This document shows positions 1-64,000 of a DNA stretch of 64,000 nucleotides, piece by piece. The stretch spans positions 22,196,001 to 22,260,000 of the forward strand of contig CM119384.1 of the NCBI GenBank assembly GCA_051294905.1. Reading direction: 5' to 3'. Position 1 is the first letter of the stretch. The number at the start of each line of letters is the position of its first letter. The DNA is from Botryllus schlosseri. Its lineage: Eukaryota. The notes under the pieces were generated by a model, which did not search any database, was not told the origin of the DNA, and saw only the letters and a list, made by a program, of their open reading frames with translations. A program made the position numbers and the translations under genes.

Positions 1-939
1 ACCAACTATGTTGTCGCGTGCCCTTGCACCGCTTATAGTGACAGGTCATATTGTGATCCGAATCAGAAAAAAATACACGACATTTCATGCACTGCATATG
101 AAACCTGTCACGGCGGTGCGAAAAAGCCAAATGATCCGTTAATTTAACAGATACCGAGAACGACAAACCACAATTTGGTTTCGGACATGCGACAACAACG
201 CTCGTTCCTGGACCGTGGTAAGAGACAACGAGAGGACTAGTTTTACCGCTAGCCATCGAAGAAATTTGCGGACTGAAGGCCTAAAGGTGACAGAGTCGCG
301 ACCTATTACAACGAATATAAATACAACTAAGATCAAATCACGCACACAATTAAACGTAACGAAATGAGAATTGGGACAATAACTGGAAGCAAAGACTAAG
401 CGGCCTGCACCAGCGTTCGCTATTAGAGGGGATAGGAAAGGCGATAAATTAAACTACACTTGATCTTAGCCATAAAGGCCGAGAAGCGATGGGGAGGAAG
501 GGCCCCTTGACACTCATATTCTGTGATTTGACAATAATTTTTCGCGCGATTTCGTTAAACGGAAATTTTCGAGGAAATTTCAGCGATCGAAAATTATCGC
601 CTACCTGGTCACCGTAAATACTATTTTATTCAAATCCAAAATTTTTTACCGCAATAACTTCGCTTCTAGCGGTTGGAAATGAGCCGAAGTTGGTGTGCAG
701 CGTTTTTTAATCAACCTAAAAATTTATCAAGTAGTCAATGTAATCTGAAAAAAAAATTCGAACAGTCCTAATTTGGCCACACACAACGGCGCCAAAGAAA
801 CTTGTCGCTGTAAAGCAGTGGTTATCGGTCCGGGTCTCGCCGGCCTGTGTAGAAAGAAGCTATTTTCAATTCCTCGTAACGTCATCTTTTGCTCCGGCGA
901 TGTCATCAGCATTCTAGGCAGGGCGTAACGTAACCATAC

Positions 940-1030
940 CGCCCGCCCGCCCGCCCGCCCGCCCGCCTGCCTGCCTGCCTGCCTCTTTCGCACGCACTCG
1001 CTCGCAGGCTCGCAGGCAGGCAGGCAGGGG
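940..1030. repeat. (CCGC)n/(CCTG)n/(GCAG)n microsatellite
   Basis: Direct tetranucleotide repeats visible at 940-985 and 1005-1028. Confidence 0.85.
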
Positions 1031-1166
1031 ATCTCGCGAACAAGCGCGTCGAATACACACTTTCGGCGACGGCAGTCACACTGTCAAGAAGAGCCTGTAA
1101 CACGTCTCTCCTGGTCGTAGTGTAGCATAAATCGATCACGCCGCTGGGAGAAATCAAACAACGATC

Positions 1167-1320
1167 CTAAGAAGAAAATACGAAAACCGTAGCTTCACGG
1201 CAGCTGAATTTTTCAGTGCACCATCGCCAAGTAAAAGAAGCCAGAGCGATCGAAGCCCAACAATGCGAGCTGAAAGCTCGGCAAAAAGGAAACTGCTTAA
1301 GGCAGACAATGTAACCACAT
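1167..1320 (+). pseudogene. ORF1 C-terminal remnant
   Basis: Translates LRRKYENRSFTAAEFFSAPSPSKRSQSDRSP, similar to element F ORF1 tail RKRFENRTFTAVEFFGATRSPSKRSNDQRSP (ORF 31532). Confidence 0.65.
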
Positions 1321-1324
1321 AAAC

Positions 1325-1657
1325 CGTGTATCAAAAACCATCCAAAACCTCCTCGAAAATCTTTTGAAAAAAAATGAAAAAAAAATACCACTACAGAGGA
1401 GCAACATACTTTACGCGATACCCACCAAAACCAACCCAAAACAATCGAAATTCATAATTGCAATGTACAAAACACAAATACTCAAACATCGAATCGAATT
1501 GGACCGAACAAATAAAAACGAAACCGACAAAGTCAATTTGACAAAAATTATATACATCAAAATATTATCAACAGCCAAAAAGAGACTTTCAAAAAAAACG
1601 CTCCTCTGTAGTGAGCTACAAAACCTTAAAAACAAGATTTTCGGGGAAATACCTTGA
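1325..1657 (+). pseudogene. ORF2 C-terminal remnant (E-like)
   Basis: YKTQILKHRIELDRTNKNETDK...LLCSELQNL aligns with YKTQMLKHRLELDRTNENEYDK...LLCSELKNL of ORF 55737..56972. Confidence 0.85.
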
Positions 1658-1685
1658 AAAAAACGGTTGCCTTTATTTTGTACAT

Positions 1686-2065
1686 GCAAGCTAATGAAAA
1701 GCTAATGCAGCTAATTAAGCTAATGAAAAGCTAATTAAGCTAATGAAAAGCTAATTAAGCTAATGAAAAGCTAATGAAAAGCTAATTAAGCTAATGAAAA
1801 AGTAAGCTATTGAAAAGTAAGCTAATGAAAAGCTAACTAAGCTAATGAAAAGCTAATAAAGCTAATGAAAAGCTAATTAAGCTAATGAAAAGCTAATTAA
1901 GCTAATGAATAGCTAATTAAGCTAATGAAAAGCTAATTAAGCTAATGAAAAAGTAAGCTAATGAAAAGTAAGCTAATGAAAAGCGAATGAAGCTAATGGA
2001 AAGCTAATGAAAAAGTAAGCTAGTGAAAAGTACGCTAATGAAAAGCTAATGAAGCTAAAAGCTAG
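1686..2065 (+). repeat. AAGCTAATGAA/AAGCTAATT satellite, left foldback arm
   Basis: Dozens of short tandem units containing AAGCTAAT. Confidence 0.95.
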
Positions 2066-3577
2066 TGACTCTAATAACTATGCTGTATCACGGGGGCCTT
2101 TCGACCCGCCTGGCGGGAGCAGGCCTTTTAACGTGGCATTTCAAAGGGGAGTTTGGACTTTGAAAATTTTCGAGCTCGCCTATACTTTAACGTGGGCGAT
2201 ATAACTGCCGCAACTTTGCCGTGCGTCGCCTACCTTAAAACACGCGGCCCTATGGCAAACCGGCTATACTTGCTCGGATCGGTCCCAGATTTCGTGTGAG
2301 CCTAGTCATGAGGGGTGTTTGGCCGAGAAATTTTTTAAAAAATTTTCCGAAAATTTTTTCGGACTTCAATTTTTTTTCAATTTCGTTGCTATGTTAAAGG
2401 ATAGGGAAGTTGGAGTTAGTCGTTTTTTCGATAAAAAAAAAATTTAAATTTTTTTCTCGACCCCCACTTTTCTGGTATCGTTCGACGCAGCGGACGCAGT
2501 ACACGTAGAACACGCCGGTACTCTCGGCGTGGCTTTAGGAGGTCGCAGAAATATTTCAGATTTTTATCCTCGTTCTGTGATCAGGTGCTCGAATCGACTA
2601 GTCGCTTAGCTTTACGACGCACAGGAGCCGAGATACGACGTTTCGTGTTATAGCTCGGCTCTTGTGATGTCCAGCCCCAAGCTCGACCCCTCGTTGGAAG
2701 CGCCGCAACGAGACGAAGCCGAAAGTTTTGGAAAATTAAAAAAAAAATTCTTGGCCGATGCAGACTGAAAATGATGACACTGACGACGAGGCTAGCGTAA
2801 GCAACGATTCTGCACCTGTCGAAAACAGCATCGTTTTTCATGGCTTTGCACAACTTCATAATAAAGTGTTTGAAGTTATGACAACCTCAAAAGCACATTT
2901 AATTGCATTCAGCGAAAACTGAGACAGGTGACATTGGAAGTCAAGCAACAAAGAATGCAAAATATGCATTAAATGACTTTGCACGATATGTTCAAGCAGT
3001 GTTTTCCTGACATTCAGTTATGGTGCTTGCTGTTGAAATAGCTGAACCCAGAAATTGTGAAGAATTTTTGCGTACTTATCTGGGATGCGAACTTAAACGG
3101 GTGCGTACTTAAGCGGTAGATTACTGTACTGCGTCCGCTGCGTCGAACGATACCAGAAAAGTGAGAATCGAGAAACAAATTTAAAAATTTTTTTTTCATC
3201 GAAGAAACGACCAACTCCAACTTCCCTATCCTTTAACAATTAACATGGCAACGAAATTGAAAAAAAAAATTGAAGTCCGAAAAAATTTTCGGAAACTTTA
3301 AGAAAAAACTCTCGGCCAAACACCTCCCACGACTAGGCTCACACGAAATCTGGGACCGATCTGAGCAAGAATAGCCGGTTTGCCATAGGGCCGCGTGTTT
3401 TGGGGATGGCGACACGCGGCAAAGTTGCGGCAGTTATGTCGCCCACGTTAAAGTATAGGTGAGCTCGAAAATTTTCAAAGTCCAAACTCCCCTTTGAAAT
3501 GCATGGGCCACGTTAAAAGGTCTGCTGCCGCCAGGCGGGTCGAAAGGCCCCCGTGCCACAGCATAGTTATTAGAGTC

Positions 3578-3907
3578 ATTAGCTTTTAGCTTCATTAGCT
3601 TTTCATTAGCGTACTTTTCATTAGCTTAATTTTTCATTAGCTTTCCATTAGCTTCATTCGCTTTTCATTAGCTTACTTTTCATTAGCTTACTTTTTCATT
3701 AGCTTAATTAGCTTTTCATTAGCTTAATTAGCTTTTCATTAGCTTTTCATTAGCTTTTCATTAGCTAAATTAGCTTTTCATTAGCTAAATTAGCTTTTCA
3801 TTAGCTTAATTAGCTTTTCATTAGCTTTTCATTAGCTTAATTAGCTTTTCATTAGCTTAATTAGCTTTCCATTAGCTTAATTAGCTGCATTAGCTTTTCA
3901 TTAGCTT
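3578..3907 (-). repeat. Same satellite inverted, right foldback arm
   Basis: TTTTCATTAGC/TTAATTAGC tandem units. Confidence 0.95.
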
Positions 3908-4118
3908 GCATGTACAAAATAAAGGCACCCGAAAAAAACCGGTTGACTTGAGTTCCAAACGAAAGTCTGGTAAATTCAACAATACCTAAAACAAAAAGTG
4001 TGACAAAAATCCCTTCCGGGGAGGAGGGAGGGCCCGGTCAAAAACCCGTATACCGCTCGCTACAGGTGGTCGGCCTTTGGTCCGGAGACAGAAATATGGA
4101 AAAATACTTACTGCAGCC

Positions 4119-4145
4119 ATTGGAGTGTTTAGTTGTATTAAGGTA
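4119..4145 (+). other. SL-exon-like sequence plus GT donor within the A0 3' UTR
   Basis: ATTGGAGTGTTTTAGTTGTATTAAG|GT versus recalled stolidobranch SL ATTGGAGTATTTGGTTGTATTAAG. Confidence 0.7.
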
Positions 4146-5947
4146 TATACAATATTGCTTTTTGTGCTAAAAACGCTCGGACATGCTGAACGACATGAAA
4201 AACAAAAACAAAAATGGTATATTAATTTCGAACCAGCTATCTTAGTCTGAAAATAAAATAGAAACCAACACTTTGGTGCCTGGTTTATTCCATACAACCT
4301 TGATATCATTTGCTTTGTAAAACATAAAACAAAATAAAAATAGTATAAAACTTACATAAAAACACCCAGACCGGAGGACTCCCCTACGCTTTGAGAGAGG
4401 GGAGCGCGATGGCCTGGGAATACGGCGAGCCGCAAAAAAAAAAAAAAAAAAAAAAAAAAAGGTAAGCATCGCCGAGTGCGCTCGGTATTTTTTCAACTGA
4501 CATGTGATGAACAATATGCTACGGGTAAACGTCGGGGTGTATTCCCGGCTATGACACATGACATTGACACATGACTCGAAGCCCAATACACATTGTCGTC
4601 TACTTCTGACCCGGCGTTTCCGATAGCCTCTCCTTTCCGGCGCGGCGCTACGCCCCAACTCTACCTCGTGGCGGCGGGCGACGGCCGATCAGTCGGTCTC
4701 GCGTCGCGTGTCGCGTCTCGCGTCTCGCGAACAAACGCTCGAATACGCATCTTCGGCGACGTCGATAAACTGACACGTCCGCACTTACGCGATCGTCAGG
4801 TTGCGACGCGCAAAGAAAAAAAAAAAAAAAAAAAAAAAGGTAGCATCTCGTCGAGGCAGGTGTCTTTTAGAAATATTTTTACAGATTGCTGGTATCGCTG
4901 TGATACACTGTTGTTAAAATAACTTTAATTACATCTGCGCTGTGCAGCTAGCCTAAAAAGCCGTGCCGCCTTAGACTTCAGCGCCGTACACGTGACTACT
5001 CTACAGACCTACCTCGCCTTACACGCGGCTGCCGTGAACAGACTTCAGCGTACGCGCAGTTGTCGTTGGTCTCTTTAAAACCTACAAACAGCGCGATACA
5101 TATAAGGTAGCCATAAATTAAATAGATTACCTGCAGTCCAGGGCTGTCTTGCCTGCAGTCTTCACAACATACGGCTCACGCTGTATCGACCGAGGTTTCG
5201 ACACACATACAGGAATAGCGCAACTTAGGCTGCTTGCCTGCATCTCCAGCATACAACAGCTGCTTTGCTGTCGCGCCGGTTCTTCTAAACAACATTGCCT
5301 GTAGTCTTAATAACCACACGGTCTCTTTGTGGCCTTACCTGCAAATCAGAATACGACACAGGCATATCAGCACACGCAACTTACCTGTTGTGTCTTCCGC
5401 GATAGAGCCTCGGCGAATCTTGTGGTTGCCGTATTTGTTCTGATTTGAATTGACTTGGATACTTCACCTGAAATTCAAGAAACACGCGGTTACCTTACTA
5501 TATCTGATTGGTTATGCTAACACACTGTGCTAAGCCGAACGGAAAACGAAAAATACACTACCACAACAGCCGCCGACGTAAAGTTGGAGAAGCGGCTACG
5601 GTACAAATTAAATTCGGGAATTATCAAATAAAAAAGACATATCTGGATAGCTTTTGGCTCATAGAACACAATCCAGGCTTTAAAATAACAAAAAGATCAG
5701 GATTAGAACCGTAATAACACCAATAACGCGAAAAACTAGCGATTGTTATCTAGCCCGAAGACCGGCATTGTTCCGACAGACGAAACAATCGCTGGACGAA
5801 CTCCCGATTGTTCGGTCGCGGAATCCAACAATAGACAGATTTTGGATGTCGGTGTCAGAGCCTAGAATCGACCGCACCAGAGGCTATAATAGTCTACAAC
5901 AGACTAACCTCCAGACAAATACAATAGAACGACGACGCATTGACAAA

Positions 5948-7175
5948 ATGCAGCAAGCAATGGACGAAAACATGACACGAAATCTAGCCCAGAAGGGTAT
6001 GATTAGAAACGAAGACAGACCTCGCTCGCTTGTGATGACATTAAACATTTGTGATGACATTAAACAGAGAGACTACTTATGAAAATATCCTTGGACTCCT
6101 GGAAGAAAGCACAATTCTAAAGAAATATAAAAATGACATCACTGCAGTATTTCAACATGGTGTAAAAACATACACCATAACATTCAAAGAAAATGAAGAA
6201 TGCGAGACTAGAGAGAAAGTAATGCAAGAGACACAAGGCAAAATATGCACGGAAAATATAACAGCAATACTATATTTCCCCAGAAACGGATGGACTACCG
6301 TCCATATACGGGCAGTGCCAGATGAGGTGTCAAATGACGACCTCAAAAACTTCCTAGACTTTTACAAATGCGGAGAAATCAAAACAGTTGAAAAACTGCT
6401 CCACAGGGGCACTAACATTTTCAATGGAAACCGACGTGTATCTGTCAAGGATTACGTCGAGGGAAAACTGCCGAAAGTGATAAAAATTGGCAGCCTAAGC
6501 TGCAGAGTGTATCCCCCTCCGCCGAATGTTGAATGGTGTAGAAGATGCCTGAAGAACGATCACAGTGAGAGATACTGTAGAAACAAAATCGTATGCAACT
6601 TCTGCAAGAAGGAAGGACACAAATATAGTGTTTGCCCGGAGAAAGCGGCGGAATTCCCATCGCTGAACAGAGCGAGTAACACAGAAATTGAGAAGAATGA
6701 AAAAAGAACAGAAACGAGAATCAATAATAACAACAAGCCAACATCCCAAAATGGGATTGATGAAGCCCCGACTTCAAGTAAAGGAAGTGCCTTAGAAGGC
6801 GACAAGGAAAAAAATAATGAGCTACCGAGCGACGAAATGTTAGAAAATCTCGTGGCAGAAACCACGGAGGAAACAATTGAAAAAGATCAAGAAGGTGCCA
6901 GAAACAGAGAGTACTTAACAGAACTTGAAAAACTGGGCCTCATAACAGAAGAGGACGAAACAAAAATAGAAACAGGCGATGAAAGTGAATCGGAGGGGAA
7001 TAATAATGACCAGTCCAGCGAGGACGAATCGAAAATCGGCCGATACACCGAAAAGGAGAAGGCGATGATAACCAGTAAATGGAACACCCCTTCCAAACTA
7101 GGGAAGAAAAAGAAAAATAAGAATAAGAAAAAGTCGAAAAACGGATCAGCAAACAACAACCTGTTCCGGAAATAA
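5948..7175 (+). pseudogene. B1 ORF1 (RRM-like plus 2x CCHC), one frameshift near 6065
   Basis: RPRSL motif in the 5768 frame continues in the 6051 frame with VHIRAVP, CRRCLKNDHSERYC and CNFCKKEGHKYSVC; acidic tail. Confidence 0.85.
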
Positions 7176-7258
7176 GGAAGCGAATAACTAGATCTAGGCT
7201 AAAACAAAAATAAAAAATCAATTTCAACTTCAAGGACTCTTTCAAATTCAAATTCAAC

Positions 7259-10200
7259 ATGGCCTCGCTAAATATTAACGGGATAGAATGTCACAACAAA
7301 AAATTAGAAAGAACTATCATACGAGGAAAGTATGATATAATAAACATACAAGAAGCACACAAAACAAACCTGAAGAAATTAGAACACATGGCAGCGAAAT
7401 ACAATTACAAAAGTCACATCAACACATTAGACAAATCGCAAAACTGGCAAGACAAAGAAGGAAGAAGAAAGAACTACTACCTAGGAACAGTAACACTAAC
7501 TAAAATAGAACTAGAAAAGACATACACGATCCGAAACGACATTATTATCCCACATAGAGCACAGCTATTAACACTTGAACATCGCGTGAATCAGACGTCT
7601 ACAATCCACATCTGGAATATCTATGCCCCAGCGACGATAGGGAGGATGCAATCAACTTTCTTTAAAAGGCTAACGAAAGCACTGACCAAAAAGACTAACA
7701 CCTATACGGTCATATGCGGAGACATGAATGTGGTCACTGATGTAAAAGACGTGAAAATAAAACGGAATTTTAGATTGAATCCGGCGGCGAAAATTTGGAT
7801 CAGACACATCAAAACAAACAAACTACTGGACGCCTTCAGAGACAGGAATCCCGACAAAGAGATATTCACAATCACCAAACATAATCAGGCCAGACGTATC
7901 GACCAAATCTACATCACAAAAAATCTACAACAGAACGTTAAAAAATTCGAATATAAAATAAACATCATGTCAGACCATAACTTCATGAGTAGCATAGTGC
8001 TAGAGAATGTCAAAAGAAAATCATGGGGCAAAGGTACGTGGAAGAACGACCCAGCCATGTATGAAGATGAAATAGTCGTAGACCGCTTCAAAGAAATGTA
8101 TAACTTCTACCTAGAACAGAAGAAAAACACCCCAAACATAACATCTTGGTGGGACCAAATGAAGCTAGGAGCGAAAGAAATGCTATTAGAAAGAGAAGCT
8201 GAGTTGAAAAAAAACAAGATCAGAAAATCAAAAGAGCTTGAAAATAAACTAGCGGATAGGAATATAGGACTAGAAGACATGACTCGAACAATTAAGGAGC
8301 TAAAACAGATAGAAGATGAGAAGACAAGAGAACAATGTAGAAGATATAAAATCAAAGAATTCGAAGAGAATGAACGACCTTCAAGATATTTCTATAACAA
8401 ACTCAAGGCCAAAAAGACCAAGAGCCAAATAGAAATTCTTGAAAACGAAGACAAAACTGAGACCTATAGAACAGAAAAAGAAGTATTAAATGAGACAAAG
8501 CGATTCTACGACGAGCTCTGGAATAACGCTGAGATAGTAGAAGAAGATAAACAAGAAATGTTTATCAACGAACTAGAAAATATATCCATAACAGATAGCG
8601 AAAGAGACTCACTAAACAAACCAATTGGCAAAGAAGAAGTAGAAAAGGTGATTAAAAACCTCAAGAATAACAAATCGCCGGGAGCAGATGGGCTCTCAGC
8701 CGAATTTTATAAAACATTCTGGCATGTTATAAAGAGAGAGTTAATAGAAACTTTCAACAGCGCCTTTCTTTTTAATAACCAATGCCAGTCGTGGAGACTA
8801 GGCATAGTCAGGGTTATATATAAAAAAGGAGATCCAAACCTCATAAAGAACTACAGGCCCATCACGCTACTTGACCAGGACAATAAAATCCTGTCCAAGG
8901 TGTTGGCGAATAGGTTAAAGGAACTATTGCCCAACATAGTAATGAGCCCACAGAAATGCAGTATAGAGGGAAGATCAATCTTTGACGCAGCACAAAATAT
9001 TGAAGCTGCCATTCAATATTCAAAAGACAAGAACCTACCTCTTCTGATCACGTCTTTTGATCAAGAGAAGGCTTTCGACAAAGTCAACCATGCCTTCCTG
9101 GGAAAAATCCTAGGAAGATTAAACATGGGTGATAATTTCACAAAGTACATTCAAAAAACATACAGAGAAGCTGCGAGCCAAGTAGAAATTAACGGAAAAC
9201 TCACGGAAGAAATATCCATCAATAACGGGATTAGACAAGGATGCCCTTTAAGCATGCCTTTATACGCCCTGTGTGCAGATCCGTTAATAAGGAAAATCGA
9301 GTGTAACAAAGATATCAAAGGCCTAAAACTGGGGAAACAAGAAATAAAGACGCAAATGTATGCGGATGACCTAACGGTATTTGCTATAGATAGGAAATCC
9401 CTAGAGGCGACCATCGATATACTAAAGCAGTTCGAAGTGGCTACAGGCCAGAAAATCAACGAGCAAAAAACAGAGACACTAAACATCAACAGCAAATCGA
9501 ATTTAGCATTATTAGGCTCGAAATATGAAAGTTGGAACAAGGAACAAGTAAAAATATTAGGATACCGTTTCGGCAAAAGTGACATACAAGACAGTTGGAG
9601 GGAAAAAATTGACAAGATAAAAAAAATACTAAATAATTACAGAGGAAGACACCTATCTTGGATAGGAAAGACAAATGTTTTAAAAAGCCTTGCGTGCACC
9701 CAGATCGCATATACCGCAAGAGTGAAGAGGATGCCTCGAGAAGTCCAAAAACAGATCGAAGGCATATTCTTCAGATATTTATACTTGCCAGAGAAAGTAG
9801 AGACGATAAAGAGAACAACCTTGATTAAAAAGAAAACAGAAGGGGGAATGAAAATACCCTATGTAACAACCTTGTCCGAAGCTTGCCAGATCATCAATTA
9901 CAAGAGAATGGCAAACCAAGACAAGCCGACTGAAATTTGGCATTACACAAAGATGTATTATCTTGGAACAAAGATTAGAGAAGTTAATGCTGAGCTATAT
10001 ACTAACGATATGCCACACAAGTTCAAATTAGAAAAGAACTTGGCAGACCAAGTGGAGCTCATCAAAAAAATAAAATTAGACAAAGAAGACTGGCAAAAAC
10101 TCACATTCAAGGAATTATATAACAAATTGAACGCATTCCACGAAAATCAAACAAACCAGAAAACAGACTGGGACAAGCTCACCCTCGAGAAGTCGAAGAT

Positions 10201-10663
10201 GAACATTATTTTAAAAAAAGAAGAAAAAATCATTAACTTCAGACTAGCGAACGAAGGATATTTGTTCGGAGAAGATAAGAGAAGAAGAAACCTTCTGAAA
10301 ATCAGAAAAGGGAAAATGGAAACACACAAATGTAGACTGTGTCGCCAAGAAAACGACAAAGTCCAACATGTGTTTAGTAAATGCAAATTCACACAGGACA
10401 TATTGAAAAAACTAGAAGAAATATTCAGCATCAGAGTCAGAGAGCCGAAGTTTATACTACAACATCAAGGCACGGCGAGCGAAACCACCATAGCCCTAAT
10501 CTCGATATTCAAAAAAGTCACGCTAAAATATAAATGGTACCTAGACATTGAAAATAAAACAACAGAAAACGACGAAGAAAAAAGAAATTTGATTCGAAAC
10601 ATCCACGAAAGACGGCGACACGTATCAGAAAAACACCAAATTGGAAACAACTCAACACCTTGA
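7259..10663 (+). CDS. B1 ORF2: APE endonuclease, reverse transcriptase, C-terminal CCHC (1134 aa, uninterrupted)
   Basis: SLNING, NIQEAH, NIYAP, CGDMN, RIDQIY, SDH (APE); KSPGADG, YRPITLL, FDQEKAFD, GIRQGCPLS, QMYADD (RT); CRLC...HVFSKC. Confidence 0.96.
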   Translation: MASLNINGIECHNKKLERTIIRGKYDIINIQEAHKTNLKKLEHMAAKYNYKSHINTLDKSQNWQDKEGRRKNYYLGTVTLTKIELEKTYTIRNDIIIPHRAQLLTLEHRVNQTSTIHIWNIYAPATIGRMQSTFFKRLTKALTKKTNTYTVICGDMNVVTDVKDVKIKRNFRLNPAAKIWIRHIKTNKLLDAFRDRNPDKEIFTITKHNQARRIDQIYITKNLQQNVKKFEYKINIMSDHNFMSSIVLENVKRKSWGKGTWKNDPAMYEDEIVVDRFKEMYNFYLEQKKNTPNITSWWDQMKLGAKEMLLEREAELKKNKIRKSKELENKLADRNIGLEDMTRTIKELKQIEDEKTREQCRRYKIKEFEENERPSRYFYNKLKAKKTKSQIEILENEDKTETYRTEKEVLNETKRFYDELWNNAEIVEEDKQEMFINELENISITDSERDSLNKPIGKEEVEKVIKNLKNNKSPGADGLSAEFYKTFWHVIKRELIETFNSAFLFNNQCQSWRLGIVRVIYKKGDPNLIKNYRPITLLDQDNKILSKVLANRLKELLPNIVMSPQKCSIEGRSIFDAAQNIEAAIQYSKDKNLPLLITSFDQEKAFDKVNHAFLGKILGRLNMGDNFTKYIQKTYREAASQVEINGKLTEEISINNGIRQGCPLSMPLYALCADPLIRKIECNKDIKGLKLGKQEIKTQMYADDLTVFAIDRKSLEATIDILKQFEVATGQKINEQKTETLNINSKSNLALLGSKYESWNKEQVKILGYRFGKSDIQDSWREKIDKIKKILNNYRGRHLSWIGKTNVLKSLACTQIAYTARVKRMPREVQKQIEGIFFRYLYLPEKVETIKRTTLIKKKTEGGMKIPYVTTLSEACQIINYKRMANQDKPTEIWHYTKMYYLGTKIREVNAELYTNDMPHKFKLEKNLADQVELIKKIKLDKEDWQKLTFKELYNKLNAFHENQTNQKTDWDKLTLEKSKMNIILKKEEKIINFRLANEGYLFGEDKRRRNLLKIRKGKMETHKCRLCRQENDKVQHVFSKCKFTQDILKKLEEIFSIRVREPKFILQHQGTASETTIALISIFKKVTLKYKWYLDIENKTTENDEEKRNLIRNIHERRRHVSEKHQIGNNSTP

Positions 10664-11065
10664 AAAAATTCGAAGAAAAGGCGGAAGAACCCCTAACATA
10701 AAAAGGGGGAAACCGCCACTGAAAATACAAGTACAAACCTGAAGACTTCAACGGAAGATTCGAGAAAGAATGCGGATGACGGAGACACGACGCCGAAGGG
10801 ATGCTGACGAACGACCGATGACGAACGACCGACGGACAACGATGATGATGACGATGATGCTGACGAAACCTGGAAAAGAAACTGAAATGAATATGATGCA
10901 TGGGTATGAATGCGAGTGCGAATGTCATTTTGTGTTTGAAACTTTACCGAATGAATGCTGCGATTGAGAACTGCGATTTGATAGATTAATTTGCCCTTTT
11001 CTTGTATTGAAATTCTATCTGAATTAAATTTGGGATGACCGCGGTCATCCCCCCACAAAAAAAAA

Positions 11066-14000
11066 TTGGCGCAACATTGATGGCGCAAGCTGCAAAGTAT
11101 TCACGCCAACAATAGAGAAAAGAGCGCAGCCCCAAAAAACTTGCACAAGGTGCAATAGAAAAGGACATCTGGCTACGCAATGCAACCTTGCATATTGTAG
11201 CCAATGTGAAAAAACAGGGCACACAAGAGAACAATGTGAGGAGCTTGAGAAAGAGTTTCCAGCATTGGGAAATCCGCAGAAACAAATAGTAAACAAAGAA
11301 TCAAAGAAGAACCCGACCTCTGAAGTCGAATCAGAGGAACAAGAAAAAGAACAAAACAACAAAAATGTAATAAACGAAATGAGCGAAGAGGTGGCAGAAC
11401 ACCTAACCTCCTCTTCATGCGATTCAGAGTCGGAAGAGGAAAGAGAAACCGATGATAGTGATGCACAAGGAAAAGGAGCTAGCAACCAAGAAGATGGCTT
11501 TGCTCTAGTGCAAAATAAAAATAAGAGGAAAAGACTCTCTACTGAGAGGAGGAGAAGTAACAGTAAGAAAAGAAACGTAACCATCTACTGAGAGGAGGAG
11601 AAGTAACAGTAAGAAAAGAAACGTAACCAATCCTAAGGACAAGAAATAGAAATGGAACTCCAGATTACCTCACTAAACATAAACGGGTTCACGAAACATT
11701 GGAAAAAGATAACTCAATTATCAAATAAATACAACATAGACGTGCTTTGCCTCCAAGAAGTACATAAAATAGATAAGGAGAAATTGGAAAATTGGTGTAC
11801 CAGTAACAACTTCGAGATGCATGCCAATTGTCTAGACGTAAAAGACACTTGGCGAGATGAGGATCAAGGTAAAAAGAACTACTGTCAAGGTACCCTTGTG
11901 ATAGTAAAAACAACTTTAAAACAAGAATACGACATAACCAACGATATTATAATAGAAAACAGAGTACAGAGAATTACATTGAAGAAAAACAACAAAGAAA
12001 ATTTGGAAATCTGGAATATATATGCGCCACCGGGAGTTTCAAAACATACAACAGACTTTTACAAAAATCTAGTGGAAAACACAAAAAAAAACAGGAAATC
12101 GCACACTGTTGATAGGAGACTTTAATCTAATTACAAACAAATTGGACGCTAAGAATAACCTAAATTTCAAAAGATCACTGGCCGCAAACATTTGGAAAAA
12201 TTTTACAGACATTCATGGGTACCAAGACATATACCGATCCAGACACCCGCACAAGAAGTTGTACACCAAGAAAACGGGAGACCAGGAAAGACGCATCGAT
12301 AACGCGTATGCCACCGACATCCTGAGCAAAGACATCACCAAATGTACATACAAGATCAATCCTATTTCGGACCACGTCTATTTAATGGAAATAAAAATTG
12401 GAAACCAAAAACAAAACAGATGGGGCAAAGGAATTTGGAAATGTAACAAAGAGGTATTAACAAACAAACAAACGAAAGAAAATATAAAAATGATCATTGA
12501 AGTTATGTCACGAAACAAACATAACTACACACACTTGTCGAAATGGTGGGATGATATAAAAAGCAAAATAAAAAGAGCCTTACAAGCGTATGAGGTAACA
12601 GCAGAGAAGATAGAAAAAAGAAAAATCAAAGAATTAGGTCGGAAAATAGAAGTAGCGGAGAACAATCAAGACCAAACGGCCAAAATAAAACTGCAAGGTG
12701 AACTGAAAAAGTACGAATGGAAGAAATTAGAATTTACAATAGAAAAAACGAAGATGAAAGATAGAGAAGTTGGCGAGAGACCAACGAAACCTTTTTTCGA
12801 TATGCTAAAGAAGAAAACATCCCTACAAAGAATGAACTGCGTAAGGGATAAAAACGAAAGGGAACTAAAAGACCCAAAGCAAATAAAGCAGAGGGTCGAA
12901 CAGTTCTATGAAGAGCTATGGAGGGCCCAGCCTGATGTAGATGAAGAAGAGCAGAGGCTCTTCTTAAAACAAATTAAAGACGTTAGGGTCAAAGAGGAAG
13001 ACATGCCTTCACTTGAAGGACCCATAACGCAAGAAGAGATCAGAGAAACGATAAAGAAAATGAGCAGTGACAAGACGCCCGGTAGCGACGGGCTGACCAA
13101 AACCTTTTATACCACCTACTGGGAGAACATAAAAGGACACCTAGAAGAACTATACAATAATGCACTGTATATGGGAGACACGTGCGAGAGCTGGAATAAG
13201 GGGATAGTAACTTTAATATACAAAAAGGGAGACTCGAAAAACCTAAAAAATTGGCGACCCATCACACTATTAAACCTGGACTACAAAATTTTAACAGCAA
13301 TTATATCCAATAGACTAAAAGAAGTAATGGAAAATCTGATCATAAATACACAAAAATGTGGAGTAAAAAATAGGCAAATTGCAGACGCTTTAAGAAACAT
13401 AAAAGCAGCATTAGACCAAGCATTCAGAAAGAACACAAATCTCATAGTAATATCCATAGACCAAGAAAAAGCTTTCGATCGTGTCAACCATAATTACCTA
13501 CATAAAATTCTGCATTCCTATGGCATACCAGTGGGAATAAGAAAATGCATAAAAAGACTATATGATAATTCATATAGCCAAGTGCAGATAAACGGTACAC
13601 TGACAAATGGCATAGACACAGGCAGGGGACTCCGTCAAGGATGTCCCCTCTAAGCATGTGTTTATATGCAATGACAGCGGACCCGCTGGCCAGAAAAATC
13701 ATGGCCAGCAAAGACATAAAAGGCCTGAAAATTGGAAAAAACGAAATTAGATTGCAACAATACGCGGACGACCTGACAGCAATAGTATCAAATGAAGATT
13801 CGGCAACAGAAGTTTTTAAAAATTTAGAGCAATTCGCAAAAGCAACGGGACAAATCAAAAACCGAAATTATATGTACTAAACCCAACCTAATTAGATCTG
13901 AAGAATATAAAAAATACATAGTGGAATCATCAAAAATACTCGGACAAATATTTGGCAGGAACTATATCCGCAAAACATGGGACAGAAGGATAGAGCAGGT

Positions 14001-15939
14001 GAAAAAAGTATTAACAACCTACCAGATGAGAAATCTCACCTGGTACGGAAAAGCAATCATAATAAATAGCCTGGCTGCCTCTAAGGTGATACACAACGCC
14101 AGGGTAATAAAAGTGCCAAAAGAGGTGGCGAACACACTGGAGAGGCTCCTCTTCAACTTTATATGGGCACCAGAAAAGATCGAGCCAATAAAGAGAAGCC
14201 ACATGAAATCAACCGAGATCATGGGAGACCTCAAAATAACCTGCATAAAAAGTAAGATCGAGGCATGCAAACTAGAGAAATATAAAATACTGACCAGCAT
14301 CGAGGAGCCAACAGAGTTCTGGCACCACGAGGCAGTCTATATTTTAGGATCAAAACTTGAGAAAATTAACGAAAAATTATATACAAACTCGGCTCCACAC
14401 AGCATAATCGTGTCGGACGAGTGGAAGAATATAATAAAAAGAGCGGAAGAAATGAAATGGGAAAAAGAAACCTGGGTAGAAGCAGCCCACAAAGACCTGT
14501 GTATCGGCATAAAAAAGCTAAATGCCAAACACATACCCAGAATAACAAAACCCTCTGGACAAGATATAAAGTGGAGAAAAATCACCACTACAAACGGGGA
14601 AAACAACCCCATAACAAATGCAGAGAGAGTAGTCAACATCAGAACGGCTGCAAAAGGATTCTTCTTTGGAGAAGACAGAAAAAGATTGAATATTTTTAAT
14701 ATTAACTCAATAAACACGACCATCACAGAATGTAAATTCTGTGGTCAAGATGAAGACAACATTGAACATATAATGGTCAAGTGCAGACTGGTGAAAAATG
14801 TGTTCAGTGCCTTCAAGGGGTTAATAAAACAAAAGGACATAGATTGTGAAAGTGTTCTTTACAATGAAAAACTAAAAAACAAGACCGATTGGACCATAAT
14901 AAGCATGATTAAAAAAGAAATAATCAAAAGGAAATTTGGACTAGACAAAGTCAATCAAAAAGTAAAGAACTTTGATAGGACAGTGAAAGACGTGGTCAGC
15001 AAAATAATAAAGAAATTATTCAGAAGGATATCGGTATTTGATAATGCAACAGAAGAGCAACTTTTTAAAAACGAATTGGTGTTCCTAGCTGAAGAATACG
15101 GATGAAATTGACTTAGAATCGTATCAAAGATATTAGTGGCGAAAACAACGATAGATTACCGGTACAAAAAATTTTTATTGTCATGATTCGGCAAAAAAAT
15201 AATATCATAAGATAGAGAGTGATTAGCACAACAAAATAATACCATTAGATTAGATTTTAGTGCAAAAACAGAGAAAATAGAAGCAAAATTAGACCGAGAA
15301 ACACCGATTGTTGAAAATAAAATAATCCGATTGTTCCAGAAAAGCGAAACAATGCAACCCGGCCGCCCCGATTGTATCCATTCATAAGAGGACAATCGCG
15401 AGCGAAATGACATCTCCGGCCCAATCAACCGTGACGCACCATTGAATTAGTAGCGAACCTACTAAAGAAAACGAAAAATAGAAGAAGAAAGAAGAAAAAC
15501 AGCACGAAAACGATAAATTAGACACGGAAAATTAACAAATAACGAAGGAAATCAATAACGAGAACAGAAAAGAATATTAACGGAAGAAAATAAACAAGAA
15601 TCATTTCGACTGACAAAACTGAAACACCAACGATGGGAGACGGACGACAGTGGATGATGACGGCGGACGATGACAGCGGAGGATGGATGACGGATGGATT
15701 GCAACGAACGCTGGATGGACGATGACGAGGACGATGAAAAAGAAACATGGACCGGAGAATTGCAATTGTGAGAATGGTTTGGTATGTATGTGCGCGTGAT
15801 TGAATATATCGTGACTGATATCTTTTGAATGCTGAAGTGTGAATGAACATAAATAAAGATATATATAATTTGCTTTTTTCTTGTATTGCAATTCTTTCGG
15901 AATAAAATTGTGATGACTGCGGTCACCGAGAAAAAAAAA
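11066..15939 (+). mobile_element. 5'-truncated Tx1-like retrotransposon B2
   Basis: Starts mid-ORF1 (NIDGASCKVF...CTRCNRKGHLATQC); frameshifted ORF2; 3' hairpin GTGATGAC-TGCG-GTCAC; poly(A) 15931-15939. Confidence 0.9.
11652..15105 (+). pseudogene. B2 ORF2 (APE-RT), frameshifted
   Basis: Consecutive ORFs 11652, 12109, 13641, 13921 carry SLNING, GDFN, SDH, QEKAFD, RQGCPL, QYADD, CKFC...HIMVKC. Confidence 0.92.
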
Positions 15940-15965
15940 TTGGCTTGGTTGTGTTAAAGGTAAGA
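15939..15965 (+). other. Degenerate SL-exon variant with GTAAG donor
   Basis: ATTGGCTTGGTTGTGTTAAAG|GTAAG. Confidence 0.45.
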
Positions 15966-15992
15966 ACTCAATAATTGATTGCTACAACTAAC

Positions 15993-16015
15993 GGAGTATT
16001 TGGTTGTATTAAGGT
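15993..16015 (+). ncRNA. Spliced-leader exon (21 nt) plus GT donor at the 5' junction of element C1; truncated SL RNA gene or target site
   Basis: GGAGTATTTGGTTGTATTAAG|GT, identical to the last 21 nt of the stolidobranch ascidian SL as I recall it. Confidence 0.75.
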
Positions 16016-16666
16016 AACGCAACGCGTAAGTACGTAACGGCTATTTTCAGGTATAAAGATCTTCAATTGAGCCGCTGAGGCCGTTGTAGTTACCGTAAAC
16101 GTTAGATAAGTTTCGTTGTACCTAGGTTTAATTTTTCTTTTACTTAGGCTTATTTCTCCTACCTCCTTCTTCATCGCCGGATTTTCCTACTTCTACTTCG
16201 AGTCTCCTTCAGACTTACCCCTCCTCCCTCCTCGAGACTTGACTCCTCTTCCCGAGTCGAGTCTCGAAGGAGTGTGTATCTACCTCTACTAGAGCTTGAC
16301 TCGTCTTCGGGAGTCAACTCTAGTTAGAGTCTTTCCTCTTCGAGTCCTGACTCGTCTTCGTGAGTCAGGACTTGTTGAGTCTATTCTTCAGAGACTTGAC
16401 TCTCTCTCGAGAGTCAAGTCTCTACTTTACCTTATTCTCTCCCGCGCCTTTCGCTTAAGGCGACGGGAGCCTGTCTGCTACCTTTGGACTAATTAGAAAC
16501 GCGCTACGACACCGCCTAGTCGGCGTTCGTACAGCTCTTTGCGTAGCGAAACCGGCGTATCGGTCTTCGCAAAGCACTTAGGAACTAAACAAAGCGCGCT
16601 TCAACAAACAGACAGCAAACTCTGCTACAGCTATCTTTTTCCGATAGCCTACAAGCTAAGCGGGAC

Positions 16667-17821
16667 ATGGACATAGACGGTAGCCCACGTTCCTTGGACG
16701 CTACCGTTCCTGAGAATACAAATACACAACAGGTGCTCGCTGCGATTATAGAATGCAGCGAAACGAAGCACCTAAACGCGCAGATAGAGTCTGTCTACCA
16801 GATAGGCCCTACTACCTATAATATTACGATAAAAAACAACGATGAGATGGCAAAAACAAAGAACGACCTTCTGCTTGCATGGCAAGACGGCTTGTCAATA
16901 GAAACAAGACAAATAACCTTTGCAGAAGCTTCAACGCCATATGAAAACATCAACGTAAGGGCGGTTCCAACTGAAGCCTCTGACAGTGAAGTGAAAGACG
17001 AGATACATAAACATGACTGCGGCACAGTCATTAAAATGATTAGAGTAAATCACAGAGGTAGTGAAATCCATAATGGATACCGAAGACTAATGATCAAAAA
17101 TTATAAAAGAGGCAAGCTACCACCGGTTATAAAGATTAGAAAGCTGTGGTGCAAGGTTTACAGGCCACCCGCTGAATATGCACCACAGTGCTATAATTGT
17201 CTTCAATCCGGTCACACGGCAAGAAACTGCAAAAGCCTGGTAGTTTGCATGGAATGCAAAACCCCAGGCCATAGACGTCAAGAATGCCCCATCCTGAAAC
17301 AAGAATATCCTACAGCTCAGGAAGCTGGGAAAGCTGAGGAGCATAACATGACCAGTGAGTCTTCCTCCGAAGGCAACCTGATCATAGGCGAGGAACCAGA
17401 TGTAGAACAAGCAGAAGAGGAACAAGAAGAATACATAGATAATGACGAAAACTCAGAACAGAGTAATGAGAATAACGAGAAAGAAGGGACGGATAGCCCG
17501 AAAGACGGTGCAACTACAAGACATGTAGCATCCTTTTCATCACAGACGTCCGTATGGACAACAATGTCTGATACCACAACCGCAACACCAGAACCGAGGA
17601 CACCGGCACACATAAGGCTGCCGAGTGTCCCGGAAACCATGTCTGAATACACTTTCCGTAATAATATACCGGCATCGCCAATAAAAAGGCGGAGTGAAGA
17701 AAGTCCTGAAATCAGGATGGCGAGTAAAAAGTCAACCGCACTTAGGCCAACATTCACAAGCACCACAAGGAGAGATGCAAACACCACTTCGGCATCACCT
17801 TCAGCTCCTTCGAAGAAATAA
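16667..17821 (+). CDS. C1 ORF1 (384 aa; RRM-like plus 2x CCHC nucleic-acid-binding protein)
   Basis: PRSLD, INVRAVP, NGYRR, CYNCLQSGHTARNC, CMECKTPGHRRQEC. Confidence 0.92.
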   Translation: MDIDGSPRSLDATVPENTNTQQVLAAIIECSETKHLNAQIESVYQIGPTTYNITIKNNDEMAKTKNDLLLAWQDGLSIETRQITFAEASTPYENINVRAVPTEASDSEVKDEIHKHDCGTVIKMIRVNHRGSEIHNGYRRLMIKNYKRGKLPPVIKIRKLWCKVYRPPAEYAPQCYNCLQSGHTARNCKSLVVCMECKTPGHRRQECPILKQEYPTAQEAGKAEEHNMTSESSSEGNLIIGEEPDVEQAEEEQEEYIDNDENSEQSNENNEKEGTDSPKDGATTRHVASFSSQTSVWTTMSDTTTATPEPRTPAHIRLPSVPETMSEYTFRNNIPASPIKRRSEESPEIRMASKKSTALRPTFTSTTRRDANTTSASPSAPSKK

Positions 17822-17823
17822 AC

Positions 17824-20800
17824 CTGCCTTTATCAATCTTGACGATCAACGTAAACGGACTAGACGTACACTGGAATCTGATAAAACAATTCATGAAAAC
17901 TGAGAAAGTAAACGTGTATTGCGTACAAGAAACGCACAAAATTCAAAAGAATGCTGTTACAAAATGGGCCGAAAAACATGATCTTGAGCTATACACCAAT
18001 TGCCTTGAAAAAAACGACGCGTGGGTCAACCAACCGACAAAGTTGTATTATCAAGGAACCCTTATATTCATTAGGAAAGAGTGGTTGCAGGACATGGACG
18101 TACACCATGAAATCCACGTCCCGCACAGACTACAAAGTGTCACGATAAGCACAAAAGACCAGAAACATGTGGTTAGTATATTTAATGTCTACGCACCACA
18201 CACCGACATAAAACTCCAAGAACAGTTTTACGACGAAACGATCCAAGCTATCCAACAACAGCAGGGATCGATTATCGTGGCAGGGGACTTTAACATGGTG
18301 ACATCAATCAAAGATGTAGAACACACCAGTAACTTTAGGCTCTCTCTAGTAGCAGCCAAGTGGCGCAACTTTACCAACGGAAAAGACCTCCACGATGTAT
18401 TTCGATGGCGAGAACAAAAAAAAAAGAATATATTCTATCAACAAACCGTTTAACTCTAGGAGGATAGACCGCGTCTATATGACGAAGAACCTCTGCATAA
18501 ACACCAGAAAATGCGAATATAAAACGAACGCCGTCGCAGACCATACCTACTTTCAGAAGATCGTGATAACACCTAAAAACACCTTGAGTGGGGAAAAGGG
18601 TTATGGATCAACAATACGTCACATTATCAAAACCAGGAATTTCAGACCATCATAAAAAACCTTTTTACGGAACACTCTTTGGAAAAAGCGAAATACGGAA
18701 GCCTGCAATTGTGGTGGGATGAATGGAAAGAAAAAATAAAAACAGTCTCCATCCAATTTGGCCAAGAAAAACAAAAATTGGAAAACAAACAAAGAGACCA
18801 CTGGGTAAAACTAATAGAAAATCCCACCGCAACACCAGATGAACGGCAACAAATCACGAAAAACCTAAAACAACTGGAAAAGGACAAACTAACATTCCTC
18901 ATGAAAATACACTATAAAGATCAATTAGAGAAAGAGGAAAAACCGACGCATTCGTTCTATACCAAATTAAATAACAGACGGTCTCAGAAAGTAATAGATG
19001 CGGTCGCGGAGGAAGACGGCAGGCGGGTAGAAAAGAAGGAGGAGATTCTAAACGCCACCTGGGGGTTTTACAACAAACTCTGGGGTCAAACCCACACAGG
19101 ACCGAAGGGAGACAGGAAAAAACTTATAAACTCCATAAACAAAGCCCTTACAGAAGATCAAGCGGAGCTCCAAGACTCCACCATCACGGAGCAAGAAATA
19201 GAACGGGCAGTGAAAGAACAGACCTCAAACAAATCCCCCGGTCCAGATGGCATATCAGCCGAGTTTTATAAAACTTTTTTTGGACTAGTTAAAGGCGACC
19301 TATGGCAGCTGTATAATAACGCTATCCTTTTCGGAACAATATGCGATTCTTGGGGAACCTCAGCGGTAAAACTGTTGTTTAAAAAGGGCGACCCACAACA
19401 CCTTGAAAATTGGCGCCCAATATCGTTAACGAACGTCGACTACAAGATCCTTTCGAAAATTCTCGCCAACCGAATAAGGGAGTTTATTGGAGAAATTATC
19501 GGGGATACGCAAAAATCAGCTATCCCCGGTAGACAAATGACAGACATACTGAGAAACGTGCGATCAATTAAAGAATACACAGAATCAAAAAATATCCCGG
19601 TGGTCATAGCCAATTTCGACCAACGAAAGGCTTTTGACCTTATATCACATCAACTGCTATTTGAGATCATGGAAAAATTTAACATGGGAAGTAAAATCAC
19701 CAAGCTCATAAAAACAATATATGAAAACTCAACCAACAGGATATATATATAAACGGGGCTAGCACAAAAAACATCCACGTAAAAAGGGGCCTTCGACAAG
19801 GGTGCCCCCTCAGTACCTATTTGTACTCCATCGCAGCCGAACCAATAGCCGAACGCATAAGGGAAAATCCGAACATCCGGGGTATCAAAATCGGAAAACA
19901 CGCAACAAAGCTCCAACAATATGCGGACGATATTACAACGACGACCAAGGACTTTGAATCAGTCCTACATGTTTACAAGGAATTCGAATTATTAAAAAGA
20001 GCCACGGGGCAAGAATTAAACGAAAATAAAACGGAAATTCTTGCCCTTAATAATCCGAAAGATAAATACATAGCGGGACACTTCCAAAACCAGACCAAAT
20101 CAAAAATAAAAATTTTGGGCCAACATTTTGGTGAAAAACAGGAAAACGAAGACTGGGAAAAGACGATACAGACCATTCGAGGGCAACTCCTCGACTTCAG
20201 AAAAAGAAATTTGACATGGTACGGAAAACAGTTGGTAATAAACACAATCATAGTACCCAAAATAATAAACGAGATAGTATCTAGCACCCCGTCTATGGAA
20301 ATATCAACCACCATGAACAGGCTTTTTTTTGAATTTGTGTGGTACCCCGAAAAGATGGAGATGGTGTCTCGGAAAACCCTTATCCGGCAGAAAATCCAAG
20401 GCGGAATGGCGATACCGCATATCCAGTCCAAGATAAAAGCTGTCAAGGCGGAAAAAGCCAAAATATTAGCCGTCATAAAAAACCCGACGGAATTTTGGCA
20501 CTTCCATGCCCTATACTGCCTGGGCCCAACTATAAAAAAATGGAACAAGGCCCTGTTTTCAAATAGCATGCCTCACAAAACGATGCTTCCGAAGGAGTGG
20601 AAAGAAATTGAAAAAACGATAGAAACTCTGAGCTGGCCCCTAGAAAAACTGAAGGAAGCCACTCACAAACAATTCTATCAGGCCATTAAATCTAATTTTG
20701 AAAACAAATATTCGGGCCCTACCCCCCACTCTAACATCGAGTGGGGAAACATCCACTTCCTAACAGGAAGTGTAGAACGGATTATAACCAACAAAGAAAA

Positions 20801-21266
20801 AATTACGTCCTTCAGAGTAGCGCACGAAGGATACCTCTTCGGCGCGAAAAGAAAGACAAAAAATATCCTGTACGACAAATACGGGAAAATGGCTAAAACC
20901 AAATGCCGACAATGCGGCCACACGGAGGAAACGGCACGACATATTGTATACGAGTGCCCCGCCGCCCAAGAAATTCTGAAAAAACTCCAAAACTATATTC
21001 GAGACCAAAACGGAAACCGCATAAAAATAACAGAAGATCACGTGATTAATGGAAAAGAAACGGAAGAAAGAAAAAACCAAGCAGGGGTGATTCTGGCTAT
21101 ATACAAACAAAAAATAATCCAAAACCGAATAAAACTGGAATTCGAAAACGACAAACCACCAAATATGCAAAATGTAGTAACGGAGATCCTCCGGCAATGA
21201 CTGAAAACACTCCAAAATCTTGACGCAGAAATGAAAGACTTGACAGATAAACTAGAAAAAGCATAG
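17824..21266 (+). pseudogene. C1 ORF2 (APE-RT), frameshifted, no AUG before the APE N-terminus
   Basis: TINVNG, QETH, GDFN, RIDRVY, NFDQRKAFD, QYADD, CRQC...HIVYEC across ORFs 17839, 18395, 18679, 19821. Confidence 0.92.
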
Positions 21267-21699
21267 TGCCTGTTACACACGCAAAAGAAGAAAATAGGAA
21301 GAAAACTAAAAACTCTGGTTGGTATGTTGGGTTCCAAGATAAACCTTGGTCAATCCAAGCGCCAACCAAAAATAAAAATCAGAAAAAACTTGTCCTGGGG
21401 AGGAGAGGGAGGCAACCCAAAGAGCCCCCCAACCGCTCGCGTCCGGCGGTTAGCTTTTTCCACACAAATGGAAATACTGCCGCTTCAAGTCCGATGGAGT
21501 ATTTGGTTGCACTGAGGTATCTGAGATCAGCCATCGCGAATAAAAACAAAGAAAAATAGGTATATTCAATTTCAACTCAGTTATTTAATTTGAATATAAC
21601 ATACAATAAAACCCCCAGACCGTAGCAGGGCTTATATCAGATGAGAGAAGCCCTGTGAAAGTCTGGGTTTCCGGAGAGCCGTAAAAAAAATAAAAAAAG

Positions 21700-22233
21700 T
21701 TGGCTTGGCACGCTTGTTCTTCTACAATCATTTACTTCAGTCACTGTTTGCACTGGGAAGAGTATGGCTTCGGCCTTCATATTCCCGAACGAGCACTCAC
21801 TGAATGGTCTTGAACCAGCAGATGAGTTTCAAATGAGGCATGACGAAAGGCTTGCCTGCTCAAAACAAGAGGCTATAGGCAAGCAGGCGGGGGATCTCGA
21901 ACGCAGGCGTCCCCCAGTTTGGCTACCTGTAGTCCTCGCCTCGATGAACTGTGGGATGTGTGAGAGCATGCCCGCTAGACTCAGGCACAAATACGACCTG
22001 GCGTGGAAAACCAGGTTCGAAGTGTTTGAGCACAGCTTTGCACTCTTGGGAGGGGTTTTCTCCGAGTACTTCGGTTCCCCTGAAAATCACAAGAAAAGCT
22101 TAGTGCGAAACAGAACTCCGAAGGCATGAAAAAGGGCCTGAGGTTAGAGGGTGCTCTGGTTCTATGAACCAAAGTACTCATTACCAAAGGGGGGAGGTAG
22201 GCTGCGGCCCCTCCGGACCCCCCCCAAAAAAAT
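21700..22233 (+). mobile_element. Short non-coding poly(A)-tailed retroposon unit S1a (SINE-like)
   Basis: ~530 bp; begins TTGGCTTGGC, ends with hairpin GGAGG-TAGGC-TGCG-GCC-CCTCC and poly(A); repeated in tandem. Confidence 0.7.
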
Positions 22234-22769
22234 TGGCTTGGCACGCTTGCTCTTTTACAGTCATTTACTTCAATCACTGTTTGCACTGGGAAGAGTATGG
22301 CTTCGGCCTTCGTATTCCCGAATGAGCACTCACTGAATGGTCTTGAACCAGCAGATGAGTTTCAAATGAGGCATGACGAAAGGCTTGCCTGCTCAAAACA
22401 AGAGGCTATAGGCAAGCAGGCTGGGGATCACGACCGCAGGCGTCCCCCAGTTTGGCTACCTATAAGTCTCGCCTTGATGTACTGTGGGATGTGTGAGAGC
22501 ATGCCCGCTAGACTCAGGCACATCAGCACGACCTGTCCCCAGCAGGTCCGAAGTGCTTGAGCGAACTGTTACTTCCTAGGCAGGGGTTTTCTCCGGGTAC
22601 TCCGGTTCCTCTGTGCGAAAATGGAAGAATAACAAAGCCTTAGTGGCGCTCAAACTCCGACGGCATGAAAAAGGGCCCGAGGTTAGAGGGTACTCTGGTT
22701 CTACAACCAAGTACTCATTAACAAAGGGGGGAGGTAGGCTGCGGCCCCTCCAGGCCCCACAAAAAAAAA
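22234..22769 (+). mobile_element. Second copy S1b
   Basis: Same 5' start and 3' hairpin; very similar to S1a in the 5' half, with indels in the 3' half. Confidence 0.7.
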
Positions 22770-23322
22770 TAACACGTGAGTATGCACTAACGGCTTTTTC
22801 AGGTGAAAGAACGTCGACTTGAGCCGCTGTGGCCATTGTAGTTATCTTCTTACCGTAAACATTAGTTAAGTTTCGTTGTACCTAAGTTTAGTCTTTTTTC
22901 ACTTAGGTTTAGTTTTTTCCTACTTCCTCCTACTTCCTCCTACTTCCTCCTTCTTCCTCCTTCTTCGCCTACTTCTACTTCGAGTCTTCTTCAGACTCAA
23001 CCCTCCTCCCTCCCCGAGACTTGACTCCTCTTCCCGAGTCAAGTCTCGAAGGAGTCTGTATCTACCTCTACTAGAGCTTGACTCGTCTTCGAGAGTCAAC
23101 TCTAGTTAGACTCTTTCCTCTTCGAGTCCTGACTCGTCTTTGTGAGTCAGGACTTGTCGAGTCTTTTCTTTCCTTCGCTTGACTGCGCCGCTCTCCGAGC
23201 ACGTCTCGTGACGTCGTTAGCCGACGTCACCAGACAAGCATCGGAAGACGCGCGCGCCACACCTTAAGCGATACCGCAGTATCGCTTTTAGAGAAACGCG
23301 CTTCGACGGTTTAAAAAGCGAC

Positions 23323-24531
23323 ATGGAAACGGACGGTAGACCGCGTTCGCTGGATGCTACTGTTCCAGAAACAACAAACATACAAGAGGTGTTTAATGCA
23401 ATTGTAAATTGCACTAAAACAGAGCATTTGAAAGGACATATAGAGTCCATCTACCAGATAGGACCAATCACATATAACATCACGATAAAGGACACTGCAG
23501 ACACGGGGAACACTAAACGTGAATTACTCCGTGCCTGGCAAGACGGCATCGAGTTGGAAACTGGAACAATAACCTTCACAGAGGCCACTGCACCATACGA
23601 AAGTATAAATATAAGAGGTGTGCCAACTGAAGCCCTAGACAGAGAGGTTAAAGAAGAGATTCAAAAACATGACTGCGGCACAGTCACCAAAATAATCAAG
23701 GTGAATCACAGAGGCAGTGAAATACATAACGGATACAGGAGAATCATGATTAAAAACTATAAACGGGGAAAACTGCCACCAGCTATCAGAATTAGGAAGC
23801 TGTGGTGCAAAATATATCGCCCACCCGGTGAATATGCACCACAGTGCTATAATTGCCTCCAGTCGGGGCATACTGCAAGGAACTGTCAGAGCCAGGTGGT
23901 GTGCATTGAATGCAAAACACCGGGACACCGAAGACAGGAATGCCCAATTCTGAGGCAAGAATACCCGACAACCCAAGAAACCAACAGAGAAAACGAAGAT
24001 AACAACATGACATGCGAGTCTCCTTCGGACGGCGAACTAGTCATAGGAGAGGAATCAAGTAGCGAGGACAGTGCAGATGCAGATGTAGAACTAGAGAAGG
24101 AAACACAAAATGAAGAACACCATGAACACACTGAACAAAACAGTGATAGCGAAGAGGAAATAAGAGCAGACAACTCAGAAGAAGAGACAACTCCTAAACA
24201 TATGGCAACCTTCTCTTCACAAACGTCCGTATGGACAACTACATCGAGAACCAAAACAGCTACACCAGAACCGAGGACACCGGTACCTGCAAGGAAACCG
24301 AGTGTCCCGGAAACTATGACCGAGTATTCGTTCCGCAATAAAATACCGACCTCGCCTATCAAAAGGCCGAGTGATGAGAGCCCAGAAAGTAGGATGGCTA
24401 GGAAAAAGTCAACCCAACCCAGAAACCTACTGACAGGCGCCGCAAGTAGAATTGCAGATACCACCACAGCAGCCTCATCTTCACAGTCCCTTCCAAAAAA
24501 TAATCCCAACCTTGTCGTTCTTGACTATTAA
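23323..24531 (+). CDS. D ORF1 (RRM-like plus 2x CCHC)
   Basis: RPRSLD, INIRGVP, CYNCLQSGHTARNC, CIECKTPGHRRQEC; closely similar to C1 ORF1. Confidence 0.9.
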   Translation: METDGRPRSLDATVPETTNIQEVFNAIVNCTKTEHLKGHIESIYQIGPITYNITIKDTADTGNTKRELLRAWQDGIELETGTITFTEATAPYESINIRGVPTEALDREVKEEIQKHDCGTVTKIIKVNHRGSEIHNGYRRIMIKNYKRGKLPPAIRIRKLWCKIYRPPGEYAPQCYNCLQSGHTARNCQSQVVCIECKTPGHRRQECPILRQEYPTTQETNRENEDNNMTCESPSDGELVIGEESSSEDSADADVELEKETQNEEHHEHTEQNSDSEEEIRADNSEEETTPKHMATFSSQTSVWTTTSRTKTATPEPRTPVPARKPSVPETMTEYSFRNKIPTSPIKRPSDESPESRMARKKSTQPRNLLTGAASRIADTTTAASSSQSLPKNNPNLVVLDY

Positions 24532-27500
24532 CGTGAATGGGTTGGAAAGACACTGGACTCTAATGCAACAATTTATTAAAAAAGAAAAAGTAGACATCTA
24601 TTGTCTGCAAGAAACCCACAAAATAAACAAGAACTTTATCACAAAGTGGGCAGAAAAACACAACTTCGAGGTACTCATAAACTGCTTAGACAAACACGAC
24701 AGGTGGACAAACCATCCAACAAAACTATACTATCAGGGCACCGTGATACTCATTAGAAGGCACCGTGATACTCATTAGAAAGGAATGGCTGGGGGACATG
24801 AATGTAAAACATTATATTCATGTCCCAAACAGACTGCACAGCGCTGCTATTACAACAAAAGATCAAAAACAGGTAGTTAGCATCTACAACCTCTACGCAC
24901 CACACACCAACTCTAAAGTGCAAGAACAGTTCTTTGAGGAAACAATAAGGCTCTGCAGAGTGAACAAGGTTCCACCATCGTAGCAGGAGACTTCAATATG
25001 GTAGTGTCAAAAAAAGACGTGAAAAATACATGTAATTTTAAGCTTACAACAACCGCAAACAAGTGGCGAAGCTTCATAAGCGAAAAAGAACTTCTAGATA
25101 TATTCCGATGGCGAGAGCCGGAAAAGAGAATATACACTGTTACCAAACCGTATAATTCTAGAAGAATTGACCGCGTCTACATGACGAAAGATCTATGTAC
25201 GAACACTAGGAAATGTGAATATAAAGTAAATGCTGTGGCAGACCACAACTATTTCCTTACAACTATTTCCAAAAAGTTGTGATAAAGCACAAAAGTTTTC
25301 TGAAATGGGGAAACGGATTATGGATAAATAATACATCCCACTACCAAGAACAAGAATTCAAAATATTAATAAAAAACCTGTACACGGAACATTCATTTGA
25401 AAAAGCAAAGTATGACGATTTACAGACGTGGTGGTATGACTGGAAGGAAAAAGCAAAAGCAGTAGCGATCCAATTCGGCCGGGAAAAACAAAGAAAGAAT
25501 AACGAACAACGGGAATATTGGGAAAAACTAATAGAAAACCCCAATACAACATCAAACGAACGGCAACAAAGCTTAAAAAACCTCAAACAGTTGGAAAAAC
25601 ACAAATTAGACTTCCTCATGAAGATTCATTATAAAGAACAGCTAGAGAAAGAAGAAAAGCCAACACACACCAATTTTACTGCAGCCTAGAAAACAGAAGA
25701 ACACAGAAAATCATAGACGCGGTCACACAGGAAGACGGAGTACTAGTGGAAGAGAAAGAACAAATCCTGAACGCCACTTGGGAATTTTACAATAAACTTT
25801 GGGGCCAGACCCACGAAGGACAGGTTGAGCTCAGGAAAGAACTTGCAAGCTCAGTTAGCAGGTCCCTTACACAAGAACAAGCGAACCTCCAAGACTCCTC
25901 CATCACGGAAGACGAAATTAAGCTGGCGATAAGGGACCAGGCTAACAATAAATCACCCGGTCCTGACGGACTAACAGCAGAATTCTATAAAACCTTTTAT
26001 AAACTAATAAAAGACGATTTATGGCTGCTATACAATAACGCCATTCATTTTGGGAAAGTATGTAGCTCATGGGGAGCCTCGGCGGTAAAATTACTTTTTA
26101 AAAAGGGCGACCCACACCAACTAGAGAACTGGCGGCCAATATCGCTGACAAACGTGGATTACAAGATTCTGTCCAAAATCCTCGCCAACAGGATACGTGA
26201 AAACATCGGGGATATCATTGGCGAGACCCAAAAATCGGCTATCCCAGGGAGGCAAATGACTGATGTCCTCAGAAACGTGCGGGCCATAAAAGAATATGCA
26301 GAAATAAAAAATACACCAATCATTATATCAAATTTCGATCAACGCAAAGCATTTGACCTTATTTCTCACCAATTTCTTTTCGAGATTATGGGAAAATTTA
26401 ACTTGGGGAGAAAAATTACCCAGTTAATAAAAACGATTTACCGGAACTCGATCAACAAAATCCACATAAACGGAGCCTGCACAAAAAACATCTACGTAAA
26501 GAGAGGCCTCAGTCAAGGATGCCCCCTGAGTACATATCTATATAACATCGCATCTGAACCCATAGCCGAACGCTTAAGAAAAAATGTAAATATCCGTGGC
26601 ATCAAAATTGGCAAACACGAGTCTATAAACTTCAACAATACGCAGATGACGTCACGACCATAACGAAGGACTTCAACTCGGTCGTGCACGTCTACAAAGA
26701 ATTTGAGCTACAAAAAAAAGCCACAGGCCAAGAATTGAATAAAAACAAAACAGAGATCCTCGCCTTGAACAACCCGAAGGATATTCACATGGCGGGACAC
26801 CTCCAAAGCCAGATAAAAACAAAAATAAAAATATTGGGACAACAATTTGGCGAAGACCAGGATAACGAAAATTGGACAAAAACAGTACAGGTCATACGCG
26901 GCCAACTATTCGATCTCGGGAAAAGAAATTTAACCTGGTATGGTAAACAATTGATATTGAACACTGTCATAATGCCAAAAATAATAATTAGGACCATTGC
27001 CAGTGACCCAACCACGGAAATAGTCAACACCATAAACAGGCTATTCTTCGGATTTATCTGGTACCCGGAAAAAATGGAAATGGTGTCACGCAAAAATCTT
27101 GTGCGTCAAAAAGTCCAGGGGGATGGCAATCCCCCACGTACAGTCCAGAATGAGAGCCGTTAGGGCCGAAAAGGTGAAAATATTGGCAAACCTAGAAAGA
27201 CCAACAGAATTCTGGCATTTCTTTGCCTTGTACTGTCGAGGCCCAACAATCAGGAAGTGGAACACGGCATTGTTTACAAACAACATGCCACATAAAACTG
27301 AACTCACGCAAGAATGGAGGGAAATAACGAAAACCATAGAAAGTCTGAACTAACCTCTGGAGGAAATAAAAGAGGCTACGCAGAAAAAATTCTATCAGGC
27401 TATAAAAGCCACGTTCGAAAAGGAACATACGGACTCGACCCCCCCCCCCCCTCAAACATCGAGTGGGGCAACATCCATTTCCAAACAGGAAATGTCGAAA

Positions 27501-28021
27501 GGATTATTACTAATAAAGAAAGGATCACAGAATTCAGAGTAGCCCACGAAGGATATCTTTTTGGGGCAAAAGGAATTTCTAAAAATATCCTAAACAACAA
27601 AAACGGAAAAAGAGTGAACACCAAATGTCAGAGATGCGGCCACGGAGAGGAGACAGCAAAACATGTCGTGTACGCATGCCCCGTCGCCCAGAAAATACTA
27701 GGAAAATTGAATAATTACATTCGGGACGAAAAAGGCGTAAAAATAAAAATATCAGAAAATCACTTGACCAAAGGAGAAGAAACAGAAAAAAGAAAAGAAC
27801 AGGCCAAAGTGATCCTGGCCATCTACAGACATAAAATAATACATAGCCGAATCCAACTGGAATACGGGGACGAAAAACCAAAAAGTACACAGAATGTGGT
27901 CACTGAAATACTCAAAAAAACGTGCGCCACGCTTAGACAAAGGCTAAAATTACTCGAAGACCCGGACACGGAAATGAAAGACCTGACGGAAAAATTAGAC
28001 AGAACACAGAGTCTAACATAA
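24490..28021 (+). pseudogene. D ORF2 (APE-RT), multiple frameshifts
   Basis: LTINVNG, QETH, RIDRVY, KSPGPDG, NFDQRKAFD, SQGCPLS, CQRC...HVVYAC in successive ORFs. Confidence 0.9.
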
Positions 28022-29218
28022 GCACAAAAGAGGAAACGAGAAGAAAACGCAAGACGTTGGGGGGGTTTCCTGGGTTCCAAGATAAACCTTGGTTAATCCA
28101 AACGCCAACCCAAAACAAAAAATAGTAAAAACCCCCTCAGGGGAGGATGGAGACGCAAAACAAAAACCCCCAACTGCTCGCGACGGGTGGTCAGCTTTTC
28201 CAACGCAACGGGAAATACTGCCCATCCAGCCCGTCGCAGCAGTTGGAGTAATGAGGTATGGAAAAGACAAAAATAACCACTGAAATAGTTATATTAATTT
28301 CATTAGTTATATTAATTTCAACTTTAAAACAACTCAGTTGGAAATAAGTACACCTTAGTTGGAAAATATATTAAAAAAACCCTAACCCGGAGGCGACCCT
28401 AAACCTTAGAGAGGGTCGAAGAAGGGCAGGAAATACGGCGAGCCGCAAAAAAAAAAAATAAAAATAAAAAAAAGGTAACCAATCGACCGCGTAAGTATCA
28501 TTAACGGCTTTTGCAGATTCGAGGAGCGTACCGGAGCCGCTGGGGCAATAGATAACTACCGTAAACCTTAGTTTAACCTAGCGTTTACAACTAGGCTACC
28601 TACTTCCTCCTTCCTTCTTTTTCATCACCGACGGACTTCTACTTCTACTTCGGGTCTCCTTCAGACTCAAACCCCCTCCCTCCTAAGACCTGACTCGTCT
28701 TCGTGAGTCAGGTCTTAAGGAGTCTGTGCCTACCTCTACTGGAGCTTGACTCGTCTTCTAGAGTCAACTCAGAGTCTTTTCTCTTCGAGTCCTGACTCTC
28801 TCTCTCGAGTCAGGACTTGTTGAGTCTTTTCTTTGGAGACTTGACTCTCTCTTGAGTCAAGCCTCCACTTTCTCCTTTCTCTCGCGCCTCTACCTTGAGG
28901 CGACGGGAGACTGTCTGGCTTTCCTTTTAAATTACAAAAGCGCTACGACACCGCCCAGACGGTGATCGTACGCTAGTCTAGCGCAACTGATACTACAGTA
29001 TCAGTTCTCGAAAGCGCGCAGAAACGCCTTTAAAAACGCGTTCAACAGACACGCTAAAGCAGCCTGAAGTTGCAGCAAACCTTGCTTGTAGTTACCATAC
29101 TGCTAAAGATATACAGGCTTAGCTGACAAATAGCGGACGTGGACTGTGGACAGTGGACTGCAGTAGATGCAGACACCGCTTACCAGTAGGGAAAATCAGC
29201 TTCCCAGGCCATTTTAAT

Positions 29219-31882
29219 ATGGCATACGCCAACGCAATAAGAAATGAAAACATCAACAGCAATAGGATTACATACGGGACAAGACCCAGGTCGCTCGACC
29301 TGCTTGTGCCCGCACAAATCCAGGCATCGGCAGTCATAGACGCAATAATAACACACCCACAGTTGAAGAAGGAAAAGGAACACATCCTCTCCATATTCCA
29401 AATCGGGCGCAACATATATAACCTTACCTTTAACAAGGAAGCGCGCACAGAGGAGCTTGAACAACACTTCTTGGAAAACACCGAAAACGGAATAAGAACA
29501 GAAAGCGGATTGATATTTCTTGAACATCCGAGGAAGCCGGTAGTAAGAGTAAACATAAGAGCGGTACCTACCGAGGTAGAGGAAGAGGAAGTAAGAAACA
29601 AACTGGAGCAACTTGACTGTGGCCACGTCAAAGAAATTAAGATCATCTATCACAGAGCCACAAATATCCAGAACGGATATAGACAGGCCTGGGTAGAAGA
29701 ATATAAACCAGGAAAAATACCGCCCTTCCTTTACCTTGGTGGAGCATCGTGCAAAGTAACAAGAGATAGAAAGTGAAGTGTGTTACAGATGCCTACTGCC
29801 GGGACATAACGCAAAGGACTGCTCCAACCAAACGGCCTGCACAGTCTGCAAACAATACGGGCACAGAAGAAATGAGTGCCCGCAAAACAACATAATACAC
29901 AACACACTTTGCCGCACCTCTTTGAAACAAAAGACAAACGTACAAAGAAAGTGTTAGAGGTTGACCGACACTCCATCTTAGAACAGGAAGAGCAGACAGA
30001 GACACAAGCAGAACCTGGCAGAGACTCTCCCCCAAATCACATGGAGGATGAGGCAAAGGGGGAAACACAAAAAAGCGACTCAATAACAGACGCAGACGTA
30101 GACGACCTATTCGAACAACTCACAAAATCCCAAGATACGCAAAAGAGTGATCTATAGCAGTGGTTCTCAACCGCCGGTCCGCGACGACATTCCTGCCGGT
30201 CCGCCAAGCATATTAGAATTTTATACTTTAATTTCAAGATGCAATGTTGAAGGCTTTTTCATTGATAAAATGAATGAAACATCAAATTTTAAACTGATTG
30301 ATAACTTCGTGAGGTAACATTAGGGCTGGAAACATGTTCAATTTGACTTAAAATTCAAGACGTGTCATTTGACGATATGCGAGCGATAAGTACACAGAAC
30401 AGATACGAGCCGACTCATCGCTAAATAGCGCAGTTTGATCACTAGTTTTCGATTCATTCATTTTATGCAGGACCGTAACTGGGGCACCACAAACCGCCCA
30501 ATTGGAGAGGAGCCGAGCTTGAATAGGGCTTAAAATTATTTCGCAAATGAACATTAATCACAGCGTATTTATTTGAAACTTTTTCTAACATTTTTCAATT
30601 TCTTTTCGCGCTTTTCACGATTTAGTATCCCTAAATGTCTTGCTTATTAGGTGCCCTTTTCTGAGAAATACGTAATGATTTATTGAATACGTAATGATTT
30701 ATTGGTATTTTGGCATCAGCCCTTACCACGCCACGACGCACCAACACATAATCAAGCTTAGGTTAACATGGGACTCCTAAAGAAGGGCTAAAAGTTTGGC
30801 CGCGAGAAAACTGCTTCACTCATGAATGATCGAAAATTTTCTCTATTGGCGCGATTGAGCTACGTAAACTCTCTGCTTACGCTGAGTAGAATGGATGCGC
30901 TCACAAGTACAGGTGAAAACATCCACCCAATGGTAGAGTCTGGGGGTGAAGCCCCCGTAAGTTTGACTAATCGCCCAGTGGGGATCCAAAGACCAGCGTC
31001 TTTGGGGATGGGCTGACGAAGTGCTTTTTCAGCTCGGATTTGCGGTTGGGCGGTATAGCTGCTCTAATGTGTTTTCTTGCAGCACGCATTGTACCGTATA
31101 GGTAGCTGCGAGAGTAGCCTGCGTCTGGTGGCAGTAGGCAATGAGCAATATAGCACGACAAGGTGCTTGGTTCGACTCCGATACGCTTCATTGCTCGATA
31201 TTGTCCAAGAGAAGAATATTATTAGAGTTGGCGTGGTCGGTTAAACCGACGGCCTTCGGCGCGAAAGACTGTAAAGGACTCTCGGCGGTAGCACGTTTAT
31301 CTGGACAAGGCAATTTTACCTCGACTCGGCAGACTCACTACCATAAAATCACATGGATGCCATCATGAATATAATTAAATACGATCAAAACCCTCTAAAT
31401 ATCGGTCTCCAGCACCATATAATTGCAAAAAACGGTTGCATACTTAATATTTTGGCTTCCTTTCAATTTTGAAAGTTCACCGGTCCGCCAGACATTTTTT
31501 GAAATTTTACCGGTCCGCGAGGTGAAAAAGGTTGAGAACCACTGATCTAGACACCACGATACGTCCGGGTGACGATGACGGTGACGAAACCTGCAGTAAC
31601 AAAACAGACACTCCACTCCAAATAATAACAACAGAAGATGAAACAGATACGGATAATGAAAACAGCAACCGGAAAGAAAACAAAAATAAGCCAAAAGGCG
31701 GTCACACGCACGAACCACGGAAGAGATTCGAAAACAGAACTTTCACGGCCGTGGAATTCTTCGGAGCGACTCGATCACCGAGCAAACGCTCCAACGACCA
31801 ACGCAGCCCACCGGACGACAAAAACCAAACAAAAGCGAAAAAGAAACTAAATGAACTGCAACCCAAACTACCACCACAATAA
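29219..31882 (+). pseudogene. F ORF1, frameshifted near 29770 and split by insertion 30158-31544
   Basis: RPRSLD, VNIRAVP, NGYRQ, then CYRCLLPGHNAKDC and CTVCKQYGHRRNEC; tail resumes after 31545. Confidence 0.85.
30158..31544. mobile_element. Non-autonomous hAT (Charlie-like) element
   Basis: TIR CAGTGGTTCTCAACC / GGTTGAGAACCACTG; subterminal CCGGTCCGC repeats; imperfect 8-bp flanks ATCTATAG/ATCTAGAC. Confidence 0.85.
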
Positions 31883-31909
31883 CCAACCTACCCCTACCTA
31901 ATATTTTAA

Positions 31910-34900
31910 ATGGATCTGGAAATAATCTCGCTTAATGTGAATGGAATGGAAAACCACTGGCGGCGAATAAAAAATCTGCTCAATACGGACAAAAAGTGGC
32001 AAATAACATGCGTTCAGGAAACACAGAGCAAACATCAAAAAAATAAAAAATTGGGCCAACGCCAACGATATGACATACCATCCAAACCACATAGAAAATA
32101 AAACGGACTGGACCGATGAGGAAGGAAATAAGAAGCTGTATTTTAGAGGGACGGGAATGTTCACAAAAAACGTTCTCAAAGAAAAATATGATATACATAA
32201 CATGATAGTGAAGGAGCACAGGCTCCAATGCTTAACGCTAACGGAAAAAGAAACCAATACACAAACCAGAGTCTGGAATGTGTACGCGCCATCAGACGTA
32301 GGAAGGGCGCAGACAGACGTCTACAAATTGATAATTAGCGAACTAATCAAGACACCTCTCGACACAATAGTCTGCGGGGATTTTAACATCGTCACTGAGC
32401 GAATAGACTCGAAAAATACGACAAACTTTAAACTAACACCCGCCGCGAAACACTGGAAAGAATTCATCAGGAATTACAAATTCAGGGACATATGGCGATG
32501 GCACAACCCGAGAGTTAAACTCTACACTGTCATCAAAGCTATCCAATCTAGAAGAGTGAGTAGACAGGATATACGTTTCAAACGACCTGCTAAACAGAAG
32601 CAGGTCGCGATACCAACTCAACACGATTGCAGACCACACATACATGCAGCGCATAACCATAAAAGATATCGAACAAATTAGGTGGGGAAAAGGCGAGTGG
32701 AAGAATGATTGCAGAATGTATGACGACGAGAATTTATATAATGAACTACGGAAGCTACACGAGAAATGTAGCAAAAATAAACCCTCGTTCATGACCATCT
32801 ACGAGTGGTGGGACGACTTTAAGAAAAAAGTCAAGAAACACCTAGTAAAATACGGCAATGATAAAAGAAAAGCCGAGATACGAGAAATAGAACAGCTAAA
32901 TACCATCATAGCGCGAAAACAAAACGAAGAAGACGACGGAGATAAAGCGTACGCAGAAATCAAACAACTCGAAGAAATTGAGCAAAAACAGATAGAGTAC
33001 GCTTGTAAAATACATAAGATCAAGGACATGGAAGAGGGTGAGAAACCTACTAAATACTTTTTTAGTAAAATCAAGCAAAGGAAGACAAACAAAGCAATAA
33101 CCGCTATGGAGAACGAATCGGTGCGTAAATTAACAACAAAGGAAGAGATCTTGACGGAGATAGAGACCTTCTATAAAAACCTATGGAAAACCCCAGAAAC
33201 CGAAAACAACAGTCGACAAAAGATCTACATCGACACCATAGCGGATATAAAAATTACAGAAAACGAAAAAGCAAACCTCGAAACCCACCTAGAGGAATCA
33301 GAGATAAGGAAAATAGTAATGGACATGGAAAATAACAAAACCCCCGGCCCGGACGGGCTATCCAAGGAGTTCTACGCAAGATATTGGAGCTTCCTCAAAA
33401 AAGACCTGCAGGAACTCTTAAATAATGCATACCAATTCGGAGGTCTCAGCGAAACATGGAAGGAAGGAACAACAACACTGATTTATAAAAAAGGCAACCC
33501 GAACGATCTGAGAAACTGGAGACCTATAACTCTCCTAAATACAGATTATAAAATATTGACAGGAATAGTGGCAAAAAGAATAAGCACAATTCTCCCGAAT
33601 TTGATGAACCCGTCTCAAAAATGTGCCATAAAAGACAGAAAAATCAGCGACATACTCAAAAATATACAAGCAGCTAGCTATGGACTACGCAAACGAAAGG
33701 AAAAAGGAACTACTTATAATCAATTTGGACCAACAGAAAGCCTTCGACCTAATAAATCATACCTTCCTATATAAAATTCTAGAGAACTACGACCTTCCGG
33801 CTAACCTCGTCAAACTCATTAAAAATATTTACAACTCCGCTACCAGCAAAATCATCGTTAACGGAGCTCAGACCAACCCGATACAACTCAGAAGAGGCAT
33901 CAGGCAGGGCTGTCCCCTGAGCATGGCCCTGTACGCGATTGTATGCGACCCACTTGCCCGCAGAATAGAAAACAACAGCGGAATAAGCGGCATAAACATC
34001 GGAAAGAAAATAATGAAAATACAGCAATATGCTGACGATATGACCGTCTTCATAACAAAAGAACAGGAACTAACAAACATCTTCAAGGAATTCGACACTT
34101 TTGAAAAAGCAACAGGACAAAAACTCAACCCGGCAAAGACAGAAATACTACATTTGAACCAAAAATCAGCATACACCACAAGAAACCCACAATTAGAGAA
34201 ACTCAAAAAAACGGAAATAAAGATACTGGGACAAATATACGGAAAAGATCAGATAAAGGCAACTTGGGAAAACAGGATCGCAAAAATAAGACGCGTCATA
34301 TACGCATACAAAGACCGCAACCTAACCTGGGTAGGGAAAAAAACCATATTGGACAGTATGGTGACCACCCAAGTTATATATAACGCAAGAGCAATACCGA
34401 TGCCCACTGAGACTATAAAACGCATCGAAAAAATGTGCTTCCATTTCCTCTGGAGACCAGAGAAAATGGAAAGTATCGCAAGGAAAATATTAATATCGGA
34501 GCAAAACAATGGCGGTATGTCGATTCCTGACATCGCCTCAAAAATCAAGGCGTGCCAGTTAGAAAATATAGCGGAACTTAAAAAGCTAGACAAGATTACG
34601 GAATTCTGGCAGCAATATGCCACATACGAGATCGGGACGAAAATGAAAAAAATAAACGCGAAACTATATTCTAATGCCGAGCCACACAAATTCCCAACAC
34701 CGAAGCGCTGGACGGAGAATATAGAAATGTCGCAAAAACTAAAATGGACTGACGAAGAGTGGGAGGAAGCCACCCACAAGTCTTTATATAAAGCAGTAAA
34801 AAAACTCAAAGAAATAAAAACCGAACTAAGAACAGGAAGCGGAGAACTAGTGAAATGGAGTAAAATCGCTAAAACCAGATTTTACGGACAAAAACTAGTC

Positions 34901-35329
34901 AAAAACAACGAAAGAATAATTAACTACAAAACGGCACACAATGCATATATATTTGGAGAAAAAAAGAGAAACAGAAACATCACCCAAGATAAATACGGAA
35001 AAAAACTGGACCTATCATGCAAATTTTGTGGCGCGCGCGAGGACAATGTCAGACATATCCTCACGGACTGCGCATATTCCCAAAAAATCCAAGAAAGCTT
35101 GGCAGAAATACTCGGGAAGAAAAAACTATCGAGCGATGCCATCCTATACAACGAGGGAATAAACAAAATAGAATGGATACTCATATCCATCTACAAAAAA
35201 GCGATAATAAACCTAAAAATAAGCCTAGATATTGACAACACCAAAGTCGGCGACCAAAAACTAGAGAAGAAAATACTGCGAAAAACCAAAAAAAAAGACT
35301 GGAAATCATACATTCGGACACACAAATAA
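31910..35329 (+). pseudogene. F ORF2 (APE-RT), frameshifted
   Basis: SLNVNG, VQET, NVYAP, CGDFN, KTPGPDG, DQQKAFD, GIRQGCPLS, QYADD, CKFC...HILTDC. Confidence 0.92.
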
Positions 35330-35884
35330 ACAAAATTTTGCAAAACATAGAAAGAAAACTAGCAACAACAGATGCATAGAAAGAAAACTAGCAACAACAG
35401 ATGCATAAAGAGAAAAAAAGATGAATATCCAACTGGGGAGGGGCCAAAACATGAGCCGAAACTCCCCAACATAGCGGTCTTCCGTGGGTACGGCTTCTAC
35501 CGTAAACCGAAATACAAAATAAGACGAGCGATCAAAACGAACGATCACCGTAAACGAAAAACAAACTCGAGATGTATAAGTAACAAGCCCTCATAACACC
35601 AGGCCAAACCGAACGTGACCCAGTCCCCCGGACTCAACCGGGCCGAAGCTGAGCACGTCGTGAGAAGGAAAAAGAAAAACAACTAATATACTAGAAAAAC
35701 CAGGCGAAAGCGAGTCCCAGTTTTCCCGACGATAACGGGCAAGAAACTTGGCTCGCCTGAGTTAGCTAAACAGAACAAAAAACCATAACCCAAAAAGAAC
35801 ATAAAACCCCAGTCCGGAGCCGGTCCCTATGCTTGAGAGAGGGGCCGGCAATGGTCTGGCAATTCGGAGAGCCGAAAAAAAAAA

Positions 35885-36394
35885 TAGGCATCGTATTGTG
35901 AGCCGTGAGCCCTTGCGATGTGTTGACCCTTAATATTGAACCAGACTCTCCAAGCACTCTCACACCTAGGAGAAGTATGGCCGTCAGGCCTTCATGCTCC
36001 GAAACCGGGATCTCGTCAGCTTGACTGGCCAGTATCCCAGGCACAAGCACGGTAGCGGCGGGACAAGGCTCCACAGGGCCCCCCAGCCAAAGCCTGCTTG
36101 TGCCAGCTCTTTGGAGCCAACAGGGCAGGTTTTTTTCGCCGGGTCCTCCGTTTTTTTCCCAAAAACCCCTGTTGGTCGCACCGTATACCCGAAGAGAAAC
36201 TCAAAGAAGAAAAAAGACGAACCGTAGTAACTATGGGTTCTTCGTGTCCTTTCGACACTTAGAAGCCCTATTACCATCGGGGAGTGCCTACAGCTGGGTG
36301 GAACATCTCAGCTGTAGTCACAACTATCCCCACGGGGGGAGGTTGGCTGTGGCCCCTCCAGACCCCTAAAAAAAAAAAAAAAAAAAAAAAAAAA
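35885..36394 (+). mobile_element. Short poly(A)-tailed unit S2, divergent relative of S1
   Basis: Shares blocks AGTATGGC..GGCCTTCAT and CAGGCACAA and the 3' end GGGGGAGGT.GGCTG.GGCCCCTCC.GACCCC; poly(A) 36368-36394. Confidence 0.65.
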
Positions 36395-37010
36395 GGTACT
36401 TGGCGCGTAAGTATAACTAACGGCTATTTGCAGGATCGAGGAACGTACCGGAGCCGCTTGGGCACTAGTTTAACTACCGTAAATAGCAGTAAATACCTGT
36501 AGTACTTGGTGTAACTTTTACCTAGACTGCCTTTTTCTTCCTCCTTTTCATCGTCGTCGGATTTCTACTTCTACTTCGAGTCTCCTTCAGACTCATCCCC
36601 CCTCCCTCCTTGGACCTGACTCGTCTTCGTGAGTCAGGTCTAAAGGAGTCTGTTCCTCCCTCTGCTGGAGCTTGACTCGTCTTAGTGAGTCAACTCTAGT
36701 AGAGTCTTTTCTCTTCAGGTCTTGACTCTCTCTCTCGAGTCAGGACTTGTCGAGTCTTTTCCTTTTCTCCTCTCTCGCACCTCTTCCTTGAGGCGTCGAG
36801 AGACTGTCTGGCTTTCTAACCTTAGGCTAATTATAAACACGCTACGACGTACGATCCTTGAAAACCGAAACTACGGTATCGCTTCTAGCGAAGCGCTTAG
36901 AAACGCCCTTGAAAGCGCTGTAGAACGCTTCTAAAGCGCCGCAAAAACAGGTTATAAAGCAGCAATTAGCCAGCCATAGAGGCGTCTTCAAGCTACAATA
37001 GCCTACCTCT

Positions 37011-38292
37011 ATGGCTACAGGCAATAGAAAACAGCGACCACGCTCGCTAGACGTGGAGATCCCGAGCAACATACAGGGAAGCGAGGTGTTCCAAGCCGTA
37101 CTAGCTTGCGAGCCGCTCAAGCCTCTGCTGAACAAAATAGATTCCATGTACCAGATAGGTTTCGAAACGTTCAATATAACAATAAAGGACACACAGGATG
37201 CGCAAACAACTAAGAACAGCATACTCTCGGCGTGCCAAAATGGCATTCCATCAGCCAGTGGCACACTGAGGGTAAAAGACGCAAGTGAACCTTTAAAAAT
37301 CATCAACATTCGCGCTGTCCCAACAGAAGCGACGGACTCTGAGATAGCGATAGATAATCTTAGCCCTCTACCAGTGCGGCAAAGTTATTAAAGTCGTGAG
37401 AGTCAACCACAGCAAATCGCAATTCCACAGCGGCTACAGAAAAGTACTCATAGCCAACTACGAACCGGGCAGGATCCCGCAATATCTAAAAATACGCGGA
37501 TTCAATTGCAAGGTCTTTCTCCCGCCGGGAGAACAAACGGTTGCAATATGCAACAAATGTCTACAGCGTGGGCACATTGCAAGAGAGTGCGATAACGAAA
37601 TCAAGTGCCTCCACTGTCAGCAAACAGGCCATAAAAGAATGGCTTGCCCGCAACTGATGGAAAGCTACCCCACGATTGCAGAGCAACGCAACATCAACAT
37701 AGTAGAAGCTCAAATACACAACACTCTTGAACAAAGTAACGTACAAATACACGAAGAACATGTACAAATGCATGAAGAGCAAGAAGAAGAAGAAAAAACA
37801 CACGACGGTGATGACAACGACAATGAACACATAATAAACACACCCGAAGAAGAAAACATAGAAGAACAAAACGAGGACATCAGAGAAGGAGAATCCGAAG
37901 GAGAATCCGAAGAACACACTCCAGGTGACCTCCAAATACAGGAGTCACCTGAAAGTGACGGAAATAAAACCTCACGCGCGCCAGGAGACTCAATGTGGGA
38001 AGATATCTCCCAGCACACAATTAAGGATAGCACGCAGATACCCACGCCAACATCGCCACCTTTACAATCAAGGCGAAGGGCTTTGTCGAACACTGTACCA
38101 CACAGAGTAAGCGCAGTCGACCTGAAAAACCTACAAGCGTCTGCTATCAAACAAGTAAGGAGCAACAGCTCGGAGGAAAATCCCGAAGTCCGAATAAACA
38201 AAAACAGGCCAACAGTTCCGCCGAAACCAGCAAGCAAGCTACGCAAGAAAGGCGTGGTGGAACAGGACCTGGTAAACCTCTTTAAATCCTAA
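37011..38292 (+). pseudogene. E1 ORF1, frameshifted
   Basis: RPRSLD, INIRAVP, CNKCLQRGHIAREC, CLHCQQTGHKRMAC. Confidence 0.88.
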
Positions 38293-38299
38293 AATTCGG

Positions 38300-41193
38300 C
38301 GTCCCACCAACATCTATACTATCAATAAACATAAATGGAATGCAGACACACTGGAACAGCTTCCAAACCTACTTAAAGGCAAAAGGAGCCAACATTGTGT
38401 GCATCCAGGAGACTCATAAAATCAAAAAACATCAAATCACGACCTGGGCAGAAAACCAAGGCTACAAGACATTCCTTAATACACTAGACAGAGACGATAA
38501 ATGGACACCAGAAGACGAACAAGGCCCTAAACACTACTACCAGGGAACAGCGATCCTAATACAGGAATCCTGGCTCCCTGACTCTTCAAAAACACAGCAC
38601 GATATCATCATAACGCATCGCGCTCAGCAACTAATCATACACCTGCAGCACGAAGAGACAATAGCAATCACGAATGTGTACGCTCCACCATCGGGCAAAC
38701 ACAAACAGCTAGAATTTTACAAGGAGTTGACGAGTAAACTAGGACATCAAAACGCACCAACATACTCGATTATCCTAGGGGATTTCAACATTGTAACAAA
38801 GGCAATAGACGTTGAGCGCCCAGACGTGTTCACCGAAGTCCCAGCATCAACCGTCTGGAAACAATACATAAAAACAAACAACGTTACAGACACATTTAGG
38901 TGGAACTTCCCAAACACAAAAGTGTACACGTCGAATGCGCCAAAAAACAAAAGGAGAGTCGACCGAATTTATACAGGTAAAAACTTGCTAGGAGACGTGA
39001 AAAACATAGCATACCAGGTAAACCCGATCTCAGACCACACACATTACGTGGAATTGATCCTCAAGCCAAAACACCTAGAAAAATGGGGAAAAGCTAGCTG
39101 GAAAAACAACACAGCACACTTGAACCATCAGGAATACAAAGCTCACATACGAAACGAAATTAAGATGTTCGAACTAGAGAAAGCTTTCTATCCCAATATG
39201 AGACAATGGTGGGACGCCCTAAAAAACAAAATCAGAATAACATCGATCCAGTATGGCATAGAGAAAAAACAAATAGAAACGCAAGAAATAAACCAAAAAA
39301 AGAAACTACTACAGAACCCAAATATAACAAACGAGACGAGAAATAAGCTAATCAGGGAGCTAAAAATCCTGGAGAAGGCAAAAATAGACTTCTTGATGAA
39401 GTCAGAATACAAAAATAACATGGAAGACCAAGAAAAGCCAACAAAACAGTTTTACGATCAAAACAAAAACAAAAAAGCATTACGGAGCTCACCGGCACCA
39501 ACAAAGAGCCATTACGCGGGAAAAACAACATCCTTACTCACGTACATAAATATTACCATAACCTATGGGGCATTGCGCACAACGCCCCCCAAGGGAGCAT
39601 CCAAGATATGGTAAATGAACTTGAAAAAGAAATCCCTCCGGACCAACGATTACAACAAGATCAAATAATAACAGAGGAAGAAATAAAAATTGCGCTACGC
39701 TCCCAAAAAACCTTGCGCTACGCTCCCAAAAAACCTCAACAACACCTGGACCGGATGGACTCTCGCCAGAATTTTACTCCACATTCTTTGAGACCCTTAA
39801 AAACAGTCTCCTAGAAATCTTGAGACCCTTAAAAACAGTCTCCTAGAAATCTATAACAGTGCGCTATGCTTCACAAGCATACCAAAAACGTGGGGTGAAT
39901 CGCACGTAGTACTGATTCCAAAAAAAGGAGACATGCTATGCCTCGATAACTGGCGGCCAATATCGCTCTCGAATTGCGATTACAAAATAATGGCGAAGAT
40001 CATGGCTAAGAGGATCAAGGAATCCATGCCGCATATAGTAGCAACGTCTCAAAAATGCTTGGTCCCGGGACGGCAGATATCTGACGTCCTGAGGAACGTG
40101 GCCACCGCGAAAGAGTTAGCAGAGCGGAGAGGAAAACCTTTGCTCATCACCAACTTCGATCAAAAAAAGGCTTTTGATATGGTGTCCCAAGAAACCCTTT
40201 TCACCATCATGGAACATTTCAAGTTCGGGAAGAAAATCACCGATTTAATAAAGCACCTGTACCAAAATTCATACAGCAGAATCGTAACAGCAGAATCGTA
40301 ATAAACGGCGCGATGACAGAGAAAATTACCATCAAAAGGGGCATCCGACAGGGATGTCCGCTAAGTACATATTTATATGTCTTAGCGGCAGAGCCCCTGG
40401 CGGAAAGGATCCGTAGGAACAAACTTATCACTGGAATCAAATTAGGCAGCAAAACCATAAAAATCGAGCAGTACGCGGATGATATCACAATCCTTAGCAC
40501 TAACTACGAATCCGTAAAACAGACCATACTAGAATTCGAAAAACTAAAACAAACCACTGGACTCGAAAAACTAAAACAAACCACTGGACAAGAACTAAAC
40601 ATAAACAAAACCGAAATCCTTGAAATGAACTCACCGAAAGACGACAACATTTACCAAAACCTGACAAACCTAAGAAACCCTACGATCCAAGTTCTGGGCC
40701 AGCAAATTGGCGAGAACCAAAACCAACTCAATTGGGACAAGGTGATACAGAAAGTAAACCAAACATGTATCAACAACAACAGAAGAAATTTAACGTGGTA
40801 CGGAAAGAAAATTATCATCAATACCATCATAGTCCCAAAGGTTCTCTACCAGGCAAAAACGTGCCCCCCACACGAAAGCACTGTCGCCAAACTGAACAAC
40901 CTTATATGTAAATTCATGTGGTCGCCCGAGAAAATAGAGGTTATCAGACGAAACACAATCATGAGGAGGGGGGCTTCGACCTCCCCCATATCGCCAGCAA
41001 AATACAGGCATGCAGAGCAGAAAAGATCAAAACCATCGCAGCAATGAAGGAGCCAGACCAGTTCTTGCACCACCACGCGTTATACATTCTTGGATCCCAA
41101 ACAAAAAAAATCAACCCGGAACTACAAAACATCAGGGGTCCCAGGAGAGACCTCTTAAATGAGGAGTGGAGAGAGCTATTAGCCACGAAGAAG
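38300..41193 (+). pseudogene. E1 ORF2 (APE-RT), frameshifted and truncated
   Basis: SINING, QETH, NVYAP, GDFN, SDH, NFDQKKAFD, GIRQGCPLS, QYADD. Confidence 0.9.
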
Positions 41194-43665
41194 TTATTAC
41201 CCTGGCGTTGTGTATCACCTTAGAGGCAGCCAGGCTATTTATTATGATTGCTTTTCCGTACCAGGTGAGATTTCTCATCTGGTAGGTTGTTAATACTTTT
41301 TTCACCTGCTCTATCCTTCTGTCCCATGTTTTGCGGATATAGTTCCTGCCAAATATTTGTCCGAGTATTTTTGATGATTCCACTATGTATTTTTTATATT
41401 CTTCAGATCTAATTAGGTTGGGTTTAGTACATATAATTTCGGTTTTTGATTTGTCCCGTTGCTTTTGCGAATTGCTCTAAATTTTTAAAAACTTCTGTTG
41501 CCGAATCTTCATTTGATACTATTGCTGTCAGGTCGTCCGCGTATTGTTGCAATCTAATTTCGTTTTTTCCAATTTTCAGGCCTTTTATGTCTTTGCTGGC
41601 CATGATTTTTCTGGCCAGCGGGTCCGCTGTCATTGCATATAAACACATGCTTAGAGGGGACATCCTTGACGGAGTCCCCTGCCTGTGTCTATGCCATTTG
41701 TCAGTGTACCGTTTATCTGCACTTGGCTATATGAATTATCATATAGTCTTTTTATGCATTTTCTTATTCCCACTGGTATGCCATAGGAATGCAGAATTTT
41801 ATGTAGGTAATTATGGTTGACACGATCGAAAGCTTTTTCTTGGTCTATGGATATTACTATGAGATTTGTGTTCTTTCTGAATGCTTGGTCTAATGCTGCT
41901 TTTATGTTTCTTAAAGCGTCTGCAATTTGCCTATTTTTTACTCCACATTTTTGTGTATTTATGATCAGATTTTCCATTACTTCTTTTAGTCTATTGGATA
42001 TAATTGCTGTTAAAATTTTGTAGTCCAGGTTTAATAGTGTGATGGGTCGCCAATTTTTTAGGTTTTTCGAGTCTCCCTTTTTGTATATTAAAGTTACTAT
42101 CCCCTTATTCCAGCTCTCGCACGTGTCTCCCATATACAGTGCATTATTGTATAGTTCTTCTAGGTGTCCTTTTATGTTCTCCCAGTAGGTGGTATAAAAG
42201 GTTTTGGTCAGCCCGTCGCTACCGGGCGTCTTGTCACTGCTCATTTTCTTTATCGTTTCTCTGATCTCTTCTTGCGTTATGGGTCCTTCAAGTGAAGGCA
42301 TGTCTTCCTCTTTGACCCTAACGTCTTTAATTTGTTCTAAGAAGAGCCTCTGCTCTTCTTCATCTACATCAGGCTGGGCCCTCCATAGCTCTTCATAGAA
42401 CTGTTCGACCCTCTGCTTTATTTGCTTTGGGTCTTTTAGTTCCCTTTCGTTTTTATCCCTTACGCAGTTCATTCTTTGTAGGGATGTTTTCTTCTTTAGC
42501 ATATCGAAAAAAGGTTTCGTTGGTCTCTCGCCAACTTCTCTATCTTTCATCTTCGTTTTTTCTATTGTAAATTCTAATTTCTTCCATTCGTACTTTTCCA
42601 TTCGTACTTTTTCAGTTCACCTTGCAGTTTTATTTTGGCCGTTTGGTCTTGATTGTTCTCCGCTACTTCTATTTTCCGACCTAATTATTTGATTTTTCTT
42701 TTTTCTATCTTCTCTGCTGTTACCTCATACGCTTGTAAGGCTCTTTTTATTTTGCTTTTTATATCATCCCACCATTTCGACAAGTGTGTGTAGTTATGTT
42801 TGTTTCGTGACATAACTTCAATGATCATTTTTATATTTTCTTTCGTTTGTTTGTTTGTTAATACCTCTTTGTTACATTTCCAAATTCCTTTGCCCCATCT
42901 GTTTTGTTTTTGGTTTCCAATTTTTATTTCCATTAAATAGACGTGGTCCGAAATAGGATTGATCTTGTATGTACATTTGGTGATGTCTTTCCTCAGGATG
43001 TCGGTGGCATACGCGTTATCGATGCGTCTTTCCTGGTCTCCCGTTTTCTTGGTGTACAACTTCTTGTGCGGGTGTCTGGATCGGTATATGTCTTGGTACC
43101 CATGAATGTCTGTAAAATTTTTCCAAATGTTTGCGGCCAGTGATCTTTTGAAATTTAGGTTATTCTTAGCGTCCAATTTGTTTGTAATTAGATTAAAGTC
43201 TCCTATCAACAGTGTGCGATTTCCTGTTTTTTTTGTGTTTTCCACTAGATTTTTGTAAAAGTCTGTTGTATGTTTTGAAACTCCCGGTGGCGCATATATA
43301 TTCCAGATTTCCAAATTTTCTTTGTTGTTTTTCTTCAATGTAATTCTCTGTACTCTGTTTTCTATTATAATATCGTTGGTTATGTCGTATTCTTGTTTTA
43401 AAGTTGTTTTTAATATCACAAGGGTACCTTGACAGTAGTTCTTTTTACCTTGATCCTCATCTCGCCAAGTGTCTTTTACGTCTAGACAATTGGCATGCAT
43501 CTCGAAGATGTTACCGGTACACCAATTTTCCAATTTCTCCTTATCTATTTTATGTACTTCTTGGAGGCAAAGCACGTCTATGTTGTATTTATTTGCTAAT
43601 TGAGTTATCTTTTTCCAATGTTTCGTGAACCCGTTTATGTTTAGTGAGGTAATCTGGAGTTCCAT
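41194..43665 (-). pseudogene. B2' ORF2 (APE and RT), truncated
   Basis: MELQITSLNING...QEKAFD...RQGCPL...QYADD. Confidence 0.9.
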
Positions 43666-44572
43666 TTCTATTTCTTGTCCTTAGGATTGGTTACGTTTCT
43701 TTTCTTACTGTTACTTCTCCTCCTCTCAGTAGAGAGTCTTTTCCTCTTATTTTTATTTTGCACTAGAGCAGTGCTTTTCAACCTGTGTGACGGTTCGCAC
43801 TTGTGCGAATGAAAAAAATTGCTGTGCGAATGACGAAGATGGTGCGAATAGTGCGAATGAAAATTCCGATCAAGTGCGAACGACGAAGGCAGTGCGAATG
43901 GTGCGAATGAAAATCCGGATCAAGTGCGAATGAAAATCCGGATTAATTGTTAACTTTTCTGACGTGGAATAATTCAAATGAACCTTATAGGAAATTTAAG
44001 ATCATTGTAACATTTGTAGTTTCGACGCAATTGTAAAAACTTGATACGACGCACAACTAATCGTAGCTCTCACATCGTAGCTCTCACAAGCTGTAGTGAA
44101 TTAATATTCCCGCACTATAATTATTACGTAACAAAAGGTCTGGTTTGGAAGCTGGTGTAGTGGCAGTATAGAGATATCTACAATATCTATAGTGGCAGAC
44201 ATAGAGTATATCAGCCCGCCTGAGCCTGCGACAGGCTGGAAAAATGACGTCAAATTGGCTTTCCTCTTTCTTTCGCTAAATAATCATCATATTTTCGTAA
44301 TACCTGTTCGATTAGCGCGAGGCACGAGGATAGTAGTAAATATCATCATTTCAGATTCACATTTGCAAGTTACTGTAACGAAATGCTTTACCCCTTCAAG
44401 GGTTATTAAAGTATGGACCGCGAAGGGTATAATTTTGAGTCGACACGGTGCCAGAGCTATCTGGTAATATTATGTAATATTTATTGAATTTATTGCAAAA
44501 AATCCTGCGATCGTTTTTACATATCCAAGATCACTGTGTTGGGTACTGTAGCCAATGCGAGATGCGTATTAA

Positions 44573-47500
44573 CACTAGAACTACCGGAACTTCGAACTAC
44601 CTAGAACTACCTTGTGGCCTTTTTGACGCATGTTGAATTTTCTTCGACTAAATGCATTTACCAGAGCGAAAAAATCAGCACAAATCTCAATAAACGGCAT
44701 CAGAAACCATTGTTTATTGCGCTCATAGCTACTTGCAATATGTCACATTATTGCGCTCATAGCTACTTGCAATATGTCACATACACCTTAGGTCATTACT
44801 TATAAAACAAATCGCCGTTTTTTGGTGTAACATATAAGTGTTGCTCTGGTGCGCATTTGGTATTTGAGCACGTTCTTTAAAAATTTAGAGTAGGTTCCAG
44901 ATCCGCTTTAGCCACATCATCATTGTTGGTTATTGCTGACATATCATAAAGCTTATCAGATTAGATTTGCATAATTCAATTTTGCAACCAATCCTCGATT
45001 TGCATATTTTTAGAGTATCGGCATTTTGGCAAGTAGACGATCATTCACATTCTATGAAAACATGCACGGACCATCGTCGACTTGTTGGTACCCTCATAAA
45101 ATACTGTCTTGCAACCTGACCAATAATATCCCCCTGGTTTTGTTTCGTTATAACATTTAACCGTCACTGGTTTCTTGTTTGTGTTGTTTCTGAAGGAGAC
45201 ATTTACCTCAGGTTGCAGTGAAATCAATATATATGTGTACAAATTCGATCTCTACACTGGCATCTCGCCGTTACGCTAATCAACAAGATGATAGCTTTGA
45301 AAAGTGTGGCTACATGAAGCTTCCTGTGTTCCTTCTGGTCCTGGGTAGCTTCAAGCAACTTTTGATAATAGTGTCAACTGGGACTTCGTTTGCTTCTCCA
45401 AGCGTGTACAGTAGGGTTGTCCAAAATTTGGAAAATGTTACAAATCCGCCGTTGTAATGTCTTATTCGATAGATTATTGATAAAAATCGACACTGGGCCT
45501 AAAAGAAACTCACAGGAAAGCCGTTAAGATTTCGTACAAAGCGTTTGAAAGTAGCTGCCGAAGAATGGGCGTGCCACCGACCATAGAACGGCGAGAAGAC
45601 TAGTAATCACGAAACCACGGCTCTGGATTGGCTAATTGGCTATGCTTCAATGACCACGACAGCAGCAGCTTGATGATGAGGTGATCAAGGAGTCTGCTAC
45701 CGGCGGCGATTCTAACTGCGCATTGTATGTAGGTTGACAGATAATGATTTAGGATTGATTCAGGGTATGTTGAGGTACGCAGTAAATGATGTACAGCAAC
45801 AGCTGCTTCACAAAAACGTCCAAAGCATGACTGCTTTATTTTGAAGGAAACCGCCGAAGCCTCTATGCCTTGTTTTCAACGAGGGAAAGCATAGGCGCTT
45901 ATGCAAGTGGCGACGGATTCCTAGTTTCAGAAAGGATCTATCATTATTGAATACAAATAAAAAGTTTGACAATGACACTACTTTGTCTGTGTGTGCTTAT
46001 TGGGCTCAGGTTGTAGTACATAGTTGAAGTTTTGATAGCTCTAAGGATCGGCTGAATTAGCGGGTTAGCTTGGCACTTATCAGATGCTTTTACATCAAAT
46101 TGTATTCACTTGCAAGTGTTGTCAAATTCCTTGATGCTGGTGCAGAAAAGAGGTGTAAAAGTGAGCACATACTATGCCGGATATGATATGCTAAAGACCT
46201 TGATAATCGTGCAGAAAAGGGGTGTAGGGGAAAGCACAGACAATGTTGCATAGTGCATAGTATCCAGCATAGTGTTTATATAATATCAAGCATAGTCCGT
46301 GCTTCCATTTATACCTCGTCTCTGCGGCATCATTAGGGACTTTTTAAAATACTTACAAGTGAATTCAATTTGCTGTAAACATCTGATAAGTGCCAAGCCT
46401 AACCGTCTGATTCAACCGATCCCTAGATCATTCAAAACTTCAACTATGTACTACAACCTGAGCCCATTAAGATCACCCAAATTGAAGTGTCGTTGTTAGG
46501 CTTTATATTTGTATTCAATAATGATACAGCCTTTCTGAAACTAGGACTCCGTCGCCACTTGCATAAGCGCCTATGCTTTCCCTCGTTGAAAACAAGGCAT
46601 ATAGACTACGGCGGTTTCCTACACAATAAAGCAGTCATGCTTTAGACGTTTTTGTGAAGCAGCTGCTGTTTTCACATCATGTATTTCGTATCTCAACATA
46701 CCCTGAATCAATCCTAAATCATTATCTGTCAACCTACATACAATGCGCTTTCAGAATCGCCGCCGGTAGCAGACTCCTTGATCACCTCATCATCAAGCTG
46801 CTGCTGTCGTGGTCATTGAAGCATAGCCAATTAGCCAATCCAGAGCCGTGGTTTCGTGATTACTAGTCTTCTCGCCGTTCTATGGTCGGTGGCACGCCCA
46901 TTCTTGGGCAGCTACTTTCAAACGCTTTGCACGAAATCTTAACGGCCTTCCTGTGAGCTTCTTTCAGGCCCAGTGTCGTTTTTTATCAATAATCTATAGA
47001 ATAAGACATTACAACGGAGGATTTGTAAGATTTTCCAAATTTTGGACAACCCTAGTGTACAGCCACATTCACGTAACATTGTTTCGAGATGGATTACATC
47101 AGACTCTTCACATTACTATGCTTGGATAATGTATAGATTATGGAAGAGGTGTCCTGTCCTATCCTTGCCTAAATATGAGACGCCCTTGTACAGATACTTG
47201 GTAGCAGCAGCGTCCACCATCTGACATTTTACCCCAAATATTTGCTGGCATTTCGACCATGTAATGAACGAAAACAATATTATCTTTATCGAGTCCACAC
47301 CTTTTTTTACTCCTTATGTCAATGGAAAGCTCATGACTTCCATAAACCAGTTCTTCGAGAGGGCCTGACTAAACATAATGCACCCATGCCCTCAGTCCTC
47401 ATATGCATTCAATTCACTAGATTCAGCTCACTCTCCCCCCGAAGATCCATCTCGTAGACCGGAGCAAAGGCCCTTTGCCCGTGTACAACCCTAGTATATT

Positions 47501-47988
47501 AGTATGGACAATACAGATGTCGGCTTGGTCTAATGGTACATTTCAAATTTCATGACCTGTAACACGCTGAGCTTCAGAAATATAATATTACAAAGCTTTG
47601 GTGACTTGGAACGAGGAAGATCCAGGGCCTTCTATTACAAGGGATGTTGTTGCTAACACAGTTAGACCGAGTCGATGTTAACAAAGTTCTGTTGATACAT
47701 ACGGCTTTGCTGCGTTTATCAGATACATAACCACTTTCAAGAATATGAAACTGCGATGCCTGAAGGTAGAAAAAGTGCAATGCGTCAAAAAAGCCACTCG
47801 GTAGTTCTAGGTAGTTCTGTGTATAACTTTTTTATTTGTACTAGATGGGTGATGAAAATCATGGGTGAGGTGGCCTACATAAAATAAATAAAAGTCAAGA
47901 AGTTTCAGCCGAACAGCGTGAGATTTGACTGAATGCCAGCTCTTCAAAAATGAAAATGCGTCAAAAAAGCCACTTGATCGTTCTAGTG
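44573..47988 (-). mobile_element. piggyBac-like element with decayed transposase
   Basis: TTAA TSDs (44569-72, 47989-92); CACTAGAAC termini; minus-strand peptides FGVKCQMVDAAATKYLYKGVSYLGKD and KPVTVKCYNETK resemble piggyBac motifs YGIK...YLGK and KP...YNxTKGGVD. Confidence 0.8.
45409..47057. mobile_element. Non-autonomous TA-TSD (Tc1/mariner-type) element with ~550-bp TIRs
   Basis: 45409-~45965 is the reverse complement of ~46500-47057; termini CAGTAGGG/CCCTAGTG flanked by TA. Confidence 0.82.
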
Positions 47989-50128
47989 TTAAATATGGCT
48001 TTATCATGAAAATTCATGATAAGAATTGTTCGACTGGTTTTTCTGGAAAACGTAGTCGAATACCGTTGGGATGAACTAGTGTAGCGGTGTGCAACGAGCG
48101 ACTTCAGGCCTATGAGACTCGTTCATTTCGAGGCCAACCCCTTCTGCGTCGGGGCACATGAAGACGTAAAGTTTTGACGCACAAACCGCTGATAAAAGGC
48201 GGTGCCAAAAACATGAGCGGCGACAAAACCTCGGTCTGAAAATGACCGATGCTGGATGGCAAAACCTTTCGAGATGAGTTGGATATGCTCCGTTGTCGGC
48301 ACGGAATAGTACCGTTCTTGCAATCTGAGTAGACAGTAGTACAACTGCGATACGCAGAGGAATTTAATTAGCCCTAATTTGAAATCGCGTGTGTCAGACA
48401 TGTTTTGTAGAGCTGTGTTGGGTAGAAATGTGGTGTGAGCGTTCTGTATGTCATACATGCCCGTAAAATCGTAGCATACAACTGTAATATTGAAATATAT
48501 ATTCCTTTTCATGGGTGAGGCTCGGGTCGCGAGATGCCACAAAAACTCAGATTAGTTTTTGTGGCAGTCTAAAAGTTGCTTTACCGTTATTAAACTCTCA
48601 TGCATTCTCAAGCAAGATTGAGCTAAAGAGTAGAATACACAGTATCGTGAGTTGTTTGCTATTCTCATTAACTTGCGAGACAGAAGTTGGAGCAACGTAT
48701 CATCTGGTAGCGAGCTCTAATGTGCATATACTCTCGTTGATCGTTTTGCACCTTATATTCCAAAGACATAAGGCAAAAGCCTCAACACAAACATGTGGGT
48801 TTTTCATCCTTTCGACAAACTGGAGCCTCACGGGACCTTTGAGTCAGCTCTCAAAAACGATTTCTTCCGGAAAGCATTTTTCACTCGCAAAAAATACGCT
48901 GTATTTTGGATAGGAGTGCAGAACAGATTATAAGACCTGGCCATCCAAGCACTAGTACATGTTCTTGTACAAATCTCCAACAACATCGTTTGGCCGAGAA
49001 GGATTTCAGTGAAATAATTGAAAGCAAAACGAGCGAAAAAAGTTGCCTTTTTAATGAGACACTTGATAGCTTAAGCTACATAGTAGCCAATTTTTTGCAC
49101 ATCTGAACAAAACCATTGTTACGTAGGCCTATCTATCTTCATCTTCTTTTTGTATAACGATTTTCGATTAGTTTGGGCGAATGAAATTTATTTTACAAAA
49201 AAAGTGCGAACGGAGCTCAAAAAGGTTGAAAAGCACTGCACTAGAGCAAAGCCATCTTCTTGGTTGCTAGCTCCTTTTCCTTGTGCATCACTATCATCGG
49301 TTTCTCTTTCCTCTTCCGACTCTGAATCGCATGAAGAGGAGGTTAGGTGTTCTGCCACCTCTTCGCTCATTTCGTTTATTACATTTTTGTTGTTTTGTTC
49401 TTTTTCTTGTTCCTCTGATTCGACTTCAGAGGTCGGGTTCTTCTTTGATTCTTTGTTTACTATTTGTTTCTGTGGATTTCCCAATGCTGGAAACTCTTTC
49501 TCAAGCTCCTCACATTGTTCTCTTGTGTGCCCTGTTTTTTCACATTGGCTACAATATGCAAGGTTGCATTGCGTAGCCAGATGTCCTTTTCTATTGCACC
49601 TTGTGCAAGTTTTTTGGGGCTGCGCTCTTTTCTCTATTGTTGGCGTGAATACTTTGCAGCTTGCGCCATCAATGTTGCGTCAACCTTTTTTTTTTTTTTT
49701 TTTTGCGGCTCTCCGGAAGCCCAGACTTTCACAGGGCTTCTCTCATCTGATATAAGCCCTGCTACGGTCTGGGGGTTTTATTGTATGTTATATTCAAATT
49801 AAATAACTCAGTTGAAATTAAATATACCTATTTTTCTTTGTTTTTGTTCGCGATGGCTGATCTCATGTACCTCAGTGCAACCAAATACTCCAATAGCTGC
49901 GTCGGGCTTGAAGCGGCAGTATTTCCATTTGTGTGGGAAAAGCTAACCGCCGGACGCGAGCGGTTGGGGAGTCTTTGGGTTGCCTCCCTCTCCTCCCCAG
50001 GACAAGTTTTTTCTAATTTTTATTTTTGGTTGGCGTTTGGATTGACCAAGGTTTATCTTGGAACCCAACATACCAACCAGAGTTTTTAGTTTTCTTCCTA
50101 TTTTCTTCTTTTGCATGTGTAGCAGACA

Positions 50129-53100
50129 CTATGCTTTTTCTAGTTTATTTGTCAAGTCTTTCATTTCTTCGTCAAGATCTTGGAGTATTTTCAATCTTTG
50201 CCGGAGCGTGCCACACGTTTTTTGGAGGATCTCCGTTACTACATTTTGCATATTTGGTGGTTTGTCGTTTTCGAATTCCAGTTTTATTCGGTTTTGGGTT
50301 ATTTTTTGTTTGTATATAGCCAGAATCACCCCTGCTTGGTTTTTTCTTTCTTCCGTTTCTTTTCCATTAATCACGTGATCTTCTGTTATTTTTATGCGGT
50401 TTCCTTTTTGGTCTCGAATATAGTTTTGGAGTTTTTTCAGAATTTCTTGGGCGGCGGGGCACTCGTATACAATATGTCGTGCCGTTTCCTCCGTGTGGCC
50501 GCAGTGTCGGCATTTGGTTTTAGCTATTTTCCCGTATTTGTCGTACAGGATATTTTTTGTCTTTCTTTTCGCGCCGAAGAGGTATCCCTCGTGCGCTACT
50601 CTGAAGGACGTGATTTTTTCTTTGTTGGTTATAATCCGTTCTACACTTCCTGTTAGGAAGTGGATGTTTCCCCACTCGATGTTTGAGTGGGGGGTAGGGC
50701 CCGAATATTTATTTTCAAAATTAGCTTTAATGGCCTGATAGAGTTGTTTCTGAGTGGCTTCCTTCAGTTTTTCTAGGGGCCAGCTCAGAGTTTCGTTTTT
50801 TCGATTTCTTTCCATTCCTTCGGAAGCATCGTTTTGTGAGGCATGCTGTTTGAAAACAGGGCCTTGTTCCATTTTTTTATAGTTGGGCCCAGGCAGTATA
50901 GGGCATGGAAGTGCCAAAATTCCGTCGGGTTTTTTATGACGGCTAATATTTTGGCTTTTTCCGCCTTGACAGCTTTTATCTTGGACTGGATATGCGGTAT
51001 CGCCATTCCGCCTTGGATTTTCTGCCGGATAAGGGTTTTCCGAGACACCATCTCCATCTTTTCGGGGTACCACACAAATTCAAAAAAAAGCCTGTTCATG
51101 GTGGTTGATATTTCCATAGACGGGGTGCTAGATACATCTTGTTTATTATTTTGGGTACTATGATTGTGTTTAATACCAACTGTTTTCCGTACCATGTTAA
51201 ATTTCTTTTTCTGAAGTCGAGGAGTTGCCCTCGAATGGTCTGTATCGTCTTTTCCCAGTCTTCGTTTTCCTGTTTTTCACCAAAATGTTGGCCCAATATT
51301 TTTATTTTTAATTTGGTCTGGTTTTGGAAATGTCCCGCTATGTATTTATCTTTCGGATTATTAAGGGCAAGGATTTCCGTTTTATTTTCGTTTAATTCTT
51401 GCCCCGTGGCTCTTTTTAATAATTCGAATTCCTTGTAAACATGTAGGACTGATTCAAAGTCCTTGGTCGTCGTTGTAATATCGTCCGCATATTGCTGGAG
51501 CTTTGTTGCGTGTTTTCCGATTTTGATACCCCGGATGTTCGGATTTTCCCTTATGCGTTCGGCTATTGGTTCGGCTGCGATGGAGTACAAATAGGTACTG
51601 AGGGGGCACCCTTGTCGAAGGCCCCTTTTTACGTGGATGTTTTTTGTGCTAGCCCCATTTATGTATATCCTGTTGGTTGAGTTTTCATATATTGTTTTTA
51701 TGAGTTTGGTGATTTTACTTCCCATGTTAAATTTTTCCATGATCTCAAATAGCAGTTGATGTGATATAAGGTCAAAAGCCTTTCGTTGGTCGAAATTGGC
51801 TATGACGACTGGGATATTTTTTGATTCTGTGTATTCTTTAATTGATCGCACGTTTCTCAGTATGTCCGTCATTTGTCTACCGCGGATAGCTGATTTTTGC
51901 GTATCTCCGATAATTTCTCCAATAAACTCCCTTATTCGGTTGGCGAGAATTTCCGAAAGGATCTTGTAGTCGACATTCGTTAAGGATATTGGGCGCCAAT
52001 TTTCAAGGTGTTGTGGGTCGCCCTTTTTAAACAAGTTTTACCGCTGAGGTTCCCCAGGAATCGCATATTGTTCCGAAAAGGATAGCGTTATTATACAGCT
52101 GCCATAGGTCGCCTTTAACTAGTCCAAAAAAAGTTTTATAAAACTCGGCTGATATGCCATCTGGACCGGGGGATTTGTTTGAGGTCTGTTCTTTCACTGC
52201 CCGTTCTATTTCTTGCTCCGTGATGGTGGAGTCTTGGAGCTCCGCTTGATCTTCTGTAAGGGCTTTGTTTATGGAATTTATAAGTTTTTTCCTGTCTCCC
52301 TCCGGTCCTGTGTGGGTTTGACCCCCAGAGTTTGTTGTAAAACCCCCAGGTGGCGTTTAGAATCTCCTCCTTCTTCTCTACCCGTCTGCCGTCTTCCTCC
52401 GTGACCGCATCTATTACTTTCTGAGACCGTCTGTTATTTAATTTGGTATAGAACGAATGCGTCGGTTTTTCCTCTTTCTCTAATTGATCTTTATAGTGTA
52501 TTTTCATGAGGAATGTTAGTTTGTCCTTTTCCAGTTGTTTTAGGTTTTTCGTGATTTGTTGCCGTTCATCTGGTGTTGTGGTGGGATTTTCTATTAGTTT
52601 TACCCAGTGGTCTCTTTGTTTGTTTTCCAATTTTTGTTTTTCTTGGCCAAATTGGATGGAGACTGTTTTCATTTTTTCTTTCCATTCATCCCACCACAAT
52701 TGTAGGCTTCCGTATTTCGCTTTTTCCAAAGAGTGTTCTGTAAAAAGGTTTTTTATGATGGTCTGAAATTCCTGGTTTTGATAATGTGACGTATTGTTGA
52801 TCCATAACCCTTTTTGTTTTTTAGGTGTTATCACGATCTTCTGAAAGTAGGTATGGTCTGCGACGGCGTTCGTTTTATATTCGCATTTTCTGGTGTTTAT
52901 GCAGAGGTTCTTCGTCATATAGACGCGGTCTATCCTCCTAGAGTTAACGGCTTGTTGATAGAATATATTCTTTTTTCTGGCTCTCGCCAACGAAATACAT
53001 CGTGGAGGTCTTTTTCGGTGGTAAAGTTGCGCCACTTGGCTGCTACTAGAGAGAGCCTAAAGTTACTGGTGTGTTCTACATCCTTGATTGATGTCACCAT

Positions 53101-53570
53101 GTTAAAATCTCCTGCCACGATAATCGATCCCTGCTGTTGTTGGATAGCTTGGATGGTTTCGTCGTAAAACTGTTCTTGGAGTTTTATGTTGGTGTGTGGT
53201 GCGTAGACATTATATATACTAACCACATGTTTCTGGTCTTTTGTGCTTATCGTGACACTTTGTAGTCTGTGCGGGACGTGGATTTCATGGTGTACGTCCA
53301 TGTCCTGCAACCACTCTTTCCTAATGAATATAAGGGTTCCTTGGTAATACAACTTTGTCGGTTGGTTGACCCACGCGTCGTTTTTTTTCAAGGCAATTGG
53401 TGTATAGTTCAAGATCATGTTTTTCGGCCCATTTTGTAACGGCATTCCTTTGGATTTCGTGCGTTTCTTGTACGCAATACACGTTTACTTTCTCAGTTTT
53501 CATGAATTGTTTTATCAGATTCCAGTGTACGTCTAATCCGTTTACGTTGATCGTCAAAATTGACAATGGC
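50129..53570 (-). pseudogene. C2 ORF2 (APE-RT), frameshifted
   Basis: Successive minus ORFs 53321, 52930, 52136, 51096, 50785, 50129 match C1 ORF2. Confidence 0.9.
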
Positions 53571-53574
53571 AGGT

Positions 53575-54729
53575 TTATTTCTTCGAAGGAGCTGAAGGTG
53601 ATGCCGAAGTGGTGTTTGCATCTCTCCTTGTGGTGCTTGTGAATGTTGGCCTAAGTGCGGTTGACTTTTTACTCGCCATCCTGATTTCAGGACTTTCTTC
53701 ACTCCGCCTTTTTATTGGCGATGCCGGTATATTATTACGGAAGGTGTATTCAGACATGGTTTCCGGGACACTCGGCAGCCTTGTGTGTGCCGGTGTCCTC
53801 GGTTCTGGTGTTGCGGTTGTGGTATCAGACATTGTTGTCCATACGGACGTCTGTGATGAAAAGGATGCTACATGTCTTGTAGTTGCACCGTCTTTCGGTC
53901 TATCCGTCCCTTCTTTCTCGTTATTCTCATTACTCTGTTCTGAGTTTTCGTCATTATCTATGTATTCTTCTTGTTCCCCTTCTGCTTGTTCTACATCTGG
54001 TTCCTCGCCTATGATCAGGTTGCCTTCGGAGGAAGACTCACTGGTCATGTTATGCTCCTCAGCTTTCCCAGCTTCCTGAGCTGTAGAGTACTCTTGTTTC
54101 AAGATGGGGCATTCTTGGCGTCTATGGCCTGGGGTTTTGCATTCCATGCAAACTACCGGGCTTTTGCAGTTTCTTGCCGTGTGACCGGATTGAAGACAAT
54201 TATAGCACTGAGGTGCATATTCACCGGGTGGCCGGTAAACCTTGCACCACAGCTTTCTAATCTTTATGACCGGTGGTAGCTTGCCTCTTTTATAATTTTT
54301 GATCATTAGTCTTCGGTATCCGTTATGGATTTCACTACCTCTGTGATTTACTCTGATCATTTTAATGACTGTGCCGCAGTCATGTTTATGTATCTCGTCT
54401 TTCACTTCACTGTCAGAGGCTTCAGTTGGAACCGCCCTTACGTTGATGCTTTCATATGGCGTTGAAGCCTCTGCAAAGGGTATTAGTCCTGTTTCTATTG
54501 ACAGGCCGTCTTGCCATGCAAGCAGGAGGTCGTTCTTTGTTTTTGCCATCTCATCGTTGTTTTTGATCGTGATATTATAGGTAGTAGGGCCTATCTGGTA
54601 GACAGACTCTATCTGCGCGTTTAGGTGCTTCGTTTCGCTGCATTCTATAATCGCAGCGAGCACCTGTTGTGTATTTGTATTCTCAGGAACGGTAGCGTCC
54701 AAGGAGCGTGGTCTACCGTCTATGTCCAT
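53575..54729 (-). CDS. C2 ORF1 (384 aa)
   Basis: Nearly identical to ORF 16667..17821. Confidence 0.92.
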   Translation of the reverse strand: MDIDGRPRSLDATVPENTNTQQVLAAIIECSETKHLNAQIESVYQIGPTTYNITIKNNDEMAKTKNDLLLAWQDGLSIETGLIPFAEASTPYESINVRAVPTEASDSEVKDEIHKHDCGTVIKMIRVNHRGSEIHNGYRRLMIKNYKRGKLPPVIKIRKLWCKVYRPPGEYAPQCYNCLQSGHTARNCKSPVVCMECKTPGHRRQECPILKQEYSTAQEAGKAEEHNMTSESSSEGNLIIGEEPDVEQAEGEQEEYIDNDENSEQSNENNEKEGTDRPKDGATTRHVASFSSQTSVWTTMSDTTTATPEPRTPAHTRLPSVPETMSEYTFRNNIPASPIKRRSEESPEIRMASKKSTALRPTFTSTTRRDANTTSASPSAPSKK

Positions 54730-55392
54730 GTCCCGCTTAGCCTGTAGGCTATCGGAAAAGGATAGCTGTAGCAGAGTTTGCTGTCTGTTTGTTGAAGCGC
54801 GCTTTGTTTAGTTCCTATGTGCTTTGCGAAGACCGATACGCCGGTTTCGCTACGCAAAGAGCTATACGGACGCCGACTAGGCGGTGTCGTAGCGCTTTTC
54901 TAATTAGTCCAAAGGTAGCAGACAGGCTCCCGTCGCCTTAAGCGAAAGGCGCGGGAGAGAATAAGGTAAAGTAGAGACTTGACTCTCGAGAGAGAGTCAA
55001 GTCTCTGAAGAATAGACTCAACAAGTCCTGACTCACGAAGACGAGTCAGGACTACAAGAGGAAAGACTCTAACTAGAGTTGACTCACGAAGACGAGTCAA
55101 GCTCTAGTAGAGGTAGATACAGACTCCTTCGAGACTCGACTCGGGAAGAGGAGTCAAGTCTCGACGAGGGAGGAGGGGTGAGTCTGAAGGAGACTCGAAG
55201 TAGAAGTAGGAAAATCCGGCGATGAAGAAGGAGGTAGGAGAAATAAGCCTAAGTAAAAGAGAAATTAAACCTAGGTATAACGAAACTTATCTAACGTTTA
55301 CGGTAACTACAACGGCCACAGCGGCTCAATTGAAGATCTTTATACCTGGAAATAGCCGTTACGTACTTAACACAATCAATATTGCGTCAACC

Positions 55393-58300
55393 TTTTTTTT
55401 TTTTTTGCGGCTCTATGGATACCCAGACTTTCGCAGGGCTTCACTCATCTGATATAAGCCCTGCTACGGTCTGGGGGTTTTGGGTACATCTTCGTTGTAT
55501 ATAAGTATAGGATCTTCATTGTAGACCATATTACAACCAAACACTTCAATGGATGGAGTATAGGTAGGTTTGGCGTACTTCGTTTGTGGGCAAGTAGCTT
55601 CCCACCTGTCGCACGCGGTTTGGGGCTTTTGATTCGGCCCCTCCCTCCTCCCCAGAAGGGATTTTGCCCAATTTTCTCCTTTAGGTTGTCGTTGGATTGC
55701 CTAAACTTTCGTTTGGAACCCATTTGGGCATACGTTTTACGGTGTTTCCTCCAAGATCTTGTTATTAAGGTTTTTTAACTCGCTGCAGAGCAGGGTTCTG
55801 GCTGCGAGTCTTTTTATTGCTGTTGCTGTGATTTTTTTGTATATATTTTTCGCCAAATTGGTTTTGTCATATTCGTTTTCGTTGGTTCTGTCCAGTTCTA
55901 GTCTGTGTTTGAGCATTTGTGTTTTGTAAAGCGTGGTTATAAATTTTGTTTGTTTTTGATTAATTTCAGTGGGTTTTCCAAGAATTATGTTCTCTCTCTG
56001 CAGAGGTGTTCTCTTTCCGTTTTTTCTGAGGAGGTTTTCGAGGAGGTCTAGGATTGGTTTGGCTGCACCGCATTCCCACAGAATGTGGGCAGCGGTTTCT
56101 TGGTGGTGTCCACACTGTCTGCAGTGCAGCCTTGCCAATCCGCCCGTCCTGGTCGTGAGGATGTTGTGTTTTATTCGGGTTGCCCCGAATAGATACCCCT
56201 CATGCGCGGCTCTATAACTCGCGATTTTTTCACTGTTTTTTACCAAGTGTTCCTCCCCAGGCTGGTCGTGGAGAATCTTAGCCCACTGTGCCTGGGGGGT
56301 GTCGGGGTTTGGCTGCGTGTTCTTGTTCCTCAGAGCCCCGTATATTTGTTTCTGCGTGGCTTCTGTCCACTGCTCTTGTGTCCAGGCCAAGGACCTCTTG
56401 GTGTCCAATAGCTCTCTCCACTCCTCATTTAAGAGGTCTCTCCTGGGACCCCTGATGTTTTGTAGTTCCGGGTTGATTTTTTTTGTTTGAGATCCAAGAA
56501 TGTATAACGCGTGGTGGTGCCAGAACTGGTCTGGCTCCTTCATTGCTGCGATGATTTTGATCTTTTCTACTCTACATGCCTGTATTTTGCTGGCGATATG
56601 GGGGAGGTCAAAGCCCCCCTCCTTGGCGGCTCTCATCATTGTGTTTCGTCTGATGACCTCTATTTTCTTGGGCGACCACATGAATTTACATATAAGGTTG
56701 TTCAGTTTGGTGACAGTGCTTTCGTTTGGGGGGCACGTTTTTGCCTGGTACAGAACCTTTGGGACTATGATGGTATTGATGATAATTTTCTTTCCGTACC
56801 AAGTTAAATTTCTTCTGTTGTTGCTGATACATGCTTGGTTTACTTTCTGTATCACCTTGTCCCAATTTAGTTTGTTTTGGTTCTTGCCAATTTGCTGGCC
56901 AAGTATTTTGATCGTAGGTTTTCTTAGATTTGTCAGGTTTTGGTAGATGTTGTCGTCTTTCGGTGAGTTCATTTCAAGGATTTCGGTTTTGTTTATGTTT
57001 AGTTCTTGTCCAGTGGTTTGTTTTAGTTTTTCGAATTCTAGTATGGTCTGTTTTACAGATTCGTAGTTAGTGCAAAGGATTGTAATATCATCCGCGTACT
57101 GCTCGATTTTTATGGTTTTGCTGCCTAATTTAATTTTATGGTTTTGCTGCCTAATTTAATTCCAGTGATAAGTTTGTTCCTACGGATCCTTTCCGCCAGG
57201 GGCTCTGCCGCTAAGACATATAAATATGTGCTTAGCGGACATCCCTGGCGGATGCCCCTTTTGATGGTGATTTTCTCTGTCATCGCGCCGTTTATTACGA
57301 TTCTGCTGTATGAGTTTTGATACAGGTGCTTTATTAAATCGGTGATTTTCTTCCCGAACTTGAAATGCTCCATGATGGTGAAAAGGGTTTCTTGAGACAC
57401 CATATCAAACGCCTTTTTTTGATCAAAATTGGTGATGAGCAGGGGTGTTCCTCTTTGCTCTGTTAACTCTTTCACTGTGGCCACGTTCCTCAGGACGTCA
57501 GATATCTGACGTCCCGGGACCGAGCATTTTTGAGACGTTCCTACTATATGCGGCATGGATTCCTTAATCCTGTTAGCCATGATCTTCGCCATTATTTTGT
57601 AATCGCAATTCGAGAGCGATATTGGCCGCCAGTTGTCGAGGCATAACATGTCTCCTTTTTTCGGAATCAGTACTACGTGCGATTCCCCCCACGTCTTTGG
57701 TATGCTTGTGAAGCATAGCGCATTGTTATAGATTTCTAGGAGACTGTTTTTAAGGGTCCCGAAGAATGTGGAGTAAAATTCTGGCGAGAGTCCGTCCGGT
57801 CCAGGTGTTGTTGAGGTTTTTTGGGAGCGTAGCGCAATTTTTATTTCTTCCTCTGTTATTATTTGATCTTGTTGTGATCGTTGGTCCGGAGGGATTTCCT
57901 TTTCGAGTTCATTTACCATATCTTTGATGCTCCCTTTGGGTGCGTTGTGCGCAATGCCCCATAGGTTGTGGTAATATTTATGTACGTGAGTAAGGATGTT
58001 GTTTTTCCCTCGTAATGGCTCTTTGTTGGTGTCGGTGAGCTCCGTGATGCATTTTTGTTTTTGTTTTACTTTCAATTGTTCGTAAAACTGTTTCGTTGGC
58101 TTTTCTTGGTCTTCCATGTTATTTTTGTATTCTGACTTCATCAGGAAATCTATTTTTGCCTTCTCTAGGATTTTCAGCTCCTTGATTAGCTTGTTTCTCT
58201 TCTCGTTTGTTATATTTGGGTTCTGTAGTAGTTTCTTTTTTTGGCTTATTTCTTTCGTTTCTATTTGTTTTTGCTCTATGCCGTATTGTATCGATGTTAT

Positions 58301-59629
58301 TCTGATTTTGTTTTTTAGGGCGTCCCACCATTGTCCTATGTTGGGATAAAGAGCTTTCTCTAGCTCGAACATCTTAATTTCGTTCCGTATGTGCGCTATG
58401 TATTCTTGATGGTTAAAGTGTGCCGTGTTGTTTTTCCAGCTAGGCTTTCCCCATTTTTCTAGGTGTTTTGGCTTGAGGATCAATTCCACGTAATGTGTGT
58501 GGTCTGAGATCGGGTTTATCTGGTATGCTATGTTTTTCACGTCTCCTAGCAAGTTTTTTCCTGTATAAATTCGGTCGACTCTCCTTTTGTTTTTTGGCGC
58601 ATTCGTCGTGTATACTTTTGTGTTCGGGAAGTTCCACCTGAATGTGTCCGTAACGTTGTTTGTTTTTATGTATTGTTTCCAGACGGTCGATGCCGGAACT
58701 TCGGTGAACGCGTCTGGGCGCTCAACGTCTATTGCTTTTGTTACAATATTGAAGTCCCCTAGGATAATGGGGTATGTTGGTGCGTCTTGATGTTCTAGCT
58801 TACTCGTCAACTCCTTGTAGAATTCTAACTGTTTGTGTTTGCCCGATGGTGGAGCGTACACATTCGTGATTGCTATTGTCTCTTCGTGCTGCAGGTGTAT
58901 GATTAGTTGCTGAGCGCGACGCGGTATGATGGTATCGTGCTGTGTTTTTGAAGAGTCAGGGAGCCAGGATTCCTGTATTAGGATCGCTGCTCCTTGGTAG
59001 TAATGTTTAGGGCCTTGTTCGTCTTCTGGTGTCCATTTGTCGTCTCTGTCCAGTGTGTTTAGAAATATTTTGTAGCCTTGCTTTTCTGCCCAGGTAGTGA
59101 TTTGATGTTTTTTGATTTTATGAGTCTCCTGGACGCACACAATGTTGGCTCCCTTTGCCTTTAGGTAGGCTTGGAAGCTGTTCCAGTGTGTCTGCATTCC
59201 ATTTATGTTTATTGATAAGATAGATGTTGGTGGGACGCCGAATTTTAGGATTTAAAGAGGTTTACCAGGTCTTGTTCCCCCACGCCTTTCTTGCGTTGCT
59301 TGCTTGCGGGTTTCGGCGGAACTGGTGGCCTGTTTTTGTTTAATTGGACTTCGAAGTTTTCCTCCGAGCTGTTGCTCCTTATGCGCTTAATTGGAGACGC
59401 CTGCAGGTTTTTCAAGTCATTCGCGCTCACTCTGTGTGGTACAGTGCTCGACATCGCCCTTCGCCTTGATTGCAAGGGTGGTGAAGTTGGCGTAGGTATT
59501 TGCGTGCTGTCTTTTATTGTATGCTGGGAGATGTCTTCCCATATTGACTCTCCTGCCGCGTATGGGGTTTTGTTTTCGTCACTTTCAGGTGACTCCAGTA
59601 TTTGGAGGTCACCTGGAGTGTGTTCTTCC
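55393..59629 (-). mobile_element. E-family copy E2, lacking its 5' part
   Basis: ORF1 tail 59245-59629, ORF2, 3' UTR, poly(T) 55393-55406; homology to E1 stops at a minisatellite. Confidence 0.9.
55737..59230 (-). pseudogene. E2 ORF2 (APE-RT), broken by a short tandem duplication near 57110-57160
   Basis: ORFs 57125..59197 and 55737..56972 carry APE, RT and CRQC...HILWEC motifs. Confidence 0.9.
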
Positions 59630-60028
59630 GCGTATCCGGACAATACCGAGAATGCTATTACCGAGAATGCTATTACCGAGAAGGACAATACCGAGAATGG
59701 ACATTACCGAGAATGGACAATACCGAGAATGGACATTACCGAGAATGGACAATACCGAGAATGGACATCACCGAGAATGGACAATTCCGAGAATACTATT
59801 ACCGAGAATGGCTATTACCGAGATTACTATTACCGAGAATGTCTATTACCGAGAATGCTATTACCGAGAATGGCTATTACCGAGAATGGCTATTACCGAG
59901 AAAGCTATTACCGAGAATGGCTATTACCGAGAATACCATTACCGAGAATGACCATTACCGAGAATGAACATTACCGAGAGTGCTATTACCGAGAATGACC
60001 ATTACCGAGAATGGACACTACCGACAAT
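59630..60028. repeat. ~14-15 bp minisatellite (ATTACCGAGAATG core)
   Basis: About 25 tandem units of xxxATTACCGAGAATG / ACAATACCGAGAATG. Confidence 0.95.
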
Positions 60029-61049
60029 ACACTTTGGCGCACTAATGCTCGGCGACCTCACGTCCCAGAGGCCACCCGAGGGTGTCGACGCGATAAGCGA
60101 TCTCCCCATTTGCTGCACAGACTAACCGAACCGATCGGGCTTGGAATAGTCGTTTGAAAAATCGCAATTTTCGACTGTTACACCCGTTTTTACGAAACCT
60201 TTGAAATTTCCATCATTGTTTTACGTATGTTAAAAAATGAGTGATGTTACGAGAACACGTTGAAAATGAAGTGATAAGTGCACTTACAAGGAGTGTTTAT
60301 GGTATGACGTTGGGAGATCAAGATAAACGCCGGGCACCAGCATTAGGCTGAAACTTCGCGCTTATGGACTCAAGGTATAGTCAAATTTTGCTCAATTATC
60401 ATGCAACCCTCATCAGTCTTGTGCACACATTATCTGTGAGAGTGCTAAACCGGAAAAACTGTATTTTCCTGAAATATCACCATGATATATATCGTAATTC
60501 GGTGGACTTTTAATACTTCAAAACGAATTCAGTAGCTGCATTTCTTGAAATACGCGGCCGTGGCTTGAAAATCCACGCCTGTGATTTGATATGAACGACT
60601 GCCTAAAACATGTTTCCTCAGAGATAGGTGGTCGCGAATATACTATTAACGCGTAAAAGCTTCCGACGATTATCTTTGGATATATTCGCGATATATGGCC
60701 TCAATATTGAGAAAGTGATTTTCGAAAATCTAGAATAGCGGTTATGTATATTGTGTATCACAGAAGAAAATATATTTCGTGGCGAGGTCTCAATAACTTT
60801 GTTGGGACGGATTAGAAATTTATAGTCTGTAATTTCTATCCCAAAGTATTGTTTACAATTTTGCGGGTACAACGAACTTCAAATCCCAATTTTGCGCAAA
60901 CATTTCAAAGTCACCCTGACTGATCTTTTAGTACTCTAACTTTTCATATCAAACCCCGTTCTGTTGATGTTAGTCCTGAAGCTTTTGCACTTATAAAGCG
61001 AAACTGCCTCACGATTTCCCTGATATTAGGTTATAAATCATTTTGCAAA

Positions 61050-61108
61050 TTTAGAGGTTTCGCGTACCCCCTGAAAATACTTCGCGGAACCCCGGTTGAG
61101 AACCACCG
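61050..61108. mobile_element. Possible isolated hAT/Charlie terminus
   Basis: GGTTGAGAACCACCG followed by GTCTAGAT, resembling the TIR at 31530-31544; partner end not found. Confidence 0.4.
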
Positions 61109-61159
61109 GTCTAGATGATGCATATCAGTATCAGTTTAATATTATTTTCATCATTTCAA

Positions 61160-63570
61160 AACACCACAAAACTGCGATACAATGAAAAGATAAGAAGGTG
61201 ACGAAGTCTTAGAGATCAGACGCCCACCTTAGTCTAGGCGAAGTAGAAAAGAGGCATGCACACTGAATGAAAAGTAAAGCAGTGAATATAAAAGGCAAGC
61301 GACAAAATGAGGCGGCGGAAAGCGAGATCGATGTTAGTAATTAGTAATCCCCGTAGTTTTGTGCGCGCTAATGAGCCACCATGATGATTGATAATTTTAC
61401 ATGAATGAGATATGGCCTATGTTGGAACTAAAACAAGAAGGTAGCACTTCCTCGACATTGACTCTGCTTTACAGGCAGTTCCTGCTTTATGTCGCCCTCC
61501 CAGCTCTGATTTCGACTGAGGCTACGGTGATGGAATTTTTTTGGGCCAGTGTTACCGTCCGTCTCTAGACTAGGCCGTGCAACAAGGCCCGGGTTCTATG
61601 ACACAACTCGTACGTGCTGTACCGCGTTGCACACACAGCGTCCCACAGTGCCCAGGTATAATCATCATCATCATTGGTTTATTAGCAATTTATTAGCAAA
61701 AATCAGTTCAATACACCAAAAAAATTGCGATACAATGAAAAGATAGGCAGGTGTCGAAAGGACTTGGCATAGTCTTTGAAATCAGACACCCACCTTGGTC
61801 TTGGATGAAAAGTAAAAGAAATGAATGAAAAGTAAAAGAATAGATAGTATATAAAAGCAAGCGACACAAATGGGGTGGTATTCACGGCAGGCGAGATCGA
61901 TAGGTCAGGTATCAGTTTCACTGCGGTCGTTGCCACGAATACTTCAATGACTTCTTTACCTCTGAATCAGAAGCGCACAAGTACAACACACGCGCGTCAA
62001 CGTCGTCCAAATATCATATGATCGACCGAAAAGATCATCGCTCTATCAAATATGCCGGACCTGATGTGTGGATCGAACAGTATCCCGCCGGCCATCCGGC
62101 AGTCGACGAGCATGTCCAGTGTCCACATTCAAGTCGAAATACAAGCAATTACTACTAAATAAATACAATGTAAGAGGGAATTTTCACTCCTCTTTAATCT
62201 TGGTAGTATGACCAATTGATACAGAGGAATACGTATTTCCGTTGTGCAAAAGTACAATTTTTAGGCTTCACAAACTGCTATTTTGACAAATAAATATTTC
62301 GCAGGATTATTCGGCACTTCTAGCATCTTTGCAAATTGAGAAAAGATTACTTGGCAAGAGAGTGAAGATATATCACTTTCGATCATGAGAAACGTCGTTT
62401 TCATCGTAGTGCTACTTTCGGTGGGTGCCGTGATACTGGCATTGGCATGTTAATGTTACCATGGGTTGCTGGAGGAGTTGGGAATCCCGATTTACGACTC
62501 AAGTGAATGGCAAATGATTTACTTTCGACTGCTTGTGGTTTTTGAAACGTTTGATACGTTTAACACAATATCTTTAAAGTAGTACTTTTATGTGGGTTAT
62601 GAGACAATGTGTCGGTGCCTAACCCAAAAACTTGACGTGATAGAGAAAAACGGAAGTCGTTTTCGAATTCAGCACCCAAAAGTTAGTCGAAATCATTTAT
62701 TTAATCAAAGTCAATAAAAATTGTGTTGACCAGTGATCAATTTTTATCAGTTCAATACACCATAAAAATTAGGTTACAATGAAGAGATAGGCAGGTGTCG
62801 GAAGGACTTGGCGTAGTCTTGAAATCGGACACCCACCTTGGCATAGGCGCTGTAAAGAGGAGGCATGCACACTGAATGAAAAGTAAATAAAAATATAGTG
62901 TAGAAAAGCAAGCGACACACATGGTCTTGAAAATAATCTTTTGTACCCGGTGTCTAATTATAATTCTATTTTGACTTTATATTGAATCTCGAGTCTCTTA
63001 TTTATTAGTATGGCTGTGCCTTCGTAGTAACGTGTTTCATCTTGACTCTTTTTCTTTTTGTCATTCATGTTCAGGCAGTTTCCGTAGAATAGATGTCTAT
63101 TCTGGTTACACCAGCTATGTATCTTCTGTTTGTCTATTCTGTGACTCTCGGATACAGATTATGTCAGAATCATTATTTTTTATTGTACTCTTCAGGCTGT
63201 TCCAATTTCTTGATATTCCGTTGAAATTTAAGGAGGCTATTGTTAGTGACATCATATTGGGTTTAGGGTTTTGCTAGTTCTGGTTGCTAGTTCTGGTACG
63301 TCAGGTTCGTAGATGAATCTCAAGTCTCAAGGGCAGACAAGAGAGAAAACGTGGATTTCTATACCCAAAAATACGTAACAATGTATGTAATTGTAAAGCT
63401 TAATGAGTCAATAAGAAACGGGTTTGTAAAGTTCTAGCGATACGAAAAAGGTAAAACATATATGTTTGGCGTAACAATGGTTACTAAGCTTGCGCACTTG
63501 CGCAGCACTAGAATACACCACAAAAATTGCGACACAATGAAAAGATGGGCAGGTGTCGAAAGGGCTTGGT
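61160..63570 (+). repeat. Dispersed ~60-180 bp repeat family, 4 copies
   Basis: ACACCA..AA.TGCGATACAATGAAAAGAT.GGCAGGTGTCG at ~61160, ~61710, ~62755, ~63515. Confidence 0.75.
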
Positions 63571-64000
63571 TAAACCTATCATGCCGGCCAATTCTGGTGG
63601 GAAGCGAGCGCTTACAATATAGTTCGCGATTAGCACTATTAGCAGCAGAATGGGTCGAAGAATTAGCGCCAACCTTCAGATGCAAATATCAGATAGAAGT
63701 TAGATCCGAATTGCTTATCCAATTCGCTAGTTGTCTTTTAACGATTTTCGGCTTCAACGCTGCTGTATTAATTCAGTTGACGAAATTATAGCCTATCTAT
63801 CTTATTGAATGAATCAATTTCTTGTCTTCAGAATTTGCTAACCCTAGTGTTGGTAAGCTAAAAGAGACGTGAGTGGCTAAATGGCGGAGCAAGCAGGTCC
63901 AAATATATCTGGAAAATTTATTCTTTCCCCGCGAGGAAATATGTTAATTGCCGTCGGTGAATTTATATTTCGGAAAACGAAATTGTCAAAGGGCGTCTCG

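What the first reader, a model, noticed from the sequence alone, without database searches (positions are those of the whole stretch)
4119..55550. The elements carry an SL-exon copy with intact GT donor inside their own 3' UTRs
Seen at the same relative position, ~100-300 nt upstream of the poly(A): A0 4119-4145 ATTGGAGTGTTTTAGTTGTATTAAG|GT; C1 21494-21518 ATGGAGTATTTGGTTGCACTGAG|GT; C2 (minus) 49894-49869 ATTGGAGTATTTGGTTGCACTGAG|GT (21/24 to the recalled SL); E2 (minus) 55550-55525 ATTGAAGTGTTTGGTTGTAATATG|GT (20/24); D ~28243-28258 degenerate TTGGAGTAATGAG|GT. A target-specific retrotransposon carrying a copy of its target is unusual. Possible roles (inference): an RNA guide that pairs with the target bottom strand during TPRT; a mobile SL donor that compensates for disrupted SL genes; a self-provided landing site; or a fossil of 3' transduction of an SL gene.
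Basis: partly seen in the sequence, partly recalled or inferred. Interest (0 to 1): 0.85.

Follow-up and report, generated by a model that had tools for sequence, protein, structure and literature searches.

The report
Spliced-leader copy inside LINE 3' UTRs
A group of sea-squirt jumping genes (LINEs) that insert at the splice donor of spliced-leader RNA genes keeps a well-conserved copy of that leader inside its own 3' untranslated region; it looks functional, probably as a mimic of the target, but it is not what sets target choice.

Summary
The window has five sites within 7 mismatches of the tunicate spliced leader (SL): four in the 3' UTRs of A0, C1, C2 and E2, and one SL exon at the 5' head of C1. 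Chance predicts 0.12. D carries a deleted version.

Genome-wide, the block sits at the same UTR position in at least 12 LINE lineages whose UTRs are otherwise about 60% alike. Its variants are family-specific, so it is inherited with the element.

It is the second most conserved 25-base stretch of the UTR (0.79 pairwise identity; median 0.60). SL bases 3-17 are nearly fixed, bases 18-25 are looser, and similarity stops right after GGTA. GT is missing in 3 of 12 lineages.

The core can pair with an upstream anti-SL motif. The H lineage lost the block yet still inserted four times at SL-type donors, so the block is not the specificity determinant.

I found no insertions at the donor of internal blocks and no splice joints. 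RNA coverage was too thin to test either. Cross-species comparison was not possible.

Best reading (0.35): a selected RNA element that mimics the target and helps dock the template at the SL gene.

The scan had already noted the SL-donor-targeting LINEs and SL-headed elements elsewhere in this genome. None of the notes I retrieved describes this 3' UTR block.

The parts
4119..4144 (+). A0 3' UTR SL-like block (SL bases 2-25 + GT), 22/24 to the SL
21493..21518 (+). C1 3' UTR SL-like block (variant ..GGTTGCACTGAG|GT)
49869..49894 (-). C2 3' UTR SL-like block, 21/24 to the SL
55525..55550 (-). E2 3' UTR SL-like block, 20/24 to the SL
28243..28257 (+). D degenerate block: the L020/L025-family block with a 10-base internal deletion
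21462..21481 (+). C1 upstream anti-SL-like motif (ACACAAATGGAAATACTGCC). GCAA and AAATAC can pair with TTGC and GTATTT of the block. The same motif is at 49915-49934 (-) in C2 and 28203-28222 (+) in D
21613..21682 (+). C1 3'-terminal structured module (outer stem CCAGAC/GTCTGG, inner stem with compensatory changes, ..GAGCCGY before the poly(A)). Equivalents: A0 4364-4433, C2 49705-49774 (-), E2 55407-55476 (-)
15990..16015 (+). SL exon at the 5' head of C1. It is part of the transposed unit: the same head is on the C-family copy at a non-SL site, L045
4461..4497 (+). Remainder of an SL-RNA-like gene right after A0's poly(A): GGTAAGC.., a hairpin, then a U-run. This is the target-site flank
35330..35884 (+). 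H-family 3' UTR. It keeps the upstream motifs and terminal module but lacks the SL-like block, and is still inserted at an SL-type donor flank

Best explanation
The block is a selectively maintained copy of the host spliced-leader exon (SL bases 2-25 plus GTA). It is built into the 3' UTR of one superfamily of L1/Tx1-like, APE-type LINEs that insert at the exon/donor junction of SL-RNA-type genes and of SL heads carried by other elements.

Origin (inferred): an internalised target junction. Similarity to the SL gene stops right after GGTA, the same place where the elements' 5' heads (SL + GGTAA) stop resembling the gene.

Function (inferred): an RNA-level mimic of the target. The exon core (SL bases 3-17) is probably held in a stem with an upstream anti-SL motif. 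It is constrained by an invariant outside partner. That partner is either the antisense strand of the SL exon next to the nick, which it would pair with a few bases away from the active site, or the element's own SL-reading protein module. Either way the template's 3' end is docked on an SL gene before poly(A)-primed reverse transcription.

The block is an auxiliary enhancer. Target choice itself is made by the protein.
For: Shown:
- The block is at the same UTR position in 27 of 30 related loci and in at least 12 lineages, with family-specific variants.
- It is the second most conserved 25-column window of the UTR: 0.79 pairwise identity against a median of 0.60.
- Mismatch to the SL per site and lineage is 6.7% for bases 3-17 and 25% for bases 18-25. 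It is 67-100% at intron positions +4 to +6. The skew has P about 5e-5 under uniform scatter.
- The 3'-terminal module of the same UTR drifts by compensatory changes in 5 pairs, whereas the block stays fixed in sequence. That fits a partner that does not co-evolve with the element.
- The block is in sense orientation, so it is complementary to the strand that is nicked.
- About three quarters of the independent 3' junctions in this superfamily are poly(A) followed by GGT.. or ..GCATCG. The downstream sequence varies, so the shared recognised part must be the SL exon.
- A 10-bp pairing with the upstream motif is kept in 92-97% of cells, against 32-55% when the partner is slid. The predicted duplex energy is -11.6 kcal/mol.

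Precedent from the literature: in APE-type SART1, reverse transcription can start at an internal 3' UTR site when the poly(A) is short (PMC7265360).
Against: - The H lineage lost the block, and four independent copies or relatives still sit at SL-type donors. L039 also lacks it.
- Block-bearing copies also occur at non-SL sites (L013, L020, L025, L060).
- The array family sits in a second SL-like gene type whose exon lacks the block's best-conserved 5' half.
- The stem has only 1-2 compensatory changes and is not the minimum-energy fold of single sequences.
- There is no experimental or RNA evidence. Coverage in four RNA runs was near zero.
- All the families are low-copy: about 26 exact-core blocks genome-wide.
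Confidence: 0.35

Rival explanations
1. Structural element only. The block is one strand of a conserved 3' UTR hairpin (anti-SL motif paired with the SL-like core) that serves RNP assembly or RT binding. Its likeness to the SL reflects ancestry and does not serve target recognition.
For: Pairing potential is kept in 92-97% of cells. The common T-to-C change at SL base 18 turns a G-U pair into G-C with the upstream motif (9 GC against 7 GU). Other UTR blocks are about as conserved (0.78-0.80). H shows the block is not needed for targeting.
Against: A purely structural stem should drift by compensatory change, as the terminal module does. Instead the core stays SL-identical across lineages. SL bases 3-7 (TTGGA) lie outside the proposed stem but are just as conserved. 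The stem is not the minimum-energy fold of single sequences.
Confidence: 0.2
2. Neutral fossil. The block is a relic of a target junction or read-through capture, for example a tail-only insertion at an SL donor that was later co-transcribed with an upstream LINE. It has no present function.
For: Similarity ends exactly after GGTA, the junction position used by these elements. The block has been lost or damaged in H, L039 and D without ending those lineages. The post-block UTR is only weakly like the SL intron.
Against: The block shows 0.79 identity against a UTR median of 0.60, and only 6.7% mismatch in the core across 12 lineages whose flanks have diverged by about 40%. Substitutions are strongly non-uniform (P about 5e-5). 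Family-specific variants rule out repeated fresh capture.
Confidence: 0.13
3. DNA-level promoter element. The SL exon may contain an intragenic promoter element of SL genes, as I recall was reported for the Ascaris SL gene. The UTR copy would then start transcription near the element's 3' end. That would express the downstream array member, or rebuild an SL-like transcription unit with the intron half left after the poly(A).
For: An invariant host factor would explain sequence constraint on the exon core rather than on the donor. The elements stack head to tail, so each 3' UTR lies 150-300 bases upstream of the next head or of the SL intron remainder. The elements also carry the SL exon at their 5' end, where a portable promoter would be useful.
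Against: There is no evidence that tunicate SL exons have promoter activity; the Ascaris case is from memory. The benefit would go to the neighbour or the host rather than to the element. No reads start at the blocks, though coverage was near zero.
Confidence: 0.1
4. Working splice donor. The block acts as an SL-like donor, either trans-spliced onto mRNAs (compensating for disrupted SL genes) or cis-spliced to the acceptor at the head of the next element.
For: AAG|GTATG follows the block in many lineages. Branch-and-acceptor signatures lie at the heads of downstream elements. A weak likeness between ..TTTCAAC in the UTR and the U-run region of the SL RNA appears in A0 and C1 (p 0.02-0.05).
Against: GT is absent in 3 of 12 lineages, and donor-proximal bases are the least conserved. 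A block inside a UTR has no cap. In most lineages similarity to the SL intron, including its U-run (the presumed Sm-binding region), is not significant. No joints were seen at 49869 or 55525 in four RNA runs, but depth there was 0-0.5.
Confidence: 0.06
5. Self-provided landing site. The internal copy attracts new insertions of the same elements.
For: One SL-headed SINE is inserted inside a UTR block with a 17-bp target duplication (L006/L040).
Against: None of 97 A8-GGTAT junctions genome-wide continues with post-block UTR sequence. None of about 25 independent junctions of this superfamily lies in a block. With about 35 blocks against 200 or more SL-donor sites I would expect roughly 3-4, so blocks look under-used. 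The single case is at a different position (GG|TTG) and involves a different tail family.
Confidence: 0.03

Closest known systems
Tx1 / L1-group APE-type site-specific LINEs (Tx1L; Keno at U2 snRNA genes; Mutsu, Dewa)
   Same: Two ORFs. ORF1 has a CCHC knuckle. ORF2 has an APE endonuclease followed by RT, and its closest solved relative is human LINE-1 ORF2p (E 8e-58, against 6e-21 for R2). The elements have poly(A) tails, insert into small-RNA genes and form tandem stacks (PMC4640811).
   Different: The target is the spliced-leader exon/donor junction. The elements carry the target exon at their 5' head and a second, conserved copy inside the 3' UTR. I know of no Tx1-clade element described with an internal target copy (from memory and four library searches). 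Placement in the Tx1 clade was not tested by phylogeny here.
Spliced-leader-specific retrotransposons SLACS/CZAR/CRE (trypanosomatids) and NeSL-1 (nematodes)
   Same: They parasitise SL RNA genes, presumably as a multicopy safe-harbour target.
   Different: Those encode a restriction-like endonuclease and belong to the early-branching groups (PMC4640811). Here the endonuclease is APE-type. The insertion point is the exon/donor junction.
Target homology in template RNAs of R1, R2 and telomere-specific SART1/TRAS
   Same: Template sequence matching the target can set where reverse transcription starts. SART1 can initiate at an internal 3' UTR site when its poly(A) is short (PMC7265360).
   Different: As I recall it (not checked here), in those systems the homology is at the extreme 3' end and matches DNA on the primer side of the nick. 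Here it lies 110-290 bases upstream of the poly(A) and matches the other side of the nick, the SL exon.
snRNA-headed SINEs (SINEU) and U6-L1 chimeric retrocopies
   Same: Small nuclear RNA sequence becomes part of retroelements through the LINE machinery. The F elements here begin at SL base +1.
   Different: In those cases the snRNA piece is a 5' head. Here the piece in question lies inside a LINE 3' UTR and is conserved across LINE lineages. The comparison is from memory.

Membership tests
L1/Tx1-group APE-type non-LTR retrotransposon | ORF2 with an N-terminal APE endonuclease followed by reverse transcriptase | tested here: met
   Exo_endo_phos plus RVT_1 in window ORFs 7259-10663 and 57125-59197
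L1/Tx1-group APE-type non-LTR retrotransposon | RT closest to L1-group enzymes rather than R2 or other groups | tested here: met
   Best PDB matches are human LINE-1 ORF2p at 7.7e-58, against R2 at 6e-21
L1/Tx1-group APE-type non-LTR retrotransposon | ORF1 with a CCHC zinc knuckle; 3' poly(A) tail | tested here: met
   zf-CCHC in ORF1s; poly(A) of 8-43 bases at element ends
Tx1 clade specifically | Phylogenetic placement of the RT within the Tx1 clade | not tested
An earlier scan note calls the elements Tx1-type, but I did not check this
SL-specific RLE retrotransposons (CRE/SLACS/CZAR, NeSL) | Restriction-like (PD-(D/E)xK) endonuclease C-terminal to the RT | tested here: not met
   The endonuclease is APE-type and N-terminal. 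Not a member; only the target class is shared
SL-specific RLE retrotransposons (CRE/SLACS/CZAR, NeSL) | Insertion into SL RNA genes | tested here: met
   Poly(A) followed by GGTAAGC.. or ..GCATCG.. or by SL-derived heads in about three quarters of junctions
Functional SL RNA gene or SL donor | SL exon followed by a GT donor | tested here: inconclusive
   Present in all window copies, but absent in 3 of 12 lineages, and the donor-proximal bases are the least conserved
Functional SL RNA gene or SL donor | Sm-binding site and hairpin downstream of the donor | tested here: inconclusive
   Only weak likeness (..TTTCAAC): p 0.02-0.05 in A0 and C1, not significant elsewhere
Functional SL RNA gene or SL donor | The leader variant is found on mRNAs | not testable with these tools
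   The single read-laying run gave near-zero coverage and covered only the locus, not mRNA 5' ends
3'-end target-homology templates (R1/R2 read-through, TRAS/SART) | Homology at the extreme 3' end of the template, matching the primer side of the nick | tested here: not met
   The block is 110-290 bases upstream of the poly(A) and matches the exon side of the nick

The most novel reading that the evidence does not exclude
An APE-type LINE uses part of its own 3' UTR as a guide. The sense SL copy pairs with the nicked strand of the SL exon, and possibly the upstream anti-SL motif pairs with the other strand. The RNA thereby contributes to finding or holding the target. That would make it a partly RNA-programmed eukaryotic retrotransposon.
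Probability: 0.2. Interest if true: 0.9.

Novelty: new variant of a known kind. Interest (0 to 1): 0.6.

Why it matters
Site-specific LINEs are thought to find their targets through protein-DNA contacts. The template RNA is thought to contribute, at most, a few bases at its 3' end.

Here a 25-base copy of the target is held nearly constant inside the 3' UTR, while the rest of the UTR diverges and the neighbouring RT-binding structure evolves by compensatory change. That pattern points to a direct link between the template RNA and the target, or to a shared reader of both.

If the link is base pairing, it would be a natural example of RNA-assisted targeting in an L1-group element. That would bear on efforts to retarget retrotransposon-based gene insertion. 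If the link is protein mimicry, it would show how a LINE couples recognition of its RNA to recognition of its site.

The elements are also APE-type parasites of SL RNA genes in a chordate. The published SL-gene parasites I could find all use a different endonuclease.

Tried and rejected
- RNA evidence: four bulk RNA-seq runs of the species were laid on window:49650-55640. Depth was 0-2 except over the 5' UTR hairpin repeats. There were no joints or loose ends at the block donors. This is uninformative, and it used the only read-laying run.
- Cross-species co-variation: the best non-self ORF2 relatives are only 30-38% identical. The nearest (P0100) has no DNA on file. The others (L046-L050) come from AT-rich unrelated organisms and have no SL-like block. 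The test could not be done.
- Whole SL RNA embedded in the UTR: local alignment of the post-block UTR against two SL intron types was significant only marginally, in A0 and C1. Not adopted.
- Landing pad: 0 of 97 A8-GGTAT junctions lie in blocks.
- Internal priming at the block giving in-register fusions to GTAAG: only two GCATTAAGGTAAG sites were found, and none for the known family variants.
- Tail-only copies made of a true SL followed by post-block sequence: none.
- Rfam: no family reaches its gathering score in the window.
- Canonical SL gene with A0's intron variant: this variant is unique in the assembly. A0's flank is therefore SL-RNA-like but not shown to be a major SL gene.
- Literature: no paper in the library describes tunicate SL-targeting APE LINEs or an internal target copy.
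Full report
**What the window is.** It is a stack of non-LTR retrotransposons. They lie head to tail on the + strand from about 5 to 41 kb and on the - strand from about 41 to 60 kb.

- ORF2s carry an APE endonuclease plus RT, and ORF1s carry a CCHC knuckle.
- The closest solved relative of ORF2 is human LINE-1 ORF2p at 8e-58, against R2 at 6e-21.
PMC3795323 lists GATTGGAGTATTTGGTTGTATTAAG as the chordate (tunicate) SL.
- The genome is 495 Mb. The window is C14:22196001-22260000.

**The observation.** The four blocks and D's degenerate copy are at the stated places. At up to 7 mismatches the window holds only these four plus one SL exon at 15990-16015. Shuffled sequence gives 0.12 sites.

**The block is inherited with the elements.**

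- A genome search with C1's 3' UTR found 41 matches.
- In 27 of the 30 fetched loci the block lies at the same relative position, 113-260 bases before the poly(A).
- More block-bearing lineages turned up later (L058, L060).
- Variants are family-specific: ..GGTTGCACTRAG in the C family, ..GGTTGCTTTAAG in the arrays on C7 and C12, ..GGTTGTAATAAG in a third family, and TTGAAGTGTTTGGTTGTAATATG in the E family.
- The block therefore replicates with each lineage and is not captured afresh each time.
- The families are low-copy: only 26 exact-core blocks followed by GTAT occur genome-wide.

**Conservation.**

- In an alignment of 12 sequences (10 used for scoring), the block is the second most conserved 25-column window, at 0.79 pairwise identity.
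- It roughly ties with the extreme 3' end (0.80) and with a CAACCGCTCGCGAC..GGTGG motif (0.78). The median window scores 0.60.
- Measured against the SL across 12 lineages, bases 3-17 mismatch at 6.7% per site, bases 18-25 at 25%, G/T/A of the donor at 8-25%, and intron positions +4 to +6 at 67-100%.
- The excess of changes in the last 8 exon bases has P about 5e-5 under uniform scatter.
- So the exon core is constrained, the donor-proximal part is loose, and similarity to the gene stops right after GGTA. GT is missing in 3 of 12 lineages.

**Contrast within the same UTR.** The terminal 65 bases form an outer stem (CCAGAC/GTCTGG) and an inner stem. Five pairs of this module show compensatory double changes. 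That is typical of an RT-recognition structure co-evolving with its protein. The SL block does not drift this way. This suggests (inference) that its partner does not co-evolve with the element. Candidates are the SL gene itself, SL RNA, or a factor that reads the SL.

**A possible stem.**

- About 30-50 bases upstream lies a conserved motif, ..GCAAAYGGAAATAC... It is an imperfect reverse complement of GTATTTGGTTGC in the block.
- The 4+6 bp pairing is kept in 92-97% of cells, against 32-55% with the partner slid.
- Only 1-2 changes are compensatory. The remaining changes are mostly wobble-compatible.
- The frequent T-to-C change at SL base 18 strengthens the stem.
- The predicted duplex energy is -11.6 kcal/mol, but the stem is not the minimum-energy fold of single sequences.
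- I treat the stem as likely but not shown.

**Targets.**

- 3' junctions of this superfamily are mostly poly(A) followed by GGTAAGC.., GGTAAC.., GGTAC.., GGTTGACGCAA.., TGAGCATCG.. and similar.
- These flanks are the donor side of SL-RNA-like genes or of SL-derived heads of resident elements. This explains the head-to-tail stacks.
- Downstream flanks vary, so the common recognised feature must be the SL exon (inference).
- A0 is followed by an SL-RNA-like remainder: GGTAAGC, a hairpin, then a U-run. That variant is unique in the assembly.
- The array family sits in a second SL-like gene type..ATTGATTATGATAAG|GTGAG...
- Some copies lie at non-SL sites (L013, L020, L025, L060). One lies just upstream of a U6 gene (L040).

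**The SL is also at the 5' end.** C1 starts with the SL exon followed by GGTAACGCAAC... The C-family copy on C11 sits at a non-SL site with different flanks and starts with the same head. The head is therefore part of the transposed RNA. Both the head and the UTR block stop resembling the SL gene after GGTA(A). This fits an origin of the UTR block as an internalised target junction (inference).

**The block is not the specificity determinant.**

- The H family (window 28474-35884, plus L052 and L053 at 97% and 89%) keeps the upstream motifs and terminal module. It lacks the block, through a deletion running from the anti-SL motif to ..AATAAG.
- Its three independent copies, and a 70-74% relative, are followed by TAGGCATCG.., TAAGCATCG.., TAAC.. 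and TGAGCATCG... All four are SL-type donor flanks.
- L039 also lacks the block.
- The protein alone is therefore enough for targeting. Any role of the block is auxiliary.

**Other proposed roles.**

- *Landing site:* none of 97 A8-GGTAT junctions continues into post-block UTR. None of about 25 independent junctions lies in a block. Given about 35 blocks against 200 or more donors, I would expect roughly 3-4, so blocks look under-used. One SL-headed SINE sits inside a block at GG|TTG, with a 17-bp duplication.
- *Internal priming or short-circuit products:* none were found.
- *SL donor:* the donor is the least conserved part, the likeness to an Sm site is marginal, and no joints were seen. RNA depth at the blocks was 0-0.5, so this test is empty.

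**Verdict.** The block is real, inherited and under position-specific constraint. It is best read as a target-derived RNA element that mimics the SL exon and helps dock the template at SL genes, either by pairing with the nicked strand away from the active site or by binding the element's SL reader. My confidence is 0.35.

Rival readings are: structure only (0.2), neutral fossil (0.13), DNA-level promoter element (0.1), working donor (0.06) and landing pad (0.03).

Earlier notes of this scan had already reported the SL-donor-targeting LINEs, SL-headed LINEs and SINEs, and variant SL genes elsewhere in this genome. None of the notes I retrieved describes the 3' UTR block.

Noticed in passing
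window 21709-22233, 22226-22770, 35885-36394; L001, L004, L005, L007, L009: Short (about 540 bp) poly(A)-ended F elements. Full copies begin at SL base +1 and continue with GTAAGCATCG and an 8-bp stem that shows G-C/C-G compensatory changes between copies. The SL+GTAAG pattern they begin with occurs at least 153 times, dispersed across the genome, and 5 of the 10 sampled sites are such copies, each with a unique upstream flank. This looks like an SL-RNA-headed SINE whose tail resembles the B/G LINE tails. The scan has a similar note (s1-278689).
   Followed up: partly
window about 455-490 (- strand); L006 about 1475-1500: The first 37 or so bases of a U2 snRNA, antisense in the window, followed by non-U2 sequence. 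Rfam gives no full U2 hit. A 25-base antisense U2 piece also sits at the 5' junction of a SINE insertion in L006. These may be U2-associated retroelements or template-switch products.
   Followed up: no
L042:6020-6085: An intact small-RNA gene resembling a second SL type: ..ATTGATTATGATAAG|GTGAGTTC.., a hairpin CACCGGG/CTCGG, then ATTTTTAAAC. The same gene type hosts the tandem LINE arrays on C12 and C7. The heads of C2 and G in the window carry related short leaders (..ATTGATTGTGTTAAG).
   Followed up: partly
L040:1578-1640 (G000:C4, about 8.4656 Mb): A block-bearing LINE copy ends with its poly(A) about 20 bases upstream of a U6 snRNA gene.
   Followed up: no
window 16026-16060, 22771-22810, 28474-28515, 36395-36435, 55392-55345 (-): Element heads carry GTAAGTA, a TAACGGC branch-like motif and a TTTCAG|GT acceptor within about 37 bases after the SL exon. 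This could be a mini-intron or trans-splice acceptor that would yield an SL-led mRNA. It matches first-reader note s1-300928.
   Followed up: no
window 54850-55250: The only part of C2 with RNA-seq reads is the 5' UTR array of GACTC..GAGTC hairpins. Reads are 90-95% alike and show 'skips 115' and 'goes back' joints. These look like repeat-number variants from related copies rather than splicing.
   Followed up: partly
window 1737-2503 and 3125-3907; 45405-47061: Two inverted-repeat structures. One is a 90%-identical inverted pair that interrupts A0 between its ORF2 end and its 3' UTR. The other is a 1.66-kb self-complementary (87%) stretch. They may be foldback or DNA-transposon insertions.
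   Followed up: no
window 11057-15939 vs 49694-41194; 16027-21698 vs 55369-49689; 37909-41205 vs 59628-56382: G, C and E elements occur twice in opposite orientation at 99%, 96.7% and 90% identity, but in a different order. A0's 3' UTR also recurs at 99% identity 10 kb upstream of the window. This suggests local segmental duplication and inversion on top of retrotransposition.
   Followed up: no

Follow-up and report, generated by a model that had tools for sequence, protein, structure and literature searches.

The 64-kb stretch of Botryllus schlosseri DNA analyzed here, referred to in the following as the window, most likely holds arrays built by a single clade of LINEs from the L1/Tx1 group that insert site-specifically (families A, B, T, C/D, E and F), together with SINE-like partners, the RNAs of which are headed by the spliced leader (SL) and the head junction of which is cut again by later insertions. 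We put the probability of this reading at about two in three. The elements were laid out in the window as follows:

3949–4460, plus strand: Element A, LINE with 5' truncation, 3' part present, tail A27
4461–4838, plus strand: S1, short SINE-like unit, head GGTAAGCATCG, tail A23
4839–11065, plus strand: Element B, full-length LINE, head GGTAGCATCTCG, 3' end ...GGTCATCCCCCCAC-A9
6051–7175, plus strand: Element B ORF1
7259–10663, plus strand: Element B ORF2, intact, 1134 aa, APE and RT
11066–15939, plus strand: Element T, LINE, head TTGGCGCAAC, tail A9, 99% identity to minus-strand T'
15940–15992, plus strand: X, piece of another head, 53 nt, degenerate SL and then GTAAG
15993–16013, plus strand: SL of C1, SL positions 5–25, at the C1 5' end
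16014–16050, plus strand: C1 mini-outron, with GT, donor-like GTAAGTA, branch-like CGTAAC, a T-run and CAG
16051–21698, plus strand: C1 body, CCHC ORF1 at 16667–17821, ORF2 broken, tail ending at 21698
21699–22769, plus strand: S2 and S3, SINE-like units in tandem, each ≈535 bp, heads TTGGCTTGGCACGC, tails after ...CCCC
22770–28473, plus strand: Element D, C-related LINE, head beginning TAACACGTGAGTA, which is the T of GT
28474–35884, plus strand: Element E, LINE, head GGTAACC...GTAAGTA
35885–36394, plus strand: S4, SINE-like unit, head TAGGCATCG, tail A27
36395–41205, plus strand: Element F, LINE, head GGTACTTGGCGCGTAAGTA, cut by an inversion breakpoint near 41200
41194–49685, minus strand: Element T', head GGTTGACGCAAC at 49685
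49668–49685, minus strand: 3' copy of the C2 target-site duplication, the 18 nt that open the T' head
49686–55374, minus strand: Element C2, 96.7% identical to C1, tail at 49686–49704
55375–55392, minus strand: 5' copy of the C2 target-site duplication, 18 nt, directly after the F' poly(A)
55393–59628, minus strand: Element F', 5' truncation of ≈1.5 kb, ≈90% identical to F

Divergent families with APE and RT domains were thus stacked without spacers in a plus-strand and a minus-strand array, as the initial annotation had described; ORF2 identity among families B, T, C/D, E and F was 30–50% at the amino acid level, and ≈75% between C and D. Element A, a further piece of which lies at 1335–1659, opens the plus-strand array, and F' adjoins a minisatellite; neither has an SL upstream. 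T' carries ≈5.5 kb of sequence (43734–49236) in addition to that found in T, and just a truncated SL remnant is left at the 5' end of C2. All of the previously listed tail junctions were present: GGT directly follows the poly(A) runs that end at plus-strand positions 4460, 4838, 28473 and 36394 and at minus-strand positions 49686 and 55393, and the remaining tails are followed by TTGGC (11066, 15940), TAAC (22770), TAGGC (35885) or (G)TTGGC (21699, 22234).

Stacking of this kind might in principle be an assembly artefact, or have come about solely by segmental duplication and inversion, and the breakpoint near 41200 and the pairs of similar elements on opposite strands would fit such an origin. 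However, the pairs are unequal in identity (99%, 96.7% and 90%) and reversed in order, so a single inverted segmental duplication was rejected. The neighbors also differ between the two arrays, and the same junction types occur on many chromosomes. We consider this origin highly improbable.

The proteins are consistent with the APE-type Tx1/L1 classification given in the initial annotation. ORF2 of Element B matched PF03372 (APE) and PF00078 (RT), and its homologues carry PF13966; the CCHC ORF1s were confirmed as well. A C-terminal CCHC-type finger was seen in the alignment as invariant C1025, C1028, H1037 and C1042, so that ORF2 has an N-terminal APE domain, an RT domain and a C-terminal Cys/His finger, the arrangement of the L1 group. 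When B ORF2 was compared by Foldseek, Xenopus Tx1 ORF2 ranked first (E = 2e-54), followed by L1 ORF2 (1e-52 to 4e-51), all at 22–25% identity, and SLACS was a distant structural match at rank 15. On the strength of these domain and structure predictions, the elements are assigned to the APE-type L1/Tx1 group.

A 23-mer matching the SL is found at 15993–16015, and C1 begins directly after this SL and GT, as noted before. Shuffled windows gave an expectation of 0 matches to the 23-mer at up to 3 mismatches. Three more matches, with 2–3 mismatches, were found in the window (at 4122, 21496 and 49891–49869, the last on the minus strand), all in 3' UTRs and none at element starts; the first two belong to SL-like sequences in the 3' UTRs of A (a 25-mer at 4118–4142) and C1 (21496–21518). 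Genome-wide, the 23-mer occurred 566 times at up to 2 mismatches, versus 0 for the reversed control. The motif, which the initial annotation had taken to be the SL, agrees with the chordate SL consensus printed in a review (GATTGGAGTATTTGGTTGTATTAAG), and a template-switch oligo was joined directly to GATT plus the SL of the window in 911 reads of RNA run X9 and in reads of runs X5 and X7. The motif is the spliced leader of the species, which is 25 nt long in full.

The SL copies beside the elements had been taken for SL RNA genes, a view that the copies themselves contradict. In two LINE copies (L037 and L042), 13-nt duplications enclose everything from the SL to the poly(A), and the same is true for duplications around ≈10 SINE copies. 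In an unbiased sample of 61 SINE heads, 45 were SL-led, with the SL starting anywhere from G1 down to AAG only, and with unrelated flanks. Likewise, the SL of a C-family copy on contig 11 begins at its base 6, next to random flank, and microhomology was found at the 5' junction of L037. Because the SL lies inside target-site duplications, has variable 5' starts and is preceded by unrelated flanks, it must have arrived with the retrotransposed RNA: the SL beside these elements is part of the insert and not an SL RNA gene. When the sequences that follow the SL were listed, no true SL RNA gene was found, and every class was a repeat family. Some classes with Sm-like and hairpin motifs were tried as SL RNA genes and rejected, since they are located inside long retroelements. 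Rfam gave no matches in the whole window at the gathering threshold, and at E up to 1 only a chance miRNA match in the repeat- and SINE-bearing loci. For annotation, this means that SL matches in this genome mostly represent retroelement 5' ends; hundreds of genomic SL copies, otherwise liable to be annotated as SL genes, are accounted for.

The SL-led SINE-like units are ≈450 bp long, non-coding and tailed, with duplications of 5–16 bp, and have their target in common with the LINEs. A short unit with an RNA-derived 5' head, poly(A), duplications and the target of a partner LINE corresponds to a SINE with a small-RNA-derived, SINEU-like head. SINE RNA was abundant in the RNA runs and starts at SL base 1. 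In every family of the clade the SL is followed by GT, whereas other SL-led repeats in the genome differ in this respect. A further copy, L044, reads SL followed by GTGATCC, which is the spliced form of mini-outron copies that read ...CAG followed by GTGATCC; as judged from this copy, the splicing signals of the mini-outron appear to be put to use.

An abundant repeat (Rep-T) supplied the most frequent target. Its uninterrupted form occurs 3,641 times in the genome, and the site lies between ...AAATTTGG and TGAGCATCG (…TTTGG before TGAGCATCG). At one base of this repeat, poly(A) was joined to TGAGCATCGTTTC in at least 62 cases, versus 0 for the reversed control, and the 3' ends at these junctions are of many types, A/C/F, B and SINEs among them; the 3' end type of Element B abuts this site elsewhere in the genome. 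The same cut was found at SL-headed SINE heads, after AAGG and before TAAGCATCG, with ≈24 junctions of poly(A) to TAAGCATCG. Among poly(A)-preceded SINE heads of the unbiased sample, 14 of 16 were cut at exactly one base, the T of GT, and in all three SINE arrays that could be checked, the first unit was SL-led. Judging from these junction sequences, the endonuclease of the clade strongly prefers to cut directly before T(G/A)AGCATCG, a site present in the abundant repeat and recreated at the resident SL-head junction, ...TTAAGG followed by TAAGCATCG. Counting against our reading, the cut is offset by 0–2 nt between head types (A before GGT versus GG before T).

C2 provides a direct trace of insertion at a head, having entered the T' head between A(n) and GGT and left an 18-nt duplication. 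This duplication of the entered head and the fixed junctions of A(n) to TAAGCATCG show that the head junction is re-used, as had been suggested earlier. C2 alone has such a duplication among the array members in the window. A head duplication followed by a second SL was not seen at any head; the four cases found were all at the abundant repeat.

The specificity is a strong preference and not an exclusive one. The abundant repeat harbors about 6 of the 20 loci of SL-led SINEs, as well as the 3' ends of several LINEs. Together with the junction counts above, this amounts to target preference in the sense of PMC4494074, which asks for more than 20% of copies in one kind of sequence. Isolated copies were also found at sites with loose or no resemblance to the motif, and a strict specificity for AAGGT after TT was rejected because of the other flanks of such copies. 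The proposal that the elements target the SL donor thus stood in one part, as the preferred cut is at or next to the G before GT after the SL, and failed in another, since the most frequent target is a different, donor-like repeat.

A stronger version of that proposal makes the elements specialized parasites of working SL RNA genes that insert where exon and donor meet and rely on the SL promoter for transcription, with the dispersed SL-led copies and the repeat insertions as off-target progeny. The consistent SL plus GT of the clade, a preferred cut within the GT of a donor-like site, and the resemblance of the abundant target to an exon followed by GTGAGC would all be expected in that case. 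So would the SINE head, which is predicted to fold like an SL RNA, pairing the SL with an anti-SL stretch in a long stem (z = −3.1); it contains a consensus donor and has no Rfam match. If so, the SL RNA intron would start GTAAGCATCG. However, no conserved promoter-like sequence was found upstream of any SL beside the elements, the SL lies within duplications at unrelated loci, and the SL-following sequences included no genuine SL RNA gene, whether empty or occupied. We regard dedicated SL-gene parasitism as unlikely.

In the preferred reading, in which LINEs and SINEs with SL-headed RNAs re-cut their own head junctions, retrotransposed RNAs begin with the 25-nt SL and GT, so that new copies are SL-headed, variably truncated, and carry the SL within their duplications. 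The same start recreates the donor-like cut site, which would allow copies to stack head to tail. Insertion at a head would place the new element between the resident SL and the resident head. Where an SL is present upstream, the 5' end would be resolved through SL-to-SL homology, and where a poly(A) precedes the head instead, that poly(A) would still provide AAG-like bases. The expected outcome is an array that is headed by one SL and has junctions of poly(A) to (GG)T... in its interior. As each insertion would carry in a new head, arrays would feed themselves, and such growth would account for the two clusters on this chromosome.

A different origin for the arrays would be landings in resident poly(A) tails alone, with the heads not recognized and the junction set where the A-run shares microhomology with the AAG or A2 of an SL-bearing cDNA. 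The microhomology at the L037 5' junction is in line with this, and the joining of A(n) to TTGG and to GGT matches the sole A and AA positions of the SL. Arrays that open without an SL, as with A and F', also fit. In contrast, the 14 heads that start at the T of GT leave no possible A microhomology, SL-led copies at other sites vary broadly in truncation, the cut between G and T is also found at 62 sites of the repeat where poly(A) is lacking, and the C2 duplication spans head sequence, not an A-run. As a sole explanation, poly(A) landing is quite improbable, but poly(A) insertion may contribute to arrays as well.

Two observations run counter to insertion at heads. A and F', the first elements in their arrays, are 5'-truncated as well as lacking the upstream SL, explicable under that model only by target deletion. 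Furthermore, the four junctions of A(n) to TTGG are better fitted by a downstream element joining a poly(A) than by a head cut.

Given the preferred reading, the SL head could have been acquired in three ways. The leading candidate, although it falls short of even odds, is that element transcripts are trans-spliced, either at the conserved branch/CAG acceptor or farther upstream; transcription starting at an inherited SL head is a plausible but somewhat weaker possibility, and a template switch to SL RNA is doubtful. The SL variant GGCTG recurs in 5 SINE copies, which hints at inheritance of the head rather than fresh trans-splicing. The C1 body was nearly silent in four RNA runs, and the 5' end of C1 RNA was not seen there.

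A head junction that doubles as an integration site offers a testable model for self-extending transposon landing pads and ties transposon biology to trans-splicing. More speculatively, and in our view with rather low likelihood, the SL exon and donor might serve as a portable transcription start and perhaps as a working leader donor, with retrotransposons dispersing functional or competing SL RNA genes and an endonuclease that evolved to cut the SL donor junction. If that were true, the trans-splicing system and a transposon clade would be mechanistically coupled in a chordate.

Several known systems invite comparison. NeSL of nematodes and SLACS, CZAR and CRE of trypanosomatids encode restriction-like endonucleases and are found within genuine SL RNA genes. 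The Botryllus elements are likewise associated with a spliced-leader exon, but their endonuclease is APE-type and not restriction-like; insertion into a functional SL gene was not found among the SL-led copies, in which the adjacent SL belongs to the insert. Dinoflagellate retrogenes reportedly carry relict spliced leaders, sometimes as tandem partial copies, as Slamovits and Keeling are said to have described in 2008. In both cases, retro-copying of RNAs has left the SL at their 5' ends fixed in the DNA. In Botryllus, however, the SL is carried by autonomous LINEs, by SINEs and by other retroelements, and the SL–GT junction is an integration target too. An SL followed by a partial SL was also seen among the genomic copies in Botryllus, but these partial copies do not begin after AG. 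Spliced-leader exons are listed among LINE targets (PMC4640811). A search confined to published papers returned no report of SL-headed or SL-junction-targeting APE elements.

Tx1L of Xenopus laevis is an APE-type LINE that inserts into a non-autonomous DNA transposon at a specific position (PMC4494074). Xenopus Tx1 ORF2 is the best structural match of B ORF2. Specificity in Botryllus is strongly preferential, not exclusive. To our knowledge, Tx1L carries neither an SL nor another RNA as a head. Of the known systems, the most similar is that of the Tx1-Mar LINEs and SINEU SINEs of crocodilians, in which APE LINEs are accompanied by SINEs with 5' snRNA heads and the target is DNA-transposon-like (Kojima 2015, PMC4494074). 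Both systems have APE LINEs with partner SINEs whose 5' ends bear small-nuclear-RNA-type sequence, a 5' sequence that is repeatedly added, a common preference for one position of an abundant, DNA-transposon-like repeat, and copies flanked by further copies. In Botryllus, unlike in crocodilians, a conserved branch/acceptor mini-outron follows the head, and the head junction itself mimics the target; repeated cutting there produces long arrays of several families. What is new here, compared with the U1 and U2 heads of crocodilians, is a chordate SL head, SL plus GT, common to at least five deeply divergent LINE families and SINEs.

The features that the initial annotation had described were all present in the window, confirming the observation itself: a 23-mer made of the putative spliced leader (SL) and GT at 15993–16015, with element C1 starting directly behind it, poly(A)+GGT junctions, APE/RT elements, and stacked divergent families. 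The element 3' ends are marked by ten long A-runs, both strands together, six of them followed immediately by GGT and the others by TTGGC, TAAC or TAGGC; C1 ends in an additional tail (21683–21698), followed by GTTGGC. APE and RT domains were found in the ORFs, with CCHC knuckles in the ORF1s. ORF2 amino-acid identity between families is 30–50%, a deep divergence, except for C versus D (~75%). Self-comparison gave the following layout of LINE copies (A–F, T, primed copies), SINE-like units (S1–S4) and a 53-nt head fragment (X), where the head is the 5' start of an element:

Plus strand: A, S1, B, T, X, SL-C1, S2, S3, D, E, S4, F
Minus strand: F', C2, T'
41194–41205, near 41200: inversion breakpoint where the two arrays meet, F (plus) and T' (minus) tail to tail

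T' carries ~5.5 kb additional to T (43734–49236). Element A is interrupted by inverted repeats of ~840 bp (1664–2503 versus 3931–3125, 87.6% identical, with internal tandem repeats), probably a foldback element or DNA transposon. F' is truncated at its 5' end, where it adjoins a minisatellite with a ~16 bp unit (59638–60030). Families A, C and F also have an SL-like sequence plus GT in their 3' UTRs, 200–300 bp upstream of the poly(A):

4118–4142 (plus), 21496–21518 (plus), 49891–49869 (minus), 55551–55527 (minus): SL-like 3' UTR sequences

The motif is the SL of the species, as had been proposed. The chordate consensus printed in a spliced-leader review is GATTGGAGTATTTGGTTGTATTAAG, and in RNA reads with the same species label the template-switch oligo was joined to GATT plus the 21 bases of the window (911 reads in one run, more in two others), showing that capped RNAs of the animal begin with this 25-mer. 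Many different sequences followed the AAG of the SL in these reads.

The SL copies adjoining the elements are not SL genes. At least 227 exact copies of the SL are present in the genome, followed by the starts of many unrelated repeat families and not by GT alone. Copies of the window families elsewhere begin with the SL at base 1, 2, 3, 4, 5 or 6, in unrelated flanks. The 13-nt target-site duplications around two full-length LINE copies enclose everything from the SL through the poly(A), and the SL likewise lies inside the duplications in ~10 copies of a 450-bp SL-led SINE. In a sample picked without reference to the SL, 45 of 61 SINE heads were SL-led, with truncation points ranging from base 1 to AAG alone. 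SLs within duplications, variable truncation and unrelated flanks are what reverse transcription of an RNA starting with the SL leaves behind. The SL at 15993 itself starts at base 5, with a head fragment and poly(A) upstream and no promoter. Parasitism of SL RNA genes by these elements is putative. SL-led copies are general across this genome.

A genome-wide listing also contained full SLs followed by a partial SL (GTTGTATTAAG, TATTAAG or TAAG) ahead of the element body, for example on contig 1 near 24293332 and contig 4 near 10071905, which indicates that the leader was added repeatedly; the partial copies have no AG before their start.

Behind the SL in families C–F there is a conserved GT, a donor-like GTRAGTAT, a branch-like ACTAAC, a T-run and CAG, kept though the families otherwise diverge:

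16014–16050, 22770–22803, 28474–28515, 36395–36433: post-SL motif in the window; also at loci L036–L043 elsewhere
L066:1180–1298 (minus): SINE head with a predicted fold, at a locus outside the window; also in other SINE heads

One further copy (L044) runs from the SL into GTGATCC without this motif and reads as the spliced form, from which it follows that the CAG acceptor is used. SINE RNA is plentiful and starts at SL base 1. A highly abundant RNA in run X9 starts with the SL, goes on with GTAA and extends through SINE-body sequence (window 21753–21786); in this run it accounts for most SL-containing reads on that stretch. The SINE head is predicted to fold with SL bases 6–20 paired to an anti-SL stretch ~45 nt downstream, in a long stem that would enclose a covarying hairpin together with the donor (dG = -41 kcal/mol, z = -3.1). 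Five SINE copies share a variant of the leader. The SL head could have come from trans-splicing, from transcription starting at an inherited head or from template switching to SL RNA; these data are compatible with all three.

SL sequence was also present in two long retroelements on another chromosome:

L011:1009–7927: long retroelement
L014:1031–8040: long retroelement

Both combine a CCHC gag, RT and RNase H with a weak protease signal and, at the C terminus, a Tpt1/KptA RNA 2'-phosphotransferase domain (PF01885); neither an integrase nor an LTR was found within 10 kb. Within the element lie an Sm-like motif, a hairpin and the SL, which is exact and followed by GT; upstream of these, conservation extends over at least 700 bp. 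Next to the L014 retroelement, at L014:8161–9090, is an ORF whose product has an IS1595/ISXO2-like DDE transposase domain (PF12762, E = 3e-13).

Several independent LINE and SINE copies share an identical flank, which belongs to a repeat. Uninterrupted copies of it number 3,641, and most of them stand in head-to-head pairs. In this repeat, 62 poly(A) tails from many families, including the 3' ends of A/C/F, B and SINEs, meet one exact base, ...TTTGG/TGAGCATCGTTTC (slash, junction), compared with none in the reversed control. The head of the SL-led SINE, ...TTAAGG/TAAGCATCG, is nearly identical to this site, and ~24 poly(A) tails meet exactly its T. Of 16 SINE heads with poly(A) upstream in the unbiased sample of 61, 14 start at that single T, which fits a site-specific nick and not random 5' truncation. 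The first unit was SL-led in all three SINE arrays open to checking. The proposed target specificity holds in part, as a strongly preferred cut, but the adjoining SLs are not the genes it was thought to act on.

The inverted pairs of the abundant repeat lie ~150 bp apart (for example at L042, L060 and L069), and the repeat, which had no match in Rfam, includes ...AAATTTG/GTGAGCATCG, resembling an exon–donor junction. Possibly, this is a foldback element that carries an SL-like gene.

On either side of C2 there is an 18-nt direct repeat, identical to the opening 18 nt of the T' head and beginning directly after the F' poly(A), so C2 entered the T' head at A(n)/GGT. The suggested re-use of the junction is directly supported by this insertion. 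The mechanism thus has observed parts: SL-led RNAs, a preferred cut before T(G/A)AGCATCG, and one head insertion leaving a duplication. If the cut has an SL upstream, an incoming SL-bearing cDNA would be joined via SL homology, with no duplication or second SL; no case of a duplication followed by a second SL was found at heads. With poly(A) there instead, the insert would keep a truncated remnant of the SL and be bordered by a duplication, as in C2. Every insertion would supply a new head, so that arrays would expand in place, and the two clusters on this chromosome fit such growth. Head insertion leaves unexplained the arrays of A and F', which begin 5'-truncated without an upstream SL, and four A(n)/TTGG junctions. 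A rival process, in which new copies enter poly(A) tails through A-microhomology, may contribute to the arrays.

Overall, the phenomenon is genuine and has good support, and the mechanism first given for it wants correction: the elements are APE-type, site-specific and headed by the SL, they cut the SL-GT head junction anew, and a parasitic relation to SL RNA genes is putative.

The modeled ORF2 of B best matched Xenopus Tx1 ORF2, narrowly above L1 ORF2, and these matches place the elements in the L1 group, with no more than that narrow preference for Tx1. NeSL and SLACS-type elements occupy real SL genes, which was not found for the present elements, and use a different endonuclease from the APE type seen here. 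The nearest described system is crocodilian Tx1-Mar with SINEU (Kojima 2015, PMC4494074), in which U1 and U2 heads occur on LINEs and SINEs, the head is added recurrently at the 5' end, and a Mariner element is the common target. In contrast, the head here is the SL, a mini-outron lies behind it, and the head junction itself is targeted.
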